Positions 1 to 64,000 of a stretch of 64,000 bases of DNA are shown in pieces (position 1 is the stretch's first letter; every line of letters starts with the position of its first letter). Under the pieces are notes generated by a model. That model saw only the letters and a program-made list of their open reading frames with translations, did not search any database and was not told where the DNA came from. The position numbers and the translations under genes are program-made. This DNA comes from Candidatus Omnitrophota bacterium (GTDB lineage Bacteria; Omnitrophota; Gorgyraeia; Gygaellales; Profunditerraquicolaceae). Location: positions 32,904 through 96,903 of the forward strand of contig JAUSED010000009.1 of the NCBI GenBank assembly GCA_030650425.1. The letters are read 5' to 3'.

Positions 1-247
1 CTTAATTTTAAAAGCCGATATAGTCAGGATAAAAACAGATAGCCAATTATTGGCGCGTCAGCTTAATAAAATCTATAAAGTTAAGCACGCGAATATCATC
101 GGGTTGTATAATCAGGCAGTGCAGTTATTGTCAGGATTTAAAGAATCTTCGATAATAAATATTCCGCGGGAAGAAAATTGCGGCGCGGATACATTAGCGA
201 CAATGGCGGTAAAAAAAGAATTAAAGAAAAATGTTCTTTCGAAATAG
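1..247 (+). CDS. Ribonuclease HI, C-terminal fragment; the gene starts upstream of the window.
   Basis: The reading frame is open from position 2 to the stop at 245-247. The C-terminal motif IPREENCGADTLA matches the RNase H family. Confidence 0.5.
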   Translation, partial: LILKADIVRIKTDSQLLARQLNKIYKVKHANIIGLYNQAVQLLSGFKESSIINIPREENCGADTLATMAVKKELKKNVLSK

Positions 248-727
248 GGCAGGTGGAATGTGGTCGCCCCGCTTTCGGCGGGGAGGAAAGTCCGGGCTCC
301 GGAGGATAGCGCAGTAGGGTAATGCCTACCCTTTGGTAACTAACCAAAGAGGATTATCCCGCAAGGTTAGCTTTTAAAAGCTAACCTTGCGGGATCATTG
401 CCTGAGATGTAAACGCAGGCAATGAGAGCCACAGAGACGAGTAGCCGTTGAAGATTGTGATGAGTAAGATCCTGAGCCGCCTATGGCGGCTCAGGATCAT
501 CTCGCAGTCTTCGACTGCGAGATGAAACGAGGCAATCTCTGCGTGGAGCAAGGCGAATAGGAGATAATCTACTAGGTATGTTGAGTGGAACGCGCTGGTC
601 CGGCGCGTCATTAATCTCGGGTATTAAGCTGCTTGAGCTTCGATGGTAACATCGGCGTCGAGAGGAATGATCACTAATCGATAGCGAAAAATCGCATCAA
701 GACAGAACCCGGCTTATTTCACCTGCT
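247..727 (+). ncRNA. rnpB: RNase P RNA, bacterial type A, with extra inserted hairpins (about 481 nt)
   Basis: The universally conserved GGAAAGTCCGGGCTCC is at 286-301. The 3' end ACAGAACCCGGCTTAT...TTCACCTGC resembles E. coli M1 RNA. The P1 helix pairs GCAGGTG (250-256) with CACCTGC (720-726). A T-run follows. Additional perfect hairpins lie at 350-400, 460-495 and 497-525. Confidence 0.85.
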
Positions 728-765
728 TTTTTTAATTTGAGCTAAACATAATAAGGAGGAATCAA

Positions 766-1518
766 ATGTCCGGTCATTCTAAATGGAAGACAAATAAGGG
801 AAAGAAAAGTATTGCTGACGCCAAAAAAGGGGCGACTTACACTAAGATAATTAAGGAGCTTACGGTGATTGCCCGCGAAGGCGGCGGTAACCCTGATACA
901 AACCCGCGGCTTAGGGCAGTGATGCAGAAGGCAAAAGAGGCGAATATGCCTTCTGATAACGTCAAGATGGCGATTAAACGCGGCACAGGCGAGTTGCCGG
1001 GCGTGGTTTATGAAACATGCATGTACGAAGCGTACGGCCCGGGAGGAGTAGCGATGATGATCGAGGTGCTTACTGATAATAAGAATCGGACCAGCGCCGA
1101 GATCCGTAATATTATGTCTAAAAAAAGCGGCAGTTTTGCCGGGGCAGGTTCAGTCAGCTGGATGTTTACGATGAAAGGTTATTTTCTGATTGAAAAGTCT
1201 CAGGCCAAAGAAGATGAATTGATGAATATAGTTTTAGATGCCGGCGCCGAAGACATGAAAGCGGATGAAAAGAATTTCGAAGTATTTACTTCGCCTCAGA
1301 ACTTTGAGAAGGTAAAACAGGCTATCGAGGCTAAAGGGATTAAACCTCAGGACGCGGAAATCACCATGGTGCCTTCTTCGACGATAAAATTAACCGGCAA
1401 TGACGCAAAGCAGTTACTTTCTTTGATTGATTCCTTAGAAGAGCATGACGATGTTCAGCATGTCTATGCTAATTTCGATATACCCGATGAGTTAATGGAT
1501 CAGTTGGCGGCAGAGTAA
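766..1518 (+). CDS. yebC: YebC/PmpR family transcriptional regulatory protein
   Basis: The N-terminus MSGHSKWKTNKGKK...AREGGGNPDTNPRLR is typical of YebC. An RBS (AGGAGG) lies 8 nt upstream. Confidence 0.9.
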   Translation: MSGHSKWKTNKGKKSIADAKKGATYTKIIKELTVIAREGGGNPDTNPRLRAVMQKAKEANMPSDNVKMAIKRGTGELPGVVYETCMYEAYGPGGVAMMIEVLTDNKNRTSAEIRNIMSKKSGSFAGAGSVSWMFTMKGYFLIEKSQAKEDELMNIVLDAGAEDMKADEKNFEVFTSPQNFEKVKQAIEAKGIKPQDAEITMVPSSTIKLTGNDAKQLLSLIDSLEEHDDVQHVYANFDIPDELMDQLAAE

Positions 1519-1521
1519 TCA

Positions 1522-2004
1522 ATGAGGATATTGGGGATTGATCCGGCATTAACCATCACTGGTTACGGTTTGATCGAAACTAGGAATAACAAGCTGGTGT
1601 TGGTCGAGGCAGGGATTATCTCAACATCCGCGAAAGAATTAGTAACCAGGCGCCTTGAGAAGATACATCGTGGAATAATCAAATTAATATCCGATACTGC
1701 CCCGGATGTTCTAGTTTTGGAAAAGATTTATGCGCATTACCGGCATCCCACAACTTCATATATTTTGGGACAGGCGCGAGGAGTAATTTGTTTAGCAGCA
1801 GCTACAAAAAATATTCCTTTAGCGGAATATGCGGCTACGCGGGTTAAGAAAGCAGTGGTAGGGAAAGGTTTAGCTTCTAAATTACAGGTGCAGAGAATGG
1901 TGGTAAGTTTGTTAGGCCTAACCAGCCTCCCTAAATATATTGATGTTACGGATGCCTTAGCCTTAGCCATCGCGCATAGTTATATTGTACGGACAAAGCT
2001 ATGA
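1522..2004 (+). CDS. ruvC: Holliday junction resolvase RuvC
   Basis: ILGIDPALTITGYGLIE and GQARGV match RuvC throughout. Confidence 0.9.
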   Translation: MRILGIDPALTITGYGLIETRNNKLVLVEAGIISTSAKELVTRRLEKIHRGIIKLISDTAPDVLVLEKIYAHYRHPTTSYILGQARGVICLAAATKNIPLAEYAATRVKKAVVGKGLASKLQVQRMVVSLLGLTSLPKYIDVTDALALAIAHSYIVRTKL

Positions 2005-2627
2005 TTTCGAAGATTACCGGTAAAGTAGTCGAGAGAGGGAATAATTATTTAGTTTTGGATCTAAGCGGCTTGAGCTATCAGGTTTATGTGCCGGCTACGG
2101 TGATGCAGAGGATTGATGATTGTTTAGGCGCCGATAATAAGATTTGCCTGCGGACCTTTCATTATCTGCAGTCTGATCAGGCCAAAAGCATCCCGGTTTT
2201 AATCGGTTTCTTAAACGATATAGAAAAAGATTTTTTTGAGATTTTTATAACTGTTTCGGGAATCGGGCCACGCGCCGCTTTAAAGGCTTTAAATAAACCG
2301 ATCTCCGAGATTGCCCGAGCCATCGACGAAGGAGATCTGGTTTTTCTAAAATCTCTTCCCGGCATAGGCGAGCAAAGAGCGAAAGAGATTATTGCCAAGC
2401 TGCAAAACAAAGTCGGTAGATTCGGGCTTATTCAGGATGGCCAGGTCAAAGAAACTTTAATTAAGGCCAAAGATATCGCGGAAGAGGCCTTGGCAGTGTT
2501 GATGCAGTTGGAATATAAAAGGACTGAAGCCCTGAGTATGATTAAAAAGTCACTGGAGCTAGCTCCGAGTACCGGGACTACGGAAGAATTATTAAATTTG
2601 GTTTATAAACAGAGGAAAGTAAGATAA
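2001..2627 (+). CDS. ruvA: Holliday junction branch-migration protein RuvA
   Basis: The N-terminus MISKITGKV has the RuvA OB fold, and helix-hairpin-helix motifs (GIGPRAALKAL, LPGIGEQRAKEII) follow. Its start overlaps the ruvC stop. Confidence 0.9.
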   Translation: MISKITGKVVERGNNYLVLDLSGLSYQVYVPATVMQRIDDCLGADNKICLRTFHYLQSDQAKSIPVLIGFLNDIEKDFFEIFITVSGIGPRAALKALNKPISEIARAIDEGDLVFLKSLPGIGEQRAKEIIAKLQNKVGRFGLIQDGQVKETLIKAKDIAEEALAVLMQLEYKRTEALSMIKKSLELAPSTGTTEELLNLVYKQRKVR

Positions 2628-2629
2628 CT

Positions 2630-3235
2630 ATGCAGGATAACCGGAAATCAGTGATAGAAGCATTATTGCTAGCTAGCGAAAAACCCTTGCCTTTAGAGCA
2701 AATAAGATTAGCCTTGGATGATCTCGATGCTAATGAAACACGCAAATTAATCGAGGAACTAAAATCTGAGTTTGAGCAGGCTGGCAGGGGTATTCGGATT
2801 GCCGAGATAGCCGGCGGTTTTCAGATGTCCACTGCCGCGGAATTCGCGCCTTTTTTAAAAAAACTCTTTAAGGGCCGGCATATTGAAAGATTATCCAAGC
2901 CCGCTTTAGAGACCTTGGCGATCATTGCTTACAAGCAGCCTTTGACTAGAAACGAAATCGAGCTATTGAGGAATGTTAATGTTGACGGAGTAATGAAGAG
3001 TCTGTTGGATAAAAACTTGATTAGGATCGCCGGAAGAAAGAAAGCTCCCGGAAGGCCCTGTGTCTATGGCACAACCCGGCAATTCCTGGAACACTTTGGG
3101 TTAAAGTCGTTGGAGGATCTTCCTAAGATAGAAGAATTTGCGGCGATGGCCCAGAAAAATGATCTTGTGGATATAGAACTGGAAGAAGAAAAGATAGCGG
3201 AGGGATCAAATGAGCTTGAAAAAACTGCGCAGTAA
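2630..3235 (+). CDS. scpB: Segregation and condensation protein B
   Basis: IEALLLASEKPL...IRIAEIAGGFQM...AYKQPLTRNEIE matches the ScpB winged-helix pattern. Confidence 0.85.
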   Translation: MQDNRKSVIEALLLASEKPLPLEQIRLALDDLDANETRKLIEELKSEFEQAGRGIRIAEIAGGFQMSTAAEFAPFLKKLFKGRHIERLSKPALETLAIIAYKQPLTRNEIELLRNVNVDGVMKSLLDKNLIRIAGRKKAPGRPCVYGTTRQFLEHFGLKSLEDLPKIEEFAAMAQKNDLVDIELEEEKIAEGSNELEKTAQ

Positions 3236-4271
3236 AATAGACAGTTTAGACAAACAAATAATCCAGCTGTTGAATATGCGCGCCAAGGTTACTTTGGATG
3301 TGGCTAAGGTTAAATATAAAAGCGGAAAGAGTATTTACGCTCCGGAGCGCGAAAGAGAGGTCTTAAGGAAAATATCTACTCTCAGCAAAGGCCCTTTAGG
3401 TTCAAAAGCCCTCGAGGCGGTCTATCGTGAGATTATGTCTTCTTCGTTGGCTTTGGAAAAGCCGTTAAAGATAGCCTATATGGGCCCGGAGGCGTCTTTT
3501 AGTAACTTAGCTGCCTTAAAAAGATTCGGTTCGCAAGTAGATTACCTTGCCTGCGGCAGTATTCCCGATGTTTTCTTGGAAGTGGAAAGAGATACCGCTG
3601 ATTATGGAGTTGTCCCGGTAGAGAATTCTATCGAGGGCGCGGTTACGCACACCCTTGATATGTTGGTTGACGCGGATTTAAAGATTTGCTCGCAGATAAT
3701 TTTGGATGTAGCGCATAATCTTCTGAGCAATTGCCCAAAGAATAAGATTAAGCGTGTATATTCCAACCCGCAGGTGCTTGGGCAATGCCGTATCTGGCTT
3801 CAGGAGAACTTGCCGCACGCAGAGCAGATTGAAGTTTCGAGTACGACGCGCGCGGCCCAGATTGCCGCCAAAGAGAAGAATAGCGCGGCCATCGCTTCAT
3901 TATTGGCAGGCGAAGTTTACAAACTAAATGCCCTCGCTCGTGACATCGAAGATTCACCGCACAATATTACCCGTTTTTTTGTGGTGGGGAAAACCGATGC
4001 TGGAAAGACCGGACATGATAAGACCTCCATTCTTTTTTCGATTAAAGATAAAGTTGGGGCTTTGCACGGCATGCTTTTACCGTTCAAAAAATACAAAATC
4101 AACCTGACTAAAATTGAATCCCGGCCATCCAAGAAAAAGGCCTGGGATTATTATTTCTTTGTGGATATAGAAGGGCATAAGCAAGAGCCCAGAGTCCAGA
4201 AAGCGCTGCAGGAATTAGAAAGTAAATGTAAATTCTTAAAAATTCTGGGTTCATATCCTGTCGGAGAATAA
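3210..4271 (+). CDS. pheA: Bifunctional chorismate mutase / prephenate dehydratase
   Basis: An N-terminal chorismate mutase helix (LRSKIDSLDKQIIQLLNMRA) is followed by a prephenate dehydratase domain (YMGPEASFSNLAA) and a C-terminal ACT domain. Confidence 0.85.
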   Translation: MSLKKLRSKIDSLDKQIIQLLNMRAKVTLDVAKVKYKSGKSIYAPEREREVLRKISTLSKGPLGSKALEAVYREIMSSSLALEKPLKIAYMGPEASFSNLAALKRFGSQVDYLACGSIPDVFLEVERDTADYGVVPVENSIEGAVTHTLDMLVDADLKICSQIILDVAHNLLSNCPKNKIKRVYSNPQVLGQCRIWLQENLPHAEQIEVSSTTRAAQIAAKEKNSAAIASLLAGEVYKLNALARDIEDSPHNITRFFVVGKTDAGKTGHDKTSILFSIKDKVGALHGMLLPFKKYKINLTKIESRPSKKKAWDYYFFVDIEGHKQEPRVQKALQELESKCKFLKILGSYPVGE

Positions 4272-5372
4272 ATGAAAGAGTTGGTGCGAAAAAATATCCT
4301 TAAGGTTAACGCCTATATCGCGGGTAAGCCGATTGAAGAGACCAAACGCCAATTGGGGCTAAAGGATGTGATCAAGTTGGCTTCCAATGAGAATCCTCTT
4401 GGGCCTTCTCCTAAGGCAGTGGCAGCCATCCGCAAAACTGCTTCCGGGGTAAACCGCTATCCGGATTCCCAGGGATTCTATTTAAAGAAGAAGCTGGCTA
4501 AAGCTTTGGAGATTAAGCCTGAAAATATCGTCTTAGGTAATGGCTCTGACGAGCTGATCGATATAATTATTAAAACCTTTGTGGAAGATGATGAAAATAT
4601 CGTTACCGCGGATACGACCTTTTTAGAGTATGAAATAATCGCCGGCGTAAATAACCGCAAAGTAACTAAAGTGCCTCTAAGATATTTTAAATATGACCTC
4701 GAATCAATTAAGAAAAATATCGATAAGCAGACCAAGCTGATTTTTATCGCTAATCCCAATAACCCTACGGGAACATATGTTACCAAATTTGAGCTGGATG
4801 ATTTCTTACGGGGTTTACCGGATCATTGCCTTGTGGTCTTAGACGAGGCGTATGATGCCTTTATTGACGTTAATGATTTTCCGAATATGTTTAATGGTTT
4901 TAAGAATAAAAAAATTATTCTCCTGAAGACCTTCTCTAAGTCGTATGGCTTGGCAGGATTACGTATTGGTTATGCCGTGTTGAATGAAGAATTAGCCGGC
5001 TATATGGAGAGAGTGAGGCAGCCTTTTAATACCAATCTTTTGGCACAGGCAGGCGCAATGGCTGCCATTGAAGATAGGGAATTTTTACGTAAGACCAGGA
5101 GAATAGTCTTGGAAGGTAAGGATTACCTTTATGGTAATTTGAAAAAGCTTGGCTTGGCCTATGTCCCAAGCGTAGCAAATTTTATCCTTATCGATGTTGG
5201 GCAAGACGGAGTAGAACTGTTTAACAAGATGTTAAGGTTCGGGGTGATTGTGCGCGAGATGAAACAGTATGGACTAAAGAATTTTATCCGGGTAACCATT
5301 GGAACAAAAAAAGAAAACGAAAGATTTGTCAAAGTGCTCAAAAAAATCCTTAGGGGGAAGGAGAGACCATGA
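4272..5372 (+). CDS. hisC: Histidinol-phosphate / aromatic aminotransferase (class II)
   Basis: LASNENPLGPSP, a PLP lysine region KTFSKSYGLAGLRIGY, and its position inside an aromatic amino-acid operon. Confidence 0.85.
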   Translation: MKELVRKNILKVNAYIAGKPIEETKRQLGLKDVIKLASNENPLGPSPKAVAAIRKTASGVNRYPDSQGFYLKKKLAKALEIKPENIVLGNGSDELIDIIIKTFVEDDENIVTADTTFLEYEIIAGVNNRKVTKVPLRYFKYDLESIKKNIDKQTKLIFIANPNNPTGTYVTKFELDDFLRGLPDHCLVVLDEAYDAFIDVNDFPNMFNGFKNKKIILLKTFSKSYGLAGLRIGYAVLNEELAGYMERVRQPFNTNLLAQAGAMAAIEDREFLRKTRRIVLEGKDYLYGNLKKLGLAYVPSVANFILIDVGQDGVELFNKMLRFGVIVREMKQYGLKNFIRVTIGTKKENERFVKVLKKILRGKERP

Positions 5373-6385
5373 TTATTGTCTTAAGGCCGGAGGCCACCGA
5401 GGCTCAAGTCAACCACATCATTGAAAAGGTAAAGAAACTGGGATTAACTCCGCATGTCTCTAAAGGGACTGAGCGCACGATTATCGGAGTGATCGGCCCG
5501 GAGGATATTCTGCGCGTTACTCCTTTGGAGGTTTTCCCCGGCGTAGAAAGGGTTATGCCGGTTTTGGCTCCTTATAAGCTTGTTTCGCGGGAGTTTAAAG
5601 CCGAAGATTCGATTATTGAATTGGGAAAAGGGGTTAATGTCGGAGGCAAGAAAATTACGGTGATGGCCGGACCATGCGCGATTGAAAATATAAATATGCT
5701 GCGCGCGATTGCCAGTGAAGTTAAAAAAGCAGGAGCGAGTGTCTTGCGCGGCGGAGCATTCAAACCGCGTACTTCTCCTTACAGTTTTCAAGGGTTGGGA
5801 GAGGAAGGCCTTAAAATACTCAAAGCAGTCGGGGATGAATTTAATCTGGTTACCGTAAGCGAAATAATGGATACCCGCGATGTAGAACTGATCAGCCGTT
5901 ATGTTGATGTGCTGCAGATCGGCGCCCGGAATATGCAGAATTTCAACCTCTTAAAAGAAGTGGGGATGACTAAAAAGCCCGTCTTGTTGAAGAGAGGTTT
6001 GGCCTCGACCGTAAAAGAAATGCTCATGTCCGCGGAATACATCTTAGCCGGAGGAAATTTTAATTTAATGCTTTGTGAGCGCGGCATCAGGACTTTCGAA
6101 GATTCCACGCGTAACACTTTGGATATCAGCGCGGTTCCGGTGATTAAGCAGTTATCGCATCTGCCTATCATCGTTGATCCTTCGCATGCAGCCGGAAAAT
6201 GGGGGCTGGTCGGACCCCTTTCTAAGGCCGCGGTTGCGGTGGGCTCTGACGGTTTGATTATCGAGGTGCACACCTCTCCGGAAGACGCGATGTCTGACGG
6301 CGCACAGTCATTAATACCTTCAAATTTCACCAGTTTGATGTGCGAGTTGAAGAATCTAGCCAAAGCCACAGGAAGAGAGATATAA
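5369..6385 (+). CDS. aroF: 3-deoxy-7-phosphoheptulonate (DAHP) synthase, Thermotoga-like class I-beta with an N-terminal regulatory domain
   Basis: A KDO8P synthase-like core (GPCAIEN, KPRTSPYSFQG, IVDPSH) follows an N-terminal ferredoxin-like domain of about 70 aa. Confidence 0.8.
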   Translation: MIIVLRPEATEAQVNHIIEKVKKLGLTPHVSKGTERTIIGVIGPEDILRVTPLEVFPGVERVMPVLAPYKLVSREFKAEDSIIELGKGVNVGGKKITVMAGPCAIENINMLRAIASEVKKAGASVLRGGAFKPRTSPYSFQGLGEEGLKILKAVGDEFNLVTVSEIMDTRDVELISRYVDVLQIGARNMQNFNLLKEVGMTKKPVLLKRGLASTVKEMLMSAEYILAGGNFNLMLCERGIRTFEDSTRNTLDISAVPVIKQLSHLPIIVDPSHAAGKWGLVGPLSKAAVAVGSDGLIIEVHTSPEDAMSDGAQSLIPSNFTSLMCELKNLAKATGREI

Positions 6386-7215
6386 TGCGCCTGTTCAATA
6401 AAGTAGCGATTATCGGAACAGGTTTAATTGGAGGCTCCCTTGGCCTGTTCATAAAAAAGCATAGGCTGGCCCAAGAAGTAGTGGGAGTGAGCCGGCATAA
6501 GAAGAGTTTAGGGTTAGCTTTAAAAATGAAGGCTATAGACCGCGGCTCGCTTTCGCTGGATATTATCAGAGGAGCGGATCTTTTGATTCTAGCTACACCA
6601 GTAGAGACGATCGTTAATTTAAGGAAACAAATTCTTAAGATCGCGGGTAAAGGTTGTTTAGTTACAGATACCGGAAGCACTAAGGTAAATATAGTTTCTT
6701 TTTTAGAAAAAACTTTTCCTAACTACATTGGCGCTCATCCTTTGGCAGGCTCGGAAAAATGTGGAATCGCCAATGCCTCTATAGGCCTATTTAAAAATTC
6801 TCTCTGTATATTGACTCCGACTAAAAAAACGCAAAAGAAAGCCTTGGATAAAATAAAAGCGCTTTGGGTTAAAGCCGGGGCCAGGGTTGTTTTACTTTCG
6901 CCTAAAGAACACGACAGGATCCTTTCTTTTACCAGTCATCTTCCGCATAGCGTTGCCTTTTCGCTTATTGACTCTATTCCGGATAAATTTTTAAAATTCG
7001 CTAGCGGCGGGCTTAAGGATACGACGCGCATTGCCGCATCCAGCCCGGAGCTTTGGCAAGGGATATTCTTAACGAACAAAATCAATCTGCTTGAGTCAAT
7101 AAGCTTATTCGAGGAGGGCTTAAATAAACTGAAATTCGCCATAAAAAATAACGATAAAAAATTACTTACGCATATTTTAACTCGGGCGCAGAAAAAAAGA
7201 ATTATCCTCGCATGA
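6385..7215 (+). CDS. tyrA: Prephenate dehydrogenase
   Basis: A Rossmann motif VAIIGTGLIGGSLG and the AHPLAG catalytic region. The ATG at 6385 overlaps the aroF stop, so the start is placed here rather than at the ORF-track start of 6340. Confidence 0.8.
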   Translation: MRLFNKVAIIGTGLIGGSLGLFIKKHRLAQEVVGVSRHKKSLGLALKMKAIDRGSLSLDIIRGADLLILATPVETIVNLRKQILKIAGKGCLVTDTGSTKVNIVSFLEKTFPNYIGAHPLAGSEKCGIANASIGLFKNSLCILTPTKKTQKKALDKIKALWVKAGARVVLLSPKEHDRILSFTSHLPHSVAFSLIDSIPDKFLKFASGGLKDTTRIAASSPELWQGIFLTNKINLLESISLFEEGLNKLKFAIKNNDKKLLTHILTRAQKKRIILA

Positions 7216-7862
7216 TTATCGCTATCGATGGCCCCGCAGGCGCAGGTAAAAGTACGGTCGCTAAACTACTCGCCAAAAAACTTAAATTTCTTTATATCGA
7301 TACCGGCGCGATGTATCGGGCGCTTACCTTAAAAGTGTTAGCCGAAAAAATTAATATAAAAGAGACTGATAAAATAATCAAGCTCGCTTCCCAGAGCAAT
7401 ATTAATCTGATCAATGATCCTGATGGTACGCTAAGGGTATTGTTGGATGGTCGTGATGTATCGAGCGCTATCCGCCAGCCAGTGATCACTCAGTTTGTTT
7501 CCGATATTGCCAAAATAGGGGATGTGCGTAAGGTTATGGTCGGGCTGCAAAGGAAACTCGGGGGCCAGGGAGATGCCGTGCTTGACGGCCGCGACATCGG
7601 CACAGTGGTTTTTCCGGATGCCCACAAAAAGTTTTACGTGGACGCGGATTTTAAAGAGAGAGTAAATCGAAGATACAAAGAAGCGCTGGGCTTGGGTCAA
7701 AACCTGACTTTTGAGGAAGTAGCCGAGGATCTTTCTAACCGCGATAATATAGATTCTAATCGTAAAGTCGCGCCGCTTAAACAAGCCGACGACGCAATCT
7801 ACGTGGATACGACGAATTTGAGCATAGAAGAAGTGGTTGATAAATTATTAAAAGAAATTTAA
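7212..7862 (+). CDS. cmk: Cytidylate kinase
   Basis: IAIDGPAGAGKST P-loop and a YIDTGAMYRA motif. Confidence 0.9.
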   Translation: MIIAIDGPAGAGKSTVAKLLAKKLKFLYIDTGAMYRALTLKVLAEKINIKETDKIIKLASQSNINLINDPDGTLRVLLDGRDVSSAIRQPVITQFVSDIAKIGDVRKVMVGLQRKLGGQGDAVLDGRDIGTVVFPDAHKKFYVDADFKERVNRRYKEALGLGQNLTFEEVAEDLSNRDNIDSNRKVAPLKQADDAIYVDTTNLSIEEVVDKLLKEI

Positions 7863-9658
7863 TGGATAAATCCCTTATTCGCAACTTTTCAATCATTGCC
7901 CATATTGACCATGGTAAATCCACCCTCGCCGACCGGATTTTGGAGATCACCGGCGCAGTGGATAAAAGGCATAAAGGCGCGCAGCTGCTGGATGATATGG
8001 ATTTAGAGCGTGAGCGCGGGATTACGATTAAAGCATCTATGGTCAGGTTGTCTTACACTGCCCGCGATGGAAAAGAGTATGTGCTGAATTTGATCGATAC
8101 TCCCGGCCACGTGGATTTTACTTATGAGGTCTCTAAATCTTTAGCTGCCTGTGAAGGGGCTGTTTTAGTGGTGGATGCGGGACAAGGTATCGAGGCGCAG
8201 ACAGTAGCCAATTACTATCTGGCTATGGAGAACAACCTTGAGATCGTGCCGGTGCTTAATAAGATAGATCTTGTTTCCATCGATATTCCGAAAGTGAAGA
8301 AACAGATTGTTAACGTGTTGGGCTTTAAGGAAGAGGATATTATCCCGGCTTCGGCAAAAGACGGTACCGGGGTTAGGGATATTTTAGAAAGGATAATTCA
8401 GGTTATCCCCAGCCCGAGTGGAGAAGATAGCCATCCTTTAAAAGCCCTGGTTTTTGACTGCCGTTTCGATGCTTATAAAGGAGTGGTAGTTTTCGTCAGG
8501 ATTGTGGATGGAAATATTACTCCGGCTACTCAGCTTAAAATGTTGCATTCTGGTACAGTTTATAAGATTGAAGAGCTGGGAGTATTTAAAAACTTAAAAT
8601 ATTCCGCGGTTACTTCTTTAACCTGTGGAGAAGTGGGGTATTTTACGGCAAACATCCGCCAGGCGCGAGAAATTATTATCGGCGATACGATCACTGATCC
8701 CAAGAATCCTTGCGCTTGCGCCTTACCCGGATACCGTACTCCCAAACCTTTGGTTTTTTGCGGGATATACACGGTGAATCCGGGAGATTTTCCGGAGTTA
8801 CGCGACGCTATGGATAAGTTAAAGCTATCCGATGCCTCATTTGTTTTTGAACCGGAGAATTCACAGTCTTTTGGTTCAGGATTCCGCTGCGGGTTTTTAG
8901 GGCTTTTGCATATGGAGATTGTTCAGGAGCGCCTGGAAAGAGAATATAATTTAAATTTAATCCTGACTGTCCCCAATGTAGTTTATCGGGTTATTCAAAC
9001 CAATGGAGAGATGCTCGAGGTAGATACGCCGGCAAAGTTGCCGGCTCAATCGGATATTCGTGAAGCGCAAGAGCCGTATGTGAGCCTGCTGATGATCATT
9101 CCGGTGGATTCCATTGAAGCGGTCTGTGATTTTACTAAATCCAGGAGAGGAATTTTTCAATCCAACGAGTATTTAAGCGAGGATAGGGTTAAATTGACTT
9201 TTAATATTCCGCTTTCGGAAATTATCGTGGATTTTTATGATCGCATAAAATCGTTAACCCGGGGTTATGGTTCTTTGGACTACGAGTTTAAGGATTATTT
9301 ACCGACGAAACTGGTAAAATTAGATATAATCTTAAACGGCCAGATTTGCGACGCCTTTTCTTCTTTAATGTGCAAAGATAAGGCGTATTCACGCGCGCAC
9401 GCCTTAGTCACTAAGCTTAAAGAACTGATTCCGCGTCAATTATTCGAGGTTGCTATACAAGCTTCCGTGGGTAATCAGATCCTTGCCTCTGAGAAGGTGC
9501 GTTCGGTCGGTAAGCATGTCACGGCTAAGTGTTATGGCGGTGATATTACCCGGAAGCGTAAACTTTGGGAGGAGCAGAAGAAAGGTAAAAAGCGGCTGAA
9601 ACAGTTCGGGAAAGTCGAGATCCCGCAGGAGGCTTTTTTGGAGGTATTAAAAATATGA
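7862..9658 (+). CDS. lepA: Elongation factor 4
   Basis: IRNFSIIAHIDHGKSTLADR and DTPGHVDF GTPase motifs, and a LepA-specific C-terminus. Confidence 0.95.
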   Translation: MDKSLIRNFSIIAHIDHGKSTLADRILEITGAVDKRHKGAQLLDDMDLERERGITIKASMVRLSYTARDGKEYVLNLIDTPGHVDFTYEVSKSLAACEGAVLVVDAGQGIEAQTVANYYLAMENNLEIVPVLNKIDLVSIDIPKVKKQIVNVLGFKEEDIIPASAKDGTGVRDILERIIQVIPSPSGEDSHPLKALVFDCRFDAYKGVVVFVRIVDGNITPATQLKMLHSGTVYKIEELGVFKNLKYSAVTSLTCGEVGYFTANIRQAREIIIGDTITDPKNPCACALPGYRTPKPLVFCGIYTVNPGDFPELRDAMDKLKLSDASFVFEPENSQSFGSGFRCGFLGLLHMEIVQERLEREYNLNLILTVPNVVYRVIQTNGEMLEVDTPAKLPAQSDIREAQEPYVSLLMIIPVDSIEAVCDFTKSRRGIFQSNEYLSEDRVKLTFNIPLSEIIVDFYDRIKSLTRGYGSLDYEFKDYLPTKLVKLDIILNGQICDAFSSLMCKDKAYSRAHALVTKLKELIPRQLFEVAIQASVGNQILASEKVRSVGKHVTAKCYGGDITRKRKLWEEQKKGKKRLKQFGKVEIPQEAFLEVLKI

Positions 9659-10233
9659 CGATAAAAAAGAAATCAGCTTTACGGGAATGGATAGAAGCAG
9701 CTCTTTTTGCGGCATTCCTCGCGTTTTGCGTTATCCGGCCATTTATTGTTCAGGCATTCAAAATTCCTACCGGCTCAATGCGTCCTACTCTCATTGAAGG
9801 TGATTTGATCTTGGTGAATAAATTTATTTACGGGGCAAAAGTTCCTTTTACGCATTTGCGCTTACCAGCGCTAAAAGAAATAAAAAGAGGGGATGTAGTT
9901 GTTTTTATCTATCCGGAAGACACCAAGAAGGATTTTATCAAACGCATGGTGGGTTTACCGGGAGATACGATTGAAATTAGGAGCGGGACGATTTATGTTA
10001 ATGGTAAAGCTTTATTGGAACCTGTTTTTAATCAGCGTTATTATTATAACCGGGGGGATTTTGCCAAGGAAGACGAGAAGTTGGTGGTTCCCGCGGATAG
10101 CTATTTTGTCTTAGGGGATAATTCAGGTTCTTCTAAGGATAGCCGTTATTGGGGTTTTGTTCCTAAAGATAATGTTCTTGGCCAAGCCATGGTTATTTAT
10201 TGGCCGCCGCAACGGATTAGAATAATTAAATAA
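9655..10233 (+). CDS. lepB: Signal peptidase I
   Basis: An N-terminal TM segment, catalytic GSMRPTL, and GDNSGSSKDSRYWG box E. Confidence 0.85.
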   Translation: MTIKKKSALREWIEAALFAAFLAFCVIRPFIVQAFKIPTGSMRPTLIEGDLILVNKFIYGAKVPFTHLRLPALKEIKRGDVVVFIYPEDTKKDFIKRMVGLPGDTIEIRSGTIYVNGKALLEPVFNQRYYYNRGDFAKEDEKLVVPADSYFVLGDNSGSSKDSRYWGFVPKDNVLGQAMVIYWPPQRIRIIK

Positions 10234-10235
10234 AT

Positions 10236-10799
10236 ATGAACATCGCGAATAAGATTTCTACTTTTAGGATATTAAGCGTCCCGTTTTTTATCGCCAGCCT
10301 GCTTTATTATGCCCCGCAAAGAGATTATTTGAGGTTTATAGCCTTGGGAATTTTTATTCTGGCAGCGCTTTCAGATGCTATTGACGGCTATGTGGCCAGA
10401 AAATCAAAACTGCTCTCCAAGGCCGGGTTGATCCTCGATCCTTTGGGGGATAAGCTATTATTGATGAGCGCTTTTATCTGCCTTTACGCCAACACTAATC
10501 TGGCCCCCAGATTTCCGCTTTGGGTAATTCTTATCGTGATCAGCCGCGATGTGATTATCATCTTGGGCGCGATTGTAGTCTATATCGTAAAACAAAGCAT
10601 CAATATTATCCCTACCCGCTGGGGAAAAATTTCAACCCTCTTTCAAATGTTGGCGGTAATCTCTGTCTTGCTGCAGTTAAAATTTTCTCCGCTATTTTGG
10701 TGGTTGGCAGCCATTTTTACGGTTGTATCGGGCGCTTTCTACATCAACAGGGGATTTGTGATACTCTATGCTTTGGACAGTTCTCGGAATAATCATTAG
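10236..10799 (+). CDS. pgsA: CDP-diacylglycerol--glycerol-3-phosphate 3-phosphatidyltransferase
   Basis: CDP-alcohol phosphatidyltransferase motif DAIDGYVARK...LDPLGDKLL on a multi-TM protein. Confidence 0.8.
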   Translation: MNIANKISTFRILSVPFFIASLLYYAPQRDYLRFIALGIFILAALSDAIDGYVARKSKLLSKAGLILDPLGDKLLLMSAFICLYANTNLAPRFPLWVILIVISRDVIIILGAIVVYIVKQSINIIPTRWGKISTLFQMLAVISVLLQLKFSPLFWWLAAIFTVVSGAFYINRGFVILYALDSSRNNH

Positions 10800-11385
10800 T
10801 TATTTTATAGGTTCAATTCCTACCGCCTACATCTTTGGCCGTTTGATTAAAGGCGTAGATATCCGTAAATTCGGCTCAGGAAATGTCGGAGCGACCAATG
10901 CCCTTAGGCTATTAGGTAAAGGCTGGGGGATAACGGTATTAGTTTTAGATATACTCAAAGGGTTTTTACCTGTAATATTCCTATATAATATTCTAGGTTC
11001 TAAGTCCAATCTATCATTGGAAACCTTCTGTATTCTTATCGGCGTAAGTTGTATCTGCGGCCATAACTGGACGATCTTCTTAAGGTTTAAAGGCGGCAAA
11101 GGTGTGGCTACCACATTAGGCGTATTTTTGGGGCTCTCCGTAATCATCCCCGGACTAAAGATTGTCCTGGGGTTAACTATCCTAGTCTGGTTAGTTACAT
11201 TCATGATTAGGAGAGTTATCTCTCTGGCATCAATATTGGCTGCTTTAAGTTTTCCTTTATTCGCGATATTATTCAGGCAATCCCCCGGCCTGACTTTTAT
11301 AAGTATACTACTGGCAGCATTCATTATCTTCCGTCACAAATCCAACATCAAAAGAATCCTCGCGGGGAAAGAAACTCGCCTTTAG
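10768..11385 (+). CDS. plsY: Glycerol-3-phosphate acyltransferase PlsY
   Basis: GSGNVGATNALR motif on a multi-TM protein. It overlaps the pgsA end. Confidence 0.85.
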   Translation: MLWTVLGIIISYFIGSIPTAYIFGRLIKGVDIRKFGSGNVGATNALRLLGKGWGITVLVLDILKGFLPVIFLYNILGSKSNLSLETFCILIGVSCICGHNWTIFLRFKGGKGVATTLGVFLGLSVIIPGLKIVLGLTILVWLVTFMIRRVISLASILAALSFPLFAILFRQSPGLTFISILLAAFIIFRHKSNIKRILAGKETRL

Positions 11386-11415
11386 AAACCGCTTTCTTTT
11401 TAACCCCAAATAGGC

Positions 11416-11444
11416 TTGAAAGCACCTTGGCAAGCCTTTATACT
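11416..11444 (+). promoter_or_regulatory. Sigma-70-like promoter (TTGAAA-17 nt-TATACT) upstream of the 110-aa ORF
   Basis: A near-consensus -35/-10 pair with a 17-nt spacer. An AAGGGG RBS sits before the ATG at 11468. Confidence 0.4.
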
Positions 11445-11467
11445 CTGTCTTGAAGGGGTGAATTAAA

Positions 11468-11800
11468 ATGCGCGACCTATTGTTTAAGAACTTGACTTCT
11501 GACGACCACAGGCGCAAGATAATCGCCAGCTCTGAAATTGTGGAAAAACAGGGCGTGCGCAGTATCATCCGCAGGCATTTTATCTGCATGGTTAAGGAAA
11601 TCAAAGATGAGCGTAATATCCAAAAACCGTTGCCGCATCTTTATATCCTTAAAGAACATAACACTAGAGAGCAAAAAGAAAAGTTTTTCTGCAAAATCAA
11701 AGGCAGCCTCTGTGCGGTACATAAAGGTAAATTATTATTAGTTATCTTTATGCATTCCCTCAAAATTGACCTCGTAACTCTTCCGCAGCAAGTAAACTGA
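11468..11800 (+). CDS. Hypothetical protein (110 aa), basic, no recognisable domain
   Basis: An ORF with its own promoter-like signal and RBS. No family recognised. It lies in an AT-rich accessory segment upstream of the PIN gene. Confidence 0.35.
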   Translation: MRDLLFKNLTSDDHRRKIIASSEIVEKQGVRSIIRRHFICMVKEIKDERNIQKPLPHLYILKEHNTREQKEKFFCKIKGSLCAVHKGKLLLVIFMHSLKIDLVTLPQQVN

Positions 11801-11855
11801 TTTTTCTTAAAGACTAGTTGCATATTACGGAAATACATGGTATAAGTTATTTGTT

Positions 11856-12329
11856 ATGAAGATACCCAAGTTTTATTTTGATACATCAATATTTAATTTT
11901 GCGCTTGCTGATGATGTTCCCACGGAAAGGGAAATTACTCTTAGGCTTCTTGAAGAAGTAAGAGGCGGCAAGTACGAGGTATTCATTTCGGAAGTAGTTT
12001 TAAGAGAAATAAACAGAGCCCCGCAAGAGAAAGCGGTAAAATTAAGAGACTGTATCAAGAAAATAAATCCAGAAGAGCTTATTTTGGATGAGAATACTCT
12101 ATCTTTAGCGAAAGAATACATAGACAAAGGGGTTATCCCGCCAAAATACGAAGACGATGCGTTGCACATTGCGGTAGCTTCGGTAAATAATTTGGATGCA
12201 ATAGTGAGTTGGAATTTTACCCATATCGTAAAATTAAAGACTAAGCGGGAAGTTTCAGGAATAAACACCCTCATGGGATACAAGCCTATAGAAATCTGTT
12301 CTCCTCAGGAGGTGATTGAAAATGCTTAA
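11856..12329 (+). CDS. PIN-domain protein (VapC-like ribonuclease fold)
   Basis: FYFDTS (first acidic residue), EV..E, DALHIAVA and a C-terminal SWNFTHI region match a PIN-domain variant. A promoter-like TTGCAT-17-TATAAG lies upstream. Confidence 0.7.
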   Translation: MKIPKFYFDTSIFNFALADDVPTEREITLRLLEEVRGGKYEVFISEVVLREINRAPQEKAVKLRDCIKKINPEELILDENTLSLAKEYIDKGVIPPKYEDDALHIAVASVNNLDAIVSWNFTHIVKLKTKREVSGINTLMGYKPIEICSPQEVIENA

Positions 12330-12492
12330 AGAATCAGGACCAATGAAAGAGATCCACGAAATTCAGGAAATACTTTACGAAGAGCATAAAAAAATGACAA
12401 ATAAAGAGAAGCTTGTTACGCTTCACCGTGAAGCGGAAGAGGCAGAAAGAAAATACGGCTTCACCCTAAGAAAGGTTTCTCATGTAAAATAA
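12322..12492 (+). CDS. Small charged helical ORF (56 aa), translationally coupled to the PIN gene
   Basis: The ATG at 12322 overlaps the PIN stop by 8 nt (ATGCTTAA). It encodes MLKESGPMKEIHEIQEILYEEHKKMTNKEKLVTLHREAEEAERKYGFTLRKVSHVK. It is absent from the ORF track because it is under 60 aa. Confidence 0.35.
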   Translation: MLKESGPMKEIHEIQEILYEEHKKMTNKEKLVTLHREAEEAERKYGFTLRKVSHVK

Positions 12493-12555
12493 CTTTTACC
12501 CCGCACGATCCGTGTGTGCGGTGGTAAAAAAAAGAAAGCGTAAGAAATTAAATTA

Positions 12556-12583
12556 TTGACAAGACCAAAAACTGATATATAAT
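12556..12583 (+). promoter_or_regulatory. Near-consensus sigma-70 promoter (TTGACA-16 nt-TATAAT)
   Basis: TTGACA at 12556-12561 and TATAAT at 12578-12583, about 10 nt upstream of the 12594 start. Confidence 0.5.
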
Positions 12584-12593
12584 ATTTTTAATT

Positions 12594-15377
12594 ATGAGTA
12601 GAAAATATTTCGTCTTGTCGCTGCTTTTGCTCCTGCTGTTTTTGTCTCTTCTCACCGAAAAATCTTTTGCTTCTGGCCCGGCCGCGGATTATCTATGCGA
12701 GCTGGGCGCTACTTTTTATAGCATGGGCAGGTATGACGATGCTCTTTCGGAATTCAATAAGGCGTTGATGCTTGATCCCGGGAGCGAAACCGCCAAAAAA
12801 TATATTAACGATATTTTTAAACAAAATCTTAATCCCCTTGGCACAACCAAGCCAATATCAGAAGAAAAACCAGCCCTAAAAAAAGTCTCGAAAGTGCTTT
12901 CGAAAGAAGAAATAATGAGCGAGGCTATGAATAACTTCGAGAATAAAACTCCAGAAGACAAGAGCTATTCTCGCCCTTATAAATCTCCTGAAAAAAAGCC
13001 ATCAGCGGTAACCGAAGAAAGGGGAACTAAGGTCGGCCCCTTTAAAATAAGTGGAGAAACCCAGCTTAGTTTTGGGGTTACTCCTGATGACTTTATTTGG
13101 AAGAGGGCAAACTTTAATTTAAATGAGCGTTTTAAGAGCTACCGGATGACCTCTGATGCCGCGTTTGACCGCAGGTTTAATACCTTTGACCCTGCGATTT
13201 ACGACTCGCTTAGCCTGAATGTAGATACCGAAAATAAAGAGGGATTTAATTTTCATACCAATCTTACGGTTGACCCCTGGAGTTTCACCGGTAAAAGCAG
13301 TAAGGTAACAATCCCTTCCGGAAATGATACTGCAGAAATACAGTTGCGTTACTGGTCAAATACCGGCTATGTGGTGAATAATACAGCTTATACCTTGCTT
13401 GCAGGTGATACGATTAATATTCCAGAGCTTAAAGTTAAAAATGGTAAAACTGACCCTTTTATCGTTACTTCTGATAGGTTAGGTAATAATTTCAATATTC
13501 CTTCTATGAAAATAAAGCGCGAATTCCAGCCTTTGCGCGAATTCTGGCTTGATTATACCAATGATCAGGCTAAATTCCGCGTTTTTCCTATGGGCTACCA
13601 AGACCAGGCTTATACTTCCGATGACCCTATGAACATAACTAATCATGGTATATGGTGGAAGGATAGTAAGTGGTTGCGTCAGTATACACCGGGTAATTTT
13701 AATCCTAATGATGCTCCTGTTTCGTTTGTTAAGGGCCGTTGGGATGATTCACTTTCTTTTCAGGTCAAGGATAGCACAGGTAAATATCTAACCGCCTTAA
13801 GAGGTTTTGCTTTTAATTTCCAACCGGAGGAAAACACTTCATTGGATATTACTGCCGCGACTCCCAAGCATCTTTGGCAGGATTATGCCGCGGTGGATAA
13901 CGCGATTTTAGCCACCCGGCTAAAGCATTATTTTGCCGATAACTTTATGCTCGGAGCTACCTTTACCAACCGTTCCGGTTTTATCACCCAAAAAAGCCAG
14001 AAGCTGGATAGCTTGAATTTCGTCACTGGCGTGGATTTAGGCTATGAAATAGCCGACGGCCTAAAAGCCCAGGCCGAAGTTTTAGCTTCCCAGTCAAAAT
14101 ACGATATGAGCAATGCCGGCTACGAGACCGATGCCAAAGGAAATGCCTATTATTTTTCTTTTATTACCCGCTACCCTTATAAGAAGATTATGGATTTAAA
14201 ATATGGATATGACGATATAGCTATAGATAAGGACGAGAGTTTCTTGGTAAAGGGAAAGTTTTACCTTAGCCGTATGGATTCAGGATTTGATTCGGCGCTT
14301 TCGGATTATCATAATACCCGGCAGGATGTCTTTTGGTCAAGGCATATCCATTTTCGCACGCCTTTGGATTATTATAGCGAAGGACTGGATAAGCCTGTTG
14401 ACCATTGGGGAGAGCTTAATTCTACGCGCATCGGAGACGGTATTGATTCCGGCAGGAGCACCATAGGGTTTCGGCTGGAAACTTTCTTTGAGGATAAATT
14501 TACCAATCTTTTTGATGTGCGTAATGTGCATAATCAACAAGGAAAATTTGTGGAAAACGTAGCGCGGGATGAAGCAACGTTAAAACTCACGGATAAACTT
14601 ACGGCCAAAGGTTTGGGTATTTATCATAAATTACCTAAAACTGTTGGCGGAATAGATCCGTTTGTCTATGATGGTAAGACCGGGAACTTCTTTATTAATA
14701 ACGATGTACCGGATGGAGTGAATCCTACGCTTAAAACCGGCTCTATTGGTTTAAATTACGATTTCTTTGACTGGTTGAGTTTAAATGGTATCTATGAACG
14801 TACGAATGATTACACCTTAGCTTACGGTGATTTTCCTCGTAATGTGCTAAGAAATGACACGACTTTAAACAGCGTAACCTTTCAGGATAGTAATCGTTAC
14901 CGTTCTGTCACACCTTTTCTTTTTAACCAAGGCGTCTTCCCTCAGGCCCCGTATGAATTTTATAATGTATTTAAATGTGGTTTAAAGATAATGCCTTTAG
15001 ATAATCTGGAGATTTATCTTGATTACACCAGAAATGAATTTGAAGCTGCTTCTATGATTTCTGATAGTATGAATCATGTGGGTATAGATATTGCCTATAT
15101 GCCGACTAAGAAGATGGGTATGTTTTTTAAATATACCTACTCTCGTTCTCAGGAACTACAGAGGTTACAAGATGGAATTACTGAACCCTTAGGCCACCAT
15201 AATTTCTTTGGCGAATTCAGGTATCTGCCTTCCAAGGATGACCAGCTAATTTTAGAGTATGGAGTGGGTGACTATACTAATATCGGTAATCTTGGCTCTA
15301 TGGATCCCTATGGTGGAGGCATGCTTACCTTAGACACGCAGCACATCATCCGCGCTTATTACCGCAGGAAATTTTAA
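12594..15377 (+). CDS. Large secreted protein: signal peptide, N-terminal TPR-like repeat, long beta-rich region ending in aromatic residues (...YYRRKF). It is a putative outer-membrane beta-barrel.
   Basis: A signal peptide (MSRKYFVLSLLLLLLFLSLLTEKSFA), a TPR-like helix pair, and about 750 aa rich in alternating aromatic and polar residues with a C-terminal Phe, as in Omp85-targeted beta-barrels. Confidence 0.45.
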   Translation: MSRKYFVLSLLLLLLFLSLLTEKSFASGPAADYLCELGATFYSMGRYDDALSEFNKALMLDPGSETAKKYINDIFKQNLNPLGTTKPISEEKPALKKVSKVLSKEEIMSEAMNNFENKTPEDKSYSRPYKSPEKKPSAVTEERGTKVGPFKISGETQLSFGVTPDDFIWKRANFNLNERFKSYRMTSDAAFDRRFNTFDPAIYDSLSLNVDTENKEGFNFHTNLTVDPWSFTGKSSKVTIPSGNDTAEIQLRYWSNTGYVVNNTAYTLLAGDTINIPELKVKNGKTDPFIVTSDRLGNNFNIPSMKIKREFQPLREFWLDYTNDQAKFRVFPMGYQDQAYTSDDPMNITNHGIWWKDSKWLRQYTPGNFNPNDAPVSFVKGRWDDSLSFQVKDSTGKYLTALRGFAFNFQPEENTSLDITAATPKHLWQDYAAVDNAILATRLKHYFADNFMLGATFTNRSGFITQKSQKLDSLNFVTGVDLGYEIADGLKAQAEVLASQSKYDMSNAGYETDAKGNAYYFSFITRYPYKKIMDLKYGYDDIAIDKDESFLVKGKFYLSRMDSGFDSALSDYHNTRQDVFWSRHIHFRTPLDYYSEGLDKPVDHWGELNSTRIGDGIDSGRSTIGFRLETFFEDKFTNLFDVRNVHNQQGKFVENVARDEATLKLTDKLTAKGLGIYHKLPKTVGGIDPFVYDGKTGNFFINNDVPDGVNPTLKTGSIGLNYDFFDWLSLNGIYERTNDYTLAYGDFPRNVLRNDTTLNSVTFQDSNRYRSVTPFLFNQGVFPQAPYEFYNVFKCGLKIMPLDNLEIYLDYTRNEFEAASMISDSMNHVGIDIAYMPTKKMGMFFKYTYSRSQELQRLQDGITEPLGHHNFFGEFRYLPSKDDQLILEYGVGDYTNIGNLGSMDPYGGGMLTLDTQHIIRAYYRRKF

Positions 15378-15381
15378 ATTT

Positions 15382-15458
15382 GTCATTGCGAGGGCACGAA
15401 GTGCCCGAAGCAATCTCTGAAACGGGATTGCTTCGTCGCTAGCGCTCCTCGCAATGAC
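15382..15458. terminator. Compound palindrome between convergent genes; likely a bidirectional terminator or structured element
   Basis: The outer 12-bp inverted repeat GTCATTGCGAGG...CCTCGCAATGAC encloses inner inverted repeats GCACGAAGTGC and CGAAGCAATC...GATTGCTTCG. Confidence 0.4.
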
Positions 15459-15467
15459 TACCGAGTT

Positions 15468-18400
15468 TTATACTAAGTAAATATCTATCTTACTGATCTG
15501 GCGTGATCTTATTGCTTCCGCGTATGGCGAGGGTATAAGCGAAGAATTAAATTCGATAGGCTTATCTTTATCCCAAAGGATAACTTTAATAATTTGCGCC
15601 GCATGCTTGCCAAAGGTATCTTTTCTTTTAGGGTTATGATAGGTAACGTTGATTTTGCCTAGGAAATTAAAACTGTAATTACCTCTTTTGTTAAATAGCC
15701 AGCCGTTAAGTTTAGGCTCAAACCTTAAAGCTAATTTATCATTTTCTAGGAAGAAAGGGTTCTTGCCGATATTCATTGTCAGCCATATTTGGAGGAATTC
15801 CGCGGTTGACCCTGAGAGCCGGGCGACAAATCCGTTTCCGTGCAGTTTTTTATCGGGAAAGGCGCTGCTCACTAAAAAAGAGGAGTTTTCTAAAATACTT
15901 CTTCCATAAACAGCGGGTTTCTGAAAAGGGATAAGCACATTTTTAAAATCCGCGTAGAACTCTTCATATAGCCCTGTCTTTAAAAGCTCCAAAAGGTATT
16001 TATATTCCATATGCAGCCAGATGGATTCATTTTCCAGCCAGCCCGGGGTAAAGATCCGGCATCTTCCGATATCTTCCGGCATATTTCCTAAAGCCGCGGT
16101 TACCTTATACATCTTAAGTTTTTGATCAAAGAGCCCGCTATTTTTTGTCCCCAAGTGAATCTTACGGGCTTTCTCCTGATTATCAGCGAGCCTAAGTCCG
16201 TGCATTTGCGTCTCAAGGAATAGCGGAAGCTTAATTTGCCTAAATTCAGTTGGTTTGATAAAATGCTCGTCGCCAGTTTTGTAGGTAATCACTTCGTTGA
16301 TAAAATAACCGCAATAGGTTTTTTTCTTTTCATCCCAAGCCTTATTTATCCCGGCATCGATTTGCTTGAGCAATGTATCGATAATTCCGATTATTTCGCG
16401 GGGAGAGATTTCTCTTTCATTTCCGCTAACACCCATTTTGGTTAAGAGGCGGTAATTTTCTTTAGCCGAGTGGGTTTGGTCCCACCAACTATAATCATCA
16501 ATCTTATTATTAGATAAATCCAGGGTGAGCTGGTTAAGCCCGCTTAAAAGCGCGTAAATCTCTTCGGTTATATTCAACCTACCAACGCCGGTTTTTTGCA
16601 GAGCGCCTTGAATGAAAAGGCAGAGCCGTTTTAACTCGAATGTCTCGCAAAGCGACGAACCAAAGAGGGCAGGAAGGCCGTTTAGCGAGTCAAACCAATT
16701 AGGTTTATCCGCCTCCATTTCTATTCCTATACCGAATGGATCAAGGGAAGCGAATTTATTAGCAACTAGACAGAGTAGCTTATTAATTAATACTGTTTCA
16801 TAGACTTGCTCTCCTTGGGACAAGGCTCTTACTAGATGGGGAGATTCACGCCGCTTATGGAGTGCCTCTTTTTTAAAGTTATCGTTAACAACCGAATGTA
16901 ATTGTCGGGGTTTACCATTATAAAGAAGGTATTTTTCACTGCGCGGCTTAACCACTTCGGAATTATCGAAAAAAGTGAATTTTCTCTCTTCAAAAACTAT
17001 TTTTTTAAGCTCTTCCGGATAAACTTTTAAATAACTTTCCAGGATATCAAGGTTATAATGCCAATGGTCGCTCCAAAATCCTTCTCCGTGTTCAGCTTCA
17101 TCAATTTTAAGCGAAGAAGCGATGACTAGGTCGAGCAATTCGTCATAAGTTGCGTTGAGCTTGATCTTGTTATCTTCAATGAAGAGAATAAGCTCGCCGG
17201 GAGTAAATTTCTTCTCAAGGAATGAAAGTATCCTGTCGATTTTATTTTCGGGAGCAATGTTATTTAGTTTGGCCCTAAGGTTTTCTTTATCTTTCAGGAT
17301 AAAAATTGATCCCTTTACGGTTAGGGGATTAAAACCGTCTAACTGGATTAAGTTAAAGAGGGTAGTAACATTTTCATCTTTTATTTCAGGATTAAACCAG
17401 ATGTCGTTCCTGCGGTTCTGGTTTAAATCGCGGTAGTTCCCGTTTCCCTGAGCGAAGTAGGTAGGGGCGATCTGGAATTTATTATAATCGCGCTCAGGAT
17501 CCCCGTGTTTACGCGCATAAAGGTAAAATGTTTTCCCTGATTTAAAAGTAAGAGGATAGCCGCCGCGCATCAGGTTATCCAGATAGGTTTGTTGAGCATA
17601 GAGATCGAATACTTTTGAGCTTGAGGAAGTATGGATATCGTTCATTAATTCTTCAATAATCCGCCTGTTTTCTGCTTTCTTTTTTTCGAGGTAACCGCTG
17701 GAGGTAATTTTAGGGATAGCCTTATTGAGCGCCTCAAGGCTGCGCATGTAGCCAATCACTGAGTATAGGGTTTTTTCTTCCTCTTTTGCTAATTTTAGAT
17801 TTAGAAAAGAGAAGGCGGAAGGAGTTTTAGCGTTGAGCTTTTTAGACGCGGAAGCGCCGAGCCCCTTATTTTTAATAAAATTAATCGGTAAGGAAAAATC
17901 GGTGATTTCGGCGAAAACATCTTCAGCATCAATTATTGGTTGGGTAAGTTTTATTTGATTGCCTTCCGAAGTAAAACCTAAGTAAAAATTACCCTCGTTA
18001 ATATGTATAACTTCCGGCCGGTCAACTGGATCGACCTTAAGCCGGTAAAAAGGTGCTTTATTTTTTAGATTTTCTACCTCCATCCACGCTTCGATGGTCC
18101 GGGACATTTTTTTCAAGAAAAAGTTGTTCGTTCCAAAAGGGATTATTTGAGGTAAACCATCAATCAGCTCGATCTTTTTATCGGTTCTAGAGGTATTTTC
18201 TATGGTTAAAATCCGGCTAAGGCCGGCGTAGTTATCCGACGGGATATTGAAATATTCAACCCTTACTTTCAACCCTAAGGTAGAATTGGTTTCTTCAAGC
18301 GATAGCCCCCATGGGCTGATGAGCATTTTATTATGAATATTATAGTTAAGATTGCTAAAGCCGTTGTGAAAAGGTTCGTAAAAAATAGTTTTAGCTTGGG

Positions 18401-18716
18401 TAGATATTTTAATGAAAGTGCGGAAGCCTTGGCTGCTAACGAGTTGCCAGGCTTTATTCGCCGGGAGGAATTCCAGGATGGCATGGTCTTTATCTTTGAT
18501 CCCAAAACTTGAGATAGCCTGACCGCGGTTGACATAAAAGGTCCACATTGGTATGCCGTATTTACCGGCTATACCGGGAAAGAAATTGGAAAAGGGCTTG
18601 GCGTAGTTATAGTTTTCGATAACGAACTGGCCAGCCTCATTCAGGTAATATTTAGGTGTTTGAGTGGATATTTTCATCTGAAGATATTTTAGCCGATTTA
18701 GGCCTTTTGTCCACAA
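15468..18716 (-). CDS. Large cytoplasmic protein (1082 aa) with a glycoside hydrolase/phosphorylase-like (GH94 / (alpha/alpha)6-barrel) appearance
   Basis: No signal peptide. The N-terminal region resembles cellobiose/chitobiose phosphorylase N-domains. Central NYRDLNQNRRND and WLHMEYKYLLELL segments resemble the catalytic barrel. The assignment is tentative. Confidence 0.35.
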   Translation of the reverse strand: MWTKGLNRLKYLQMKISTQTPKYYLNEAGQFVIENYNYAKPFSNFFPGIAGKYGIPMWTFYVNRGQAISSFGIKDKDHAILEFLPANKAWQLVSSQGFRTFIKISTQAKTIFYEPFHNGFSNLNYNIHNKMLISPWGLSLEETNSTLGLKVRVEYFNIPSDNYAGLSRILTIENTSRTDKKIELIDGLPQIIPFGTNNFFLKKMSRTIEAWMEVENLKNKAPFYRLKVDPVDRPEVIHINEGNFYLGFTSEGNQIKLTQPIIDAEDVFAEITDFSLPINFIKNKGLGASASKKLNAKTPSAFSFLNLKLAKEEEKTLYSVIGYMRSLEALNKAIPKITSSGYLEKKKAENRRIIEELMNDIHTSSSSKVFDLYAQQTYLDNLMRGGYPLTFKSGKTFYLYARKHGDPERDYNKFQIAPTYFAQGNGNYRDLNQNRRNDIWFNPEIKDENVTTLFNLIQLDGFNPLTVKGSIFILKDKENLRAKLNNIAPENKIDRILSFLEKKFTPGELILFIEDNKIKLNATYDELLDLVIASSLKIDEAEHGEGFWSDHWHYNLDILESYLKVYPEELKKIVFEERKFTFFDNSEVVKPRSEKYLLYNGKPRQLHSVVNDNFKKEALHKRRESPHLVRALSQGEQVYETVLINKLLCLVANKFASLDPFGIGIEMEADKPNWFDSLNGLPALFGSSLCETFELKRLCLFIQGALQKTGVGRLNITEEIYALLSGLNQLTLDLSNNKIDDYSWWDQTHSAKENYRLLTKMGVSGNEREISPREIIGIIDTLLKQIDAGINKAWDEKKKTYCGYFINEVITYKTGDEHFIKPTEFRQIKLPLFLETQMHGLRLADNQEKARKIHLGTKNSGLFDQKLKMYKVTAALGNMPEDIGRCRIFTPGWLENESIWLHMEYKYLLELLKTGLYEEFYADFKNVLIPFQKPAVYGRSILENSSFLVSSAFPDKKLHGNGFVARLSGSTAEFLQIWLTMNIGKNPFFLENDKLALRFEPKLNGWLFNKRGNYSFNFLGKINVTYHNPKRKDTFGKHAAQIIKVILWDKDKPIEFNSSLIPSPYAEAIRSRQISKIDIYLV

Positions 18717-18730
18717 ATTTTTCTAATGTA

Positions 18731-18823
18731 GGGGACACAAACTAGGGGACACTTTCCTTTTGAGGCTTTCATTAGAGCCCTGACGGAAAGTGTCCCCTAG
18801 TTGTGAGTTAGGAAAGTGTCCCC
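18731..18823. repeat. Cluster of GGGGACACTTTCC / GGAAAGTGTCCCC inverted-repeat elements (intergenic copy 1)
   Basis: A partial GGGGACAC sits at 18731. A full 13-bp inverted repeat pair at 18745-57 and 18785-97 has a 27-nt spacer. An extra right arm lies at 18811-23. The spacer tail AGAGCCCTGAC is shared with the copy at 28826. Confidence 0.8.
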
Positions 18824-18844
18824 TATCTTTGAATCCGATTGTGT

Positions 18845-18873
18845 TTGACTTTTGGCTCGAGGGATGTTAAGAT
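18845..18873 (+). promoter_or_regulatory. Putative promoter of gatCAB (TTGACT-17-TAAGAT)
   Basis: A -35/-10-like pair about 25 nt upstream of the GTG start of gatC. Confidence 0.3.
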
Positions 18874-18899
18874 AATTTTTTATAACTACAAGGAGCGCT

Positions 18900-19187
18900 G
18901 TGGGGATAGACAAAAAGACAGTTGAGGGTGTGGCACATCTGGCGCGCATTGAGCTGGAGCCAAAGGAGTTAGAGAAATTATCTCATCAATTAGAGCATAT
19001 ATTGGCTTTTATTGATAAATTAAGCGTTTTAAACACGGATAATGTCCCTCCCACAAGCCATATTCTTCCGCTAAATAATGTATTAAGGAAAGACGAAACT
19101 AAGCCCTCACTTTCTATTGAAAAGACCCTTGCCAACGCGCCTGCTAAGCAAGGAAATTTTTTTGTTGTACCCAAGGTGATTGAATAG
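18900..19187 (+). CDS. gatC: Asp/Glu-tRNA amidotransferase subunit C
   Basis: [31 protein letters not shown] is the GatC signature. It has a GTG start with an AGGAG RBS. Confidence 0.85.
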
Positions 19188-19189
19188 AA

Positions 19190-20644
19190 ATGGAACTTTA
19201 TAAATTAACTGCTCACGAACTCCTCGAAAAATTAAAGAATAAAGAAATAACCGCGGAAGAAATCTCCTCAAGTTTAGCTAAGAGAATTGAGGATGTGGAT
19301 GTTGAGGTTAAAGCATATGTGAGGACTCCAGAAAAATGGGGACAAAAAAGGGGACAGTCCCCAGAAAAAGGGGACAGTCCCCTTTTTTTCGAAACAAAAG
19401 GCATTCCTGTATCTATAAAAGATAATATCTGTACCGATGGTTATAGCACTGAATGCTGTTCAAAAATTCTCGAAGGTTTTAAGCCGCCCTATAATGCGAC
19501 GGTAATCAATAAAATAAACGAGGCTGGACATAGTTTTCTGGGTTTAAAGTGCAATATGGATGAATTCGCTTTTGGTTCATCCACCGAAAATTCCTGTTTT
19601 GGCCCGACGCGTAATCCTTGGAATTTAGAATCTGTTCCCGGCGGTTCTTCCGGAGGCTCAGCAGCGGCAGTGGCCGGGGATGAAGCAATTTGGGCCCTGG
19701 GTTCGGATACTGGCGGCTCTATCCGTCAACCTGCTTCTTTCTGCGGAGTGGTGGGATTAAAGCCGACCTATGGAAGGGTTTCGCGTTATGGTTTAATCGC
19801 TTTTGCCTCCAGCCTTGATCAAATCGGGCCGCTGACTAAAGATGCGCGGGACTCGGCGCTGCTAATGAATATAATTTCCGGCTTTGACCCGCTTGATTCC
19901 ACCTCGATCAATATTCCTGTTCCTGATTATACTAAGGATTTGATTAACGACGCCAAAGGTTTAAAGATCGGTATTCCCAAAGAATATTTTGTAGAGGGCC
20001 TTGATCCTGAAGTTAAATCAATAGTTGAAGAAGCGATTGATAAATTAAAGGGCTTGGGAGCGCAATTTAAAGAAGTTTCCCTGCCGCACACAGAATACGC
20101 TGTCCCAGTTTATTACATCATCGCTACTGCCGAAGCCAGTTCTAATTTAGCCCGTTTTGATGGCGTGCAATATGGTTTAAGGGCTAAGACGCAAGGGTTG
20201 ATTGATATGTATAAGAAAACGCGCCAACTCGGATTTGGCGACGAGGCTAAGCGCAGGATAATCTTAGGGACATTCGCGCTTTCACACGGCTATTACGACG
20301 CTTATTACCTGAGGGCATTAAAGGTACGCACGCTGATTAAACAGGATTTTGACAATGTATTTAAGGATTTTGATTGTATTGTTACGCCTACATCGCCTAC
20401 CGCGGCCTTTAAAATCGGTGACAAAGTAGATGATCCGCTTAAAATGTATTTATCGGATATCTACACCATCTCGGTAAATTTAGCCGGGATTCCGGCGATC
20501 TCCATTCCGTGCGGATTTACCAAAAAAGGATTACCGGTAGGCTTACAAATTTTAAGCAGGCATTTTAATGAAAGCGCGCTTTTTCGCTTAGCCTATACCT
20601 ACGAACAGAATACTGAGTGGCATAAAATGAAACCAAAATTATGA
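19190..20644 (+). CDS. gatA: Asp/Glu-tRNA amidotransferase subunit A
   Basis: Amidase signature [18 protein letters not shown] and [10 protein letters not shown]. It contains an in-frame palindromic repeat at 19337-19382. Confidence 0.9.
19337..19382. repeat. Tandem GGGGACA(A/G)... and GGGGACAGTCCCC palindromic units inside the gatA coding frame
   Basis: TGGGGACAAAAAAGGGGACAGTCCCCAGAAAAAGGGGACAGTCCCC. It encodes [15 protein letters not shown] in a variable N-terminal linker of GatA. Confidence 0.75.
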
Positions 20645-22077
20645 AATACGAACCGGTCATCGGATTAGAAGTGCATTTGCATTTAAATACTAAAACCAAG
20701 GCTTTTTGCGGCTGCTCTACGCAATTCGGCAGTGAACCCAATGCGCAAGTCTGTCCTGTATGCTTAGGTTTTCCCGGGTCACTCCCGGTTTATAACCAGA
20801 CTGCCCTGGATTATGCTATCAAAGTTGCCTTAGCCTTAAATTGCAAGGTTCAGGAACATACCAAGTTTGACCGGAAAAATTATTTTTATCCTGATTTGCC
20901 TAAAAATTACCAGATTTCACAATATGATTTGCCGCTTTCTATGCACGGGTTTCTGGATATCGAACTCGGCGGTCAAGAAAAACGCATTGGTATAACCCGG
21001 GTACATATGGAAGAGGACGCGGGAAAGCTCATTCATCAGGAAGATTGCAGCCTGGTAGATTTTAACCGCACCGGAATTCCGCTTTTAGAGATTGTCAGCG
21101 AACCGGATCTAAACTCTCCTGAGGAAGCTTATGAGTATTTATCCACCCTTAAGAGCGTCATTGAATACTTGGATGTCTCGGATTGCGATATGGAAAAAGG
21201 ATCGCTGCGCTGTGATGCCAATATATCCTTAAGGCCGGCAGGCTCAAAAACCTTAGGGGTAAAAACAGAGCTGAAGAACATGAATTCATTTAAGGGTGTA
21301 AAAGATGCCTTAGCTTTTGAGATAGGGCGTCAAAATAAATTATTGGAATCAGCAGAGACATTACTTCAAGAAACCCGGCTTTGGAATGCTAAATCTTCGG
21401 AAACACTTCCGATGCGCGTCAAAGAAGGAGCTAAGGATTACCGCTATTTTCCTGAGCCGGATTTACCCGCGCTTATAATCACGGAAAGTAAGATAGCGGA
21501 AATAAAAAATACGATTCCGGAATTACCTAAAGAAAAAATGAGACGTTTTATTAAAGATTATGGGCTGTCGGAATATGACGCGAAAGTATTAACCGCTTCC
21601 AAGTGGACAGCGCGATTCAGCGAAGAAACGATGCGTAAATTTAGCGCGGTTAATAAAAAACCGGTGGCGAATTGGATCATTGGGCCGTTAGCAGGCATAG
21701 CCGGAAATAAATCCTGTGAAATCTCCGCGCTGAGAATTTCGGCTGATCAGCTTGTGGATTTGATCGAATTAGTTGAGAAAAAACAGGTTATTTCAAACTT
21801 GACCGGCAAGGTTGTTTTGGAAGAGATGGCTAATACCGGTAAGCATCCCCAAAAAATAATCGAAGAAAAAAATTTGGCCCAGATTTCCGATTCAACCAGT
21901 TTGAATAGTGTTATTGCCGGGGTGATCAAGGAAAATCCCAAGTCTGTCGCGGATTATAAGACAGGAAAAGCGAATGCCCTGATGTTTCTGGTCGGACAGG
22001 CAATGCGTAAAAGCGCGGGAAAGGCCAACCCTAAAATGCTACAGACGTTATTAAAGGAGCGTTTGGATAGTGAATAA
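20641..22077 (+). CDS. gatB: Asp/Glu-tRNA amidotransferase subunit B
   Basis: [24 protein letters not shown] and a Zn-binding CPVC motif. Confidence 0.9.
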
Positions 22078-23269
22078 GAAAATTATCGCCTTATTAATGG
22101 TGATCATCGTGCTTTTAGCTTGTGCTACTTTGGCGATTTCCTTTGATAAGAAAAAGAGCAATGATTTGTACCGGCAGGTCGAACTTTTTTCGGATGTCTT
22201 GGCGGTTGTGGATACGGATTATGTGGATGAAGTAAAGCCAAAGGATCTGATTTATGGCGCTTTAAAAGGCATGCTCTCTTCCTTGGATCCGCACAGCCAG
22301 TTTATGGACGCGGATACTTACAATGAATTAAAATCGGATACCGAAGGGCAATTCGGCGGCTTAGGAATCGAGATCTCCTTGAAAGACGGGCTACTCACGA
22401 TCATTACGCCGATCGAGGATACTCCGGCTTGGCAGGCAGGGCTAAAAGCAGGAGACCGGATTGTGAAAGTTAATAATCAGTTAACCCGGGGAATAGACCT
22501 AAGCGAAGCGATGAAAAAGCTGCGCGGTAAACCGGGTGAAATAGTTAAGCTGACTATCTTGCGGGAGTCAGAGAAAAAGTTACTGGAGTTTTCGATTACC
22601 CGCGCAATCATCAAAATTAACGATATTAAAGAGGCGAAAGTATTGGAAGGAGGTATCGGTTATATCCGCATGTTGGAATTCAGGGATAACACTCCTAAGG
22701 ATTTTAATGCCGCGATTAAAAAGTTAGTTAAACTTAAAATGGACTCTCTGATATTGGATTTACGCAATAATCCGGGAGGAGTGCTGGAGAGCGCTTTAGA
22801 GATAACCGGAAAATTTATCCCCGAAGGGAAATTGATTGCTTATACTAAGGGCAGAAAAGAGAACCAAAATTTACAATTTAAGGCGCAAGCCAAGCATCCG
22901 ATGCTTAACTTGCCTATGGTGATATTAATCAATGAAGGGTCGGCTTCCGGAAGCGAGATTCTCGCCGGGGCATTGCAGGATTATAAACGAGCGGTAATTT
23001 TAGGGGAAAAATCTTTTGGTAAGGGCTCGGTGCAAACAGTTATACCTTTAAGCGACGGCTCGGCATTGAGATTGACGACCAGTAAATATTTTACTCCTTC
23101 GGGTAAAATTATCCATGGGAAAGGGGTTATCCCCGATCTAGTCGTAAGTAACGGGATTAAAAAAGAAAAAGATGAAGGGCCTTGGGAATACAAGTCGGAT
23201 TTACAGGTTATGGCGGCGGTCAATCTTATAAAGAAAGGGATTGCTTTGCCCCTTCGGGGCTCGCAATGA
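22070..23269 (+). CDS. ctpA: Carboxyl-terminal processing protease (S41) with a PDZ domain
   Basis: An N-terminal TM segment, a PDZ region (GLKAGDRIVKVN), and an S41 catalytic region GSASGSEIL...KGS. Confidence 0.85.
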   Translation: MNKKIIALLMVIIVLLACATLAISFDKKKSNDLYRQVELFSDVLAVVDTDYVDEVKPKDLIYGALKGMLSSLDPHSQFMDADTYNELKSDTEGQFGGLGIEISLKDGLLTIITPIEDTPAWQAGLKAGDRIVKVNNQLTRGIDLSEAMKKLRGKPGEIVKLTILRESEKKLLEFSITRAIIKINDIKEAKVLEGGIGYIRMLEFRDNTPKDFNAAIKKLVKLKMDSLILDLRNNPGGVLESALEITGKFIPEGKLIAYTKGRKENQNLQFKAQAKHPMLNLPMVILINEGSASGSEILAGALQDYKRAVILGEKSFGKGSVQTVIPLSDGSALRLTTSKYFTPSGKIIHGKGVIPDLVVSNGIKKEKDEGPWEYKSDLQVMAAVNLIKKGIALPLRGSQ

Positions 23270-23279
23270 CAGTTTTTTA

Positions 23280-24041
23280 ATGAAAAAACTTGCCACCATT
23301 ATTCTGATATTGGTTATTTTATTCGCACTAATCGCCTTTCTTACCAGAAAACCTCAGAAGGCAGTCAGCTTTAAGCCAGTGATCAAGGGAAGGATTGCTA
23401 TTGTCCTAGATGACTGGGGGTATAATTTAAATAATCTACGGAGTATAGAAGAAATAAAATATCCCCTTACCGCATCAATTTTACCTAATATTGCCTATAC
23501 CCGAAAAGTCGCTGAAGAATTACATTCGAGGGGTTTTGAAGTAATTTTACACCTGCCTATGGAGCCGGAAGAAAAGTTGAGCCTGGAAAAAAACACCATC
23601 AAAACCTCGATGGAGAAAACCCAAATTTTGAATATTCTGGATAGTGATTTGAGCAGCATTGCCTACGCTGACGGAGTATCAAATCATATGGGGTCTAAAG
23701 CGACAAGCGACTTAAAGACGATGGAAGTTATTTTTAAGGAATTAAAAAATCGGCATCTTTACTTTCTGGATAGTTTTGTAACCTCGAAGTCTGTCTGTTC
23801 GGATTTAGCGCGTAAAATTGGGCTGAGGTCATTTACGAGGGATGTATTTTTGGATAATCTGGAAGAGCGCGAGTATATCAAACAACAAATTTATAAACTT
23901 AAAGCTAAAGCAAGGGCAAAGGGATTTGCCATTGGGATAGGCCATGACCGTAAGGTTACCTTAGAGGTTTTAAGAGAGGTTATGCCGCAGATAGCCAAAG
24001 AAGGGTATAAATTTGTGTTTTTATCGGAGCTATCAAGATGA
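23280..24041 (+). CDS. Divergent polysaccharide deacetylase family protein (YibQ-like)
   Basis: A TM anchor followed by IAIVLDDWGYN and a polysaccharide deacetylase-like fold. The start is placed at the ATG at 23280, just after the ctpA stop. Confidence 0.6.
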   Translation: MKKLATIILILVILFALIAFLTRKPQKAVSFKPVIKGRIAIVLDDWGYNLNNLRSIEEIKYPLTASILPNIAYTRKVAEELHSRGFEVILHLPMEPEEKLSLEKNTIKTSMEKTQILNILDSDLSSIAYADGVSNHMGSKATSDLKTMEVIFKELKNRHLYFLDSFVTSKSVCSDLARKIGLRSFTRDVFLDNLEEREYIKQQIYKLKAKARAKGFAIGIGHDRKVTLEVLREVMPQIAKEGYKFVFLSELSR

Positions 24042-25027
24042 TTGTTCTAGGGCTTGAGACTTCCTGCGATGAGACCTCCGCGGCGGTGGTGAAAAACGGG
24101 AAGAAGATAATTTCTTGCGCGGTGGCCTCCAGCCTTGAATTCCATAAAAAATACGGAGGGGTAATTCCGGAGATTGCTTCGCGCGCTCAACTGGAAACAA
24201 TTACCGGAATCACGGATTGCGCGATACGGGAAGCGAAAATAAAATTAAGGGATATTAACTTGATTAGCGTAACCAGCGGCCCGGGGTTAATCGGTTCATT
24301 GTTAGTGGGCATTTCATTCGCCAAGGCCCTATCTTTAAGTTTAAATAAGCCATTATTGGGGATTAATCACGTCTATAGCCATTTTTACGCTAATTTCCTA
24401 AGCGGGGAAAAGATAAGATTACCATTTATGGCTTTAGTTGTTTCCGGCGGCCATACAAACTTATTTTTTGTCCGCGATTTTGATAAAATAGAGCTCCTCG
24501 GCCAGACTCAGGACGATGCCTGTGGAGAGGCCTTTGATAAAGTAGCTAAGATTCTAAATTTGGGTTACCCCGGGGGCCCAGCGATCGAGAAAATAGCCCT
24601 GCGCGGGAATCCCGATAAGATTAAATTTAATTGTTCCGGCACGAAGAATGAATTAGATTTTAGTTTTAGCGGAATTAAAACCGCCGTCTTGTATTATGTT
24701 AGAGATCGAAAGACAAAAGTCAGAAGACAGGATACTGCTGATCTTGCGGCGAGTTTTCAGGAAGCTGTCATTGATACGCTTGTGAGAAAGGCACTCTTAG
24801 CCTGCAAGTTAAAAAAAATAAACCGGTTGGTTATAGGTGGAGGGGTAGCGGCAAATAGCCGGTTAAGGGGTAAATTTAATCAAGCTGCCCGGAAATTTAA
24901 TTTAAACTGTTATTTCCCGCCAAGCTCTCTTTGTATGGATAACGCCGCGATGATCGCGGGCTTAGCATATCAACTATTTAAAAAAGGCCATTGCTCAGGC
25001 TTAGGCTTGAGCGCGGAATTAAACTAG
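24038..25027 (+). CDS. tsaD: tRNA N6-adenosine threonylcarbamoyltransferase
   Basis: LGLETSCDETSAAVV and a GGVAAN region match the Kae1/Gcp family. Confidence 0.9.
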   Translation: MIVLGLETSCDETSAAVVKNGKKIISCAVASSLEFHKKYGGVIPEIASRAQLETITGITDCAIREAKIKLRDINLISVTSGPGLIGSLLVGISFAKALSLSLNKPLLGINHVYSHFYANFLSGEKIRLPFMALVVSGGHTNLFFVRDFDKIELLGQTQDDACGEAFDKVAKILNLGYPGGPAIEKIALRGNPDKIKFNCSGTKNELDFSFSGIKTAVLYYVRDRKTKVRRQDTADLAASFQEAVIDTLVRKALLACKLKKINRLVIGGGVAANSRLRGKFNQAARKFNLNCYFPPSSLCMDNAAMIAGLAYQLFKKGHCSGLGLSAELN

Positions 25028-25047
25028 CCATTGACAAGGGGGTTAAA

Positions 25048-25497
25048 ATGCTTACAGACAGCCAAATTATTGTTCGTTTGGTACTAAGCGTAATTTTAAG
25101 CGGGTTGATTGGATTCGAAAGGCAACTGCACAAAAGGAATGCCGGGTTGCGCACGCATATTTTAGTTGCTTTGGGTTCTTGTCTTATAATGTTGACATCC
25201 ATCTATGTTTTTGATATATATAAAGATATAGCCAAGGCTGACCCGGCGCGGATTGCCGCGGGAGTAATCACCGGTATTGGGTTTTTAGGCGCGGGTACGA
25301 TTATTCGCGATAGAGAGGGAGTTAGAGGCCTTACTACCGCTGCCAGCCTTTGGGTTGTGGCAGGTATTGGTTTAGCTGCTGGATGCGGTTTTCTTAACGC
25401 GTCAGTTTACGCTACGGTTTTAGCTTTGATTGTCCTTTTCTTTTTAAGATACTTTGAGTCAATAGTTTTTAACGACGATAATGATAAGCAGCACTAA
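25048..25497 (+). CDS. MgtC/SapB family membrane protein
   Basis: VRLVLSVILSGLIGFERQ is the MgtC signature. The start is chosen at the ATG at 25048, which has an AAGGGGG RBS. Confidence 0.8.
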   Translation: MLTDSQIIVRLVLSVILSGLIGFERQLHKRNAGLRTHILVALGSCLIMLTSIYVFDIYKDIAKADPARIAAGVITGIGFLGAGTIIRDREGVRGLTTAASLWVVAGIGLAAGCGFLNASVYATVLALIVLFFLRYFESIVFNDDNDKQH

Positions 25498-25503
25498 ACA
25501 TTG

Positions 25504-25557
25504 ATACCGCACATAGTGCGGTATCAAACAAGCCATAAGCACCAGAGGTATGGCTTG
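25504..25557 (+). terminator. Two consecutive stem-loops after mgtC
   Basis: GATACCGCACATAGTGCGGTATC and CAAGCCATAAGCACCAGAGGTATGGCTTG. There is no strong U-tract, so the terminator call is tentative. Confidence 0.3.
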
Positions 25558-25573
25558 TTTGAGGAGGTGGGAT

Positions 25574-26077
25574 ATGGCTTTTAAGAAAAAGCTGGAAGAA
25601 AAGATTTTAGATGTCGATGCCTCCATGCAAGGGACATTAAGTTTTAAAGACGCGGTAAATTTACGGATTAACGGGAAATTTGAAGGCACTCTTGAAACTA
25701 AAGGGAATTTGACCATAGGCCCTACCGCGGTAGTAACCGCGGATATTAACGGTGATAATATTATTATCGGAGGCAGGGTCAGAGGGAGGATCACCGCCAG
25801 AGAGAGACTAACCATTTTACCTGCAGCTATGGTTGAGGGAGATATCTTTCCGGCTAAATTAAATATTGCTGAGGGCGCGATTTTAGAAGGCAGGTGCTGC
25901 ATGCTGCATGATTTTCTAAATGCCGAGGAGCTGGCCAGGTATCTGGAAGTTGATCTTAATTCTATCATGGAATGGGCAAATTCGGGTAAGGTCCCGGGCC
26001 ACAAAGAGGGCGATGCCTGGAAATTCGAGAGAAAGGCGATTGATTCTTGGGTAGGTTCGGGGAAGATCGATAAATAA
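25574..26077 (+). CDS. Bactofilin-domain protein fused to a C-terminal excisionase/MerR-type HTH
   Basis: Bactofilin beta-helix repeats (GNLTIGPTAVVTADINGDNIIIGGRVRGRITARERLTILPAAMVEGDI) are followed by LNAEELARYLEVDLNSIMEWANSGKVPGHKEGDAWKFERKAIDSW, an HTH_17-like domain. A GAGGAGG RBS precedes the start. Confidence 0.6.
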   Translation: MAFKKKLEEKILDVDASMQGTLSFKDAVNLRINGKFEGTLETKGNLTIGPTAVVTADINGDNIIIGGRVRGRITARERLTILPAAMVEGDIFPAKLNIAEGAILEGRCCMLHDFLNAEELARYLEVDLNSIMEWANSGKVPGHKEGDAWKFERKAIDSWVGSGKIDK

Positions 26078-26088
26078 AAAATTAAACT

Positions 26089-26397
26089 ATGAGCAATGAA
26101 AAACTTTTAACGGTAAGAGAAGTTTCCCTGCTATTAAGTATTTCGGAAAAAGAGGTGATCGATCTGGCAGAGACCGGGATTATACCGGCGTACAAGGTAG
26201 GAGGAGTTTACCTGCGTTTTAAGAGAGAACAGGTGCTGGGATACCAGAAGACACTGCGTCCGTTTACCGCTAAAGTTGAATCAGTCTCCAACAGCCCGCT
26301 CCAGGATAAAATAAGCGATTTTTTCTATTTCAACGATTTCTATATACTCTCCGCGGGCCTGATAGTTTTATTACTCGTAATCATCCTGGGGAGTTAA
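26089..26397 (+). CDS. HTH (excisionase-type) DNA-binding protein with a C-terminal transmembrane helix
   Basis: LTVREVSLLLSISEKEVIDLAETGIIPAYKVGGVYLRFKREQV is an HTH_17 domain. A hydrophobic segment LSAGLIVLLLVIILG lies at the C-terminus. Confidence 0.45.
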   Translation: MSNEKLLTVREVSLLLSISEKEVIDLAETGIIPAYKVGGVYLRFKREQVLGYQKTLRPFTAKVESVSNSPLQDKISDFFYFNDFYILSAGLIVLLLVIILGS

Positions 26398-26408
26398 ATC
26401 CAGATACA

Positions 26409-27077
26409 ATGTCTTCAAAATCCGGTTTTTGCGATTTAGGATTTGCCAAGGTGGATATAGATAGAAAGCAACGCCGTGGTTTTGCCGAAGCAATCTACTG
26501 CGCGGGTAAAACCCGGGAACATATTAAAAATATAGCCTGCCAATTGATCAAGAACAGGCAGGATGTATTGCTTACCAGATTAGATAAGCAAACCTTCGAT
26601 TATCTTAAAAAACAAATTCCCGGTTTAAAATATAATCTTTTAGCCAAGATTGGTTTTTTAACCAAGAGGCCTAGCTTAGCAAAAAAAGGATTAGTTTTAG
26701 TTATTTCAGCCGGCACGGCGGATCTGCCGGTAGCGGAAGAGGCGGCAGTAACCCTGGAGGTTATGGGTAATCGGGTAAAAAGATTGTATGATGTGGGTGT
26801 AGCGGGAGTGCATCGTATTATGCACCATGCCGGGCTTTTAAAAAAAGCTAAGGTGATTATTGTGGCTGCCGGAATGGAAGGAGCCTTAGCCAGCTTAGTC
26901 AGCGGATTGGTAAGCGTTCCTGTTGTCGCGGTTCCGACTAGTTGTGGATACGGCGCAAGTTTCGCCGGGCTTTCCGCGTTATTGACGATGCTCAATAGCT
27001 GTTCTCCGGGAATTGCTACGGTGAATATCGATAACGGTTTCGGCGCCGGATATTTTGCCAGTTTGGTAAATAAATGA
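26409..27077 (+). CDS. larB: LarB-like PurE-family carboxylase (nickel-pincer nucleotide cofactor biosynthesis)
   Basis: An N-terminal LGFAKVDIDRKQRRGFAEAIYCAGKT region plus a PurE-like domain ending NIDNGFGAGYFA, as in LarB. Confidence 0.6.
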   Translation: MSSKSGFCDLGFAKVDIDRKQRRGFAEAIYCAGKTREHIKNIACQLIKNRQDVLLTRLDKQTFDYLKKQIPGLKYNLLAKIGFLTKRPSLAKKGLVLVISAGTADLPVAEEAAVTLEVMGNRVKRLYDVGVAGVHRIMHHAGLLKKAKVIIVAAGMEGALASLVSGLVSVPVVAVPTSCGYGASFAGLSALLTMLNSCSPGIATVNIDNGFGAGYFASLVNK

Positions 27078-27475
27078 TTTCATTAAAAGAAGCTATAAAA
27101 TTTCATGGGCATCTTGGGCCATATTTAATTTTGGGGATTATAGCCGGAAATTTAGGCTTAAAGAAGTTAGGCGTTAAGAAATATTTTGATTTGCGGGTTT
27201 TGGTTTACGGAGCAAATAAAAAACCAAAATCTTGCCTGATTGACGGTTTGCAGTTATCCACCGGAGCTACCTATGGGAAGGGGAACATTCAAAAATACGC
27301 GGCTAAGGAAATAAAGATAGTCATCCGGAATTTAAAAAACAATAAGGCTGTTATTATCACTTTGGGAGAATTCTTAGAGGAAAGACTAGCTGCTTTAAAA
27401 GGCCATAGCGACTCGGAAAATTTCGCTAAGGGATTATTAAAATCAGATTATCGCGAAATATTTAGATTAAACTAA
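27074..27475 (+). CDS. FwdE/FmdE-domain protein (small, Cys-less variant)
   Basis: FHGHLGPYLILG corresponds to the FHGHxCPG motif of the formylmethanofuran dehydrogenase subunit E family, with Cys replaced by Leu. It overlaps the larB stop. Confidence 0.5.
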   Translation: MISLKEAIKFHGHLGPYLILGIIAGNLGLKKLGVKKYFDLRVLVYGANKKPKSCLIDGLQLSTGATYGKGNIQKYAAKEIKIVIRNLKNNKAVIITLGEFLEERLAALKGHSDSENFAKGLLKSDYREIFRLN

Positions 27476-27488
27476 GGAGAATATAACC

Positions 27489-28817
27489 ATGGCTTTGTCA
27501 GGTTTGGATATTTATAAGTTGCTTCCTAAAACAAATTGCCGCGAATGCGGTTTTGCTACTTGTTTAGCTTTCGCTATGCAACTGGCCAAGAAAGCTGTTG
27601 GTATTGATAAATGTCCGCATTTGACCTCTGAAGTAAAGGGAAAGTTAGAAGCGCAATCCCAGCCGCCGATAAAATTAATTACCATTGGCTCAGGAGAAAC
27701 GCGATTAGAGATCGGGAATGAAAATGTGATGTTCAGGCATGAAGAAAAATTTTTCCGGCCTGCCGGAATCGGTTTTATAGTTGAGGATAATTCTACGGAC
27801 GCCGAAATTAAAACCAAGATAGAAAAAATCAATGAACTAAAATTTGAGCGCGTCGGCCAGCGTTTAGAGGTTAATCTCGTAGCCATAAGGCAGAATAAGG
27901 ATGCCAAAAGATTTATTGACGTTGTTCAGCTTGTATCAGTAAACACTCCTTTAAGCCTGGTCTTGATGAGCCCTGATGCGCAAGCCTTAAAAGGGGCTTT
28001 GGAGATTTTAAAAGGCAGGAACCCTTTAATTTATCATGCTACCAAAGAAAATTTAACCGCGCTTACGCAGCTAGCCAAGGATTACAAGGTACCCTTAGTT
28101 GCTCAAGGTGACGATCTTGAGAAAGTCAGCGAATTAACAGCTGAGCTTTCGAAACAAGGTGTAAATGATTTAATTATAGAGACTGGTAAAAAGCCGATAT
28201 CCGAAAAGGTATGGGATCTGACTCAAATTAGAAGGCTTGCTTTAAAAAAATCTAACCGCGGCCTTGGCTATCCTTCTTTAGTTGTGGTTGAGCAGAATGA
28301 TGTTTACGCGGAGGCGCAAGAAGCGGCAACCTATATTACAAAATACGCCGGGATTGTTTTGCTTAAAGGAATCGAGTCTTGGGCTGTTTTGTCGCTTTTG
28401 ACCTTGCGGCAAAATATTTATACTGATCCGCAAAAACCGCTTCAGATCGAACCTAAGCTTTATCCGATAGGGCAGGTAAACGATAAGTCTCCGGTTTTAG
28501 TCACGACTAATTTTTCACTTTCATATTATACTGTTTTGGGGGAAGTGGAGGCAAGTAAGATTCCCGCGTATATTATCAGTATAGATACAGAAGGAATGTC
28601 AGTATTGACTGCTTGGGCTGCGGAAAAATTTACCCCTCAAAAGATTAACGAATCGATAAACAAATTCGGGGTAAAGGACGCGATTTCGCATAAGCGCTTG
28701 GTTATTCCCGGGTATGTCGCGGTAATGAGCGGAGAGTTGCAGGACGAATCAGGATTTGAAATTATCGTCGGGCCGAAAGAAGCGGCAGGAATACCATCAT
28801 TTTTGAAGAATTTATAA
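27489..28817 (+). CDS. acsC: Corrinoid iron-sulfur protein large subunit (acetyl-CoA decarbonylase/synthase gamma)
   Basis: The N-terminal [4Fe-4S] motif LPKTNCRECGFATCLAFAMQLA, TIM-barrel and corrinoid-binding regions. The length of 442 aa is typical. Confidence 0.85.
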   Translation: MALSGLDIYKLLPKTNCRECGFATCLAFAMQLAKKAVGIDKCPHLTSEVKGKLEAQSQPPIKLITIGSGETRLEIGNENVMFRHEEKFFRPAGIGFIVEDNSTDAEIKTKIEKINELKFERVGQRLEVNLVAIRQNKDAKRFIDVVQLVSVNTPLSLVLMSPDAQALKGALEILKGRNPLIYHATKENLTALTQLAKDYKVPLVAQGDDLEKVSELTAELSKQGVNDLIIETGKKPISEKVWDLTQIRRLALKKSNRGLGYPSLVVVEQNDVYAEAQEAATYITKYAGIVLLKGIESWAVLSLLTLRQNIYTDPQKPLQIEPKLYPIGQVNDKSPVLVTTNFSLSYYTVLGEVEASKIPAYIISIDTEGMSVLTAWAAEKFTPQKINESINKFGVKDAISHKRLVIPGYVAVMSGELQDESGFEIIVGPKEAAGIPSFLKNL

Positions 28818-28825
28818 CTACGCTA

Positions 28826-28877
28826 GGGGACACTTTCCTTTAGCAGCTTAGTAAGAGCCCTGACGGAAAGTGTCCCC
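28826..28877. repeat. GGGGACACTTTCC-26 nt-GGAAAGTGTCCCC inverted-repeat element (intergenic copy 2)
   Basis: It has the same 13-bp arms and the same AGAGCCCTGAC spacer tail as the copy at 18745-18797. It lies between acsC and the RACo gene. Confidence 0.8.
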
Positions 28878-28901
28878 TGATAGTGCCCTGTAGTGTGAGA
28901 T

Positions 28902-30806
28902 ATGAACAAATTTAAAGTTACCTTTCAACCGAATAATAAAACCGTCGAGGTACCCAAAGATACGACGGTTCTTTCGGCAGCGATCTCTTGCGGAGTGTCT
29001 ATAAAGTCGGATTGCGGAGGGGACGGGGTCTGCGGCAGGTGTAAGGTTGTGGTAAAGAAGGGTGAGGTTTTAACTCAGCCCACAGGAATGCTTAATGATG
29101 AAGAGAGAAAACGTAATATATACCTAGCTTGTATTACTACTATACATAGCGATTTGGAAGTAGAGGTTCTACCTGAATCAAGAATTGATCCAAGTTCCAG
29201 GCTTAAAGGTATTTATTCGAAATCCGAAGAGATAGAATCGAAAGAAGCAGTTTCAAGCGATAAAGTATTCAAACACTCGCCACTATCCACAAAATTATAT
29301 CTTGAGTTACCCCCGCCAAATTTGAATGATACAGCCAGCGACTTAGACAGGCTTTTTCGCGCTATTCGTAAAGCGCAGGACCTGCCGGTTATGCAAACAG
29401 GTTTAAGCAATATCCGGCAGCTCGGAGAATTATTACGCGGCTGCGAATGGAAAGTGACCGTTACTTTAGGCAAGAGAAATGATACGGTAGAGGTTGTCTT
29501 GGTTGAACCGCAGGATACCTCGAACAAAAATTTCGGGGTATGTTTTGACATCGGCACTACCACTATCTCCGGCCAGCTTGTGGATTTAAATTCCAAAAAG
29601 ATATTGGGGACTAAGGCGACCTATAATCAGCAAGCGAGCTTTGGTTCGGATGTAATCACGCGCATAATCTACGCGCGGCAGAACGAAGGAATCGAAAAAC
29701 TGCACAGCGCGGTAACCGGGACGATGAACCTGATGATTAAAGAGCTTACCGTTGAACATAAAGTGAATTTAAATGACCTGACTTGCGTTGTTTGTACCGG
29801 AAATACGACAATGATCCATTTATTGCTTCTGGTGGACCCTACTTATATAAGGCGTGAGCCGTATGTACCGACGGCGAATTTCCTGCCGGTTTTAAGGGCT
29901 TCCGAAGCAGGGATCATCATTAATCCTCGCGGGCTTTTAGCATGCGTACCGGGTGTATCAAGTTATGTCGGAGGAGACACTACCGCCGGGGTTCTTTCCA
30001 GCGGCCTCTACAATGAAACTGATCTGTGCATTCTGATTGATATAGGCACTAATGGAGAAATTGCCCTCGGGAATAAGGATTTTTTGGTTGCCTGCGCGGC
30101 TTCCGCCGGCCCGGCGTTTGAAGGAAGCGGAGTAAGCTGCGGTATGCGGGCCTCAAACGGCGCAATCCAAAAGGTTAAGATAAGCCCCAAAGACTTCTCA
30201 GTAACCTGTTCGACGATCGGTGAAGCTAAGCCTCGCGGCATATGCGGTTCCGGATATATCGATTTAATCGCCCAGATGCTTGAAACAGGCGTAATAGATA
30301 GAGGCGGGAAAATTAAATTGGAAAACCATAAACGCGTGCGTGATTCCGAATCCGGGAAAGAATTTGTGCTGGTTTTTAAAGAAGACTCGGCTTCTTCGAA
30401 AGATATAGTTATTAACGAAGCGGATATAGAAAACTTAAAACGCGCCAAGGCCGCGATTTATTCGGCTACCGCTGTTTTAGTCAAGCATATGAATTTTATG
30501 CTTGACGATGTTAAGAAGATCTTTATCGCCGGCGGATTTGGCACATCTTTGGATATAGAGAGCGCGATAAAGATAGGGCTGCTTCCCGATCTTGTAAGAA
30601 GCAAGTTTGTGTTTATCGGTAATAGCGCTTTAGCGGGTGCCCGTCAGATGCTTCTATCGGCAGAGGCAACAAAGTTGGCGGAGGAGATAGCGCGTAAGAT
30701 CACCTACTTTGAATTATCCGTTGATTCCGGATATATGGATGAATATATGGCGGCTTTGTTTTTCCCGCATACGGATTTAAATAGATTCAGGCCGCGGGAT
30801 AAATAA
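28902..30806 (+). CDS. Reductive activator of corrinoid iron-sulfur protein (RACo): 2Fe-2S ferredoxin plus ASKHA ATPase
   Basis: An N-terminal plant-type ferredoxin (CGGDGVCGRCKV) and a C-terminal ASKHA-fold domain (DIGTTTISGQL, DIGTNGEI). The length is 634 aa. Confidence 0.8.
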   Translation: MNKFKVTFQPNNKTVEVPKDTTVLSAAISCGVSIKSDCGGDGVCGRCKVVVKKGEVLTQPTGMLNDEERKRNIYLACITTIHSDLEVEVLPESRIDPSSRLKGIYSKSEEIESKEAVSSDKVFKHSPLSTKLYLELPPPNLNDTASDLDRLFRAIRKAQDLPVMQTGLSNIRQLGELLRGCEWKVTVTLGKRNDTVEVVLVEPQDTSNKNFGVCFDIGTTTISGQLVDLNSKKILGTKATYNQQASFGSDVITRIIYARQNEGIEKLHSAVTGTMNLMIKELTVEHKVNLNDLTCVVCTGNTTMIHLLLLVDPTYIRREPYVPTANFLPVLRASEAGIIINPRGLLACVPGVSSYVGGDTTAGVLSSGLYNETDLCILIDIGTNGEIALGNKDFLVACAASAGPAFEGSGVSCGMRASNGAIQKVKISPKDFSVTCSTIGEAKPRGICGSGYIDLIAQMLETGVIDRGGKIKLENHKRVRDSESGKEFVLVFKEDSASSKDIVINEADIENLKRAKAAIYSATAVLVKHMNFMLDDVKKIFIAGGFGTSLDIESAIKIGLLPDLVRSKFVFIGNSALAGARQMLLSAEATKLAEEIARKITYFELSVDSGYMDEYMAALFFPHTDLNRFRPRDK

Positions 30807-30807
30807 T

Positions 30808-31560
30808 ATGGGGTGGGTTATAGCGATGGCGGGTAAGGGTGGAACAGGTAAGACTACTGTCGCAGCCCTGCTTGTGCGTATAATTAAAGAAAATAATCTT
30901 GGCTCGATTCTAGCGGTTGATGCAGACCCAAATAGTAATCTTGGCGAATTATTGGGTTTGGAGGCAAAAGAAAGCATCGGCTGTATACTCGATGATATAG
31001 CCAGTAATCCGCAAATCGTTCCCGTTAATATGGGTAAGGACGCTTTTATCGAATACCGCGTTCAGCGCTCGATAATCGAGGCGGATGGCTTTGATCTTTT
31101 GACGATGGGCAGGCCTGAGGGCCCGGGCTGCTATTGTTATGTAAATAACTCCCTGCGTAATGTTATGGATAGGCTGATCAATGACTATGATTTTGTGGTC
31201 ATTGATAATGAAGCGGGGTTAGAACATTTATCCCGGCGCACTACCAGACGGGTGGATACTTTATTGGTTATTTCGGATGCCTCTATTATAGGCCTAAAAG
31301 CAGCGAAAAGAATCGTTGAGTTGACCAAAGAGCTGAAAATTAAAACTAAAAAAGAACTCTTAGTGGTTAACCGAAGCAACCCAAATATTGAACCGGATAA
31401 AATTAAAGGTTTAAACTTGGATTACTTGGGCCGCTTACCCATAGATTCTGAGGTTGAAAGTTTAAGTAAGTTGGGGGCATCGTTGGTGAATTTAAATAAA
31501 GATAGCGCGATGCTAAGTACTTTACGAAAACTAGGAGAAAAGATATGGCTTTGCAATTAA
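30808..31560 (+). CDS. cooC: CooC/AcsF-type nickel-insertion ATPase (MinD family)
   Basis: Deviant Walker A AMAGKGGTGKTT and the CooC-specific CYCYV motif. Confidence 0.8.
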   Translation: MGWVIAMAGKGGTGKTTVAALLVRIIKENNLGSILAVDADPNSNLGELLGLEAKESIGCILDDIASNPQIVPVNMGKDAFIEYRVQRSIIEADGFDLLTMGRPEGPGCYCYVNNSLRNVMDRLINDYDFVVIDNEAGLEHLSRRTTRRVDTLLVISDASIIGLKAAKRIVELTKELKIKTKKELLVVNRSNPNIEPDKIKGLNLDYLGRLPIDSEVESLSKLGASLVNLNKDSAMLSTLRKLGEKIWLCN

Positions 31561-32486
31561 TCACGGAAAAGTGGTCAGGCGAAGTTTCGGTAGTCACTAT
31601 CGGCGCGGCTAATCAGGAGGGTGGAACACGTTCCCACGCGGTAAAGATCGGTGGGGAGAAATCGCTTCCTTACTTGTTCAAAGAAGGAAGTCTTCCGAAT
31701 AAGCCTCAGATTGCCTTTGAAATTTTAGATATCATGCCTAGTGATTGGCCTAATGCAGTTAGCGCTCCCTATGGTAAAACTTTAAATGATCCTTTGGAAT
31801 GGGCGGATAAATGTGTGCGGGATTATCAAGCCGGTATTTTATGCGTTAGATTACTTGGATCTCATCCGGATTTCGGAAATAAATCTCCTGAAGAAGAAGC
31901 GCAGCTGATTAAGAAATTATTAAAAAAAGTGAGCGTACCTTTAGTTATTTTAGGAAGCGGAGATGACGCTAAAGACAATCTTGTTTTACCGGCTATATCC
32001 GAAGCAGCCAAAGGTGAGCGTTGTCTAATCGGTTCAGCGGTACAGGATAATTATAAAACTATTGTGGCCAGCGTTTTAGCCGACGGGCATAATATCATTG
32101 CCGAATCCCCGATAGATATTAATATCGCCAAGCAGTTGAATATTTTGATTTCGGATATGGGGCTGGCTTTGGAACGTATTGTGATGAATCCTACCATTGG
32201 GGCTTTAGGTTACGGGTTGGAATACGCCTATTCGATTATGGAGCGTTCCCGCCTTGCCGCGCTGGCAGGAGATAAGACTATGGCTTCTCCATTTATCTGT
32301 TTTGTGGGACAGGAGGCCTGGAGGGCTAAAGAAGCTAAGGCGGATGATTTGCCTGATCAGGGGATAATCTGGGAAACACTGACCGCGACGGCCTTAATTC
32401 AGGCAGGCGCTGATTTATTAGTTATGCGGCATCCTAAGGCGGTTGAAAAAGTAAAAGAATATATAGATAATTTATTCCGGAGTTAA
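31545..32486 (+). CDS. acsD: Corrinoid iron-sulfur protein small subunit (acetyl-CoA decarbonylase/synthase delta)
   Basis: It is about 310 aa with a TIM-barrel small-subunit pattern. It is adjacent to acsC and acsE. Confidence 0.75.
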   Translation: MALQLITEKWSGEVSVVTIGAANQEGGTRSHAVKIGGEKSLPYLFKEGSLPNKPQIAFEILDIMPSDWPNAVSAPYGKTLNDPLEWADKCVRDYQAGILCVRLLGSHPDFGNKSPEEEAQLIKKLLKKVSVPLVILGSGDDAKDNLVLPAISEAAKGERCLIGSAVQDNYKTIVASVLADGHNIIAESPIDINIAKQLNILISDMGLALERIVMNPTIGALGYGLEYAYSIMERSRLAALAGDKTMASPFICFVGQEAWRAKEAKADDLPDQGIIWETLTATALIQAGADLLVMRHPKAVEKVKEYIDNLFRS

Positions 32487-32489
32487 AAT

Positions 32490-33278
32490 ATGTTGATCAT
32501 CGGTGAGTTGATTAATGGGATGTACGCTAATATCGGTAAAGCGATTAAGGAGCGCGCTAAAGCCGAAATCCAGAAATGCGCCTTGGAGCAGATAGAAAGC
32601 GGAGCAGACGCTTTAGATATTAATTGCGGCCCGGCATCAAAGCAACCGCTTATCGATATGCCGTGGTTGGTTGAAAGCGTGCAAGAGGTGACGGATAAAC
32701 CGTTGTGCCTGGATTCAAGCAAGCCGCAGGTTATTGAAGTTGGCCTTGAGGCGGCAAGGAATAAAACGATTATTAATTCGGTTACAGCGGACCCGGAAAA
32801 GTTAGATGTGATTATTCCGTTAGCCAAGAAATATAATTCCCAGCTTATCGGGATTACCATCAGTAAAAAAGGTATCCCGCAGAATAAAGACCAGCGCCTC
32901 GAATTAGCCGCGGCGATTGTGGCCAGCTGCGCGGAAAAAGATTTTCCTGTTGACAACTTGTTCCTTGATCCGATAGTCCTTCCGGTGAATGTCGCTCAGG
33001 CGCAGCTAAAAGATATTTTAGAGTCAATCCGCGATTTTAAGATAATCTCCGAGCCTTCCCCTAAAACGACTTTAGGATTGAGCAATGTTTCGCAAGGCAC
33101 AAACGTCAGGAGCCTGATTAACCGGACCTTTCTTACAATGGCTATCGCCTATGGCTTGGATTCGGCTATATTAGACCCTAAAGATAAAGAGTTGATGGAT
33201 GCCTTGATTACCGCCGAGCTTATTTTGAATAAACACATTTATTGCGATTCGTATTTAGACGCTTATAAGAAAAAGTGA
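32490..33278 (+). CDS. acsE: Methyltetrahydrofolate:corrinoid/iron-sulfur protein methyltransferase
   Basis: A pterin-binding (DHPS-like) barrel with GADALDINCGP. The 262 aa length matches AcsE. Confidence 0.8.
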   Translation: MLIIGELINGMYANIGKAIKERAKAEIQKCALEQIESGADALDINCGPASKQPLIDMPWLVESVQEVTDKPLCLDSSKPQVIEVGLEAARNKTIINSVTADPEKLDVIIPLAKKYNSQLIGITISKKGIPQNKDQRLELAAAIVASCAEKDFPVDNLFLDPIVLPVNVAQAQLKDILESIRDFKIISEPSPKTTLGLSNVSQGTNVRSLINRTFLTMAIAYGLDSAILDPKDKELMDALITAELILNKHIYCDSYLDAYKKK

Positions 33279-33293
33279 ATTTGAGTTAGTTAT

Positions 33294-33370
33294 GGCGGCG
33301 TAACTCAGCCTGATAGAGTAGTCGGCTCATACCCGATTTGTCGCTGGTTTAAATCCAGCCGCCGCCACCA
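33294..33370 (+). tRNA. tRNA-Met or tRNA-Ile2 (anticodon CAT) with an encoded CCA; atypical D and T loops
   Basis: Acceptor stem GGCGGCG/CGCCGCC, anticodon loop CTCATAC. The D-loop lacks GG18-19 and the T-loop is TTTAAAT with no C56. The G1-C72 pair argues against an initiator tRNA. Confidence 0.7.
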
Positions 33371-33409
33371 AATTTTTTATATAAAATTTTAAACTAATCA
33401 GGATCCCGA

Positions 33410-34399
33410 ATGAATAAGAAAGGCGAGGCTAAAGAAGCCGGGTATGGTTTGGTTCTGCAGGAGCTGCAGGAAAACCCCTACAGGAAATTTAATCTCGCCT
33501 TTTCTTTAATGGTTATTTTGCCTTTCCTTGTATTTTTGTACATATTAGTAAGTAAGTTATTTACTTTAAACATACTTATCGGCAATATCGGCATCGTATT
33601 GCTTATCGCGCTTTTTATTTCAATTTGCGGATTTTTAATCGGCGTCAGAATTTTAAAGAATATTTTAAAAAAACTCATCGCGCTTGCCGCGCAAGCAAAG
33701 CATAGTGATCAGTTGAAATCGACTTTTGTGGCTACGGTATCGCACGAACTAAAAAACCCTCTTACTTCTATTAAAACTAATATTTATAATATCTCCGCGG
33801 GGTTTACCGGAGAGGTTAATCTAGAGCAAAAGAATATCCTTGGGCTTTGTCAGGATACAATTGATCGTATGAGCAGGCTGGTAAACGATTTGCTGGATTT
33901 ACATAAGATCGAAGCCGGAATGACCGATGTAAATAGAAAGCCTTGCAATGTCATAGAATTATCAGAGAAGCAGATTAGGGAGTTAGGGGTTGTAGCTGGG
34001 GCAAGGAATATCCAGATCGTTAAGGAATTTTCAGATACAAAGCTAACGGTATGGGCTGATGAAGACAAATTGGCGCGGGTAATTAATAACCTTTTGAGCA
34101 ATGCGATAAAATTTACTCCCGAAGCAGGAATTGTAACTTTAAAGGTTTATCCCGCTGATAATTTCGCCAGAATCGAATGTATAGACACCGGAACAGGAAT
34201 AGAAGCGGATAACCTGGAAAAGATTTTTAGTAAATTCGAGCGGTTAAATTCCGTAAAAGAAGGCACTGGATTGGGTTTGGCTATCTCCAAGGATATCGCG
34301 GAAATGCATAGGGGTAAAATTCTCGTAGAAAGCGAAATCGGGAAAGGAAGTAAGTTTATTCTGCTTTTACCCCGCGACCTTAGAGGAAGGGGCAGATAA
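33410..34399 (+). CDS. Sensor histidine kinase (2 TM, HisKA + HATPase_c)
   Basis: H-box VSHELKNPLTSI, and N/G1/G2 boxes (NLLSNAIKFT, DTGTGI, GTGLGLAI). Confidence 0.8.
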   Translation: MNKKGEAKEAGYGLVLQELQENPYRKFNLAFSLMVILPFLVFLYILVSKLFTLNILIGNIGIVLLIALFISICGFLIGVRILKNILKKLIALAAQAKHSDQLKSTFVATVSHELKNPLTSIKTNIYNISAGFTGEVNLEQKNILGLCQDTIDRMSRLVNDLLDLHKIEAGMTDVNRKPCNVIELSEKQIRELGVVAGARNIQIVKEFSDTKLTVWADEDKLARVINNLLSNAIKFTPEAGIVTLKVYPADNFARIECIDTGTGIEADNLEKIFSKFERLNSVKEGTGLGLAISKDIAEMHRGKILVESEIGKGSKFILLLPRDLRGRGR

Positions 34400-34401
34400 A
34401 T

Positions 34402-34785
34402 ATGACGAATGAAAGAAACGCTAAAAAAATCTTAATCGTGGAGGATGGGAAAGAATTGTTGTTAAGCTTGTCAATTTTGCTAAAATCCCAGGGTTATTTG
34501 ACTATTGGCGCGCCTGACGCCCTCTTCGGTATAAGCCTTGCTCACAAAGAAAGGCCGGATTTGATCATTCTGGATTTGGGCTTGCCCGCGGGAGGAGGAT
34601 TTTATGTTTTAGAGAGCATTAACGATTCTATTGAAACTAATGATATACCAGTCATGATTTTGACCGGACAGCAGGGAATAGAACTGGAAGAAAAAGCCCG
34701 GAAGATGGGGGTAGCGGCGTATCTGCATAAGCCTTTTGAGCCTAAAGAGCTGCTCAGCCGGGTTAAGGAAATTTTGGATAGATAG
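34402..34785 (+). CDS. Single-domain response regulator (CheY-like receiver)
   Basis: ILIVEDGKE...DLIILDLGLP and a KPF motif, with no output domain. Confidence 0.8.
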   Translation: MTNERNAKKILIVEDGKELLLSLSILLKSQGYLTIGAPDALFGISLAHKERPDLIILDLGLPAGGGFYVLESINDSIETNDIPVMILTGQQGIELEEKARKMGVAAYLHKPFEPKELLSRVKEILDR

Positions 34786-34804
34786 GGAAAAAATAGAACC
34801 GTCC

Positions 34805-36064
34805 CTATTGTTTTTTGGTAAGGGTGTAGAGTATCTGCGATGTTGAAATAAAGATAACTGCCTCTATGGTTATAGTCGCCGCCGCGGCGCCTAAAAAAGA
34901 GAAATAGTGAATAAAAATAAAGATTAAGGGTAATCCCAGGAAAGCCGCGAAGACGTGTATCCTTGAATAGATATCCGGCCTGCCGCAGACCAAGAGGAAT
35001 TGCACCTTAAAGGCATTGGCGCTGATGAAGAATAAAGAGAGAAGGAGCAGTCTTAAGCTTATGACGACTTCGGGAAATTCTGTTCCGCAGGCTAGCTTTA
35101 CGATCTGCGGAGAAATAAAGAAGATAAACGGAATAATTAATAAGTAAGCCAGAGTGGTAGAATGTTGGACTTTATGCATTAAATTCAGCGCCTGTTTCTT
35201 ACTTCTGGAAAAAATCCGGCTTAAGCGCGGGAAAATTGCCTGTGAAAGCGCGGCAAGCGGAAATGTCTGAATAATACCGGTAATTCTTTCGGCGATGGAG
35301 TAATATCCGGTGATTATATTATTGGTAAGCAGTCCAACGGCGAAAATGCGCGTTGTCGTGTAGGTATTTATAGCGACGATGGAGATAAATACTTCCCAAC
35401 CGGTTTTTAATTCCTGCCTTATGCCGCTATAGCTTGGGAAAAGAAATTCAAGATCAAATTCTTTAAAGGCTACATATAGCCCTAAAAGCCCGGTGATTAT
35501 AAAAAACAAAGAATTCAATAGAGGAACAAGCAGGTAATCGCTAGCGCTCTTTACAAAGATAAAAATAGAAATCGCGTAGATTACTCCACCAATTATGTTG
35601 ATGATGGTTATGTAGCGCATTTTTTCCGTCCCCTGAAATAGCCAGACCGGAAAAAGGGTATTACCGATCACCGCGCCAAAGCTGAATAAATAGAGAAGCC
35701 AGTCAGTCTTGAATTTTGGGACGAGATTAATTAGCAGCAATAAAATCAGATAACTTAAAAACGCGAGAATAAACTTTACGCTCATCACCGTTGAGAATAT
35801 CGTGCTGGCCTGTTTATATTCATTGCATAAAGATATCTTTCTGGTCGCGGTCAGGCTAAACCCATAGTCTGTAATAATCATAAAGTATTGGATGAGCGCC
35901 TGAGCAAAGGCGATTAAGCCGAATTTCTCCGGGCCGATGATCCTGATTAAGTATGGTAACACCAGAAGCGGCAGGAGGTAGTTGATGCATTGAAGGGTAG
36001 AAAGCGAGGCAAAATTCTCTAAAACAACTTTCTTGTCTTTCGCGCTTATAGCTTTATGCTGCAT
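34805..36064 (-). CDS. Polysaccharide biosynthesis protein / Wzx-type flippase (MOP superfamily)
   Basis: It is about 12-TM. The N-terminal FASLSTLQCINYLLPLLVLPYLIRIIGPEKFG is typical of O-antigen and polysaccharide flippases. Confidence 0.7.
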   Translation of the reverse strand: MQHKAISAKDKKVVLENFASLSTLQCINYLLPLLVLPYLIRIIGPEKFGLIAFAQALIQYFMIITDYGFSLTATRKISLCNEYKQASTIFSTVMSVKFILAFLSYLILLLLINLVPKFKTDWLLYLFSFGAVIGNTLFPVWLFQGTEKMRYITIINIIGGVIYAISIFIFVKSASDYLLVPLLNSLFFIITGLLGLYVAFKEFDLEFLFPSYSGIRQELKTGWEVFISIVAINTYTTTRIFAVGLLTNNIITGYYSIAERITGIIQTFPLAALSQAIFPRLSRIFSRSKKQALNLMHKVQHSTTLAYLLIIPFIFFISPQIVKLACGTEFPEVVISLRLLLLSLFFISANAFKVQFLLVCGRPDIYSRIHVFAAFLGLPLIFIFIHYFSFLGAAAATITIEAVIFISTSQILYTLTKKQ

Positions 36065-36119
36065 AAGATTAATTTACACTTCGGGAAGCTAAAAGTCAAA
36101 CATAATAAAAGATGCGCTC

Positions 36120-36166
36120 AGGGGACACTTTCCTACGCGCGTTTACTATCTGTTGGAAAGTGTCCC
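36120..36166. repeat. GGGGACACTTTCC-21 nt-GGAAAGTGTCCCC inverted-repeat element (intergenic copy 3)
   Basis: It has the same 13-bp arms as the copies at 18745 and 28826. It sits in the divergent region between the flippase and tilS. A further GATTTTCC...GGAAAATC inverted repeat follows. Confidence 0.8.
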
Positions 36167-36306
36167 CTGCTAGGGAAAAAACAGATTTTCCTCGCAGGGG
36201 AAAATCAAGCGGTGCTCACTCGAATCAAGCCAAGCCCCCCCCTAAGCCGTAATAAGCTTATAATGTAATCATTGAAAAGCAGTCTAGTTATGCTAATATA
36301 AAAAGT

Positions 36307-37281
36307 ATGCGTAGGAAAATTTTGGATAAAGTTCGGGATACGATTGAAAGGTATGGCTTAATCGCCAAGGGCGACTTGGTGCTCGTCGGTGTATCAGGCG
36401 GCCCGGATTCTGTTTGTTTGCTCTATTTGTTAAAGGCTTTAAGCAAATCTTTGGGATTTAGCCTTGAGATCGCCCATTTAGACCATATGCTGCGTAAAGA
36501 TTCACCTCAAGACACTGAGTTTGTGAGATCTTTAGCTGTAAAATTAGCTATCCCGGCAACTATTGGCAGGATAGACATAAAGAAATCGGCAGCTAAGGGT
36601 TCGCTTGAGGAGATTGCCCGCAATAAACGTTTGGAGTTTTTTATTAGAACAGCTAAAGATGTAGGGGCAAAAAAAATAGCCCTGGCGCATAATCTCGATG
36701 ATCAGGCGGAAACTGTCTTGATGCGTATCCTAAGAGGGACAGGGCTTTACGGTTTATCCGGCATACTGCCTAAAAGAAATCTCTACGGATTTGAAGTTAT
36801 CCGGCCATTGATCAGGGTACAGCGGCGAGAAATCGAAGATTTCTTAAGCAGGAAGAAGGTAAGGGCGTGCCTTGATCAAACAAATAAAAATGAAATTTTC
36901 TTTAGAAATAAGATCCGTAATAAGTTAATTCCTTTATTGGAAAAGGAATATAACCCTAGTATAAAAAACACCTTAAGCAATATGGCGGAAACCAGCGCTT
37001 TAGACTACGATTATTTAAACCAGTTGGCCTTACGCAAGATTAAAGGAACGCGAGGTAAAATTAGATTGAGTTCTTTCTTACGGTTTCATTCTGCGCTGCA
37101 AAGGCTTATTTTACGTTTGACTATCAGTCATCTGCAAGGTTCGACCCGGCGCATTAGTTTCGCACACATCAAGGAAATCGAGGATTTAATTCTTAAGCGC
37201 CCGGTTAATTCCATCGTTGACCTGCCTAAAGGTATATCGGTTGCCAAGAAGGTAAAATCCATTATTTTTTATCGTAGGTAA
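36307..37281 (+). CDS. tilS: tRNA(Ile)-lysidine synthetase
   Basis: PP-loop LVGVSGGPDSVCL and a TilS fold. Confidence 0.85.
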   Translation: MRRKILDKVRDTIERYGLIAKGDLVLVGVSGGPDSVCLLYLLKALSKSLGFSLEIAHLDHMLRKDSPQDTEFVRSLAVKLAIPATIGRIDIKKSAAKGSLEEIARNKRLEFFIRTAKDVGAKKIALAHNLDDQAETVLMRILRGTGLYGLSGILPKRNLYGFEVIRPLIRVQRREIEDFLSRKKVRACLDQTNKNEIFFRNKIRNKLIPLLEKEYNPSIKNTLSNMAETSALDYDYLNQLALRKIKGTRGKIRLSSFLRFHSALQRLILRLTISHLQGSTRRISFAHIKEIEDLILKRPVNSIVDLPKGISVAKKVKSIIFYRR

Positions 37282-37360
37282 CTCTATAAAATACTTGATT
37301 TTATGACTGTTTAAGGATATAATTAATTCTCTTAAAAACAACAGCTCTAGAAAGGTAAAT

Positions 37361-39190
37361 ATGGCTAAGAAAAATGGTTTCAAACGTTCTCAGTTTGGTT
37401 GGATACTAGGGATTATTATTTTTTTTGTGATTATAAATTCCTTGAGTATTCCCGCGGGTGGAATACCCAAGGAAACTACTTACGGTAATTTTTATTCCAT
37501 CCTGAAGAATAATCCGGAAAAAATCAAATCCGTAACCAAAGTCGAAGCCGTGCTGCAAGGTGAATTTACGGATAATTCCAAATTTTTGGTGAATATTCCG
37601 GAGAATGACACTGAGTTGCTCAATCTTTTACGTCAGAATGTGAGGGCTTTTGATGTTAAGCCTCAGCGCACCTTCTGGACATCTTTACTTTTTAACCTGG
37701 GCCCAATACTGCTTCTTATATTTTTCTGGTGGATGATGGCTGCCCGGGGAGAGCAGCTGGGTAATAAGATTATGACTTTTGGTAAAGCTGTCCCTAAGAT
37801 ACACAGCGGCACGGAAAAGGTAACTTTTAACGACGTGGCCGGTGTGGATGAAGCCAAGGAAGAGTTAAAAGAAGTAATCGAATTTTTAAAAGATCCTAAA
37901 AGATTCCAAAAACTGGGAGGGAAAATCCCTAAGGGAGTGCTGCTGGTGGGGCCGCCGGGCTGCGGGAAAACCTTGATTGCCAAGGCTGTAGCCGGAGAAG
38001 CGGGAGTTCCCTTTTTCTCAATTAGCGGCTCGGATTTTGTCGAAATGTTTGTGGGCGTAGGCGCCAGCCGCGTCCGGGATTTATTTGATCAGGGAAGGCG
38101 CGCGTCCAAGGTATCGGGTAAAGGCGCGATTATTTTTATCGACGAGATTGACGCGGTCGGCCGCCTGCGTTTTTCCGGCATCGGCGGAGGCCATGATGAA
38201 CGCGAACAGACATTGAACGCGCTTTTAGTGGAGATGGATGGTTTTGACAGTTTAAAAGGGTTAATTCTGATTGCCGCGACTAACCGGCCGGATACTTTAG
38301 ATCCGGCTTTACTGCGTCCGGGAAGATTTGACCGCACGATTATTGTAAGCTTCCCTGATATCAAAGGGAGGGAAGAAATTCTTAGAGTCCACACCCGTAA
38401 GATTAAGCTTGATCCGTCCGTTGACCTAAAATCAATCGCCTCGCAGACTCCCGGTTTTTCCGGAGCGGACTTGGCAAACTTATGCAACGAAGCCGCGCTG
38501 CTTGCCGCCAGAAACAGCAAAGAAATGGTTGAGGAATCTGATCTCGATAAGTCGGTTGAGCGGGTATTGATGGGGCCTGAAAAGAAGAGCCATATTATCT
38601 CTAAAAAAGAGAAAGAGATCACTGCTTTCCATGAGTCAGGGCACGCGTTACTATCGTTAATCTTGCCCGAAGTAAACCCTTTAAAAAAGGTTTCCATTAT
38701 TCCCAGGGGCTTAGCCGGCGGTTATACTTTTACCCCGCCGCTGGAAGACAGGCATTATTGGACAAAGAGAGAGTTAATCGCTGAAATCACCATGATGCTG
38801 GGAGGCCGCGCTTCCGAAGAGGTTAATTTGACGGAAGTAACTACCGGCGCGCAGAATGATCTTGAAATGGCCACCGGAATGGCTCGACGCATGGTTACTC
38901 AATTTGGGATGTCGGAAAAATTAGGGAATATAACTTTGGGACGCAGGGAAGGCCTGGTTTTTCTGGGTAAAGACATTATGGAAGAAAAAAATTACAGCGA
39001 TGAGACCGCGCGCTTAATCGATGAAGAGGTAAGGCAAATAGTTGAAGGTGCTTACGTAAAGGCGAAGAACCTGTTGCAACAGAACGCGGGTAAGTTAAAA
39101 ATATTAGCCGGTACTCTTATTGAAAAAGAAGTGATGAGCGGAGATGACGTCAAGCGCCTGTTGGGGATAGAAAAATCCGACCTTGCCTAA
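37361..39190 (+). CDS. ftsH: ATP-dependent zinc metalloprotease FtsH
   Basis: Two TM segments, an AAA domain ([23 protein letters not shown]), and zinc motif HESGHAL. Confidence 0.95.
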
Positions 39191-40407
39191 TGCGTATTTT
39201 AAGCTTATCAAAAGAAAAGGATTTAAAACAGCTTATGCGGGATATCCATGTGGATACCTATGGCATAAAGATTATGCTGCCTAAGGCCCAAGGGTATCTG
39301 CTTAAGGTCAATGCCTTGAATAACATTTCGGCCAATATCCTGAAACAGGAGATGCTTTCTTTGGGCGGAGATGTGGCGGTAGCGCGCGGAGCCTTAACCG
39401 GTAAAGTTAAAAAAACAGACTGCCTGATTATGGGAAGCCTTGCCCAATTAGACAGGCTAAGCGATAAATTACGCAAACAGCCTTTCGGCCTGAATACAAT
39501 GGGACGAGAGATTGGCCAAGTCTTAGAAAATTATCAGAGAGAAAATCTTAGTTTAGTTTTGGGAGGGCATAAATTTAATTTTGGAACGCGTTCTTATATT
39601 ATGGGAATTGTGAATCTAACCCCAGATTCATTCAGTGGAGATGGTTTGTATGCGGGAAAGGATGGAAAAAACTACGGACTACGGACTACCGACTACGGAC
39701 TTATTTGTAATTACGCGGAGCAATTAGTAAAGGATGGCGCGGATATCATCGATATCGGCGGCGAATCAACTCGTCCGGGAGCAAAACCCGTTTCTTTAGA
39801 GGAGGAACTTTCGAGGGTAATTCCGGTAATCAAGGCCGCGGCCAAAAAAATAAAAGCGCCTATATCCGTAGATACTTATAAACCCGAAGTAGCCAGGCAG
39901 GCTTTGGATAACGGCGCAAGCATGGTTAACGATATCACTGCTTTAAAAAACAGTAAGATGTCCAAAGCGGCCAGTCATTATAAAGCGGGTGTGGCGATTA
40001 TGCATATGCGGGGAAATCCACGCTTGATGCAGAAAAATCCGCGCTACGTATCTTTAATCGATGAGATTATCGAATATTTGTCCGCCGCGCTTACCCGTGG
40101 CGTGGAAGCCGGAATAGCTAAGGAAAAGATCGTTATTGATCCGGGGATAGGCTTTGGAAAAACTCCGGAACATAATTTTGAAATACTAAAGAGGCTAAAA
40201 GAATTTAAGGTTTTAGGCCGGCCGATTTTAGTAGGGGTTTCGCGCAAGGCATTCATTGGTAAAATTTTGAATGTCGGTGCTGAGGATAGGATTTTTGGCT
40301 CGGTTGCTTCTTGCGTATTAGCGGCGAAAAATGGCGCGAATATTTTTAGGGTTCATGATGTTAAAGCCGTTAAACAAGCGCTCTTAATCGAGGATAAGAT
40401 CGGATGA
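39190..40407 (+). CDS. folP: Dihydropteroate synthase with an extra N-terminal domain of about 120 aa
   Basis: The DHPS core starts around residue 125 (IMGIVNLTPDSFSGDG...DIIDIGGESTRPGA). The N-terminal domain was not recognised. An internal heptamer tandem repeat lies at 39668-39697. Confidence 0.85.
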   Translation: MRILSLSKEKDLKQLMRDIHVDTYGIKIMLPKAQGYLLKVNALNNISANILKQEMLSLGGDVAVARGALTGKVKKTDCLIMGSLAQLDRLSDKLRKQPFGLNTMGREIGQVLENYQRENLSLVLGGHKFNFGTRSYIMGIVNLTPDSFSGDGLYAGKDGKNYGLRTTDYGLICNYAEQLVKDGADIIDIGGESTRPGAKPVSLEEELSRVIPVIKAAAKKIKAPISVDTYKPEVARQALDNGASMVNDITALKNSKMSKAASHYKAGVAIMHMRGNPRLMQKNPRYVSLIDEIIEYLSAALTRGVEAGIAKEKIVIDPGIGFGKTPEHNFEILKRLKEFKVLGRPILVGVSRKAFIGKILNVGAEDRIFGSVASCVLAAKNGANIFRVHDVKAVKQALLIEDKIG

Positions 40408-41168
40408 TAGACTTAACGCATGTCTTGATATACTGGAAGGCTATCCTGGAGATAATAATTTTATGGATTGTTATTTATCAGGTTATGCTTTTCTTCGAAG
40501 GGACTCGCGCCATACAGGTCGTGCGCGGGATTGCCTTAGTTCTAGTCGCTTTTTTCCTTTTCCAGAAGCTGGGCTTGGAGAGGCTAGACTGGCTCTTCAG
40601 GAATTTTTTCGCTACCTCGGTTATCGCGCTGTTGATTATCTTTCATCCTGAAATAAGGCAAGGACTGGCGCGCCTAGGCCGCAGAAATATTTTTGTTAAC
40701 TCTATGGACGAAGAAGAGCTGGATCAGATGCTTAAGGAAATCAGTAAAGCAGTAGCGGATCTATCCGGATATAAGATCGGCGCGTTAATCGCGATTGAAA
40801 AAAATGACCCGCTCTCCGGTTATGTAGAAAGCGGGATTAGGGTGGACGCAAAAGTATCTTCAGAATTAATTCAGGCAATCTTTACTCCCAATAACCCCTT
40901 GCATGACGGAGGAATGATTATTCAGCGCAATAGAATAGTAAGCGCGGGCGCGCTCTTTCCTTTGGCCCAAAGGCTCGATATTGACCGTATCTTTGGAACG
41001 CGGCACAGGGCAGCTTTAGGCTTAAGCGAAGAATCGGACGCGTTAATTGTCGTTGTCTCAGAAGAAAGGCAGGATATTTCCTTGGTTTATCAGGGAAGGT
41101 TATATAATAATCTGACCCACGAAGATTTATTCCTCAAGGCCAAAGAAATAATCAAAGTGAGGAAATAA
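40404..41168 (+). CDS. cdaA: Diadenylate cyclase (c-di-AMP synthase)
   Basis: N-terminal TM helices and DAC domain motifs DGGMII and RHRAALG. Confidence 0.85.
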   Translation: MIDLTHVLIYWKAILEIIILWIVIYQVMLFFEGTRAIQVVRGIALVLVAFFLFQKLGLERLDWLFRNFFATSVIALLIIFHPEIRQGLARLGRRNIFVNSMDEEELDQMLKEISKAVADLSGYKIGALIAIEKNDPLSGYVESGIRVDAKVSSELIQAIFTPNNPLHDGGMIIQRNRIVSAGALFPLAQRLDIDRIFGTRHRAALGLSEESDALIVVVSEERQDISLVYQGRLYNNLTHEDLFLKAKEIIKVRK

Positions 41169-41306
41169 ATGCGTAAAAAGGCCTTTAATTTTATTGACCG
41201 AATACTCCATCTGTTTACCTATCACCCGTGGCTTAAGCTCATCTCTCTGGTTCTAGCCATTATTGTTTGGCTCTATATCAAAGAAGAGATGTCTCTTGGA
41301 CAGTAA
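41169..41306 (+). pseudogene. Truncated YbbR/CdaR-like N-terminal remnant (45 aa, TM helix only)
   Basis: MRKKAFNFIDRILHLFTYHPWLKLISLVLAIIVWLYIKEE resembles the N-terminal TM anchor of CdaR (YbbR). The frame stops after 45 codons, overlapping the pdxJ start (TAATG). Confidence 0.35.
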
Positions 41307-42016
41307 TGCGTTTAGGCGTAAACATAGATCATGTCGCAACCTTGAGAGAGGCTAGGGGTGGGTTGGATCCCGAACCCGTGTTTGCCGCTTTGATCGCGGA
41401 AGCAAGCGGAGCCGACGCGATTGTCGCGCATTTAAGGGAAGACCGCCGGCACATCAATGATGAGGACCTTTTTTTATTAAAAGGAGTAATTAGGACAAGG
41501 CTTAACCTTGAAATGTCGATTGCGCCTGAGATTGTAGAGATCGCTTGCAGGATTAAACCTGATCAGGCGACGCTGGTTCCTGAGAAGCGGCAGGAGCTAA
41601 CCACTGAAGGCGGCTTAGATATCGTTTTCCATCAACAAAAAATAAAAAAAGTCGTAAAAAAGTTAAATGAATCTGGAATTGAGGTCAGTCTGTTTATTGA
41701 CCCTTCTAAAAAACAGATTAATGCTAGTCAAAAAACCGGGGCAAAGATGCTTGAGTTGCATACCGGCGCCTACGCCAACGCTAAAAATAAGACAGAAGAA
41801 GATAAGTATTTTAAAGAATTGAAATCCGCGGTTCGCTTTGCAGGAAAACTTGGCTTTCAGGTTTTTGCCGGCCATGGTTTAAATTATACCAATACCGCAA
41901 GAATTGCCGCAATCGACGGAATCGAAGAATTGAATATCGGCCACTCCATCATCTCACGGGCAGTTTTTACCGGTTTAGGCAACGCGATCAAAGAAATGAA
42001 GGAATTAATGAGATGA
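41306..42016 (+). CDS. pdxJ: Pyridoxine 5'-phosphate synthase
   Basis: RLGVNIDHVATLREARGG and HLREDRRHI motifs. The start is chosen at the ATG at 41306. Confidence 0.9.
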   Translation: MRLGVNIDHVATLREARGGLDPEPVFAALIAEASGADAIVAHLREDRRHINDEDLFLLKGVIRTRLNLEMSIAPEIVEIACRIKPDQATLVPEKRQELTTEGGLDIVFHQQKIKKVVKKLNESGIEVSLFIDPSKKQINASQKTGAKMLELHTGAYANAKNKTEEDKYFKELKSAVRFAGKLGFQVFAGHGLNYTNTARIAAIDGIEELNIGHSIISRAVFTGLGNAIKEMKELMR

Positions 42017-42369
42017 TTTTAGGGTCAGGGGTAGATATAACCGAAGTGAACCGGATAAAAAAAGCGATTGAGAAATGGGGGGAATCATTTTTAAACCGCG
42101 TATTTACCGCGGGCGAATTAATTAACGCCAAGACCCGGGGTAGTTTATATCAGCACCTTGCCGGAAGATTCGCTGCTAAAGAAGCGGTATTTAAGGCTTT
42201 AGGGGATGCGGATTTGAACTGGCAAGACGTTGAGATTTTGAATGACCGGCAAGGAAAACCATCCTGCAAGTTTCTGAATGCCAAGGGCCAAGGAGTGGAT
42301 GTGATTGTTTCCATCTCTCATGTAAAGAACTATGCGGTTGCCAACGCGATTATTACGAAGAAAGGCTGA
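42013..42369 (+). CDS. acpS: Holo-[acyl-carrier-protein] synthase
   Basis: ILGSGVDITEVNRI and FAAKEAVFKAL are the AcpS pattern. It sits in the classic pdxJ-acpS arrangement. Confidence 0.85.
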   Translation: MILGSGVDITEVNRIKKAIEKWGESFLNRVFTAGELINAKTRGSLYQHLAGRFAAKEAVFKALGDADLNWQDVEILNDRQGKPSCKFLNAKGQGVDVIVSISHVKNYAVANAIITKKG

Positions 42370-43198
42370 TAGCAGTAAAGGCGATTACGGCCATATCTTT
42401 ATCTTAGCCGGTTGCGCGCGCTATGCGGGAGCAGCTGTCCTTTGCGCGGAAGCAATAATGCGCAGCGGCGCGGGATTAGTTACCTTAGGTATTCCTAAAA
42501 GTATAAACAGCGCCATAATCAAAATAAAACCTAAAGAAGTAATGACTCTGCCTCTGCCGGAAACAGCCAGCGGTTCATTAAGCGCTAAGGCGTTTAAAAA
42601 AATTAAAGATTTTGCAAGAAAAATTGATCTATTAGTTATTGGTCCGGGATTGGGCCGGGATAAATCTACGCAAAGTTTGGCGCGTAAGGTTGCGCGCAAT
42701 ATAAATAAGCCGACGGTTATTGACGCTGATGGTTTGAATGCTTTGGCAGGCCATCTTGATTTATTAGCTAAAACCTATAACCTAACACCTGAAACCATAA
42801 TCTTGACGCCGCATCCGGGTGAGATGAGCCGGCTTTTGGGAATTAGTGTGAATAAAATCCAAAATAATAGAAGAGAGATCGCCAATAAATTTGTTAAAGA
42901 TTATCCGGTAACTTTGGTTCTAAAAGGCCATAATACTATAGTCGCGGAGTATAAGGATAAAATATATGTAAATAAAACGGGTAATCCGGGAATGAGCTCC
43001 GCCGGCAGCGGAGACGTCTTAAGCGGAATGATTGCCGCGTTTTTGGGGCAAGGTTTAGATGCCTTTAATGCTGCTAAATACGGAGTGTATCTGCACGGAT
43101 TAGCCGGAGATCTGGCGGCAAAAGAAAAAACGCAAATTTCCTTGATTGCCTCGGATATTATTGCTAAAATCCCAGAGGCGATTAAAAAGTCTAGTTAA
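42332..43198 (+). CDS. nnrD: ADP-dependent NAD(P)H-hydrate dehydratase (YjeF C-terminal domain)
   Basis: GDYGHIFILAGCARYAGAAVLCAEA, GPGLG and SAGSGDVLSGMIAAF motifs. The exact start is uncertain; the ORF-track ATG overlaps acpS by 38 nt. Confidence 0.75.
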   Translation: MRLPTRLLRRKADSSKGDYGHIFILAGCARYAGAAVLCAEAIMRSGAGLVTLGIPKSINSAIIKIKPKEVMTLPLPETASGSLSAKAFKKIKDFARKIDLLVIGPGLGRDKSTQSLARKVARNINKPTVIDADGLNALAGHLDLLAKTYNLTPETIILTPHPGEMSRLLGISVNKIQNNRREIANKFVKDYPVTLVLKGHNTIVAEYKDKIYVNKTGNPGMSSAGSGDVLSGMIAAFLGQGLDAFNAAKYGVYLHGLAGDLAAKEKTQISLIASDIIAKIPEAIKKSS

Positions 43199-43199
43199 C

Positions 43200-43272
43200 G
43201 CCGGCGTAGCTCAGTTGGTAGAGCGTCTGTTTTGTAAACAGATGGTCGGGGGTTCGATTCCTCTCGCCGGCT
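43200..43272 (+). tRNA. tRNA-Thr (anticodon TGT)
   Basis: Acceptor GCCGGCG/CGCCGGC, D-arm GCTC-AGTTGGTA-GAGC, anticodon loop TTTGTAA, T-loop TTCGATT. Confidence 0.85.
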
Positions 43273-43290
43273 TTTGAAAATATAAATAAA

Positions 43291-43578
43291 GGGTAGGTAC
43301 CCAAGTGGCCAAAGGGGGCAGACTGTGTAAACGCAGCGTCATGTCGAAAGGCGTGATGGAAAAGTAGGTGAATTCAGGGAACCCCTTAGTATATCTTTAC
43401 TGAGGGCAATCCTGAGCCAAGCCCGCCAATTTTATACGGCGGGAAGGTGCAGAGACTAAGCGCCTACCACCTAAAGCTTACAGCTATGGTGATGAGATAG
43501 TCCAAGCCTCAAGGTAACTTGAGGGCTCTTGAAATCTGCTGCACTTGTGCTTCAGAGGTTCGAATCCTCTCCTGCCCA
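43291..43578 (+). tRNA. tRNA-Tyr (anticodon GTA) interrupted in the anticodon loop by a group I intron
   Basis: Exon 1 at 43291-43326 gives acceptor GGGTAGG, a class-II 3-bp D-stem, and anticodon stem GCAGA plus CTGT. Exon 2 at 43532-43578 gives AAA, TCTGC, a long variable arm hairpin, T-arm AGAGG-TTCGAAT-CCTCT, and acceptor CCTGCCC. The spliced loop is CTGTAAA. Confidence 0.8.
43327..43531 (+). ncRNA. Group I intron (subgroup IC3-like, 205 nt) inside the tRNA-Tyr anticodon loop
   Basis: P1 pairs exon CTGT with internal guide sequence GCAG, giving a U·G wobble at the 5' splice site. It ends in G before exon 2. The core GGAAGGTGCAGAGACTAAGCGCCTACCACCTAAAGC...CTATGG...GATAGTCC closely resembles the R and S (P7) elements and 3' core of the Azoarcus tRNA-Ile intron. 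No ORF is present. Confidence 0.8.
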
Positions 43579-43607
43579 TTAAAATTTTCCGACAAGGAAA
43601 ATTTTAA
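43579..43607 (+). other. Perfect 12-bp stem-loop immediately 3' of tRNA-Tyr
   Basis: TTAAAATTTTCC-GACAA-GGAAAATTTTAA. A second hairpin with the same GACAA loop, CAGCCC-GACAA-GGGCTG, lies at 43641-43657. Confidence 0.5.
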
Positions 43608-43672
43608 TGGCACTAAAGCGAGCGTAAACAGCCCGACAAGGGCTGTAGCGAGCGTAGTGCCTAGAGTGAAAT

Positions 43673-43746
43673 GCGGGTGTAGTTCAATGGTAGAACAATA
43701 GCCTTCCAAGCTATATATGTCGGTTCGATTCCGATCACCCGCTCCA
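43673..43746 (+). tRNA. tRNA-Gly (anticodon TCC) with an encoded CCA
   Basis: Acceptor GCGGGTG/CACCCGC, D-arm GTTC-AATGGTA-GAAC, anticodon loop CTTCCAA, T-loop TTCGATT. Confidence 0.85.
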
Positions 43747-43755
43747 AGAAGGAAA

Positions 43756-45222
43756 ATGAATCCTGACTGCCAGAAAACTATTCCTAAGATCATTAATGAT
43801 GCCAGCGTAATTATGTTTTATCTGGATCTTAAGGGTAATATTTCTATGTGCAATAAAAAAGCGGAAGAAATGTTAAATCGATCTAGAGAGGAACTATCCG
43901 GTAAAAATATGTTAGATATTTTGTATCCTGACGCCTCCGCGCTCATCAAGCTGCAAATGTTTAAAGCTGTGTTGGATGATTCGGTTACTTACAAGAGGTC
44001 AAGTATTTTTGAGGGGACCATTCGTGACTCCGCGAAGATAGAGCATGTTATATCCTGGAATATAACCCCGATGCTCGATGAATCCAGTGTTTTGGAAGGC
44101 ATCCTGCTTTTAGGTAACGACGTAACCCTGCTTAAAGAAAGAGAAGCATCAGTCAAAAAGATTGATGATACCCTTAGAAATATCTTATCCAGTATTAAAG
44201 AATACGCCCTATACGCGGCCAACCTGGAAGGAAATATAACTTACTATGGTATGGGCTTTGAGTCTATGTTCGGGTGGCAAAAGAGCGAGATTGTCTTCAA
44301 GCATGTCGGCTTACTGCATACGTTTGATGACGTAACGCATAAACTTCCTTTTATTCTGGAGCAGGTAAGGAGCTTGGGCCAGTATGAACTTGAGATTTAC
44401 CTTGTTAAAAAGAATGGAGAATCTTTTCCGGTCAAACTAAGCGTAAGCCAGTTCCTCGACGCGGACGCCAAGCCCGTCGGTTATATTTTTATAGCTAAAG
44501 ATATCACCGAAGAGAAGAAGCTTGAGTATCAGATTTTCCAGTCTGAAAAAATGTCAGCGGTAGGAAAGCTTGCCGCTGGTATGGCCCATGAAATCAATAA
44601 CCCGCTTTTTGTTATCTCCGGGACATTAGAGATGCTTTTTGAAAATAAAAAACTCGGTAAGGAGTTGAGAAAAAAATTAACTACCATCGATAATCAGGCA
44701 GAGAGGATTCGTAAACTTGTAGACCGTTTTCTGGCATTTGCCCGTAAAACTTCGCCTAACCAGGAAAATTTAGACATCAATAAAATAATAAAAAATGTCT
44801 TGCCGCTTCTTTCGTACCATAAGATGCCATCGCATAAAATACGCATAGTCAAGGAATTTGCCAAGAAACTTTCGTTGGTTAAAGGCGATGCGCATCAATT
44901 ACAGGAAGTCTTTATAAATTTATTCATCAATGCCTGCCAGGCAATGCCTGAAGGAGGAAAACTTTCAATAAAGACCAGTGGTTCCTCCGGGGAATTCGCC
45001 CAAATTAATATTACCGATACAGGCAGCGGGATAACGGCTGAGAATTTAAAAAATTTATTCCTCCCTTTTTTCTCGACCAAAAACGAAGGAACTGGTTTGG
45101 GGTTATCTATTTGCTACAATATAATTAAAAATCATCACGGCACTATCGAGGTAGAGAGTCAAATCGGTAAAGGTACGACTTTTATTATAAGAATTCCCTT
45201 TATCAAAGACACCCCGCGCTAA
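43756..45222 (+). CDS. PAS/PAC sensor histidine kinase (cytoplasmic)
   Basis: Two PAS-like regions, an H-box GMAHEINNPL, and an HATPase_c domain (DTGSGI, GTGLGLSI). The start is placed at the ATG at 43756, after tRNA-Gly. Confidence 0.8.
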   Translation: MNPDCQKTIPKIINDASVIMFYLDLKGNISMCNKKAEEMLNRSREELSGKNMLDILYPDASALIKLQMFKAVLDDSVTYKRSSIFEGTIRDSAKIEHVISWNITPMLDESSVLEGILLLGNDVTLLKEREASVKKIDDTLRNILSSIKEYALYAANLEGNITYYGMGFESMFGWQKSEIVFKHVGLLHTFDDVTHKLPFILEQVRSLGQYELEIYLVKKNGESFPVKLSVSQFLDADAKPVGYIFIAKDITEEKKLEYQIFQSEKMSAVGKLAAGMAHEINNPLFVISGTLEMLFENKKLGKELRKKLTTIDNQAERIRKLVDRFLAFARKTSPNQENLDINKIIKNVLPLLSYHKMPSHKIRIVKEFAKKLSLVKGDAHQLQEVFINLFINACQAMPEGGKLSIKTSGSSGEFAQINITDTGSGITAENLKNLFLPFFSTKNEGTGLGLSICYNIIKNHHGTIEVESQIGKGTTFIIRIPFIKDTPR

Positions 45223-45309
45223 GGCACCTGGCGCTTATTGGAATTGCGCCAGTGTTCCCTTGCGGGAAGAATCGCGTGGGTGTTTCGCATTCTGCGAAAG
45301 GAGCATGAG

Positions 45310-45696
45310 ATGTCCTCTAAAATTTTAGTAGTGGATGATGAAGCGCCTGTTCGGGATATGTTCAAAGAGTTACTTAAGAAACAAGGTTACCAGGTTTTTA
45401 CAGTCGCAACCGGAGAGGAAGCGCTGGAGGCTGTCGCTAAAGAAGACTTTGATGCTGTTCTGTTGGATGTAAAACTAACCGGAATAAGCGGGCTGGAGAC
45501 ATTAAAAATAATTAAAGAAAGAAAACCGGAGTTGATAGTTATTATGATTACCGGATTTGGCTATGATGATGAGTTGGTTACCAAATCCAATGAATACGGT
45601 TGTTCCGGTTATATCGGTAAGAATGCTGATATTTCGCAAATCATACACTGTTTTAAGTGTTTTATTAAAGAGGCTAAAGAAAAAAACAATAAGTAA
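45310..45696 (+). CDS. Single-domain response regulator (receiver)
   Basis: KILVVDDEAPVRDM...LLDVKLTGISGLE. An AAAGGAG RBS precedes the ATG at 45310. Confidence 0.8.
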   Translation: MSSKILVVDDEAPVRDMFKELLKKQGYQVFTVATGEEALEAVAKEDFDAVLLDVKLTGISGLETLKIIKERKPELIVIMITGFGYDDELVTKSNEYGCSGYIGKNADISQIIHCFKCFIKEAKEKNNK

Positions 45697-45717
45697 TATT
45701 CTGGGGTTAATGAACAT

Positions 45718-46467
45718 ATGAGTGAAGAATTATTAAAACCGGTTTTTATAGATGCCTTTGATTTGGATGATGCCTGGTTTCAGTGTCTATCCGAAATACT
45801 CGATCACGGGCATGTTTATACCATTACCAAGGGGAGCTACGAAGGCCAAAAGCGCCTGGAATTTGATTATGCGGTTGTGCGCGTAAAAAAACCCGCTCAT
45901 CAGATTATTCCCATCATCCCGGAAGGGATGAGCATACCCGCGCCAACGGATATGGATTATATCCAAGGGTATCTAAGTTATCTTATGACGGGGACCAAGA
46001 CCGCGACCGAAGATTATACTTACGGAGAAAGGCTGGTCAGCCCCACAGTTAAATTGAAGCAGAAAATAGAAGGCAAAGAAATGGTGCAGAATATGCCGCT
46101 GGAGGTTAACCAAATAGAAGAGGTAATCAAGCTCTACAAAGAAAAAGGGTTTGGAACGAATCAGGCGATCATGGAGATTGGAATGCCGTCAGATATAAAA
46201 TTAGTTGACCCGCCCTGTTTAAGGCTGATCGATACAAGGATTAGATATGGCAAACTGCATTTTATGCTCTATTTTCGCTCTTGGGATTTATGGGGCGGTT
46301 TCCCTTCGAATCTTGGCGGACTGCAATTAGTCAAGCAGTATATGGCGGAAGAAATAGGGGTCCAAGACGGTGAGATTATCGCCGCCAGTAAGGGCCTGCA
46401 TCTTTATGATTATGCCTGGGATCTGGCTAAACTCAGGACTAATAAAAACAGTTTGGTTATAAAATAA
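45718..46467 (+). CDS. Thymidylate synthase family protein (divergent ThyA/dUMP-dCMP hydroxymethylase-like)
   Basis: DPPCLRL (the nucleophile region) and LHFMLYFRSWDLWGGFPSNLGGLQL...GLHLYDY align with the ThyA core [23 protein letters not shown]...GDTHLY. The N-terminus is divergent. Confidence 0.55.
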   Translation: MSEELLKPVFIDAFDLDDAWFQCLSEILDHGHVYTITKGSYEGQKRLEFDYAVVRVKKPAHQIIPIIPEGMSIPAPTDMDYIQGYLSYLMTGTKTATEDYTYGERLVSPTVKLKQKIEGKEMVQNMPLEVNQIEEVIKLYKEKGFGTNQAIMEIGMPSDIKLVDPPCLRLIDTRIRYGKLHFMLYFRSWDLWGGFPSNLGGLQLVKQYMAEEIGVQDGEIIAASKGLHLYDYAWDLAKLRTNKNSLVIK

Positions 46468-47469
46468 ATGCAGAATAAACTTAAGATAGCTGTTTTGGGC
46501 GATGGCGGTTGGGGAACTACCTTGGCGATACTGCTTTCAAAAAAAGGATTTCGCGTTACTCTCTGGGGCGCGTTCGCGGAAAATATAGCCAGTATGAATA
46601 AAAAAAGGCTAAACCAAAAGTTTCTGCCTGGGATTAAAATTCCTAAAGAAATAATTTTAACCAGCGATTTAAAAGCCAGCCTGCAGAATAAGGAGATTAT
46701 TGTTTTAGCCATACCTTCGCAATTTATGCGGCAGGTCCTCAAAAAGATCAAACTGGCAGGTTATCCGTCCGAGGCTGTATATTTAAGCGTAACCAAAGGC
46801 ATAGAGATGGGAACGCTTAAGAGAATATCGGAAGTGATCCACGATGAATTGGGAAGGGTACAATTAGCGGTTCTTTCCGGGCCGACGATCGCCCTCGAGA
46901 TTGCTCAGGGCAAACCCGCGGTCGCGGTAATTGCCAGCCATAATCAGGAAGTAAATAATCTTTTACAAAGTATTTTTATAACGGATAGGTTTAGAATATA
47001 CACCAATGACGATGTCATCGGAGTCGAATTAGGGGGAAGCCTGAAAAATATCATTGCGATTGCCTGCGGTATATCCGACGGCCTGGGTTTCGGGGCAAAT
47101 ACCAAAGCCGCGATACTGGCGCGGGGGCTGGCTGAAATTTCAAGATTAGGCGTAGCCATGGGCGCTAAGGCGCATACTTTTAGCGGGATAAGCGGGCTAG
47201 GTGATTTAGTGACTACTTGTATTAGCGAACATAGCCGGAATAGGTTTGTCGGTGAAAAAATTGGCAGAGGGAAAACCCTTAAAGAAGTAATAAATCATAT
47301 GCAAATGATTGCCGAAGGGGTGCCTACGGCAAAATCAGCTTACGCTTTAAGCTTAAGTCATAAAGTGGATATGCCGATTACTAAAGAAGTCTACAATGTT
47401 CTTTACAGGAATAAAACCGCGCTTAAGGCGTTTAAAGATTTGATGGCGCGCGAAAGAAAAAAAGAGTAG
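46468..47469 (+). CDS. gpsA: NAD(P)H-dependent glycerol-3-phosphate dehydrogenase
   Basis: KIAVLGDGGWGTTLA Rossmann motif and GLKN/GxE motifs. Confidence 0.9.
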   Translation: MQNKLKIAVLGDGGWGTTLAILLSKKGFRVTLWGAFAENIASMNKKRLNQKFLPGIKIPKEIILTSDLKASLQNKEIIVLAIPSQFMRQVLKKIKLAGYPSEAVYLSVTKGIEMGTLKRISEVIHDELGRVQLAVLSGPTIALEIAQGKPAVAVIASHNQEVNNLLQSIFITDRFRIYTNDDVIGVELGGSLKNIIAIACGISDGLGFGANTKAAILARGLAEISRLGVAMGAKAHTFSGISGLGDLVTTCISEHSRNRFVGEKIGRGKTLKEVINHMQMIAEGVPTAKSAYALSLSHKVDMPITKEVYNVLYRNKTALKAFKDLMARERKKE

Positions 47470-47613
47470 CTTAGAAATCCCGCGCCTTTCGAAATTAAAC
47501 TTATGAAGGCACGGGATGATTTAGAGGTAGGAATAGTGGGTATTTGAAGAAGGTACCGCTAAACAACTAAGAGACAGCGGTACCGTTTTGCCGATAACTG
47601 ATAGATTGCAAAA

Positions 47614-47688
47614 CGGGGGATGGCGCAGTTTGGCTAGCGCGCTTGAATGGGGTTCAAGAGGCCGAGAGTTCAAATCTCTCTCCCCCGA
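47614..47688 (+). tRNA. tRNA-Pro (anticodon GGG)
   Basis: Acceptor CGGGGGA/TCCCCCG, with the C1-G72 pair typical of tRNA-Pro. D-arm GCGC-AGTTTGGCTA-GCGC, anticodon loop ATGGGGT, T-loop TTCAAAT. Confidence 0.85.
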
Positions 47689-47695
47689 CTAAAAT

Positions 47696-48094
47696 ATGAC
47701 CGATAAAAGCACCGGAAAAGAAAAAAGAGAGGCAGAGCGCGTACACAAACATTTAATTATACAATTCTCCGCGGATGCCGGGCCTCTCCCCCGGAAATGG
47801 GACATATCTACGGTAGAAGATATAGGAGAAAAAGGGGTAAGCTTTTTAGCGAAAGGCGAATTTACCTTAGGAGAAACTTTTCATATGCTTATGAGGATAC
47901 CACTCAGGCCTTTTGAGTGGTTTGAAGTGACGGGAAAGCTTGTTGGTATCGAGGATGCTAAGATCAAAGATGACGATCCGGACCTGAAGACTTTTCTACT
48001 GAGGATTTCATTTTTAGACTTACAGGAGGAGCAAAAAAAGTTAATCCATAGCTATGTTTCCTGCTGCCTGTTAAAACAAGGAGGTATTAAATGA
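47696..48094 (+). CDS. PilZ-domain protein
   Basis: RxxxR (EKREAERVHK) and DxSxxG (DISTVEDIGEKG) c-di-GMP-binding motifs. Confidence 0.6.
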   Translation: MTDKSTGKEKREAERVHKHLIIQFSADAGPLPRKWDISTVEDIGEKGVSFLAKGEFTLGETFHMLMRIPLRPFEWFEVTGKLVGIEDAKIKDDDPDLKTFLLRISFLDLQEEQKKLIHSYVSCCLLKQGGIK

Positions 48095-48453
48095 GTTATG
48101 CTGGTCCGGAAAGAAGAAGGCATCCGAGAGTAAAGGGCCGCTTCATCGTTTCTTACCGCATAATAAGTGACAGCAATAATATCGATATAACCCAAACTAA
48201 AAATATTTCTATGGGTGGGATGCTCCTGACCACCAATAGAAGTTTTAATCTCGGAGTGAATCTTGCTTTAGAGATCAGGCTTCCTTTTGACCCGCATCCG
48301 ATTATGCTTATCGGCCGGGTAGTTGAATCCCGCGAAATCATGAAAGATATGATTTATGACACCCGCATTGAATTTCTGGCGGTTGACGAAAGGCATAGGA
48401 AAATCATAGGTGAAACCGTAGGCTACTATGTTAAGAAAGAAAAGGAAGGCTAA
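48091..48453 (+). CDS. PilZ-domain protein
   Basis: ERRRHPR and NISMGGM motifs. Confidence 0.65.
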   Translation: MSYAGPERRRHPRVKGRFIVSYRIISDSNNIDITQTKNISMGGMLLTTNRSFNLGVNLALEIRLPFDPHPIMLIGRVVESREIMKDMIYDTRIEFLAVDERHRKIIGETVGYYVKKEKEG

Positions 48454-49748
48454 TGAAAAAGATCAATGTAGGCTTGGTTGGATTCGGCAATATCGGCTCA
48501 GGGGTGGTTAAGATCTTACGCGAAAGAAAGTCCTTGCTAAGCGAAAAAATCGGCCTTGAGATAAATATTAAAAAGGTCTGTGATCTAGATATATCGAGGC
48601 AGCGTAACGTGAATTTAGCTAAGGATATGCTTACGCGCGACGTAAAAGATATTATTAATGACCCGCAGATAGATATCTTGGTCGAATTGATCGGAGGTGT
48701 GCATCCGGCAAAGGAGTTTATCCTGGAAGCCTTAAAAAAAGGTAAAAATGTGGTTACGGCGAACAAAGCCCTGCTTGCGCAAGCCGGGCAGGAATTATTC
48801 TCTGAAGCCGCTGACCGCGGAAAGAATATTTATTTTGAAGCATCCGTCGGAGCGGGGATACCGATCATCAAATCCCTGCGCGAAGGTTTAGTAGCCAACA
48901 GGTTCTATAGTATATTCGGTATCGTCAACGGCACGTCTAATTATATCTTATCATCTATGTCTAAAAATAATTGCTCTTTCCAAGAAGCCCTGAAAGTGGC
49001 TCGCTCCAAGGGTTTCGCCGAAAAAGACCCTACCCTGGACATCGAGGGGATGGATTCCGCTCATAAATTAATTCTGCTTACTTATTTGGGATTTGGAAAG
49101 TTTGTCGGCTTAAAAGACGTTTTTGTGGAAGGAATATCCCATATTGCTTTGGCAGATATAAATTATGCCAAAGAGCTGGGTTTTGCCATAAAATTATTGG
49201 CTATCGCTAAAAAAGACGGTGAGGATCTGGAGGTAAAGGTGCATCCTACGCTTTTACCGGAAAATCATCTATTGTCTTCGGTAGACGGAGTTTTTAACGC
49301 TATTTATGTTGCCAGTGATCTGGCAGGCGATTTATTATTCTACGGCCCGGGAGCAGGGCAATTATCCGCGGCTTCCGCGGTAGTTTCGGACTTGGTAGAC
49401 TTAACTCAGGATATTAAGGCAGGGCTTTTTAGGCCTACTTTAAACATAATCGAAGATAAAACCGTTAAAAAATTACGTAAAGTTGACGATTTTAAAAGCC
49501 GCTACTATATCCGTTTTATGGTTTTGGATAAGCCGGGGGTGTTAGCTAGGATATCAGGAGTCCTCGCTAAATTCGGCATCAGTATCGGTTCGGTCAGTCA
49601 AAAGGAACGGAACAAGACTCAATTTATCCCGGTAGTCATGCTCATTCATGAAGCAAAAGAAAAAGATATGCGTAATGCTTTAAGCGTAATTAACCGTATG
49701 GATGTGATCAAAGAAAAACCGGTAGTCATAAGGATGGAAGAGGCGTGA
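48453..49748 (+). CDS. hom: Homoserine dehydrogenase
   Basis: [13 protein letters not shown] Rossmann motif, a catalytic region, and a C-terminal ACT domain. Confidence 0.9.
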
Positions 49749-50806
49749 GGTACCTTGGGTTAATCGATAAATACAAACAATACCTGCCGGTAACGGATAA
49801 GACTCCGGTGGTTACGTTAAATGAAGGTAATACCCCTTTAATTCATTCCGCCAACCTTAGTAAGATTTTAGGAAGCGGCTTCGAAGTCTATCTGAAATAT
49901 GAAGGCTTAAATCCTACCGGTTCTTTCAAGGATAGAGGTATGACTATGGCTATTTCCAAGGCTTGCGAAGAAGGCGCAAACGCGGTGATCTGCGCCTCAA
50001 CCGGAAATACCTCTGCTTCCGCGGCAGCTTACGCGGCGCGAGCCGGAATAAAATGCATCGTGCTTATTCCCAGCGGCGCGATTGCTTTAGGTAAGTTAAG
50101 CCAAGCGCTTATTCACGGAGCGGTGGTTTTAGCGGTAAAAGGCAATTTCGATGACGCCTTGAATTTAGTGCGAGAAATTAGCGCCAAATATCCGATTACT
50201 CTGGTAAATTCACTTAACCCTTTTCGCATTGAAGGCCAGAAAACCGCGAGTTTTGAAATTTGCGATTTTCTGGGCGATGCCCCGGATTTCCAAATTATGC
50301 CTGTGGGCAATGCCGGAAATATTACCGCGTATTGGAAAGGATATAAAGAGTATCGGCAAGCAGGAATATCTAAAAGACTGCCGAAGATGCTGGGTTTTCA
50401 GGCAGAAGGGGCTGCTCCTATAGTAAAAGGCCATGCAATTAAGAATCCCGAAACCATCGCTACAGCTATACGCATTGGAAATCCAGCAAGCTGGAAACAA
50501 GCAAAAGAGGCAAGGGATGATTCGGGCGGGTTAATCGATATGGTTTCCGATAGCCAAATACTAGAAGCCTATAAACTTCTGGCTGCTGCTGATGGGGTAT
50601 TTGTCGAGCCGGCTTCCGCGGCCTCAGTCGCAGGGTTACTTAAACTTAATCAAAGTGGTTACTTTAAAGATAAGTCTCCGGCAAAATTGGTATGTATCTT
50701 AACCGGCCATGGATTAAAAGACCCTGACAGGGCGATCAAGAGCGTAAAAAAGCCCAAGGTGATTAAGCCGGAAATGAAAGCGATATTAAAAGAGATTGGC
50801 TACTAA
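49745..50806 (+). CDS. thrC: Threonine synthase
   Basis: PLP motif GSFKDRGM and a fold-type II pattern. Confidence 0.9.
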
Positions 50807-51443
50807 TTTAAAAGGAAAAAAAGTTTTAATTACCGCCGGCCCAACCTGGGTTCCGATAGATAGTGTCAGGGTAATTAGCAATACTGCCACCGGAAAAACC
50901 GGTATTTTATTAGCTGACAGTTTAGCGCGGCAGGGAGCAAAAGTTACCTTGTTACTTGGGCCTGTTGGCGCCTATTCTGTAAATAAAAAAGTAAAAATTA
51001 TAGATTTTAAGTTTTTTGATGAACTAAATTATCGATTAAAAGGCGAGCTGAAGAAAAGAAAATACGCGGCCGTAATTCATGCTGCCGCGGTTTCGGATTA
51101 TAAATTAAATGCGGCCAGCAGGAAAAAAATAAGTTCACATAAACAATGTTTAAACTTAACCCTCAAACAGACGCCTAAGATTATTAATGCGCTGCGCAAG
51201 CTAAGCCCGGGATCTTTTCTAGTTGGTTTTAAATTTGAGCCGGATTTAGCCGGAAAGAAGCTTATTTTGAAAGCGCGCGGCCTTTTTAAGCGGGCGCGGC
51301 TGGATTTGGTAGCGGCTAACAGTAGATATAAAAAACATTATATCGCGTATTTAGTAAGCGCTAAAAATGAATGCGGCCCATTTTTATCAAAAGAAAAGAT
51401 GGTTAAGGGGTTGGCCGGTTTAATTGGAGAAGGATGCGCATAA
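50796..51443 (+). CDS. coaB: Phosphopantothenate--cysteine ligase (CoaB domain, standalone)
   Basis: [27 protein letters not shown] is the DFP/CoaB signature. No CoaC flavoprotein domain is present. Confidence 0.7.
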
Positions 51444-52642
51444 AGTATATTGTTTTAGTTTGTGACGGAATGGCTGATTACCCAATTAAAGAATTGGGTG
51501 AACGTACCCCTATGGAGGCGGCTAAAACACCGAATATGAATTTTATTGCCAAGCACGGAAGGCTGGGCCGGGTAAAGACTATTCCTGACGGTTTTACCCC
51601 GGGTTCGGACGTGGCCCAAATTAGTATTTTCGGTTATGATCCAAAAAAATATTATACCGGAAGAGGCCCGCTGGAAGCGGCGAATCTCGGAGTTGAACTT
51701 GAAGATGATGACGTGGCTTTTCGCTGTAATCTGGTTACGGTTTCAGGTGGGAAACTCACGGATTACAGCGCAGGCCATATAAGTTCAAAAGAGGCGGGGA
51801 TTCTTATCAAGTTTATTGACGAACATTTAGGGACTAATCGGATTAAATTCTATCCCGGAATAAGTTACCGGCATTTGATGGTAGCTAAAAGGGGAGCCGA
51901 CGCGCATCTTGAAAATATACAATGCAAGCCCCCGCACGACATAACTGGACAGGAGATCGCGCTAAATTTACCCAAAGGGGATTCCTCAGGTACGTTGATT
52001 AAATTAATGGAAGAGTCGCGCGAAATATTGGCTAAACATGAGATTAATCTGGTGCGCCTTGATTTAAAAGAAAACCCCGCGAATATGATCTGGCTCTGGG
52101 GACAAGGGAAACGGCCAAATATGCCGAAGTTTAGCGAAAAATATGATTTAACCGGGAGCGTTATCTCCGCGGTAGATTTGATTAAAGGATTAGGCAGGCT
52201 TTTGGGCTTAGAGGTGATTAATGTTCCCGGGGCTACCGGTTATTACGACACTAATTACGAGGGCAAAGCCAAGGCCGCGCTAAAATCGTTAGAAAAAAAT
52301 GATTTTGTTTTTGTGCATGTAGAGGCAGCTGATGAAGCCGGACACAACGGAGATTTAAGGGAAAAGATTACCGCCATCGAAAGGTTTGACCATCTGGTTT
52401 TGGGCAATATACTTAAGGCGTTTAAACACAAGCATAATTTCAGGATTTTAGTTTTACCGGACCACGCTACTCCGGTTTCGCGTAAAACGCACGCTAGCGA
52501 CCCTGTGCCTTTCGGCATATTCGGGCAGGATGTGGTGGCCAGAGGTTTTTTGAATTATAGCGAAAAGGAAGCCCTAAAATCAGATCTCTATTTTGAAAAA
52601 GGGCATGAGTTAATGGATTATTTCATTAAGCAAGCCGATTAA
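51434..52642 (+). CDS. apgM: Cofactor-independent phosphoglycerate mutase, archaeal-type (ApgM family); possible non-orthologous homoserine kinase in the thr operon
   Basis: A metalloenzyme-superfamily pattern matching ApgM: VCDGMADYPI, DVAFRCNLVTV, EAADEAGH, LPDHATP. It sits between thrC/coaB and lysC, and there is no thrB in the block. Confidence 0.7.
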   Translation: MRIKYIVLVCDGMADYPIKELGERTPMEAAKTPNMNFIAKHGRLGRVKTIPDGFTPGSDVAQISIFGYDPKKYYTGRGPLEAANLGVELEDDDVAFRCNLVTVSGGKLTDYSAGHISSKEAGILIKFIDEHLGTNRIKFYPGISYRHLMVAKRGADAHLENIQCKPPHDITGQEIALNLPKGDSSGTLIKLMEESREILAKHEINLVRLDLKENPANMIWLWGQGKRPNMPKFSEKYDLTGSVISAVDLIKGLGRLLGLEVINVPGATGYYDTNYEGKAKAALKSLEKNDFVFVHVEAADEAGHNGDLREKITAIERFDHLVLGNILKAFKHKHNFRILVLPDHATPVSRKTHASDPVPFGIFGQDVVARGFLNYSEKEALKSDLYFEKGHELMDYFIKQAD

Positions 52643-52661
52643 TTCACCGGGGAGAAAATTA

Positions 52662-53888
52662 ATGAAAATGGGAAATAAGCTGATTGTCCAGAAATTCGGT
52701 GGTTCATCCGTCGCGAATGTGGAAAGGATACAACGTGTGGCCGACAGGGTTGTGAGTTATCGAAAAAAAGGCCGGGATTTAGTGGTGGTAGTTTCGGCAT
52801 TAGGGGATACTACCGATGAATTGATCGAGTTAGCCGCGAAAATTAACAGTGAACCCAGCGAACGCGAGATGGACATGCTCCTGTCTACCGGAGAACAAAT
52901 TTCTGTCGCGCTTCTGGCAATGGCGATACACAAATTAGGCTTTGAGGCGATATCATTTACCGGCGCCCAGGTGGGTATCATTACGGATTCGAGTCATACC
53001 CGCGCCAGAATCATCAAAATCAACGCGGATAAAATAAAAGAAGCGCTTAAGGAAGGAAAGATTGTTATTGTTGCCGGATTCCAAGGTATGACTTTAAATC
53101 AAGATATTACTACGCTTGGCCGCGGAGGTTCAGATCTAACCGCGGTTGCCTTGGCTAAAGAATTAAAGGCCGATGAATGCGAAATATATACCGACGTGGA
53201 AGGAATCTATACGACCGACCCAAGAATAGAAAAAAAGGCAAAAAAAATCGAAGCAATTACTTACGATGAAATGCTGGAGATGGCTTCTTTGGGCGCCCAA
53301 GTTATGCAGGCCCGCTCCATTGAAGTAGCCAAAAAATTTAATGTACCTATACATGTGCGTTCGTCGTTTTCGCAAAAAACCGGCACCAAGATTATTAAGG
53401 AGGTCAGTAAAATGGAGGAAGTAGTTGTCAGTGCGGTTACCTTAAATCGAAACGAAGCTAAGATTACTATCTGTAATGTCCCGGACCGTCCGGGAGTCGC
53501 TGCCACGATATTCAAAACTCTCGCCGAGGCAGGAGTGAATGTGGATATGATCGTGCAAAACGTAAGTCATGTCCGGCAGACAGATATATCTTTTACGGTA
53601 TCCAAGGCCGAGGCAAGCCGGGCAATCAAAATTACCCGTAAAATCGCGCTTGCTTTGGGCGTGGAAGAAGTCTTGGAAGACGAGGATATCGCGCGCGTTT
53701 CCATAGTCGGCGTAGGGATGAAATCGCATCCGGGTGTCGCCGCCCAAATGTTCGATACGCTGGCCAAAAATAAAATAAATATTGAGATGATCTCTACTTC
53801 GGATATCAGTATTTCTTGTATTATTAAAAATAGGTTTGCCGAAACCGCGGTTAAGTCTTTGCATGCTAAATTTGATTTAGGAAAATAG
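52662..53888 (+). CDS. lysC: Aspartate kinase
   Basis: VQKFGGSSVA motif and two C-terminal ACT domains. Confidence 0.9.
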   Translation: MKMGNKLIVQKFGGSSVANVERIQRVADRVVSYRKKGRDLVVVVSALGDTTDELIELAAKINSEPSEREMDMLLSTGEQISVALLAMAIHKLGFEAISFTGAQVGIITDSSHTRARIIKINADKIKEALKEGKIVIVAGFQGMTLNQDITTLGRGGSDLTAVALAKELKADECEIYTDVEGIYTTDPRIEKKAKKIEAITYDEMLEMASLGAQVMQARSIEVAKKFNVPIHVRSSFSQKTGTKIIKEVSKMEEVVVSAVTLNRNEAKITICNVPDRPGVAATIFKTLAEAGVNVDMIVQNVSHVRQTDISFTVSKAEASRAIKITRKIALALGVEEVLEDEDIARVSIVGVGMKSHPGVAAQMFDTLAKNKINIEMISTSDISISCIIKNRFAETAVKSLHAKFDLGK

Positions 53889-53898
53889 CGAGGTTTAA

Positions 53899-55467
53899 AT
53901 GTTGAAAGTAAAAATTTATGATACGACTTTACGCGACGGCGCTCAAGGCGAAGGCATCTCTTATTCGGTAATGGATAAGATCAGTATTGCTAAAGAATTG
54001 GATCTATTGGGTATTCAATACATTGAAGGCGGCTGGCCGGGATCAAACCCCAAGGATATGGAATTTTTCCTTAAGATGTCCAAGGTCAGCTTGCAGAATA
54101 GCGGCCTTTGCGCTTTTAGCATGACCCGCAGGCTGAATACTAAAGCCGAAGATGACCCTAACATAAAATCCCTGCTTAAATCCCAGGTTAAGATTATCAC
54201 GATTGTCGGAAAAACCTGGGACCTGCATGTGACAGACGTTTTAAAAACTAGCCCGGAAGAAAATCTGGAAATGGTCAAGGATACGATAAGTTTCTTGGTT
54301 TCCAAAGGCCTGACTGTATTCTATGACGCCGAACATTTCTTTGATGCATATAAAGCAAACCAAGATTACGCCTTAAAGACACTCATTGTCGCCCAAGAAG
54401 CAGGCGCGCAGGCAATTTGTCTCTGTGATACTAATGGAGGAGCGTTAACCTCTGAGATTTCCAGAATAGTGCCGGAAATTAAAAAAAGTGTAAAGATAAG
54501 TTTAGGCATTCACTGTCATAATGATGGGGGGCTGGCCGTGGCCAATTCTCTTGCCGCGGTTGAAGCCGGATGCGATTTAGTCCAAGGGACAATCAACGGT
54601 ATTGGAGAGCGCTGTGGAAACGCGGATTTAATCCCGATTATCGCCAATCTAAAACTGAAAATGAAAATTGATTGCATCCCCGATGATAAATTAAAAGAAT
54701 TAACTCATCTATCGCATTTTGTAAGCGAAATCAGCAATATGAAACAACGCCCTGATCAGCCTTATGTCGGCGATTCCAGCTTCGCGCACAAAGGCGGAAT
54801 GCATATTAACGCGATTATGAAAAATCCGAAAACCTATGAGCATATTGATCCCGAATTAGTGGGTAACCACAGGAGGATTTTAGTTTCGGAATTAGCGGGA
54901 AAGACCGGTGTATTAATCCGCGCCAAAGATTTGGATTTAGATTTGAAGAAAGATGACCCTAAGACTAAAAAAATCCTCCAGCTCGTGCAGAAACTTGAAC
55001 ACGAAGGATATCACTTTGAGGCGGCTGAGGCCTCTTTTGAGCTATTGATGAAACGGGCCCTGAATAAATATAAGAAATTTTTTGAGTTGGAGGGTTTTCG
55101 GGTGGTAATTGAAAAGAAATCAGATAAAGAGCTCACTACCGAAGCGATTATCAAAATCAAGGTTAAAGGCGTAAAAGAACATACTGCCGCGGATGGCGAC
55201 GGGCCGGTGAATGCCTTGGATAACGCCTTGCGTAAAGCCCTAAAAGATTTTTATCCTACGCTTTCTAAGATGCGCCTTTCAGATTTTAAAGTGCGGGTAT
55301 TGGATGAAAAAGCAGGTACAGCCGCCAAGGTGAGGGTGCTTATTCAATCGCAAGATGAGACAACAAGTTGGAACACTATCGGAGTATCAGAAAACATTAT
55401 TGAAGCCAGCTGGCAGGCCCTCACCGACAGTATTGAGTACAAACTGCTAAAAGATAACGTCAAATGA
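53899..55467 (+). CDS. 2-isopropylmalate synthase / (R)-citramalate synthase family protein (likely CimA)
   Basis: LRDGAQGEG...GGWPGSNPKD, HxH motif (HCHNDGG), and a LeuA-type C-terminal regulatory domain. Confidence 0.75.
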   Translation: MLKVKIYDTTLRDGAQGEGISYSVMDKISIAKELDLLGIQYIEGGWPGSNPKDMEFFLKMSKVSLQNSGLCAFSMTRRLNTKAEDDPNIKSLLKSQVKIITIVGKTWDLHVTDVLKTSPEENLEMVKDTISFLVSKGLTVFYDAEHFFDAYKANQDYALKTLIVAQEAGAQAICLCDTNGGALTSEISRIVPEIKKSVKISLGIHCHNDGGLAVANSLAAVEAGCDLVQGTINGIGERCGNADLIPIIANLKLKMKIDCIPDDKLKELTHLSHFVSEISNMKQRPDQPYVGDSSFAHKGGMHINAIMKNPKTYEHIDPELVGNHRRILVSELAGKTGVLIRAKDLDLDLKKDDPKTKKILQLVQKLEHEGYHFEAAEASFELLMKRALNKYKKFFELEGFRVVIEKKSDKELTTEAIIKIKVKGVKEHTAADGDGPVNALDNALRKALKDFYPTLSKMRLSDFKVRVLDEKAGTAAKVRVLIQSQDETTSWNTIGVSENIIEASWQALTDSIEYKLLKDNVK

Positions 55468-58241
55468 TCGATGAAATTCCCAAACAATACAATCCTAAAG
55501 AAACCGAAGATAAATGGTATAAAGCTTGGGAAGATAATAACCTATTTTCCGCCAAACCAAATCCTCAGAAGAAACCTTTCACTATAGTTATTCCTCCGCC
55601 TAATGTAACCGGAATTTTACATATGGGCCATGCTTTAAATAACACCATTCAGGACATCCTTATCCGCTACCAGCGGATGAAGGGTAAAGAAGCGCTTTGG
55701 ATGCCCGGGACTGATCACGCCGGGATCGCTACACAAAACGTCGTCGAGAAGGCTATTGCCAAAGAGGGATTAAAACGGCAGGATTTAGGCCGCCAAAATT
55801 TTATTGAACGCGTTTGGGTTTGGAAAGAGCAATACGGCTCGACGATCATCCGCCAACTTAAAAAATTAGGGGCTTCCTGCGATTGGCAACGCGAGCGTTT
55901 TACTATGGATGAGGAATACTCTAAGGCGGTAGTGGAAGTTTTTGTCAGGCTATATGAAAAAAATTTAATTTACCGGGGAAGCTATATTATTAACTGGTGC
56001 CCGCGCTGCCAAACCGCTTTATCCGATGAAGAAGCCCCGCACAAAGAACTGCAAGGGAATCTCTATTATTTAAAATACCCGCTTAAAGATAATCCGGATG
56101 AATACGTAATTGTGGCAACTACCCGGCCTGAGACGATGCTGGGTGACACCGCGGTTGCGGTTAACCCTAAAGACAAACGTTATAAGGAATTAATCGGTAA
56201 AACTTTAATCTTGCCATTGGTTAACCGGGAAATAAAAATTATTGCCGATACTCTGGTTGATTTGAAATTTGGCACCGGCGCGGTTAAAGTTACTCCTGCC
56301 CATGACCCTAATGATTACGCTATGGGAAAGAAGCATAAGCTTGAATTTATCAACGTTATGCGCGCTAATGGAACCTTAAATCAGAATGCCGGTGAATATA
56401 GCGGAATGGACAGGTTTGAGGCCAGAGAAGTAATTTTAGAGGATTTAAAAGAAAAAGGATTGTTGGAGAAAATCGAGCCACATAACTTATCTGCCGGGCA
56501 CTGCTATCGCTGTCACACGATCATCGAGCCTTATTTGTCCAAACAGTGGTTTGTGAAGATGAAACCTCTTGCCAAACCCGCATTGGAAGCGGTAAAAAAA
56601 GGTAAGATTAAATTTTATCCTACGCGTTGGGCCAAAGTTTATTTAAATTGGATGGAAAATATCCAAGATTGGTGCATCTCGCGCCAGATTTGGTGGGGGC
56701 ACCGTTTGCCTGTTTATTATTGCAGAGAATGTTCTGAACAAAACACCAAAAACCTAACACCTAACACCAAAGATGGCGTTATAGTTGCTAGAACTAAACC
56801 CGACAAATGTCCTTATTGCGGCTCTATTGATATTTACCAAGATGAAGACGTCCTGGATACTTGGTTTTCCTCCTGGCTCTGGCCATTTGCCACTTTTTAT
56901 TGGCCAGAAACTAATGGACAGTCCCCTCCCCTTCGGGGACAAGTTTCGGGGACAGTCCCTTCCGAAGATCTTAAATATTTTTATCCTACTTCAACCTTGG
57001 TAACTGCTCCGGAAATAATCTTTTTCTGGGTTGCCCGGATGATTATGGCCGGATTAGAATTCATGAAGGAGATACCCTTTAAAGACGTCTATATCCACGG
57101 GACAGTGCGCGACGTTGAAGGCAAAAAAATGTCCAAGTCTTTGGGTAATATCATTGACCCCCTGGAGATTATCAATGAATACGGCACCGATGCCCTGCGT
57201 TTCAGCCTAATCTCAATAACAGCGCAGGGGCAGGATGTATTTTTATCTAAAGAGAGGTTTGAGCAGGGAAGAAATTTTGCCAATAAAATCTGGAATGCTT
57301 CAAGATTTATTTTAATGAATTTAGAACAGGGACAGTCCCCTTCGGGGACAGTCCCTGTTCTAACTGACCTCTGCGTATTTTTTAAAAAAGAAGGCCTAAG
57401 TTTAGTCAATCGCTGGATATTAAGCAGATTTTATTCTACGCTTAGAGAAGTGGAGAAAAATCTGGAAAATTATCAGTTTAATGAAGCAGCAAATACCCTC
57501 TATGGGTTCTTCTGGCATGAATTCTGCGATTGGTACCTTGAGATAATCAAGCCGGATATTAAGAGCGTTCATAATCAGGTAGTGATGTATAAGATACTTG
57601 AGAAATTCCTAAGAGTTTTACATCCTTTTATGCCTTTTATCAGCGAAGAGATCTGGCAAAGACTTATCGAACAGGGACAGTCCCCTTCGGGGACTGTCCC
57701 TGTCAAGACTAGTATAATGATACAACTCTGGCCGCATATCCAAGAGAATATTATCGACCATAAAGCTGAAAAAACAATGCAAGAAGCTCTTGAGATTATT
57801 ACGAGCATCAGGAATATGCGCCTGGAATTAGATATCCCTCCTCAAGCCCAAAACATAGAAGTCAAGATTTCAACATCAAGTAAGAGTAAAAAGGCGGCCT
57901 TGGAGGCGCTTTCCGGCCAAATCAAGAACTTATCCAGGTTAAATAAACTGGAGATTCTTGACGAATACAGGAGAGGCTTGGGAGAATTTACCAGCGTGCT
58001 AAAGGATGCGCATATTACTATTTTTTTATCAGGGGTGATCGATATAGAAAAACATAAGGAAAAAATCAACCAAAAGATTCAGAGGACTGAGAGTGAGATT
58101 AATTTAAAAGAAAAGATGCTCTCGGATAAGAATTTCTTACAGCGGGCGCCTTCGGAGATCGTGGAAATCGAGAGGGAGAAATTAAAGAACCTAAAGGATG
58201 AAGCGCAAAAACTAAAAGGAGTAAAAGATGGCCTTAGGTAA
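55464..58241 (+). CDS. valS: Valyl-tRNA synthetase
   Basis: HMGH and KMSKS motifs, and a C-terminal coiled coil. It carries three in-frame palindromic element insertions (see the repeat features). Confidence 0.95.
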   Translation: MIDEIPKQYNPKETEDKWYKAWEDNNLFSAKPNPQKKPFTIVIPPPNVTGILHMGHALNNTIQDILIRYQRMKGKEALWMPGTDHAGIATQNVVEKAIAKEGLKRQDLGRQNFIERVWVWKEQYGSTIIRQLKKLGASCDWQRERFTMDEEYSKAVVEVFVRLYEKNLIYRGSYIINWCPRCQTALSDEEAPHKELQGNLYYLKYPLKDNPDEYVIVATTRPETMLGDTAVAVNPKDKRYKELIGKTLILPLVNREIKIIADTLVDLKFGTGAVKVTPAHDPNDYAMGKKHKLEFINVMRANGTLNQNAGEYSGMDRFEAREVILEDLKEKGLLEKIEPHNLSAGHCYRCHTIIEPYLSKQWFVKMKPLAKPALEAVKKGKIKFYPTRWAKVYLNWMENIQDWCISRQIWWGHRLPVYYCRECSEQNTKNLTPNTKDGVIVARTKPDKCPYCGSIDIYQDEDVLDTWFSSWLWPFATFYWPETNGQSPPLRGQVSGTVPSEDLKYFYPTSTLVTAPEIIFFWVARMIMAGLEFMKEIPFKDVYIHGTVRDVEGKKMSKSLGNIIDPLEIINEYGTDALRFSLISITAQGQDVFLSKERFEQGRNFANKIWNASRFILMNLEQGQSPSGTVPVLTDLCVFFKKEGLSLVNRWILSRFYSTLREVEKNLENYQFNEAANTLYGFFWHEFCDWYLEIIKPDIKSVHNQVVMYKILEKFLRVLHPFMPFISEEIWQRLIEQGQSPSGTVPVKTSIMIQLWPHIQENIIDHKAEKTMQEALEIITSIRNMRLELDIPPQAQNIEVKISTSSKSKKAALEALSGQIKNLSRLNKLEILDEYRRGLGEFTSVLKDAHITIFLSGVIDIEKHKEKINQKIQRTESEINLKEKMLSDKNFLQRAPSEIVEIEREKLKNLKDEAQKLKGVKDGLR
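56916..56967. repeat. Compound GGGGACAGTCCC palindromic element inserted in-frame in valS (copy 1)
   Basis: GGACAGTCCCCTCCCCTTCGGGGACAAGTTTCGGGGACAGTCCCTTCCGAAG. It encodes GQSPPLRGQVSGTVPS, a 16-aa insertion relative to the conserved ValS WPE...FHPTS spacing. Confidence 0.8.
57324..57360. repeat. 37-bp palindromic element inserted in-frame in valS (copy 2)
   Basis: GAACAGGGACAGTCCCC-TTC-GGGGACAGTCCCTGTTC, 17-bp arms. It encodes EQGQSPSGTVPV. Confidence 0.85.
57670..57702. repeat. 33-bp perfect palindromic element inserted in-frame in valS (copy 3)
   Basis: ACAGGGACAGTCCCC-TTC-GGGGACTGTCCCTGT. It encodes EQGQSPSGTVPV inside the conserved anticodon-binding IWQR...region. Confidence 0.85.
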
Positions 58242-59109
58242 ATATTTTCTTTCTGAAGCAGAGCCGAAACTTGATCAAGAAAAGCTGGATTACATTGTCC
58301 GTCACGCCTTAATCGAAGATATAGGCAGGGGAGATATAACCACGCAATTGACTATCCCTAAACAAAAAAAGATCGACGCGCAGATATTAGTTAAAGAAAA
58401 TTCCGTAATCTGCGGTTTAGGAGTAGCAGAAAAGGTTTTTAAGTCCATTGATGATTCGGTGAAATTCAAACCAGTGGCCAAAGAGGGCAAAGAGATAAAA
58501 GCCGGTAAAATTATTGCCAAAGTTTCGGGAAAAGCCTCAAGCATATTAAGTTCAGAGAGAGTTGCCCTAAACCTCTTAAGCATGCTTTCAGGGATAGCGA
58601 CTAAAACCAGGGAATACGTTGAGCATATTGAACCCTATAAAACTAAAATCACGGATACCCGTAAGACCTTTCCGGGGTTAAGGGAATTACAGAAATACGC
58701 TGTGCGCGTCGGAGGCGGGCATAATCATCGCATGGGTTTGGATGAGATGATCTTGATCAAAGATAACCATATCAAAGTTACTGAAGGGTATGAGAAACTC
58801 CCCAGCATACCTAAGGGGTTTAAAATTGAAATAGAAGTACAGAATCTTGACGAATTTAAGCACGCCCTGTATTTTAAGCCGGATGTGATTATGCTCGATA
58901 ATATGAGCCTCGAAGATATGAAAGAGGCGGTGAAAATCCGGAACAATACCGAATTTACCAGCCATCATCCGCCTACTATGCTTGAAGCAAGCGGCGGAGT
59001 AGGCTTTGATTCGGTTAAAAAAATCGCCGCGTTGGGAGTAGATATCATCTCTATCGGCGAGCTGACCCATTCGGTGAAAGCCATTGATATGAGCTTAGAG
59101 GTGACCTAA
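58228..59109 (+). CDS. nadC: Nicotinate-nucleotide pyrophosphorylase (quinolinate phosphoribosyltransferase)
   Basis: QPRTase fold motifs TRKTFPGLR, MILIKDNH and LDN. Confidence 0.85.
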   Translation: MALGKYFLSEAEPKLDQEKLDYIVRHALIEDIGRGDITTQLTIPKQKKIDAQILVKENSVICGLGVAEKVFKSIDDSVKFKPVAKEGKEIKAGKIIAKVSGKASSILSSERVALNLLSMLSGIATKTREYVEHIEPYKTKITDTRKTFPGLRELQKYAVRVGGGHNHRMGLDEMILIKDNHIKVTEGYEKLPSIPKGFKIEIEVQNLDEFKHALYFKPDVIMLDNMSLEDMKEAVKIRNNTEFTSHHPPTMLEASGGVGFDSVKKIAALGVDIISIGELTHSVKAIDMSLEVT

Positions 59110-59110
59110 T

Positions 59111-61084
59111 TTGTCCGGGTTTAAGCTTATTTCAAGTTATCAACCTTGCGGCGATCAGCCGGAAGCAATAAAAAAATTAACCGCGAGCATCCTTTCAGGA
59201 CATCCGGCATCCACGCTCCTCGGAGTAACCGGCTCAGGGAAAACTTTTACCCTCGCTAATGTTATAGCCGCAATAAAACTTCCCACGCTGATTATTTCGC
59301 ATAACAAAACCTTAGCCGCGCAGCTATACTCCGAATTTAAGGAATTTTTTCCGCATAACGCGGTCGAGTATTTTGTAAGTTACTACGATTATTATCAGCC
59401 GGAAGCCTACATTCCTTCCACAGATACCTATATCGAAAAAGATTCGTCTATAAATGAGCGGCTTGACCGTTTACGCTTATCAGCGACTACTTCCTTGATC
59501 AGCCGTAAAGACGTAATTATTGTCGCTTCGGTCTCTTGCATTTATAACCTGGGAGATCCGGAAAGTTATCGGGAGTTGTTAGTGCTATTGGAGAATGGCC
59601 AAGAGATTAGCCGGGATGAACTGATTGCAAAATTCATCCAGATACAATATGAAAGAAATGATTATGAATTTATCCGGGGAAGATTAAGGGTAAGGGGAGA
59701 CACCTTGGAGATTTTTCCTTCTTATCAGGAAAAGGCGATTCGTTTACAGTTAAACGGAGATAAAATTGAGAAAATCTCGGAATTTAACCCGGTTTCCGGA
59801 GAGCTTATTAGTCAATTGGATAAAATAGCGATTTATCCGGCTAAGCATTTTATTGTTTCGCAAGATAAGATCGACTCAAGCCTGCGCTCCATAAATCTAG
59901 AGCTTCAAGAGCAACTTGAGTCCTTGAGATCCAAAAATAAATTACTCGAGGCGCAGAGGCTGGAATCCCGGACTAAGTACGACTTGGAGATGTTAAAAGA
60001 AATCGGCTATTGTCACGGAATTGAGAATTATTCCCGCCATCTATCCGGCAGGCCGAGCGCTTTGCGGCCGTATTCTTTAATTGATTATTTTCAAGGGGAT
60101 TTTCTGACGGTAATCGATGAATCCCATGCCACCCTGCCTCAGATACGAGGAATGTATGAAGGAGATAAGGCCAGAAAAAAAGTACTGGTGGAATATGGTT
60201 TTCGTTTGCCTTCATGCCTGGATAACCGGCCGTTAAAATTCGAAGAGTTCAAACATTTAGTCAAGCAGGTAGTCTTTGTCTCTGCTACGCCTGATGAATA
60301 CGAGATTAAAGAGAGCGCTGGAGAGGTAATCCAACAAATTATCCGGCCGACGGGTTTAGTTGATCCTGAGATTGTTATCCGGCCGAGTCAGAATCAAGTC
60401 GAGGACCTTATCGTTGAGGTTAAAGAGCGGGCTAAGGCCAGTGAGCGCACCCTGGTTACTACGCTGACCAAACGCACTGCCGAAGATTTAACTACCTATT
60501 TAGAAGAGAAAGGCCTGAAAGTCAAATACCTGCATTCGGAGATCCAGACTATTGAGCGCTCTGCCATACTCAGGGATTTAAGAAAGAAGAAATTCGACTG
60601 TCTTGTGGGAATCAATCTACTAAGAGAAGGCCTGGACCTTCCGGAAGTATCATTAGTAGCGATTTTAGACGCGGACAAAGAAGGATTTTTACGTTCAGCG
60701 ACCAGCTTAATCCAGGTTTCAGGGAGGGCAGCGCGCAATATTAACGGAAAGGTAATTATGTACGCGGATACAATTACCGGCTCGATGAAAAAAGCTATTC
60801 TAGAGAGCAGCCGGAGAAGAAAATTGCAGTTGGAATTTAATGCTAAAAATAACATTACCGCGCGTTCAATCCAAAAATCCATCAAAGAAGGTATTGAAGG
60901 CTTAGCCCGCTCGGAAGAATTTGTAATTAACCTTACCGGAGAAGCCCGGGATGAATTTGAGTTGCGTAAATATATTTCTGAGTTAGAATATGAGATGGAA
61001 TTAGCCAGCCGTAACCTGCAATTTGAAAAAGCAGCTGTGATAAGAGATAAGCTAAAGGAACTCAAAGATGCTACTGGCCGCTGA
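59111..61084 (+). CDS. uvrB: Excinuclease ABC subunit B
   Basis: GVTGSGKTFT Walker A, helicase motifs, and a C-terminal UVR domain. Confidence 0.95.
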   Translation: MSGFKLISSYQPCGDQPEAIKKLTASILSGHPASTLLGVTGSGKTFTLANVIAAIKLPTLIISHNKTLAAQLYSEFKEFFPHNAVEYFVSYYDYYQPEAYIPSTDTYIEKDSSINERLDRLRLSATTSLISRKDVIIVASVSCIYNLGDPESYRELLVLLENGQEISRDELIAKFIQIQYERNDYEFIRGRLRVRGDTLEIFPSYQEKAIRLQLNGDKIEKISEFNPVSGELISQLDKIAIYPAKHFIVSQDKIDSSLRSINLELQEQLESLRSKNKLLEAQRLESRTKYDLEMLKEIGYCHGIENYSRHLSGRPSALRPYSLIDYFQGDFLTVIDESHATLPQIRGMYEGDKARKKVLVEYGFRLPSCLDNRPLKFEEFKHLVKQVVFVSATPDEYEIKESAGEVIQQIIRPTGLVDPEIVIRPSQNQVEDLIVEVKERAKASERTLVTTLTKRTAEDLTTYLEEKGLKVKYLHSEIQTIERSAILRDLRKKKFDCLVGINLLREGLDLPEVSLVAILDADKEGFLRSATSLIQVSGRAARNINGKVIMYADTITGSMKKAILESSRRRKLQLEFNAKNNITARSIQKSIKEGIEGLARSEEFVINLTGEARDEFELRKYISELEYEMELASRNLQFEKAAVIRDKLKELKDATGR

Positions 61085-61811
61085 CATAGGTAATACCAAC
61101 ATCTCCCTGGCTTTATTTAAAGGGAGCAAAATAAGTAAAATCCGAGATATCCCGCTCAAAGAATATACTCAATCCAAGCTGTTTAAATATATAGGTAAAG
61201 AAAGTCTTGATACCGCGCTTATCTGCAGTGTGGTACCATCAATGGCCAAAAGGCTGGCTAATGATCTAAAAAAGATATCCGGAATCAGCCCTAGGCTAAT
61301 TGGCAAAGACATATCGGTTCCGCTTAAAAATCTTTACCAAAACCCAAAGCAGCTCGGCCAAGACCGTTTGGTTAATGCCTATGCCGCAAGTAAAATTTAC
61401 TCAGCGCCGGTAATCGTGGTGAGTTGCGGCACCGCGCTCACCATTGACGCAGTTTCTAAAAATAGGGAGTTCCTTGGAGGTTTTATCCTCCCGGGATTAC
61501 GTTCTTCTTTATCCAGCCTAAACGCGGATACCGCTCTTTTACCGAAACTAAAATTAAAGCCGGCGTCCGGACTTATTGGTAGAAATACGCAAACCGGGAT
61601 TTTGAATGGCGTAATCGCAGGAAGCGCGGGGTCAATAGACTCGCTTATTGAAAAAATCCTGCTTAAAATCAGTAAGCACGCTAAAGTGATCGGAACCGGA
61701 GGAGATATATATTTGATTAAAAGGTTTTCCAGGTATATAATAAAGGTAAATAAAGAGCTTACCTTAAAAGGGATTTTTTTGGTCTACAAAAATACGCTTG
61801 AAAATGCTTAA
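61068..61811 (+). CDS. coaX: Type III pantothenate kinase
   Basis: LLAADIGNTNISLALF and a GTGGD region. Confidence 0.85.
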   Translation: MLLAADIGNTNISLALFKGSKISKIRDIPLKEYTQSKLFKYIGKESLDTALICSVVPSMAKRLANDLKKISGISPRLIGKDISVPLKNLYQNPKQLGQDRLVNAYAASKIYSAPVIVVSCGTALTIDAVSKNREFLGGFILPGLRSSLSSLNADTALLPKLKLKPASGLIGRNTQTGILNGVIAGSAGSIDSLIEKILLKISKHAKVIGTGGDIYLIKRFSRYIIKVNKELTLKGIFLVYKNTLENA

Positions 61812-62418
61812 ATTCATATTTTATTTATTTTTGCTTAGCCTTTGCTGCGTAAGAGATATTTTTGGCGCGGAAACTTCCACTAATTCCGCTCAAGCCTCTG
61901 AGGCCGGGGCCGCCTTTGAACAGGCATTAAAAAACGTTGAGGCGCAAAAAGCCGAAGAGCGAAAAGCCTTAACCTTAAAATGCAAAACAAAATTAGCCCA
62001 GTTGATTGATAATTGGCTCTCTGAAAAAGAAGCGCAAAAGAAGCCTCAGCTCAATCAGGTAATTGATCAAAACTGGGAAAAGCTTCCGTATGAATACAAC
62101 TTCACTACGCTTCATTACGATTATTACCTAAGAGGCTTTGATTATAATATTCTAAGTAGCGAAATAAAGGAGACTGAATCACTTACCGCGCCGATTAAGG
62201 CCCAGTCCGTAATTATTGAAAAAGTCTACGCGGAGAAATACCATACCCCTGACATAAGCAACGTTGATCCGTACTTCTTTACGGTGACAACGGTGATAAC
62301 CCTGAATCTGGAATTCCGTCAGGATAATTTTGTGATAATCGGTGTGGATAATAAAATAACAAAAATCGAAAATGACTGTCCGGATAGAATCAAAAGATTT
62401 GGCCGAAATTTATTTTAA
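61798..62418 (+). CDS. Hypothetical secreted protein (signal peptide)
   Basis: N-terminal MKMLKFIFYLFLLSLCC...A. No recognisable domain. Confidence 0.4.
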   Translation: MKMLKFIFYLFLLSLCCVRDIFGAETSTNSAQASEAGAAFEQALKNVEAQKAEERKALTLKCKTKLAQLIDNWLSEKEAQKKPQLNQVIDQNWEKLPYEYNFTTLHYDYYLRGFDYNILSSEIKETESLTAPIKAQSVIIEKVYAEKYHTPDISNVDPYFFTVTTVITLNLEFRQDNFVIIGVDNKITKIENDCPDRIKRFGRNLF

Positions 62419-62424
62419 AAATGC

Positions 62425-62452
62425 TTGACAAATATTTTTTTTTGATTATAAT
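62425..62452 (+). promoter_or_regulatory. Consensus sigma-70 promoter of groESL (TTGACA-16 nt-TATAAT)
   Basis: TTGACA at 62425-62430 and TATAAT at 62447-62452. Confidence 0.6.
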
Positions 62453-62478
62453 TAGCACTCTTAGAGAGCAAGTGCTAA
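62452..62478 (+). promoter_or_regulatory. CIRCE operator (HrcA binding site)
   Basis: TTAGCACTC-N9-AAGTGCTAA closely matches the CIRCE consensus TTAGCACTC-N9-GAGTGCTAA. It overlaps the -10 box. Confidence 0.8.
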
Positions 62479-62503
62479 AAGTAAACCAACAATAGAAGGA
62501 GGT

Positions 62504-62800
62504 GTGTCTATGGAAATCAAACCATTAGGCGATCGCGTTGTAGTTAAGGCTCTAGAGGCAGAATCAAAAACAAAAGGCGGTATAGTACTGCCTGATACAG
62601 CAAAAGAAAAGCCTCAAGAGGGTAAAGTTGTGGCAGTAGGCAAAGGAAAGGTTCTAGAAAACGGATCAACCCAAACGCCGGAAGTTAAAGTAGGCGATAA
62701 GGTTTTATACGGAAAATATTCCGGTAATGAAATTACCACTAAAGAAGGCGAAGAATTATTGATCATGCGCGAAGAGGATATATTAGCAATCATTAAATAA
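62504..62800 (+). CDS. groES: Co-chaperonin GroES
   Basis: [42 protein letters not shown]. Confidence 0.95.
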
Positions 62801-62820
62801 TTATAGGGACGGTTCGAAAA

Positions 62821-62852
62821 TTCGTAGCGGACATTTAAATGTCCGCTACGAA
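62821..62852 (+). other. 13-bp inverted-repeat stem-loop in the groES-groEL intergenic region
   Basis: TTCGTAGCGGACA-TTTAAA-TGTCCGCTACGAA. Confidence 0.5.
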
Positions 62853-62860
62853 TTGAATAG

Positions 62861-64000
<1,140 letters not shown>

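Follow-up and report, generated by a model that had tools for sequence, protein, structure and literature searches.

A toxin-first PIN-domain gene pair, probably an undescribed toxin-antitoxin system, inserted in a conserved gene block of an Omnitrophota bacterium

Between plsY and gatC of a Candidatus Omnitrophota bacterium lies a 0.75-kb cassette of two overlapping genes, encoding a VapC-like PIN-domain nuclease and a charged 56-aa protein, which together are probably an undescribed toxin-first toxin-antitoxin (TA) pair. The cassette is the only mobile part of positions 11386-18716 of the window, by which we mean the whole 64,000-nt stretch of DNA analysed, and most of what surrounds it is, judged from gene order in relatives, conserved core genome. 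Our preferred reading, to which we give a probability of roughly 0.6, is that the cassette is a type II TA module of the VapC kind whose antitoxin would have no DNA-binding domain. The five ORFs, of 110, 157 (PIN), 56, 927 and 1082 aa, and both strong promoters lie where an earlier note on this DNA had placed them. The features, with strand where there is one, are as follows:

11416..11444, +, promoter-like TTGAAA-17-TATACT upstream of the 110-aa ORF (10 of 12 positions match)
11468..11800, +, 110-aa basic protein, conserved Omnitrophota core gene outside the PIN cassette
11801..12555, +, inserted two-gene cassette with its own promoter, the PIN gene and the small ORF (synteny, spacer-edge alignment, GC)
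11818..11846, +, putative cassette promoter TTGCAT-17-(TGg)TATAAG (sequence, conservation in relatives)
11856..12329, +, VapC-like PIN-domain nuclease, 157 aa, putative toxin (Pfam, AF2, Foldseek, conserved residues)
12307..12314, +, Shine-Dalgarno sequence AGGAGGTG of the small ORF, within the PIN 3' end and 7 nt ahead of the ATG
12322..12492, +, charged 56-aa protein, putative antitoxin or partner (conservation, coding signal, 8-nt overlap with the PIN stop)
12556..12583, +, consensus promoter TTGACA-16-TATAAT (12 of 12 positions), belonging to the core outer-membrane protein gene and not to the cassette
12594..15377, +, 927-aa secreted protein, core Omnitrophota gene (signal peptide, TPR, beta-rich domain)
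15382..15458, no strand, nested perfect palindrome between convergent genes (perfect arms of 12 nt outside and 10 nt inside)
15468..18716, -, predicted GH161-family glycoside phosphorylase of the beta-1,3-glucan phosphorylase family (PDB matches, synteny)
18736..18825, no strand, second palindromic repeat element of GGAAAGTGTCCCCTA units, in the spacer from the phosphorylase gene to gatC

The 157-aa protein matches the Pfam PIN family at E 2e-4, just below the cut-off that its relatives exceed, and a PDB sequence search found no detectable relative of this PIN clade. Its AF2 model (pLDDT 92, pTM 0.86) is predicted to have the Rossmann-like alpha/beta/alpha PIN fold, and retrieved 27 PDB matches at E <= 1e-3 with Foldseek, nearly all of them VapC or PIN proteins and the top ones VapC toxins of Shigella, Rickettsia, Salmonella and M. 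tuberculosis (TM about 0.6). Across 17 sequences no substitution is seen in the acidic residues E51, D101 and D114, nor in T10, S11, S118, N120 and H123; D9, also acidic, is nearly invariant. After strand 4, classical VapC has an Asp and the present family N120, with H123 close by, so that the catalytic site may differ from that of classical VapC.

The PIN gene and the small ORF are inherited as a unit. The small ORF and the PIN stop overlap, as had been claimed: the ATG (12322-12324) lies within ...gaaAATGCTTAA, ahead of the stop (12327-12329), and the two genes share 8 nt. This overlap is always present in homologues 80-88% identical. In 75 of 79 loci, a small ORF of 35-89 aa (mostly 50-80) has its start at -43 to +5 nt relative to the PIN stop. 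A profile made from the full set of 36 small proteins has its match where it should be in 73 of 80 species-level loci, which represent more than 15 phyla, the seven loci without a match including three contigs that end just past the PIN gene. Even a profile from 7 sequences only recovers 32 loci, and its sole other matches among 3316 ORFs are same-strand second copies. The divergence of the two proteins is correlated (r = 0.70, a value that 0 of 999 Mantel permutations reach); in one locus (L034) they are fused in frame, and in another (L007) two modules stand in tandem. The suggestion of a conserved, translationally coupled, toxin-first unit is borne out by these counts. The earlier note had named an unconserved pair with a non-coding small ORF as what would speak against it; the small ORF instead shows pN of 0.16-0.30 against saturated pS of 0.68-1.1, as under purifying selection, and has matches in eight independent database clusters, 66-100% identical. 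It is annotated as "hypothetical" everywhere and, although described as missed, had already been called by NCBI and by two other gene callers.

Predicted from its sequence to be helical, the 56-aa protein matched no family in Pfam, NCBIfam, PADLOC or PDB, and no RHH, AbrB, Phd or HTH DNA-binding domain, so that the absence of an RHH/AbrB/HTH signature noticed at first sight was upheld by family searches. The module of PIN and small protein would span Omnitrophota, Nitrospirota, gut Lachnospiraceae, Bacteroidota, Spirochaetota, and Asgard and Woese archaea, in more than 570 species-level genomes. Homologues 80-88% identical adjoin HigB with Multi_ubiq/ThiF, AAA_14/DUF4143, or an exosortase locus; on the Leptospira interrogans plasmid pLiSL47 the pair adjoins the replication initiator (rep) gene, and a partner ORF without annotation stands on a Thiodictyon plasmid. 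No conserved upstream or third gene was found around the pair in 55 loci. One generic feature of type II TA systems is present: two small co-transcribed genes, kept as a unit, in variable contexts and on mobile elements.

In the window, the cassette lies downstream of the 110-aa gene, in the spacer that leads up to the outer-membrane protein gene's promoter. This spacer measures 67-105 nt in insert-free relatives (synteny in contigs L086, L087 and L099). The GC content of the cassette, 37.0%, is in the lowest 0.8% of windows of equal size. The cassette promoter, which would set the transcription start, stops 9 nt short of the PIN ATG with no Shine-Dalgarno sequence between (leaderless-like), and its -35, extended -10 and distance to the ATG are kept in loci L082, L084, L085 and L002. 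A Shine-Dalgarno sequence stands ahead of PIN in 25 of 39 loci, mostly Firmicutes, and is absent in the window's clade, to which the SD-less start is limited. The small ORF, on the other hand, is preceded by one of at least 4 nt in 36 of the 39.

Among known systems, VapBC (FitAB-type) is close in its PIN nuclease of VapC-like fold with conserved acidic residues, its small co-transcribed and translationally coupled partner, and its mobile, multi-copy occurrence, also on plasmids. Unlike VapBC, however, the present pair is toxin-first and appears to lack an antitoxin gene upstream whose product would begin with a DNA-binding domain; its small partner, with no RHH, AbrB, Phd or HTH domain, has no sequence relation to VapB, and this PIN clade carries an SWNFxH motif (N120, H123) at the classical acidic position. 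In HigBA, MqsRA, HicAB and BrnTA, too, toxin and antitoxin genes share an operon with the toxin first, but these toxins have RelE-like, HicA or BrnT folds rather than PIN, and their antitoxins have DNA-binding domains, none of which was matched in the 56-aa protein. PaaA2 (of PaaR2-PaaA2-ParE2) and epsilon (of omega-epsilon-zeta) are small helical neutralisers without a DNA-binding domain, which the putative neutraliser resembles in size, predicted helicity and lack of such a domain, whereas those systems have a regulator as third gene, the PIN pair has no conserved third gene, and the toxins are unrelated. Against the TA reading, a partner with neither a known antitoxin fold nor a DNA-binding domain is uncommon among two-gene type II systems and offers no account of autoregulation. 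The PIN nodes of NetFlax (SpnP3/DUF2680, SpnP2/DUF2080, SynP1) likewise join a PIN protein to a non-canonical partner family, novel small antitoxins validated by toxicity and neutralisation assays (PMC10440598). At E <= 0.1, Pfam yields nothing for our 36 small proteins, neither DUF2680 nor DUF2080 nor another family, a separation that is by Pfam only.

Under the preferred TA reading, we take the 157-aa protein for a ribonuclease toxin that would depend on Mg2+ and act on an RNA target, and the 56-aa protein for its antitoxin. Two helices of the latter would be linked by a cap with the conserved pattern M-[T/S]-x-x-E, and the first of them would contain the conserved motif [I/V]-[H/R]-x-I-[R/Q]-E. 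The antitoxin would neutralise the toxin by binding PIN directly and blocking the acidic active-site groove, into which a conserved basic residue may perhaps be inserted, like the C-terminal arm of VapB/FitA. Because the partner has no DNA-binding domain, we propose that translation, and not autorepression, sets the protective excess of antitoxin; in the window's clade, PIN would be started about 9 nt past the -10 box without a Shine-Dalgarno sequence and the small ORF driven by AGGAGGTG. Many unrelated antitoxin families are known to pair with PIN toxins (PMC10440598). A wider claim can be put forward only tentatively, and we lean against it: that the module represents a previously undescribed, very widespread TA family with a helical-hairpin antitoxin of about 55 aa, a ratio fixed by translation, and no conditional autorepression.

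A related hypothesis is that the module is a TA-type abortive-infection or phage-defence system, with the small protein as a sensor or as a labile inhibitor freed on infection. It overlaps the TA reading and differs from it only in biological role. HigB, Multi_ubiq/ThiF/BubE and AAA_14/DUF4143 genes neighbour close homologues, the occupied spacer is a variable slot that holds a different gene (1092 aa) in contig L098, and TA modules, PIN ones included, are increasingly tied to defence in the literature (PMC10440598). No PADLOC model matched, however; the family is nearly absent from phage genomes and rare on viral contigs (8 loci), and the site by rep on the Leptospira plasmid suggests plasmid maintenance instead; we regard a dedicated defence role as rather improbable. 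We consider it unlikely that the pair is a non-toxic two-subunit ribonuclease, in RNA processing or inducible defence, with the small protein as cofactor, specificity or stabilising subunit, or activator. That the gene pair is conserved would also agree with a nuclease that is not toxic and needs a subunit. Co-inheritance, coupling and the single natural fusion suit any obligate heterodimer just as well; the partner has none of the known antitoxin domains, and the active site, with invariant N120 and H123, may not be that of classical VapC. Yet the patchy, mobile distribution, on plasmids by rep and beside TA or defence genes, is typical of addiction or defence modules, as tandem duplication and a fast-evolving partner (mean identity 23% for the small protein vs 39% for PIN) are of TA pairs.

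Only about 0.75 kb, the PIN gene and small ORF, was inserted here. The order plsY, 110-aa ORF, outer-membrane protein gene (about 930 aa), phosphorylase gene (about 1067 aa, minus strand) and gatC is kept in four related Omnitrophota contigs, and the 110-aa, TPR/barrel and phosphorylase genes are therefore core. L086, L087 and L099 have a 111-139-aa ORF in the second place and no PIN gene. By sequence, the block appears to consist of plsY, a 110-aa basic protein, a secreted TPR and beta-barrel protein of about 930 aa, a convergent GH161 phosphorylase, and gatCAB. The 110-aa protein, which matched nothing in Pfam, NCBIfam or PDB, had been called an orphan, but stands between plsY and the outer-membrane protein gene with 83% identity in L098, 75% in L099, and 55% in both L086 and L087. 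The earlier note had taken all of 11.4-18.7 kb for an AT-rich accessory segment, and it is very improbable that the whole is a horizontally acquired island of genes working together. Speaking for an island are an AT-richness that is only mild, at 40.3% GC vs 43.1% in the remaining window (lowest 0.6% among 7.3-kb windows), wider gaps between genes and promoters close to consensus. Synteny already refutes the island: the four relatives keep the gene order without the PIN pair, with outer-membrane proteins 64-75% identical; that protein is common to hundreds of homologues, and the pair occurs elsewhere without these neighbours. No functional link of the pair to the outer-membrane protein or the phosphorylase was found. 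It is scarcely credible that the 56-aa ORF encodes no functional protein, being a regulatory leader or a frame that overlaps by chance, although it is short, lacks a family match and has a size that many gene callers skip (as on the Thiodictyon plasmid): homologous ORFs across phyla, protein conservation despite saturated synonymous sites, the conserved Shine-Dalgarno sequence and the eight independent clusters already refute it.

The reading of the 927-aa protein as a secreted TPR protein, probably with a barrel, is supported. It has a predicted Sec signal peptide (MSRKYFVLSLLLLLLFLSLLTEKSFA|SGP, its sole hydrophobic segment), one TPR (residues 31-63), a low-complexity linker, and a beta-rich domain of roughly 780 aa that is probably a large outer-membrane barrel, since its low-confidence model matches outer-membrane barrels only. 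The C-terminal ...YYRRKF reads as an aromatic beta-signal, partly canonical only (R at position -2), in which Y922, Y923, R924 and F927 are invariant in 30 sequences. Identity is 58-75% among the 120 homologues listed, the named ones almost all from Omnitrophota, and L086 and L087 have TTGACA at the corresponding position. No sequence relation was found to OprD/Occ porins, AlgE, MtrB, LptD, PgaA, BcsC or PelB. A TPR-porin exopolysaccharide exporter was rejected: unlike PgaA, BcsC and PelB, the protein has only one TPR over threshold, hence no multi-TPR scaffold, and its gene neighbours plsY, the 110-aa ORF and the GH161 gene, with no polysaccharide synthase operon.

The 1082-aa protein is, by full-length similarity to solved members, clearly a predicted GH161 phosphorylase, a family described as beta-1,3-glucan phosphorylases (PMC6484121). 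Its residues 31-1079 align with 3-1030 of 9h8v_A (E 1.6e-230), and 9qqk_A, a "gh161 phosphorylase", follows at E 2.7e-230, both being of similar length and the two matches together covering residues 30-1079; NCBIfam gave a weak GH149 match. Its description as GH94-like stands as far as the GH94/GH149/GH161 group goes, but GH94 itself was rejected, the laminaribiose phosphorylase 6ggy reaching only E 0.005, in the catalytic region, vs 1e-230 for GH161. The coordinates of the ORF are right except probably for its start: ATG at 18677 (1069 aa) is favoured over TTG at 18716 because syntenic orthologues have 1065-1069 aa and the solved-structure matches begin at residue 30-31. Inspection of its N-terminal sequence revealed no signal peptide. 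The nested palindrome noticed at 15382-15458 is real, with perfect arms and an RNA fold of -48 kcal/mol (z = -7.6), and we take it for a probable bidirectional terminator or else one of a family of REP-like elements, of which half a copy occurs at 23238-23272.

The PIN gene and the overlapping 56-aa ORF that lie between plsY and gatC are best described, from comparative sequence evidence, as a conserved, mobile module on the VapC toxin-antitoxin theme. An earlier note had presented the whole 11.4-18.7 kb stretch as one AT-rich accessory island. Its observation is accurate at the sequence level, as the ORFs, the ATG/stop overlap, the promoters and the palindrome that it listed were all found in the sequence where it had placed them. 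The layout is as follows.

11416: promoter match TTGAAA-17-TATACT, 10 of 12 consensus positions
11468-11800, plus strand: 110-aa ORF
11856-12329: PIN gene, 157 aa
12322-12492: small ORF, 56 aa counted from its ATG
12556: promoter match TTGACA-16-TATAAT, 12 of 12 consensus positions
12594-15377: 927-aa ORF, encoding a probable outer-membrane protein
15468-18716, minus strand: 1082-aa ORF

The ATG of the small ORF lies within ...gaaAATGCTTAA, giving an 8-nt overlap with the PIN stop. The stretch has a GC content of 40.3% versus 43.1% in the rest of the window; it is AT-rich in that it falls in the lowest 0.6% of same-size windows, although the gap is less than 3 points.

The idea of a single accessory island did not hold, as most of the stretch is core genome. 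Synteny was followed on contigs traced from homologues of the 927-aa protein. Three Omnitrophota relatives (L086, L087, L099) carry lepA-lepB-pgsA-plsY, a 111-139-aa ORF, genes for a ~930-aa and, on the minus strand, a ~1067-aa protein, and then gatC-gatA-gatB, with the PIN gene absent from the plsY-gatC block. In L098, the closest relative, the block order is identical, but a different 1092-aa gene (1657-4935), with no Pfam, PADLOC or PDB match, occupies the spacer where the PIN pair lies in the window. The outer-membrane protein is 68, 64 and 73% identical to that of the window in the L086/L087/L099 set and 75% in L098. The 110-aa basic protein (MRDLLxKNLTS...RRHF...FFCKIKG...), formerly regarded as an orphan, is retained downstream of plsY in each of the four Omnitrophota relatives that were examined, where the ORFs at the same position are 83, 75, 55 and 55% identical; it has no Pfam, NCBIfam or PDB match. 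Like the 927-aa protein, the 110-aa protein counts as conserved in Omnitrophota and has no assigned function. The TTGACA consensus promoter at 12556 is the outer-membrane protein gene's own and is present in the relatives too. Because the rest of the block is syntenic and conserved in relatives, the sole insertion is ~11801-12555, whose GC content of 37.0% is the lowest in the region. As judged from these comparisons, the spacer that separates the 110-aa gene from the gene of the outer-membrane protein acts as a slot of variable content and, holding either the PIN pair or the 1092-aa gene, looks like an insertion hotspot. For annotation, this means that the mobile part of the apparent island amounts to only 0.75 kb. 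The cassette showed neither direct repeats nor a target-site duplication. A 21-nt imperfect inverted repeat flanking it (11839-11859, 12480-12500) was considered as a mobility or mRNA-cyclising signal and rejected, as five related cassettes do not conserve it.

Homologues 80-88% identical to the window pair sit in unrelated neighbourhoods, each keeping the 8-nt overlap: one adjoins HigB, Multi_ubiq/ThiF/BubE and Peptidase_M78 genes, another AAA_14/DUF4143 genes, and a third lies downstream of an exosortase/EpsI locus. More distant members of the module are found on plasmids. On the Leptospira interrogans plasmid pLiSL47 (L088, 1492-2137), the pair directly follows the replication initiator gene, and on a Thiodictyon plasmid (L089, 1390-2068) a 68-aa partner ORF is present that is absent from the PLSDB gene table of the RefSeq record. 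The PIN family had no match in the phage genome collection and is rare on viral contigs (8 loci only).

Both proteins of the pair are 100% identical to Candidatus Omnitrophota MAG proteins in NCBI, where the PIN protein is named "type II toxin-antitoxin system VapC family toxin" and the small ORF is already called (Q7K98_05090, "hypothetical"). The window PIN protein scores slightly below the Pfam PIN threshold (E 2e-4), whereas its relatives score above it, and a search of its profile against PDB sequences gave no true relative, leaving no solved structure detectable by sequence. Its AF2 model (pLDDT 92) has five strands and seven main helices, and the best Foldseek matches are VapC toxins of Shigella, Rickettsia, Salmonella, M. 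tuberculosis and Pyrococcus (TM ~0.6, identity 12-19%). Invariance is complete at E51, D101 and D114 and almost so at D9; T10, S11, S118, W119, N120 and H123 are invariant as well. At the place of an acidic residue in classical VapC, the hallmark motif SWNFxH has Asn and His, so the catalytic site may depart from the classical type. The family comprises more than 500 database clusters and at least 573 confirmed loci (contigs, one genome per species). One 216-aa homologue (P0010, 70% identical) has a 38-residue insert after the FDTS motif, which resembles a repeat element that has entered the PIN gene and is translated with it.

Among 79 loci examined, 75 have an ORF of 35-89 aa (mostly 50-80 aa) on the same strand, starting -43 to +5 nt from the PIN stop. 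These loci come from Omnitrophota, Elusimicrobia, Nitrospirota, Thermodesulfobacteriota, Lachnospiraceae, Oscillospiraceae, Bacteroidota, Spirochaetota, Planctomycetota, Chloroflexota, Acidobacteriota, Promethearchaeota and Woesearchaeota. The small ORFs are homologous, sharing [I/V]-[H/R]-x-I-[R/Q]-E, about 8 residues, and then M-[T/S]-x-x-E. A partner profile of seven sequences matched the ORF where it was expected in 32 loci (E <= 1e-3). Its other matches among 3316 six-frame ORFs were only same-strand second copies of the small gene; four of these lie a short distance downstream and the fifth belongs to another PIN module in L007, 1 kb away. The earlier note had made its case depend on conservation of the pair as a unit and on coding conservation of the small ORF, and both were borne out. 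Of 80 loci, a 36-sequence profile finds the partner in 73 and misses it in seven, three of which lie on contigs that end right after the PIN gene; in close relatives the small ORF has a pS of 0.68-1.1 (saturated) versus a pN of 0.16-0.30. The dN/dS of the PIN gene in close relatives is 0.07-0.11. Divergence of the PIN protein and that of its partner are correlated (r = 0.70, reached by 0 of 999 Mantel permutations), with the partner evolving faster (23% mean identity vs 39% for PIN).

Several variant arrangements were observed. The small gene is tandemly duplicated in five loci (L021, L023, L046, L065, L077), and a marine Omnitrophota MAG carries two complete modules in tandem (L007, 1089-2728). 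In one Lachnospiraceae MAG (L034, 3001-3651), the PIN and small proteins are fused in frame, a fusion that may be real or an assembly error.

As had been remarked from the sequence, the small protein bears no recognised DNA-binding signature; no consistent family was found for it in Pfam or NCBIfam (36 sequences), in PADLOC or in a PDB profile search. A weak LIC13259/LIC11441 match (E 0.014-0.02), seen for 2 of 36 members, was taken as noise. All public names found for the partner are "hypothetical" or "uncharacterized", and no description of the family was found in open-access literature text, including the searchable text of the PIN classification paper (PMC5499597) and of the NetFlax study (PMC10440598). 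The NetFlax study does show PIN toxins in combination with a wide range of unrelated antitoxin families, some of its node pairs having the toxin gene first (PMC10440598).

We propose a toxin-first type II module in which the PIN RNase would be kept inactive through direct binding by the small helical protein. In known systems, the VapB/FitA arm reaches the VapC/FitB active site, and by analogy the small protein may bind in this way. A conserved gene upstream of PIN was looked for as a candidate antitoxin and none was found; an Xre-like upstream gene is present in some Lachnospiraceae loci only and was rejected as not general. Because the partner has no DNA-binding domain and there is no conserved third gene, it is suggested that the toxin:antitoxin ratio would be set by translation signals. 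In the clade to which the window belongs, the PIN gene has no Shine-Dalgarno sequence, and its ATG comes 9 nt after the end of a conserved promoter, TTGCAT-17-TGgTATAAG; the small ORF has AGGAGGTG 7 nt 5' of its ATG, inside the conserved ...SPxEV codons of PIN. The PIN start lacking a Shine-Dalgarno sequence is clade-specific, as one precedes PIN in most Firmicutes loci. That the pair forms a non-toxic two-subunit nuclease is a live alternative. If the toxin-antitoxin reading is true, the partner would be a new antitoxin family for PIN toxins, "hypothetical" in every database consulted, and the pair a compact two-gene type II system without a DNA-binding component, which raises the question of its regulation. 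A new PIN partner as such would not surprise toxin-antitoxin specialists. The breadth of the family, its lack of a DNA-binding part and its cultivable hosts recommend it as a target that is worth the effort and easy to test; it is directly testable because it occurs in cultured organisms (Leptospira interrogans plasmids, Pontiella, Acididesulfobacillus, Parablautia).

The 927-aa product was correctly described as a secreted TPR protein. It has a typical signal peptide, which is its sole hydrophobic segment, and one TPR (residues 31-63) barely over the Pfam cut-off, followed by a low-complexity linker and a beta-rich module of ~780 residues with a high content of Y, F, G, N and D, for which there is no Pfam model. 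The protein is 58-75% identical among the matches listed (120 database clusters), with named members almost all from Omnitrophota, and 30 aligned homologues share 240 invariant columns, the C-terminal Y-Y-R-x-x-F among them. Its profile found 125 relatives at E < 1e-30 among 1.84 billion representatives. The evidence supports a large outer-membrane barrel, of no more specific class. Elsewhere the barrel module is preceded by a GH116 beta-glucosidase (P0330, 1490 aa) or by beta-helix/CarboxypepD_reg domains (P0350, 2721 aa), and these fusions suggest a modular outer-membrane anchor or channel.

The 1082-aa protein had been labelled GH94-like, which named the right wider group but not the family. 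It belongs to GH161 by sequence similarity, matching two solved structures along its full length: 9h8v_A (E 1.6e-230, residues 31-1079 aligned to 3-1030) and 9qqk_A (E 2.7e-230), the deposited title of which is "gh161 phosphorylase". For the GH94 enzyme 6ggy, a laminaribiose phosphorylase, E is only 0.005, and in NCBIfam there is a partial match to GH149. GH161 is a described beta-1,3-glucan phosphorylase family, kin to GH94 and GH149 (PMC6484121). The ORF as listed opens at TTG 18716. Since orthologues measure 1065-1069 aa and similarity to the structures begins at residue 30-31, the true start is probably the ATG at 18677, 13 codons downstream. In Omnitrophota, the barrel-protein gene always stands tail to tail with this gene, and its fixed place beside a beta-glucan phosphorylase gene hints, speculatively, at a role in glycan handling. 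For Omnitrophota biology, the interest lies in a phylum-wide, highly conserved ~930-aa outer-membrane protein outside any known family, encoded next to GH161 at a fixed position and with a barrel module that is glycosidase-fused elsewhere.

Between these convergent genes lies the nested palindrome at 15382-15458, with perfect arms (outer 12 nt, inner 10 nt) and a fold of -48 kcal/mol (z = -7.6); it and the GH161 gene are ordinary. The palindrome is a member of a repeat family (GTCATTGCGAGG ... CGAAGCAATC / GATTGCTTCG ... CCTCGCAATGAC), of which a half copy (GATTGCTTTG...CTCGCAATGAC) is intergenic at 23238-23272, and the 10-mer CGAAGCAATC is over-represented (14 matches vs 5 expected). A second dispersed palindromic element consists of inverted pairs of GGAAAGTGTCCCCTA units (9 matches vs 1.3 expected) at 18736-18825, 28824-28879 and 36119-36169, and may be REP-like or serve as an operator. 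The copy at 18736-18825, which lies in the spacer that separates the GH161 gene from gatC, has a fold of -44 kcal/mol (z -6.1); Rfam gave only sub-threshold "miRNA" matches, all to this hairpin. In a Logan assembly of the same organism (L081, 6972-7469, equivalent to ~10827-11324 of the window), a 165-aa antisense ORF is called in place of plsY, which is an annotation artefact.

Follow-up and report, generated by a model that had tools for sequence, protein, structure and literature searches.

The closest described counterparts of the repeats analysed here are the REP/BIME and REPIN sequences and their RAYT (TnpA_REP) transposases in E. coli, Pseudomonas, and Stenotrophomonas. These are short dispersed hairpin repeats, mostly extragenic and concentrated at gene 3' ends, which form inverted doublets and clusters, are gained or lost between close relatives, and flank the gene of a class-2 Y1 HUH enzyme (Y---NP) in a REPtron-like arrangement. 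A second group consists of the RAYT-like TIRYT genes, for which the motif GGGG[AT][CG]A[CG] was reported in flanking inverted repeats (PMC3733652, PMC6006769). The TIRYT/TIRtron (Di Nocera et al. 2013, PMC3733652) equals subclass 2.1 of TnpA_Y1 (Quentin et al. 2018, PMC6006769); some of its repeats form dispersed, moderately abundant families in which they occur as dimers or clusters, and their hosts include PVC and other phyla outside the Proteobacteria. In the IS200/IS605 elements, the gene of a Y1 HUH enzyme has a hairpin at each side; there are gene-less derivatives (PATEs) reduced to hairpins, and mobility on single-stranded DNA is expected. The Rickettsia palindromic elements and the intragenic REPs of Opitutus terrae are palindromes lying in-frame in housekeeping genes. 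Cleavage and strand transfer on single-stranded repeats can be assayed in vitro (PMC8266576).

We analysed a 64-kb stretch of DNA (hereafter the window) from a Candidatus Omnitrophota MAG. The 13-mer GGGGACACTTTCC occurs in it exactly seven times (18745+, 18785-, 18811-, 28826+, 28865-, 36121+, and 36155-); when up to two mismatches were allowed, shuffled sequences gave a mean of 1.06 occurrences, and 0 of 100 shuffles reached seven. The 9-mer AGGGGACAC is present eight times, against 0.13 expected. These arms build three hairpins, to which no strand is assigned:

18730..18824, no strand: copy 1, a composite nested hairpin of 95 nt
18730-18738: left part of copy 1, a partial outer arm AGGGGACAC, followed by the spacer AAACTA
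18745-18797: inner hairpin of copy 1, with arms 18745-18757 and 18785-18797 and a loop of 27 nt
18811-18823: right part of copy 1, a third full arm (outer right), preceded by a 13-nt spacer
28826..28877, no strand: copy 2, a simple hairpin whose 13-nt arms enclose a 26-nt loop
36121..36167, no strand: copy 3, likewise simple, with a 21-nt loop between arms of 13 nt (15 bp if CA/TG is included)

An earlier sequence-only reading of this DNA had described three intergenic hairpins with 13-nt arms and variable spacers, and the seven exact arms and the loops of 27, 26, and 21 nt bear this out; its coordinates for copy 3 (36120-36166) were one base off. The partial extra arms that it saw at copy 1 correspond to the partial left and third full right arms, and the spacer tail that it found in two copies is AGAGCCCTGAC, common to the loops of copies 1 and 2 (repeat family D13, 32 nt, 91% identity). 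The loop of copy 3 is unlike those of copies 1 and 2. The hairpins measure 47-53 nt, compared with 95 nt for the composite copy. All three copies form a strong hairpin as DNA or RNA, with z-scores of -4.3 to -8.2 relative to shuffles; over all folds computed, the z-scores reach from -4.3 to -11. The DNA folds of the window hairpins range from -17.5 to -30.3 kcal/mol (z -5.5 to -8.2 relative to shuffles); copy 1 reaches -30.3 kcal/mol as DNA (z -8.2) and -57.6 kcal/mol as RNA, and copy 2 reaches -35.3 kcal/mol as RNA (z -6.5). A search of Rfam 15 yielded no family at or above the gathering score, with generic hairpin (miRNA-precursor) matches at sub-threshold scores only. The gene context is as the sequence-only reading gave it: the AcsC/CdhD, polysaccharide flippase, and TilS genes were identified by Pfam, and gatC and RACo were confirmed via synteny with annotated relatives.

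Comparison with syntenic relatives revealed that the hairpins are polymorphic in presence at orthologous sites. In two relatives, L096 and L097, AcsC is 82-84% identical, the gene order is the same, and the flanking promoter and coding blocks align, with all three hairpins absent. At the copy 1 site, L097 retains the conserved flanking blocks without the hairpin. Within the acs operon, copy 2 occupies the gap between acsC and RACo, 8 nt from the stop codon of the former and 24 nt from the start codon of the latter; in L096 and L097 there is no hairpin at this site, and just 5-9 nt separate the acsC stop from the RACo ATG. The acsC/RACo site is likewise empty in L098, and differing inserts are found in L095 and in L099/L100. 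At the copy 3 site, the hairpin is absent in L096, and degenerate arm-like remnants are seen in L097 and L099. The absence of the hairpins from syntenic relatives indicates that the window copies are insertions rather than conserved operators, and is best explained by their arrival in the window lineage after its split from relatives with about 82-86% identical AcsC.

Copies 1 and 3 are flanked by promoter-like sites on both sides:

18686..18713, minus strand: promoter-like site of the gene for a 1082-aa protein, TGGACA-16-TAAAAT, with its -35 hexamer 17 nt from copy 1; block conserved in L097
18845..18873, plus strand: promoter-like site of gatCAB, TTGACT-17-TAAGAT with TG, with its -35 hexamer 21 nt downstream of copy 1; block conserved in L097 and L095
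36071..36099, minus strand: promoter-like site of the flippase gene, with the start of copy 3 21 nt upstream of its -35 hexamer; block conserved in L096, L097, and L099
36272..36299, plus strand: promoter-like site of tilS, about 104 nt downstream of copy 3; block conserved in relatives

Each of the two copies is thus bracketed by -35-like hexamers, back to back and conserved in relatives, which agrees with the earlier placement of two copies in divergent promoter regions. Being so placed, they are probably not transcribed, and the effect on mRNA stability that had also been proposed is therefore plausible for copy 2 only.

The same arms, in exact form, were found at 94 further loci, 22 in GTDB species genomes and 72 in metagenomes, and their carriers are Omnitrophota, Planctomycetota, Myxococcota, and metagenome contigs with a GC content of 36-72%. 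One fragmentary Omnitrophota MAG, STB_56, carries at least 15 hairpin loci on 12 contigs; some of its loops start with GTAG, though inside the hairpin. The conserved part of the family is the arm only, and loops vary between 9 and 43 nt. Each element is an inverted doublet of 13-14-nt arms, W-GGGGACACTTTCC; the logo of 182 arms has W at -2 and G at -1, followed by GGGACACTTTCC, and is symmetric on both sides. In 33% of copies, compared with 7% of controls, the stem extends past the arm with unrelated complementary bases. Nested arrays are frequent and reach 3+4 arms (L012); copy 1 is such an array. The family is mostly intergenic, and its motif is neither confined to the window nor held at a fixed distance from promoters. 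Of the 51 scorable hairpins, 40 are located between genes of the same direction, 7 between convergent and 3-4 between divergent genes; the gene calls behind these context statistics are crude, and 25 hairpins overlapped a called ORF, mostly via over-extended starts. The median position is about 20 nt past the upstream stop codon and about 50 nt ahead of the next start codon; family-wide, the gene 3' end is the common location and the divergent region the rare one. No neighbour protein recurs at the family loci, if ABC ATPases, AMP-binding enzymes, and similarly abundant families are set aside.

Transposase genes flanked by arms of this family were found in related Omnitrophota; the sequence-only reading had proposed to look for a cognate RAYT elsewhere in the genome. 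At one locus (L080, 334-825, minus strand), a 161-aa Y1 HUH transposase is encoded (Pfam Y1_Tnp, E = 1.7e-14), which scores 75.2 bits against NCBIfam REP_Tyr_transpos, just below the cut-off of 80, and contains the motifs NHIH, WQ, and YAEHNP, the last being of the class-2 Y---NP form. The gene has a perfect hairpin of the family 170 nt upstream and GGAAAGTGTACTTTCC 20 nt downstream; the partial-arm prefix of copy 1 is the same as that in this hairpin, AGGGGACA[CT]AAA(C)TAGGGGACACTTTCC. The protein has 697 homologues at E <= 1e-10, of which the named ones among the best 120 are all from Omnitrophota; they are 159-168 aa long, with Y1_Tnp as the only Pfam domain. In six independent homologue loci, GAC[AG][CG]TTTCC is found one to four times no farther than 260 nt from the gene and scarcely anywhere else, against a chance expectation of about 0.004 per locus, and the arrangement of arms around the Y1 genes is conserved across these loci. 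The flanking arms in five of the six are the variants GGAAAGTGTCCCT, GGAAACTGTCCCC, and ACAGACACTTTCC, not the exact dispersed arm. These observations indicate that a RAYT-like Y1 enzyme of Omnitrophota is the probable mobiliser of the hairpins. No Y1 gene was found within the 64-kb window, and 0 of 9 NCBI homologues checked fall in the accession block of its MAG; that the window's genome encodes such an enzyme is therefore a supposition. The hairpin-bearing loci of Planctomycetota and Myxococcota and the GC-rich ones showed no Y1 gene; a shared enzyme thus does not yet explain the identity of the arms across phyla.

The Omnitrophota family resembles the REP/REPIN system in all the properties named at the outset, with the enzyme gene flanked by a perfect hairpin at L080 and by variant arms at five loci; dispersal within one genome is judged from three intergenic copies in the 64-kb window and at least 15 hairpin loci in STB_56. 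Unlike REP, which has an unpaired 5' foot GT[AG]G (or CGTC), it shows no such foot in the logo of 182 arms, and its unit, an arm of 13-14 nt, is not palindromic and can pair solely with an inverted partner. The loops are long and variable (9-43 nt) rather than mostly 2-5 nt, the arrays are nested (arm-N12/13-arm...arm'-N12/13-arm') rather than alternating as in REP/BIME, one and the same arm occurs in several phyla, and the protein lies below the NCBIfam RAYT cut-off (75.2 vs 80). The TIRYT/TIRtron motif, the level at which the published repeats were compared, is matched by GGGGACAC and by GGGGACAG of the variant arms, whereas the protein of subclass 2.1 has about 238 aa and a C-terminal HTH-like domain and that of Omnitrophota consists of the 161-aa Y1 core only. 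The family differs from IS200/IS605 in having Y---NP (class 2) instead of Y---Q and no tnpB partner gene, and its dispersed copies are single symmetric hairpins instead of left-end/right-end pairs. Unlike the Rickettsia palindromic elements and the Opitutus terrae intragenic REPs, the three intergenic hairpins are outside coding sequence.

Taken together, the three hairpins are likely to be copies of a DNA element of the REP/REPIN-like kind, one that is non-autonomous and mobilised in trans. The sequence-only reading had likewise favoured a REP/MITE-like mobile hairpin over a dimeric operator, and this view is upheld by the empty syntenic sites, about 100 dispersed loci, loops of 9-43 nt, the lack of a recurrent neighbour, and the RAYT-like genes flanked by the arm family. 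In the proposed mechanism, the arms would pair into a hairpin on single-stranded DNA. This hairpin would be recognised, cut, and rejoined by a small RAYT-like tyrosine transposase of about 161 aa (class-2 Y1 HUH), whose gene would lie elsewhere in the genome, itself flanked by arms of the same family; copies would thereby arise at new intergenic positions. Some copies would land beside or inside existing ones, producing nested arm arrays, and copies would survive where harm is small, as between back-to-back promoters (copies 1 and 3) or between acsC and RACo (copy 2). Copy 2 places a very stable RNA hairpin between otherwise almost abutting genes, where it might serve as a barrier at the mRNA 3' end, terminate transcription in part, or decouple translation.

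A location about 20 nt past stop codons, mostly between co-directional or convergent genes, is also what would be expected if the hairpins were immobile functional RNAs or terminators, retained because they end transcription (as intrinsic or bidirectional terminators) or stabilise mRNA 3' ends. The very high RNA stability, a T-run on 26% of the outward family flanks, the GAAAATG...CATTTTC flanks of a GC-rich subfamily, and one locus (L094) at which a sub-threshold PyrR-type leader ends in a family hairpin and TTTTTTT point the same way. We nevertheless find this reading unlikely: a stem suffices for a terminator, yet a particular 13-nt sequence is identical across genomes of 36-72% GC; 0 of 3 window copies score as a terminator, and they have no U-tract; for two of them, both flanking -35 boxes are downstream; and the sites are missing in close relatives. 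Such a function may well be a secondary exaptation of some copies, which is compatible with a mobile element. Strict conservation of the 13-mer arms, their arrangement in inverted pairs and in direct arrays that repeat about every 26 bp, and the presence of two window copies in promoter regions could mark operators of a conserved DNA-binding regulator or nucleoid protein. Such a role is highly improbable, since the half-site spacing is not fixed (9-43 nt), the same promoter regions in syntenic relatives lack the sites, the majority of copies are downstream of genes, and no shared regulon or recurrent regulator gene was found; the stem extension beyond the arms also points to a hairpin and not to a duplex site.

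It also appears very unlikely that the hairpins are MITEs of DDE-type origin, in which the arms would be the terminal inverted repeats of an insertion sequence with, possibly, a TA target. About 650 kb of loci yielded no DDE transposase, the sole arm-associated transposase is of the HUH Y1 type and its gene is the only one enclosed by an arm pair, and the empty sites show no direct target duplication; the alignments at the three window sites define neither a target-site duplication nor a cleavage site. The arms do behave like terminal inverted repeats, the double arms per side recall IR-DR ends, and many copies are bounded by A...T or TA...TA, although TA...TA is itself palindromic and therefore indistinguishable from stem extension. 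Least probable of all is a small invertible switch in which the loop would be a programmed invertible segment between the inverted repeats. Loops do occur in both orientations relative to identical or orthologous flanks: between L031/L045 and L087, loop identity is 0.77 direct and 0.90 inverted; between L044/L091 and L078 it is 0.3-0.4 direct and 0.7-0.8 inverted; and loop inversion is also seen in the composite copies L089 and L025/L057 and in STB_56 copies. However, loops of 9-43 nt are far below the length of known recombinase-inverted segments, no recombinase gene is associated, the loops contain no promoter, and passive routes also yield loop flipping. Loops are flipped passively through cruciform or hairpin intermediates and, where the inverted repeats are perfect, by template switching, as in the minute hairpin-loop inversions of chloroplast DNA and in quasipalindrome template switching.

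Within the preferred reading of a REP/REPIN-like element mobilised in trans, a more specific version is conceivable, though we regard it as rather doubtful. The hairpins might represent a distinct REPIN type, in which a minimal 161-aa class-2 Y1 enzyme reads the 13-bp stem sequence instead of a 5' guide tetranucleotide, spreads horizontally with its repeats among Omnitrophota, Planctomycetota, and Myxococcota, inserts them preferentially into hairpins, and flips loops by the same cleavage chemistry. Horizontal movement with the enzyme would then account for identical arms in genomes of 36-72% GC, and insertion into hairpins, including the element's own copies, for the nested arrays and for the stems extending into unrelated flanks.

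The analysis points to an active repeat system of the REP/RAYT type in the Omnitrophota, whose members are uncultured and have small genomes. The element is of an ordinary kind and is new for Omnitrophota within the searched literature, in which no description of REP/RAYT-type repeats in this phylum was found. Such hairpins would account for contig breaks and variable intergenic lengths in Omnitrophota MAGs, and as markers of recent insertion they would be usable for strain typing. Copy 2 parts two Wood-Ljungdahl genes, acsC and RACo, that nearly abut in relatives, and may alter their relative expression. With an arm that is identical across phyla, the family lends itself to compact tests of how RAYT-like enzymes recognise substrates that have no GTAG foot.

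Two protein-coding genes of the window contain elements that may belong to the same family:

19338..19382, plus strand: gatA in-frame element, GGGGACA-aaaaa-GGGGACAGTCCCC-agaaaaa-GGGGACAGTCCCC
56936..57703, plus strand: valS in-frame palindromes, GGGAC[AT]GTCCC at 56949, 57329, 57345, 57674, and 57690 (repeat families D10/I1)
57324 and 57669: positions of the 35-nt palindromes of valS

The sequence-only reading had united these elements with the intergenic hairpins in one family. The shared GGGGACA stands, and both the intergenic arms and the in-frame GGGGACAGTCCCC elements match GGGG[AT][CG]A[CG]; arms of the GGGACAGTT type flank RAYT-like genes. The gatA element has no more than the GGGGACA core in common with the intergenic arms; a family link of the gatA and valS elements to these arms is, as judged from such motifs, plausible. 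It is these GGGGACAGTCCCC elements alone that resemble the Rickettsia palindromic elements and the Opitutus terrae intragenic REPs, and the gatA element falls in a local segment where GatA exceeds its relatives by 11-13 aa.

The window contains seven exact occurrences of the 13-nt arm GGGGACACTTTCC (18745+, 18785-, 18811-, 28826+, 28865-, 36121+ and 36155-). When up to two mismatches were permitted, 100 dinucleotide-preserving shuffles of the window gave a mean of 1.06 arms, and none of the 100 reached seven. The 9-mer AGGGGACAC is present eight times, compared with 0.13 expected. The arms assemble into hairpins at three intergenic loci.

Intergenic hairpins in the window
18730-18824: copy 1, composite, with AGGGGACAC as partial outer arm, then the spacer AAACTA, then an inner hairpin (loop of 27 nt) and, after a spacer of 13 nt, a third complete arm
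28826-28877: copy 2, a hairpin with a 26-nt loop
36121-36167: copy 3, a hairpin with a 21-nt loop of unrelated sequence

The predicted folds of the three copies range from -17.5 to -30.3 kcal/mol as DNA and from -29.6 to -57.6 kcal/mol as RNA, with DNA and RNA z-scores of -4.3 to -8.2. Since the arm counts exceed those of the shuffles and all three loci fold strongly as DNA or RNA, the sequence-only reading's observation of three intergenic hairpins with the same 13-nt arms is confirmed, with the third locus shifted by one base. The spacer tail that this reading had noted in two copies is AGAGCCCTGAC, common to the loops of copies 1 and 2.

Comparison with relatives of the same gene order, in which AcsC is 82-84% identical, revealed that the hairpin sites are polymorphic. 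Upstream of gatC in the relative L097, both flanks align (..TTTGTCCACAAATTT.. and ..GATTGTG.TTGACTTTT..), and the segment of approximately 100 nt holding copy 1 is absent. The distance from the acsC stop to the RACo ATG is 5-9 nt in L096 and L097, versus 84 nt in the window. Copy 3 is missing from the flippase/tilS spacer of L096, and degenerate arm-like remnants are found there in L097 and L099. Elsewhere the acsC/RACo junction bears other inserts: L095 stops inside another repeat, and L099 (2011-2469) and L100 (6425-6883) hold the same 459-nt spacer with a GC-rich 115-nt segment, whose closing arms are degenerate members of the family (GGGGACACTTTGA ... GAAAAGTGTCCAC) and which has no Rfam match. 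The predicted fold of this insert is -81 kcal/mol (z -4.6). Judged from these alignments, the comparisons show that the window hairpins are insertions and that their sites undergo gain, decay and turnover, and are therefore unlike a conserved regulatory site. A second palindromic repeat (..CGTCTGGCTTGTCTTGTTTCNCGCAGGGACACTGG..CCCTGCTTAGAAACAAGCCAAGCC) lies at 10077-10126 of L095, at the acsC/RACo junction, where the contig ends within it; the same repeat is located in the flippase/tilS spacer of L097 (19830-19920), and its tail AAGCCAAGCC is retained in the window at 36226-36235.

The family is dispersed well beyond the window. When one genome per species was scanned, 22 loci proved to carry the exact inverted repeat; they belong to four Omnitrophota MAGs or single-cell genomes and to one Planctomycetia (SRP077602_co2_161), one Gemmataceae (OBJ2_061818_050_5) and one Myxococcales (SMAG_U10014) MAG. 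A metagenome scan added 72 loci. The fragmentary Omnitrophota MAG STB_56 carries at least 15 hairpin loci, and family hairpins are found on contigs of 36 to 72% GC. Conservation among 182 arms is limited to W-G-GGGACACTTTCC. The loops measure 9-43 nt, mostly 23-25 nt, and are alike within a genome or metagenome and different between them. Nested arrays (arm-N12/13-arm-loop-arm'-N12/13-arm') are frequent, also in GC-rich contigs, and reach three plus four arms in locus L012; the window's copy 1 is an array of this type. No matches to the repeat were found in the viral contigs searched. Rfam gave only sub-threshold matches to miRNA-like hairpins, with the gathering threshold applied to the whole window and an E-value threshold to copy 1 and 12 loci, and a described RNA family was thus rejected. 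All-against-all clustering of 1550 ORFs yielded no recurrent neighbor gene beyond the very abundant ABC ATPase and AMP-binding families, whose link to the hairpins was dismissed as chance. In the Planctomycetia MAG (L004 6098-6120 and L007 3890-3912), both hairpins are followed by the same CTTATGATAATATGCTAA block; the repeated unit there reaches past the hairpin, and a -10-like GATAAT is part of it.

Motif scanning of 655 kb of fetched DNA identified one HUH/Y protein, of 161 aa, encoded on the minus strand of an Omnitrophota locus (L080, 334-825). It matches Pfam Y1_Tnp (E = 1.7e-14) and scores 75.2 bits against the NCBIfam model 'REP-associated tyrosine transposase' (RAYT), under the cut-off of 80. 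Among PDB entries, only E. coli TnpA_REP (4ER8) is related, through a weak match (E = 0.2) whose alignment spans the HuH and Y motifs. The protein contains NHIH, WQ and YAEHNP, the last of these showing the Y---NP pattern that marks class-2 (RAYT-like) TnpA_Y1 proteins in the scheme of Quentin et al. (PMC6006769). The gene has a perfect family hairpin 170 nt upstream and GGAAAGTGTACTTTCC 20 nt downstream; the partial-arm prefix of this hairpin is that of the window's copy 1. Homologues number 697 at E ≤ 1e-10, nearly all of 159-168 aa, and all named ones among the best 120 of them come from Omnitrophota. Five more homologue loci, those with retrievable DNA, carry family arms on both flanks in a conserved layout.

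Arms flanking RAYT-like genes
Upstream: ACAGACGCTTTCC-N10-GGGAAACTGYCCCC-N10-GGAAAGTGTCMY
Downstream: GACAGTTTCC-N10-AGACACTTTCC-cgattga-GGAAAACGTCT

The motif GAC[AG][CG]TTTCC occurs one to four times within 260 nt of the gene in all six loci and hardly elsewhere in them, with a chance expectation of approximately 0.004 per locus. The arm family is thereby associated with RAYT-like genes. The sequence-only reading had suggested seeking a cognate RAYT elsewhere in the genome, and arm-flanked RAYT-like genes were found in related Omnitrophota. The 64-kb window holds no Y1 motif. Its AcsC is 100% identical to MDO8662593.1, which comes from a Candidatus Omnitrophota MAG (290-kb contig), and none of nine NCBI Y1 homologues compared by accession block matches this accession. 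The hairpin-bearing loci outside Omnitrophota showed no Y1 gene. The RAYT-like gene adjoins a large RHS/YD-repeat toxin gene in two unrelated contigs (L107, 3563-6486, and the P0147 contigs).

The arms might alternatively be read as an operator, a terminator, a DDE-MITE or an inverton, each of which we consider of low probability. A binding site for a regulator is opposed by the absence or decay of the window sites in syntenic relatives. In addition, the stem continues at least 3 bp past the arm through unrelated complementary bases in 33% of hairpins, compared with 7% of mismatched flank pairs, and a hairpin is therefore favored over a duplex protein-binding site. The loop or inner hairpin is sometimes inverted against identical or orthologous flanks, as an inverton would be, which we take to be a passive outcome of perfect inverted repeats. 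For the loci L089 and L025, orthology with inversion of the loop was rejected: the outer flanks are not alike, and the two loci are therefore separate insertions of one composite element with the inner hairpin flipped.

Among 51 scorable hairpins, the genes on either side are co-directional in 40 cases, convergent in 7 and divergent in 3-4; the median distance is approximately 20 nt back to the preceding stop codon and approximately 50 nt forward to the following start codon. These statistics come from a crude ORF caller and leave out 25 further hairpins overlapping a called ORF, mostly because of over-extended starts. A T-run is present in 26% of outward flanks. REPs are known to have terminator activity, and some family copies probably act as terminators, but no copy in the window scores as one. 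L094 has a PyrR-binding-site match at 198-307 that stays below threshold (46.9 bits, cut-off 54); the terminator of this putative PyrR-type leader is formed by a family hairpin with TTTTTTT after it, possibly a repeat co-opted as an attenuator terminator.

The mobile REP/MITE-like hairpin, which the sequence-only reading had preferred to a dimeric operator, is borne out by the empty sites in relatives, the dispersion and the arm-flanked RAYT-like genes. The family resembles REPs and REPINs in its hairpin-forming inverted doublets, its extragenic and clustered occurrence with a bias to gene 3' ends, its cognate Y1 gene flanked by repeats and its turnover between relatives, while its arms lack the GT[AG]G foot and its loops are far longer than typical REP loops. 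According to Di Nocera et al. (PMC3733652), GGGGWSAS is common to the inverted repeats on either side of RAYT-like 'TIRYT' genes, and some of these repeats make up dispersed families as dimers or clusters; the motif was restated as GGGG[AT][CG]A[CG] for subclass 2.1 by Quentin et al. (PMC6006769). Compared by this published motif, GGGGACAC of the hairpin arms fits, whereas the Omnitrophota Y1 protein is shorter than those of subclass 2.1 and lacks the C-terminal HTH domain. Because the behavior is that of REPs and REPINs, yet single defining features fail, we file the family under the REP/RAYT kind, closest in DNA motif to TIRYT repeats and outside every named REP family. By analogy with IS200/IS605 and TnpA_REP (PMC6006769, PMC8266576), the arms would pair on single-stranded DNA, and a Y1 enzyme would bind the hairpin, cut and rejoin it, placing copies at new sites; selection would then spare copies at tolerated sites. 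Insertion into or beside existing hairpins is a speculation prompted by the nested arrays and by stems extending into unrelated flanks. The arm sequence as a string returned no papers, and no paper in the searched literature joins Omnitrophota with RAYT or REPIN. The family is an ordinary kind of repeat, previously undescribed in this phylum in that literature.

Pfam identifies the products of genes adjoining the window hairpins as AcsC/CdhD, TilS and a polysaccharide flippase. For copies 1 and 3 the adjoining genes are divergent, and each of these two copies is placed between back-to-back promoter-like sites (minus strand 18713-18686 and plus strand 18845-18873 for copy 1; minus strand 36099-36071 and plus strand 36272-36299 for copy 3), in agreement with the earlier placement of two copies in divergent promoter regions. 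Provided that these sites are promoters in use, both copies would be untranscribed. Copy 2 is situated within the acs operon, where the acsC stop precedes it by 8 nt and the RACo start codon follows after 24 nt. An effect on the host is likely from copy 2 only, where a predicted RNA hairpin of -35 kcal/mol divides genes that almost abut in relatives. A 1082-aa ORF (15468-18716, minus strand) has no Pfam match, and neither does its 1069-aa counterpart beside gatC in L097.

The coding regions of gatA and valS contain in-frame palindromic elements on GGGGACAGTCCCC.

In-frame elements
19338-19382: gatA
56936-56960: valS (55464-58241)
57324-57358: valS
57669-57703: valS

GGGAC[AT]GTCCC palindromes occur seven times in the window, all within these two genes, and the gatA element falls where the protein is locally 11-13 aa longer than its counterparts in two relatives. 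It is plausible from the shared core and from the GGGACAGTT-type arms beside RAYT-like genes that these elements are related to the intergenic hairpins. valS is the 925-aa ORF; an aminoacyl-tRNA synthetase identity was rejected for the 927-aa ORF at 12594-15377 (plus strand), which encodes a TPR-containing protein. A tRNA-Tyr(GUA)-like gene (43291-43577), where ARAGORN reports just the tRNA-Thr and tRNA-Gly on either side, is apparently interrupted in its anticodon loop by an inserted group I intron (43333-43524, 89.9 bits to Rfam RF00028), with the junction gcagaCTGTA / intron / AAtctgc.

Follow-up and report, generated by a model that had tools for sequence, protein, structure and literature searches.

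Does the gene pair described here connect a bacterial cytoskeletal polymer directly to DNA, or do its winged helices join proteins to one another? The pair lies on the forward strand of the window, which is the whole 64,000-nucleotide stretch of Omnitrophota DNA that was analysed. Gene 1 encodes a bactofilin fused to a winged helix, and gene 2 encodes a second winged helix that carries its own membrane anchor. A sequence-only reading of the locus had proposed that both proteins bind DNA directly and together form a minimal system for anchoring or segregating it. Our preferred interpretation, which we hold tentatively, is that the two genes form one operon whose products are a bactofilin scaffold attached to the membrane and a tail-anchored partner dedicated to it, with the winged helices serving as coupling heads.

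Organization of the Gene Pair

The features of the pair and of the region 5′ of it are listed below with the evidence for each.

24991–25497, forward strand: mgtC, encoding a membrane protein of the MgtC family that has only the transmembrane domain (Pfam MgtC, E 1.7e-41)
25502–25526 and 25527–25559, forward strand: two tandem perfect hairpins in the spacer between mgtC and gene 1 (RNA fold)
25561–25567, forward strand: Shine-Dalgarno sequence GAGGAGG of gene 1, six bases ahead of the ATG
25574–26077, forward strand: gene 1, bactofilin–winged-helix fusion, 167 amino acids (open reading frame, Pfam, AlphaFold)
25574–25603, forward strand: N-terminal peptide MAFKKKLEEK of gene 1, candidate membrane-targeting sequence (homologue alignment)
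25604–25897, forward strand: bactofilin β-helix of gene 1, residues 11–108 (Pfam, phmmer, Foldseek)
25913–26056, forward strand: MerR/excisionase-type winged helix of gene 1, residues 114–161 (Pfam HTH_17, AlphaFold, Foldseek)
26089–26397, forward strand: gene 2, tail-anchored winged-helix membrane protein, 102 amino acids (open reading frame, Pfam, AlphaFold)
26104–26256, forward strand: winged helix of gene 2, residues 6–56 (AlphaFold, Foldseek)
26296–26331, forward strand: juxtamembrane helix of gene 2, residues 70–81, with the near-invariant aromatic motif DFFYFNDFY (alignments, AlphaFold)
26335–26391, forward strand: C-terminal transmembrane helix of gene 2, residues 83–101 (hydropathy, AlphaFold pLDDT 88–94)

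The start of gene 1 was assigned to 25574, and not to the longer open reading frame from 25550, because hundreds of homologues have 167 amino acids and because the GAGGAGG sequence, already noticed in the sequence-only reading, is present ahead of this ATG. Gene 2 starts 11 nt past the stop codon of gene 1, and the median spacer between the two genes in related loci was 15 nt. Among related loci, a strong Shine-Dalgarno motif resembling that of the window preceded gene 1 in 84 of 92, whereas gene 2 had a Shine-Dalgarno-like motif in 21 of 87.

The hairpins (minimum free energy −35 kcal/mol, z = −5.0) had been described as flanking the pair. They are real and occupy 25502–25559, but they sit 5′ of the pair only, and the gap between mgtC and gene 1 in the relatives had a median of 27 nt, which indicates that the hairpins are not a conserved feature. 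No further copies were found within the window, and Rfam gave no match at the hairpins. A regulatory or repeat element was rejected, since the structure is single in the window and is not conserved in the relatives. The hairpins probably act as a local terminator or an mRNA-stabilising element outside the conserved module. The mgtC gene was directly 5′ of gene 1 in 81 of the 85 related loci; among the distant loci, it was also upstream in L086, L090, L092, and L094 and was absent there in L088, L093, and L095. It is a frequent neighbour, and its functional tie to the pair is unproven.

Domain Architecture of Gene 1 and Gene 2

Residues 11–108 of gene 1 matched Pfam Bactofilin (PF04519) with an E value of 3.1e-25 and a score of 88.7 bits (cut-off, 27.9), and phmmer against solved structures found BacA (2n3d) and the Thermus bactofilin (6ria). 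The AlphaFold model of gene 1 had a mean pLDDT of 92.5, and residues 11–110 were all β-strands with a pLDDT of 93–98. Comparison with BacA 2n3d using Foldseek gave a target-normalised TM-score of 0.78 and an rmsd of 2.7 Å. L104 of gene 1 aligned with F130 of BacA and F105 of the Thermus protein, which is a residue of the end-to-end polymerisation interface; of 21 divergent family members, 14 had Phe at this position and the remainder had Leu, Val, or Ile. The N-terminal peptide was near-invariant among 15 gene 1 homologues. It is rich in Lys and similar to MFSKKKK, the global consensus of the bactofilin membrane-targeting sequence (PMC12448750), and is a candidate for membrane binding.

The C-terminal part of gene 1 matched Pfam HTH_17 over residues 114–160 (E 1.3e-9, 38.6 bits; cut-off, 27), and AlphaFold modelled residues 114–161 as a winged helix of the order b-a-a-b-b-a. 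The Foldseek matches of this domain were BldC (rmsd 1.5 Å), RdfS, RacA, and Xis. Its pI was 4.9, and values of 4.4–5.3 were obtained in most lineages. Only about 5 residues separate the C-terminal end of the β-helix from the winged helix, which could interfere with the C-to-C interface.

In gene 2, residues 6–53 matched HTH_17 (E 9e-9, 35.9 bits; cut-off, 27), and the winged helix superposed on BldC with an rmsd of 1.0–1.1 Å (Foldseek). In the AlphaFold models, the heads of gene 1 and gene 2 both show the expected order of two helices, a two-stranded wing, and a third helix. Residues 58–69 were disordered in the AlphaFold model, where they belong to a basic linker of about 13 residues. The aromatic motif that follows occurred once per locus, in gene 2 only, across approximately 1 Mb of related DNA. 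The Kyte-Doolittle hydropathy of gene 2 over 19 residues reached its maximum of 2.64 from residue 84. According to the model, 1–3 residues past the transmembrane helix would lie outside the membrane, with essentially no external domain. The transmembrane helix was kept in the distant gene 2 partners. These results bear out the domain assignments of the sequence-only reading: gene 1 is a bactofilin with a C-terminal HTH_17 domain, both Pfam domains being above their cut-offs and in agreement with AlphaFold and Foldseek, and gene 2 is an HTH_17 protein with a single C-terminal transmembrane helix according to Pfam, hydropathy, and AlphaFold.

Conservation and Genomic Context

Gene 1 had 1939 homologues, the top 120 of which were 79–100% identical to it, and gene 2 had 1153 homologues of 101–104 amino acids. 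The two genes were adjacent in all 85 related loci and in 7 of the 9 divergent lineages of the fusion family, so the neighbourhood survey identified the pair as a real conserved module. In the 85 loci, which cover dozens of species, the fusion was a single open reading frame of 165–171 amino acids with 75–100% identity to the window protein. Full-length partners in which HTH_17, a linker, the aromatic motif, and the transmembrane helix follow one another as in gene 2 were found in L088, L092, L093, L094, and L095; the partners in L086 and L090 were truncated, HTH-like starts only. Named members were all labelled as Omnitrophota or the PVC group, save for a small number of top loci whose differing titles were taken as mislabelling, and the pair is so far known from Omnitrophota only. 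Of ten neighbourhood genes, gene 1 was the most similar to its window counterpart, with a median identity of 80% compared with 66% for TsaD. This comparison spans at least 80 Omnitrophota species, and the scan matched 418 species genomes. The ranking of gene 1 points to a core cellular role.

The neighbours in the window are genes for CtpA, polysaccharide deacetylase, TsaD, MgtC, LarB, FmdE, and acetyl-CoA synthase. No ParA, ParB, or PadC gene adjoins the pair in the window, and the CbiA/ParA-like gene downstream of the pair is a member of the acetyl-CoA synthase cluster.

The same data bear on the explanation that the winged-helix genes are relics of mobile elements or defence systems (an excisionase, a recombination directionality factor, or a MAD1-like protein of MADS) and that their adjacency to a bactofilin is meaningless. 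The best NCBIfam matches were indeed the sub-threshold antiphage_MADS1 (47.1 and 35.3 bits) and an excisionase domain; PADLOC gave weak mad1 matches (E 0.0017 and 5.9e-5), and the divergent fusion gene of L096 has a phage integrase nearby. However, the scores for MADS1 (NF047737) were far under the 80-bit cut-off, and the neighbours in the 85 loci were housekeeping genes (those of CtpA, TsaD, MgtC, LarB, and acetyl-CoA synthase) with no integrase in the conserved neighbourhood. Moreover, the fusion is one conserved open reading frame across dozens of species, and the pair persists in differing genomic contexts. Scores and genomic context thus led us to reject both the MADS and the excisionase reading. 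Conserved synteny and conservation largely refute the relic explanation, and we regard it as hardly credible.

Relatives of the Winged Helices

The search of solved structures with whole proteins (phmmer) missed the HTH relatives, and a profile of both winged helices reached them. The best matches of the profile were RacA (E 3.6e-7), BldC (E 4e-6), and Pukovnik Xis (E 6.5e-5). Fold matches of both winged helices in Foldseek had rmsd values of 1.0–1.5 Å over 48–51 residues. RacA, BldC, and Xis, the closest solved relatives of both domains, are DNA binders. CbpM, a MerR-like protein that binds the J-domain of CbpA, was also among the fold matches.

The two winged helices are probably paralogues, because they share a Pfam family, a profile alignment, and derived residues. 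BLASTP of one winged helix against the other gave no alignment, and no convincing head-to-tail charge complementarity of the BldC kind was found between the two heads.

The profile and fold matches argue for a nucleoid–membrane tether of the RacA type, which refines the proposal of the sequence-only reading. Under this explanation, the polymer would multimerise weak, low-specificity winged-helix DNA binders, and binding would become firm through the sum of many weak contacts. A second DNA-binding head, fixed in the membrane, would be contributed by the tail-anchored partner, and chromosomal DNA would be held or organised at the membrane and possibly segregated. In RacA itself, a monomeric winged helix is joined to a domain for multimerisation and to an anchor at the membrane, and DNA binding relies largely on phosphate contacts (PMC4914108). 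The B. subtilis RacA–DivIVA system and the pair thus follow a common logic, in which a small MerR-like winged helix works with a self-associating domain and a membrane-associated anchor. In RacA the multimerising element is a coiled coil and the anchor is DivIVA, whereas the pair has a bactofilin β-helix and a tail-anchored partner.

BldC, Pukovnik Xis, and RdfS, which have the closest folds to both heads, each consist of one winged-helix domain and function as cooperative multimers. They are free-standing and basic and oligomerise on DNA, whereas the domains of the pair are fused to a polymer or a membrane anchor and are acidic to neutral. BldC requires cooperative multimerisation on DNA (PMC5859096), and fusion to a polymer would supply it.

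A further point for the tether is that the module has no other functional domain. The bactofilins BacNOP of Myxococcus xanthus, which can reportedly scaffold chromosome-segregation proteins, provide a precedent; their link to DNA runs via the separate ParB-like adaptor PadC and ParB/ParA, none of which flank the pair. The analogy to such a DNA-anchoring scaffold drawn in the sequence-only reading gains some support from RacA as the best profile match and is undercut by the lack of ParB, PadC, and ParA genes next to the pair.

Recognition Helices and Wings

K15 and R19 of RacA are completely conserved among RacA homologues; the DNA binding of the R19A mutant was not measurable, and that of K15A was weak, with an estimated Kd of about 50 µM (PMC4914108). 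The corresponding K26 and R30 of BldC are needed for DNA binding, and the R30A mutant shows the need for Arg (PMC5859096). In the pair, these two positions are occupied by Asn and Glu in gene 1 and by Lys and Asp in gene 2. At the positions of K26, T27, T29, R30, and K33 of BldC, gene 1 has N, S, M, E, and N, and gene 2 has K, E, I, D, and E; both heads lack R30, K33, and H46 of BldC.

We compared the recognition helices of 93 gene 1 and 81 gene 2 sequences in BldC numbering. Position 29 was Met or Leu in 71 of the 93 gene 1 sequences and Leu, Met, Ile, or Val in 78 of the 81 gene 2 sequences, and position 30 was Glu or Asp in 84 and 66 sequences, respectively. In the DNA-binding relatives, the exposed position 29 is Thr, Gln, Arg, or Lys and is followed by Arg (Asn in Xis). 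The net charge of the recognition helix in the window was −2 for gene 1 and −3 for gene 2 (SEKEVIDLAET), and the ranges were −3 to +1 and −3 to 0, respectively. The values for the solved relatives were +3 (RacA), +2 (BldC), +2 (Xis), and 0 (8jbs).

In regard to the wing, both families had Lys or Arg at position 41, and gene 2 had an invariant Arg at position 48. The basic wing residues represented by R41 and R48 of BldC and R30 of RacA are retained as K36 and R43 in gene 2 and as K144 and K150 in gene 1; K144 was mostly Lys or Arg, and K150 varied in distant lineages. T8, R10, K21, K36, and R43 of gene 2 occupy DNA-contact positions of BldC and RacA. K21 was nearly invariant (at least 90%), and the other four were invariant. 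Basic recognition helices occurred in some divergent gene 1 lineages: P0246 has DPKT as in BldC, P0258 has R29, K30, and R33, and P0269 has K27, K29, and K30. The ancestral domain may therefore have bound DNA. The exposed residues of the recognition helix differed between lineages, which indicates that there is no shared target sequence.

The retained wing residues and the basic helices of the divergent lineages speak for the tether. Against it stand the replacement of the Lys/Arg pair that RacA and BldC require, the negative recognition helices with an exposed hydrophobic residue, the acidic domain of gene 1, the unconserved exposed residues, and the absence of a ParA, ParB, or PadC gene nearby. 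The replaced pair, the hydrophobic position, and the negative helices weaken the earlier claim that both proteins bind DNA directly, which is not established. We consider the tether a serious possibility but a doubtful one. It is also unlikely, in our judgement, that a self-contained bactofilin polymer with its own DNA-binding head and a tail-anchored DNA-binding partner positions the chromosome at the membrane without ParABS.

Comparison with Bactofilin Systems

Gene 1 shares the β-helix and the hydrophobic F130/F105 position with the canonical bactofilins of C. crescentus (BacA) and T. thermophilus, and its Lys-rich N-terminal peptide resembles the membrane-targeting sequence. The canonical proteins have a short disordered tail after the β-helix, whereas gene 1 has a folded winged helix. 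The binding partners of bactofilins include bitopic membrane proteins, which are bound through their cytoplasmic parts, as PbpC is by BacA (PMC12448750). The pairing of BacA with the membrane-spanning PbpC is paralleled by that of gene 1 with the membrane-spanning gene 2, which as a bactofilin membrane partner is without a periplasmic or enzymatic domain.

In B. subtilis, the HTH protein BacR (YhbD, DUF4004) is encoded beside bactofilin genes; BacE and BacF recruit BacR to the membrane and lower its DNA binding, and BacR moves to the nucleoid under cell-wall stress (PMC13649987). A regulatory switch of this type, in which one or both winged helices would be a transcription factor sequestered by the membrane-bound polymer or by a membrane tether, would couple gene expression to the state of the envelope or of the polymer. 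It is consistent with the HTH gene being strictly beside the bactofilin gene here too. However, BacR is soluble and unfused, whereas the pair has one HTH domain built covalently into the bactofilin and a second held in the membrane by a transmembrane helix. Neither gene 1 nor gene 2 matched DUF4004 at E ≤ 1. Gene 2 is permanently membrane-anchored and lacks both a sensor domain and an evident site for release. The exposed residues of the recognition helices are acidic and lineage-variable, unlike those of an operator-specific regulator, and the spacer 5′ of gene 1, usually only approximately 27 nt long, leaves no room for a conserved operator. A switch of this type is thus quite improbable.

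Proposed Role of the Winged Helices

We favour, over the RacA-like tether as its main rival, the explanation that the winged helices are protein-coupling heads on a membrane-attached scaffold, and we consider it plausible, if still short of probable. Gene 1 would polymerise on the cytoplasmic face of the membrane and present a regular array of winged-helix heads. Gene 2 would be made in smaller amounts, because its ribosome-binding site is weak or absent, and would join the array via its own head and fix it to the bilayer. The heads would act mainly as protein–protein coupling modules and not as sequence-reading DNA binders, because their recognition helices are net negative and place an acidic residue directly after the exposed hydrophobic one. 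Precedents for such coupling are the binding of PbpC by BacA, the binding of BacR by BacE and BacF, and, among the fold matches, CbpM with its CbpA partner. Low-specificity DNA contact via the basic wing residues (K36 and R43 of gene 2; K144 and K150 of gene 1) could add to this coupling.

Several observations count against the coupling explanation. To our knowledge, DNA binding is the rule among characterised HTH_17 domains, with few exceptions, and all close solved relatives of the heads are DNA binders. Gene 2 keeps T8, R10, K21, K36, and R43 at DNA-contact positions, and some divergent gene 1 lineages have basic recognition helices. Apart from DNA, no obvious cargo suggests itself for a polymer with a membrane anchor and two heads that lacks any enzymatic part. 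The missing BLASTP similarity between the heads and the lack of clear BldC-like charge complementarity also speak against their coupling.

Implications for Bactofilins and Omnitrophota

Literature searches for a bactofilin–HTH fusion, for bactofilin with excisionase, and for bactofilin with Omnitrophota yielded nothing relevant, and we found no paper describing the bactofilin–winged-helix architecture. Described bactofilins work through separate client proteins. A winged-helix head on every bactofilin subunit, together with an adjacent tail-anchored related head, would represent a new wiring of a cytoskeletal polymer. Omnitrophota is an uncultured phylum of very small cells with no cultured model, and little is known of its cell biology. 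Should the heads bind DNA, the pair would link chromosome, cytoskeleton, and membrane in a minimal way; a true DNA tether would mean a new minimal coupling of the nucleoid to the cytoskeleton and envelope and the first bactofilin that touches DNA directly. If the heads bind each other, the pair would show clearly how a DNA-binding fold can be turned into a protein–protein connector.

Domain architecture of the two genes

Two adjacent genes from the ORF list were assigned by domain searches and structure prediction.

25550/25574–26077 (+), gene 1, 167 aa from the ATG at 25574
26089–26397 (+), gene 2, 102 aa

The start codon of gene 1 was placed at 25574 because nearly all of its best 120 homologues are 167 aa long. 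Residues 11–108 matched the Pfam family Bactofilin (E 3.1e-25; 88.7 bits, cut-off 27.9), and residues 114–160 matched HTH_17 (E 1.3e-9; 38.6 bits, cut-off 27). Residues 6–53 of gene 2 also matched HTH_17 (E 9e-9), and the mean hydropathy of its C-terminal 19-residue window was 2.64. The AlphaFold models are consistent with these matches: gene 1 (mean pLDDT 92.5) forms a beta-helix (11–108) and a winged helix (114–161), and gene 2 (mean pLDDT 74.7) forms a winged helix (6–56), a disordered segment (58–69), a helix (70–81) and a transmembrane helix (83–101). The sequence-only reading, which had described a bactofilin–HTH_17 fusion followed by an HTH_17 protein with a transmembrane helix, agrees with the Pfam matches, the hydropathy and both models. 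The C-terminal domain of gene 1 is a true HTH_17 member by sequence and fold. Beyond the domain and fold assignments, every statement about function is one that we infer.

The bactofilin domain

Residues 11–109 of gene 1 aligned with BacA (2n3d) and the Thermus bactofilin (6ria) using phmmer, and the target-normalised TM-score against 2n3d was 0.78 (Foldseek). In the alignment, L104 takes the place of BacA F130 and Thermus F105; replacing that Phe by Arg stops polymerisation (PMC12448750; title of PDB entry 6ria). Of 21 divergent family members, 14 have Phe here. Judged by domain, fold and interface residue, gene 1 genuinely belongs to the bactofilin family. Its almost invariant N-terminus, MAFKKKLEEK, is similar to the global membrane-targeting consensus of bactofilins, MFSKKKK (PMC12448750). 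The divergent members begin with Met, then have 1–3 residues that in about three quarters of the members are small or hydrophobic, and continue with a Lys/Arg-rich stretch. The interface residue and the N-terminal peptide therefore make polymerisation and membrane binding of gene 1 plausible. The winged helix begins only about 5 residues past the last beta-strand in the window clade and might therefore block polymerisation at the C-terminal face; divergent members have 10–25 extra linker residues.

Distribution and conservation of the family

A protein 100% identical to gene 1 is encoded on a 290-kb contig of a metagenome-assembled genome of Candidatus Omnitrophota. Gene 1 has 1939 homologues among 90%-identity clusters, and the best 120 of these (79–100% identity) all contain both Pfam domains. 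For gene 2 the count is 1153 homologues. Nearly all of the best 120 have a length of 101–104 aa, at 60–90% identity, and the named ones carry the same taxonomic labels as those of gene 1. Database records for both genes give generic names only, which for gene 1 are “polymer-forming cytoskeletal protein” or “excisionase family DNA binding protein”. A search without filters over 1.8 billion cluster representatives gave some 20 clusters (50% identity level) that covered both gene 1 domains (37–58% identity, 161–199 aa); all those with a name bore an Omnitrophota or PVC group label. When one genome per GTDB species was scanned with patterns from the bactofilin half (tblastn, E ≤ 1e-3), 418 loci with a relative were obtained. 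In the best 80 of these the match spans residues 1–162 or more at 75–89% identity. These are mostly Omnitrophota genomes; about 20 have generic or other titles, including “uncultured Planctomycetales” and “bacterium isolate”, and are taken to be mislabelled or unclassified. Literature searches found no published description of a bactofilin–HTH fusion or of bactofilins in Omnitrophota.

Median identity to the window protein in 80 species loci, the best 80 by similarity to gene 1
Gene 1, 80%
MgtC, 72%
LarB, 70%
AcsC, 68%
RACo, 68%
TsaD, 66%
Gene 2, 60%

Gene 1 showed the highest identity in 77 of the 80 loci, a comparison biased towards gene 1 by the choice of loci.

Conservation of the pair and its neighbourhood

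Gene 2 lies directly 3′ of gene 1 in all 85 loci surveyed, and the two co-occur strictly in an operon layout, with a median gap of 15 nt (≤30 nt in 72 of 87 pairs). In the window clade the upstream order is GatB, CtpA, polysaccharide deacetylase, TsaD and MgtC, and the pair is followed by LarB, (FmdE) and the acetyl-CoA synthase genes. Since this whole neighbourhood is conserved, adjacency within the clade could be inherited gene order, and divergent lineages with other surroundings are the stronger evidence for a unit.

Divergent loci (L-numbers) with their fusion proteins (P-numbers), surroundings and partners
L088; P0269, 37% identity to the window; upstream SPOR, PDZ/TPR; HTH_17, full-length, 97 aa
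L092; P0245; upstream BatD, TPR, MgtC, downstream PDZ; HTH_17, full-length, 114 aa
L093; P0244 type; upstream intein-like genes, downstream GreA; HTH_17, full-length, 94 aa
L094; P0249; downstream DNA polymerase I; HTH_17, full-length, 119 aa
L095; P0251 type; downstream SNase; HTH_17, full-length, 101 aa
L086; P0241; short contig; HTH-like start only, where the contig ends
L090; P0254; short contig; HTH-like start only, where the contig ends

A small HTH_17 or HTH-like gene follows the fusion gene in all seven. The full-length partners share a winged helix, a Lys/Arg-rich linker, an aromatic motif (DFFYFNDFY, DLFYFNDFY, DFWRYNGFY or LLAYNDFY; more divergent, GLWQWVKNSS, in L088) and a C-terminal transmembrane helix. 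L096 (P0258 type) and L097 (P0259 type) instead have a different membrane protein 3′ of the fusion gene. The pair is therefore a conserved unit in 7 of 9 divergent lineages, and the neighbourhood survey that had been proposed from the sequence supports the pairing. That this unit is a relic of a mobile element or defence system is very improbable.

In L096 (4001–5399) the downstream protein has an N-terminal transmembrane helix and a coiled coil, and in L097 (2564–4143) small multi-pass proteins follow; a tail-anchored HTH partner is absent from both. The fused winged helix of L096 is basic (pI 9.9), and a phage-type integrase lies near the locus. A further short contig (L091:71–1103) encodes the same fusion protein as L090. 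Its downstream HTH-like ORF has no transmembrane tail and overlaps the end of the fusion gene by a few bases, an arrangement that may be an assembly or frameshift artefact; a separate gene called 250 nt downstream is unrelated.

An MgtC-family gene with the transmembrane domain only (24991–25497) lies immediately 5′ of the pair. A short MgtC gene occupies this place in 81 of 85 close loci and in the divergent L086, L090, L092 and L094, and is lacking upstream of the pair in L088, L093 and L095; it may be a functional partner or inherited gene order. A secreted PDZ/TPR protein of about 330 aa adjoins the pair upstream in L088 (3975–4946) and downstream in L092 (5984–6985), and these two proteins are homologous (26% identity, E 1e-31). 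No homologue was found within the 64-kb window; in the window clade the PDZ-containing CtpA protease is encoded three genes 5′ of the pair.

Expression signals

The motif GAGGAGG, claimed earlier as the ribosome-binding site of gene 1, is present at 25561–25567, 6 bases 5′ of the ATG. A strong Shine-Dalgarno motif precedes gene 1 in 84 of 92 loci, and gene 2 has a comparable one in only 21 of 87. This contrast would fit an abundant polymer subunit and a scarcer partner.

25502–25526 and 25527–25559, two hairpins 5′ of gene 1, −35 kcal/mol, z = −5.0

Both hairpins that had been described as flanking the pair exist, but on the upstream side only. Neither has a second copy in the window, and they are not conserved, since mgtC and gene 1 of relatives are a median of 27 nt apart. 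We treat them as a local terminator or stabiliser outside the two-gene module.

Other features of the window

Directly 3′ of the pair, 26409–33300 (+) encodes LarB (nickel-pincer cofactor synthesis; 286.6 bits, NCBIfam), an FmdE-domain protein and an acetyl-CoA synthase/CO dehydrogenase cluster. ORFs at 27489–30806 are homologous to AcsC and RACo, and the syntenic locus L002 contains CooC/CbiA-like and CdhD genes. Use of the Wood-Ljungdahl pathway by this organism is suggested by the cluster.

A group I intron (RF00028, 89.9 bits, Rfam) at 43333–43524 lies between tRNA-Thr (43200–43272) and tRNA-Gly (43673–43746). Its flanks resemble two tRNA halves with GTA (Tyr) in the anticodon loop, and ARAGORN called no tRNA at the split site (43293–43577). 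The site looks like an Omnitrophota tRNA-Tyr gene with an intron inside it. A bacterial class A RNase P RNA lies at 249–730 (+) (124.9 bits). The 1082-aa ORF at 15468–18716 (−) is one of only three minus-strand ORFs of at least 200 aa, and coding is otherwise almost entirely on the plus strand.

DNA-contact residues of the winged helices

The best solved relatives of a profile of both winged helices were RacA (E 3.6e-7), BldC (E 4.2e-6 and 7.8e-6), Pukovnik Xis (E 6.5e-5) and a CarH/LitR-like protein. The best fold match was BldC (rmsd 1.5 Å for gene 1 and 1.0–1.1 Å for gene 2), and the next were RdfS, Xis, RacA and a small-terminase HTH (Foldseek). Most of these relatives bind DNA, and RacA anchors the chromosome to the pole. 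In RacA, K15 and R19 are completely conserved and contact bases; K15A binds DNA weakly, binding of R19A is not measurable, and the wing residues R30, G34 and Y36 are also important (PMC4914108). In BldC, K26 and R30 read bases, T27, T29 and K33 touch phosphates, and the wing is docked by H46, R47 and R48; binding is lost in R30A and H46E (PMC5859096).

Residues at contact positions (BldC numbering) in BldC, RacA, Xis and 8jbs; in 93 gene 1 domains; in 81 gene 2 domains
26: K, K, K, S; Asn 56, Ser 16, Lys 5; Lys 73
27: T, T, T, S; Ser 73; Glu 54, Asp 22
29: T, Q, R, K; Met 59, Leu 12; Leu/Met/Ile/Val 78
30: R, R, N, R; Glu 73, Asp 11; Asp 56, Glu 10
33: K, K, A, D; Asn 67; Glu 69
41: R, R, R, R; Lys/Arg 84; Lys/Arg 80
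48: R, S, R, R; Lys/Arg 83; Arg 81

The recognition helices are remodelled in both families, with a conserved hydrophobic residue and an acidic one on the exposed face. Their net charge is −2 in gene 1 and −3 in gene 2 of the window (−3 to +1 and −3 to 0 over divergent lineages), compared with +3 for RacA, +2 for BldC and Xis and 0 for 8jbs. The pI of the winged helix is 4.9 for gene 1 (4.4–5.3 in most lineages) and about 5–8 for gene 2. Such an exposed face is typical of a protein interface and ill-suited to the major groove, and the gene 1 winged helix lacks the DNA-contact residues of the recognition helix. Gene 2 retains T8, R10, K21, K36 and R43 at contact positions. Some divergent gene 1 domains have basic recognition helices (P0246, DPKT as in BldC; P0258, R29/K30/R33; P0269, K27/K29/K30), and the partners in L086 and L090 keep Arg at position 30 (LTRMAKAG in L090), so that an ancestral or residual DNA-binding capacity is conceivable. 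The exposed residues differ between lineages, which argues against a common specific target site.

The main rival to a protein-connecting role is a RacA-like, avidity-driven DNA tether of low specificity. This two-gene module has no obvious cargo except DNA, and the proposed analogy with DNA anchors is supported by the RacA match and the mostly DNA-binding relatives, but the recognition-helix contact residues are mostly replaced in both families; we consider a tether somewhat less probable than the connecting role. The pair lacks the defining features of RacA, PadC/ParB, BacR (DUF4004), MADS and excisionases.

Proposed role of the pair

Bactofilins bind bitopic membrane proteins by their cytoplasmic parts, and the binding of a client can substitute for the membrane-targeting sequence (PMC12448750). 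In Bacillus subtilis the HTH protein BacR is bound at the membrane by bactofilins, which lower its DNA binding (PMC13649987). A regulatory switch of the BacR kind would follow this precedent; as the exposed recognition-helix residues are acidic and vary between lineages, we regard it as unlikely. The MerR-like CbpM, which binds a protein, is a precedent for winged-helix heads as connectors. We tentatively favour, at less than even confidence, a membrane-attached scaffold whose winged-helix heads connect proteins. Gene 1, attached by its N-terminal peptide, would polymerise on the cytoplasmic side of the membrane and display its winged-helix heads as an array. The tail-anchored gene 2 would join this array by its own head and fix it to the bilayer, and the heads would serve mainly as protein–protein connectors.
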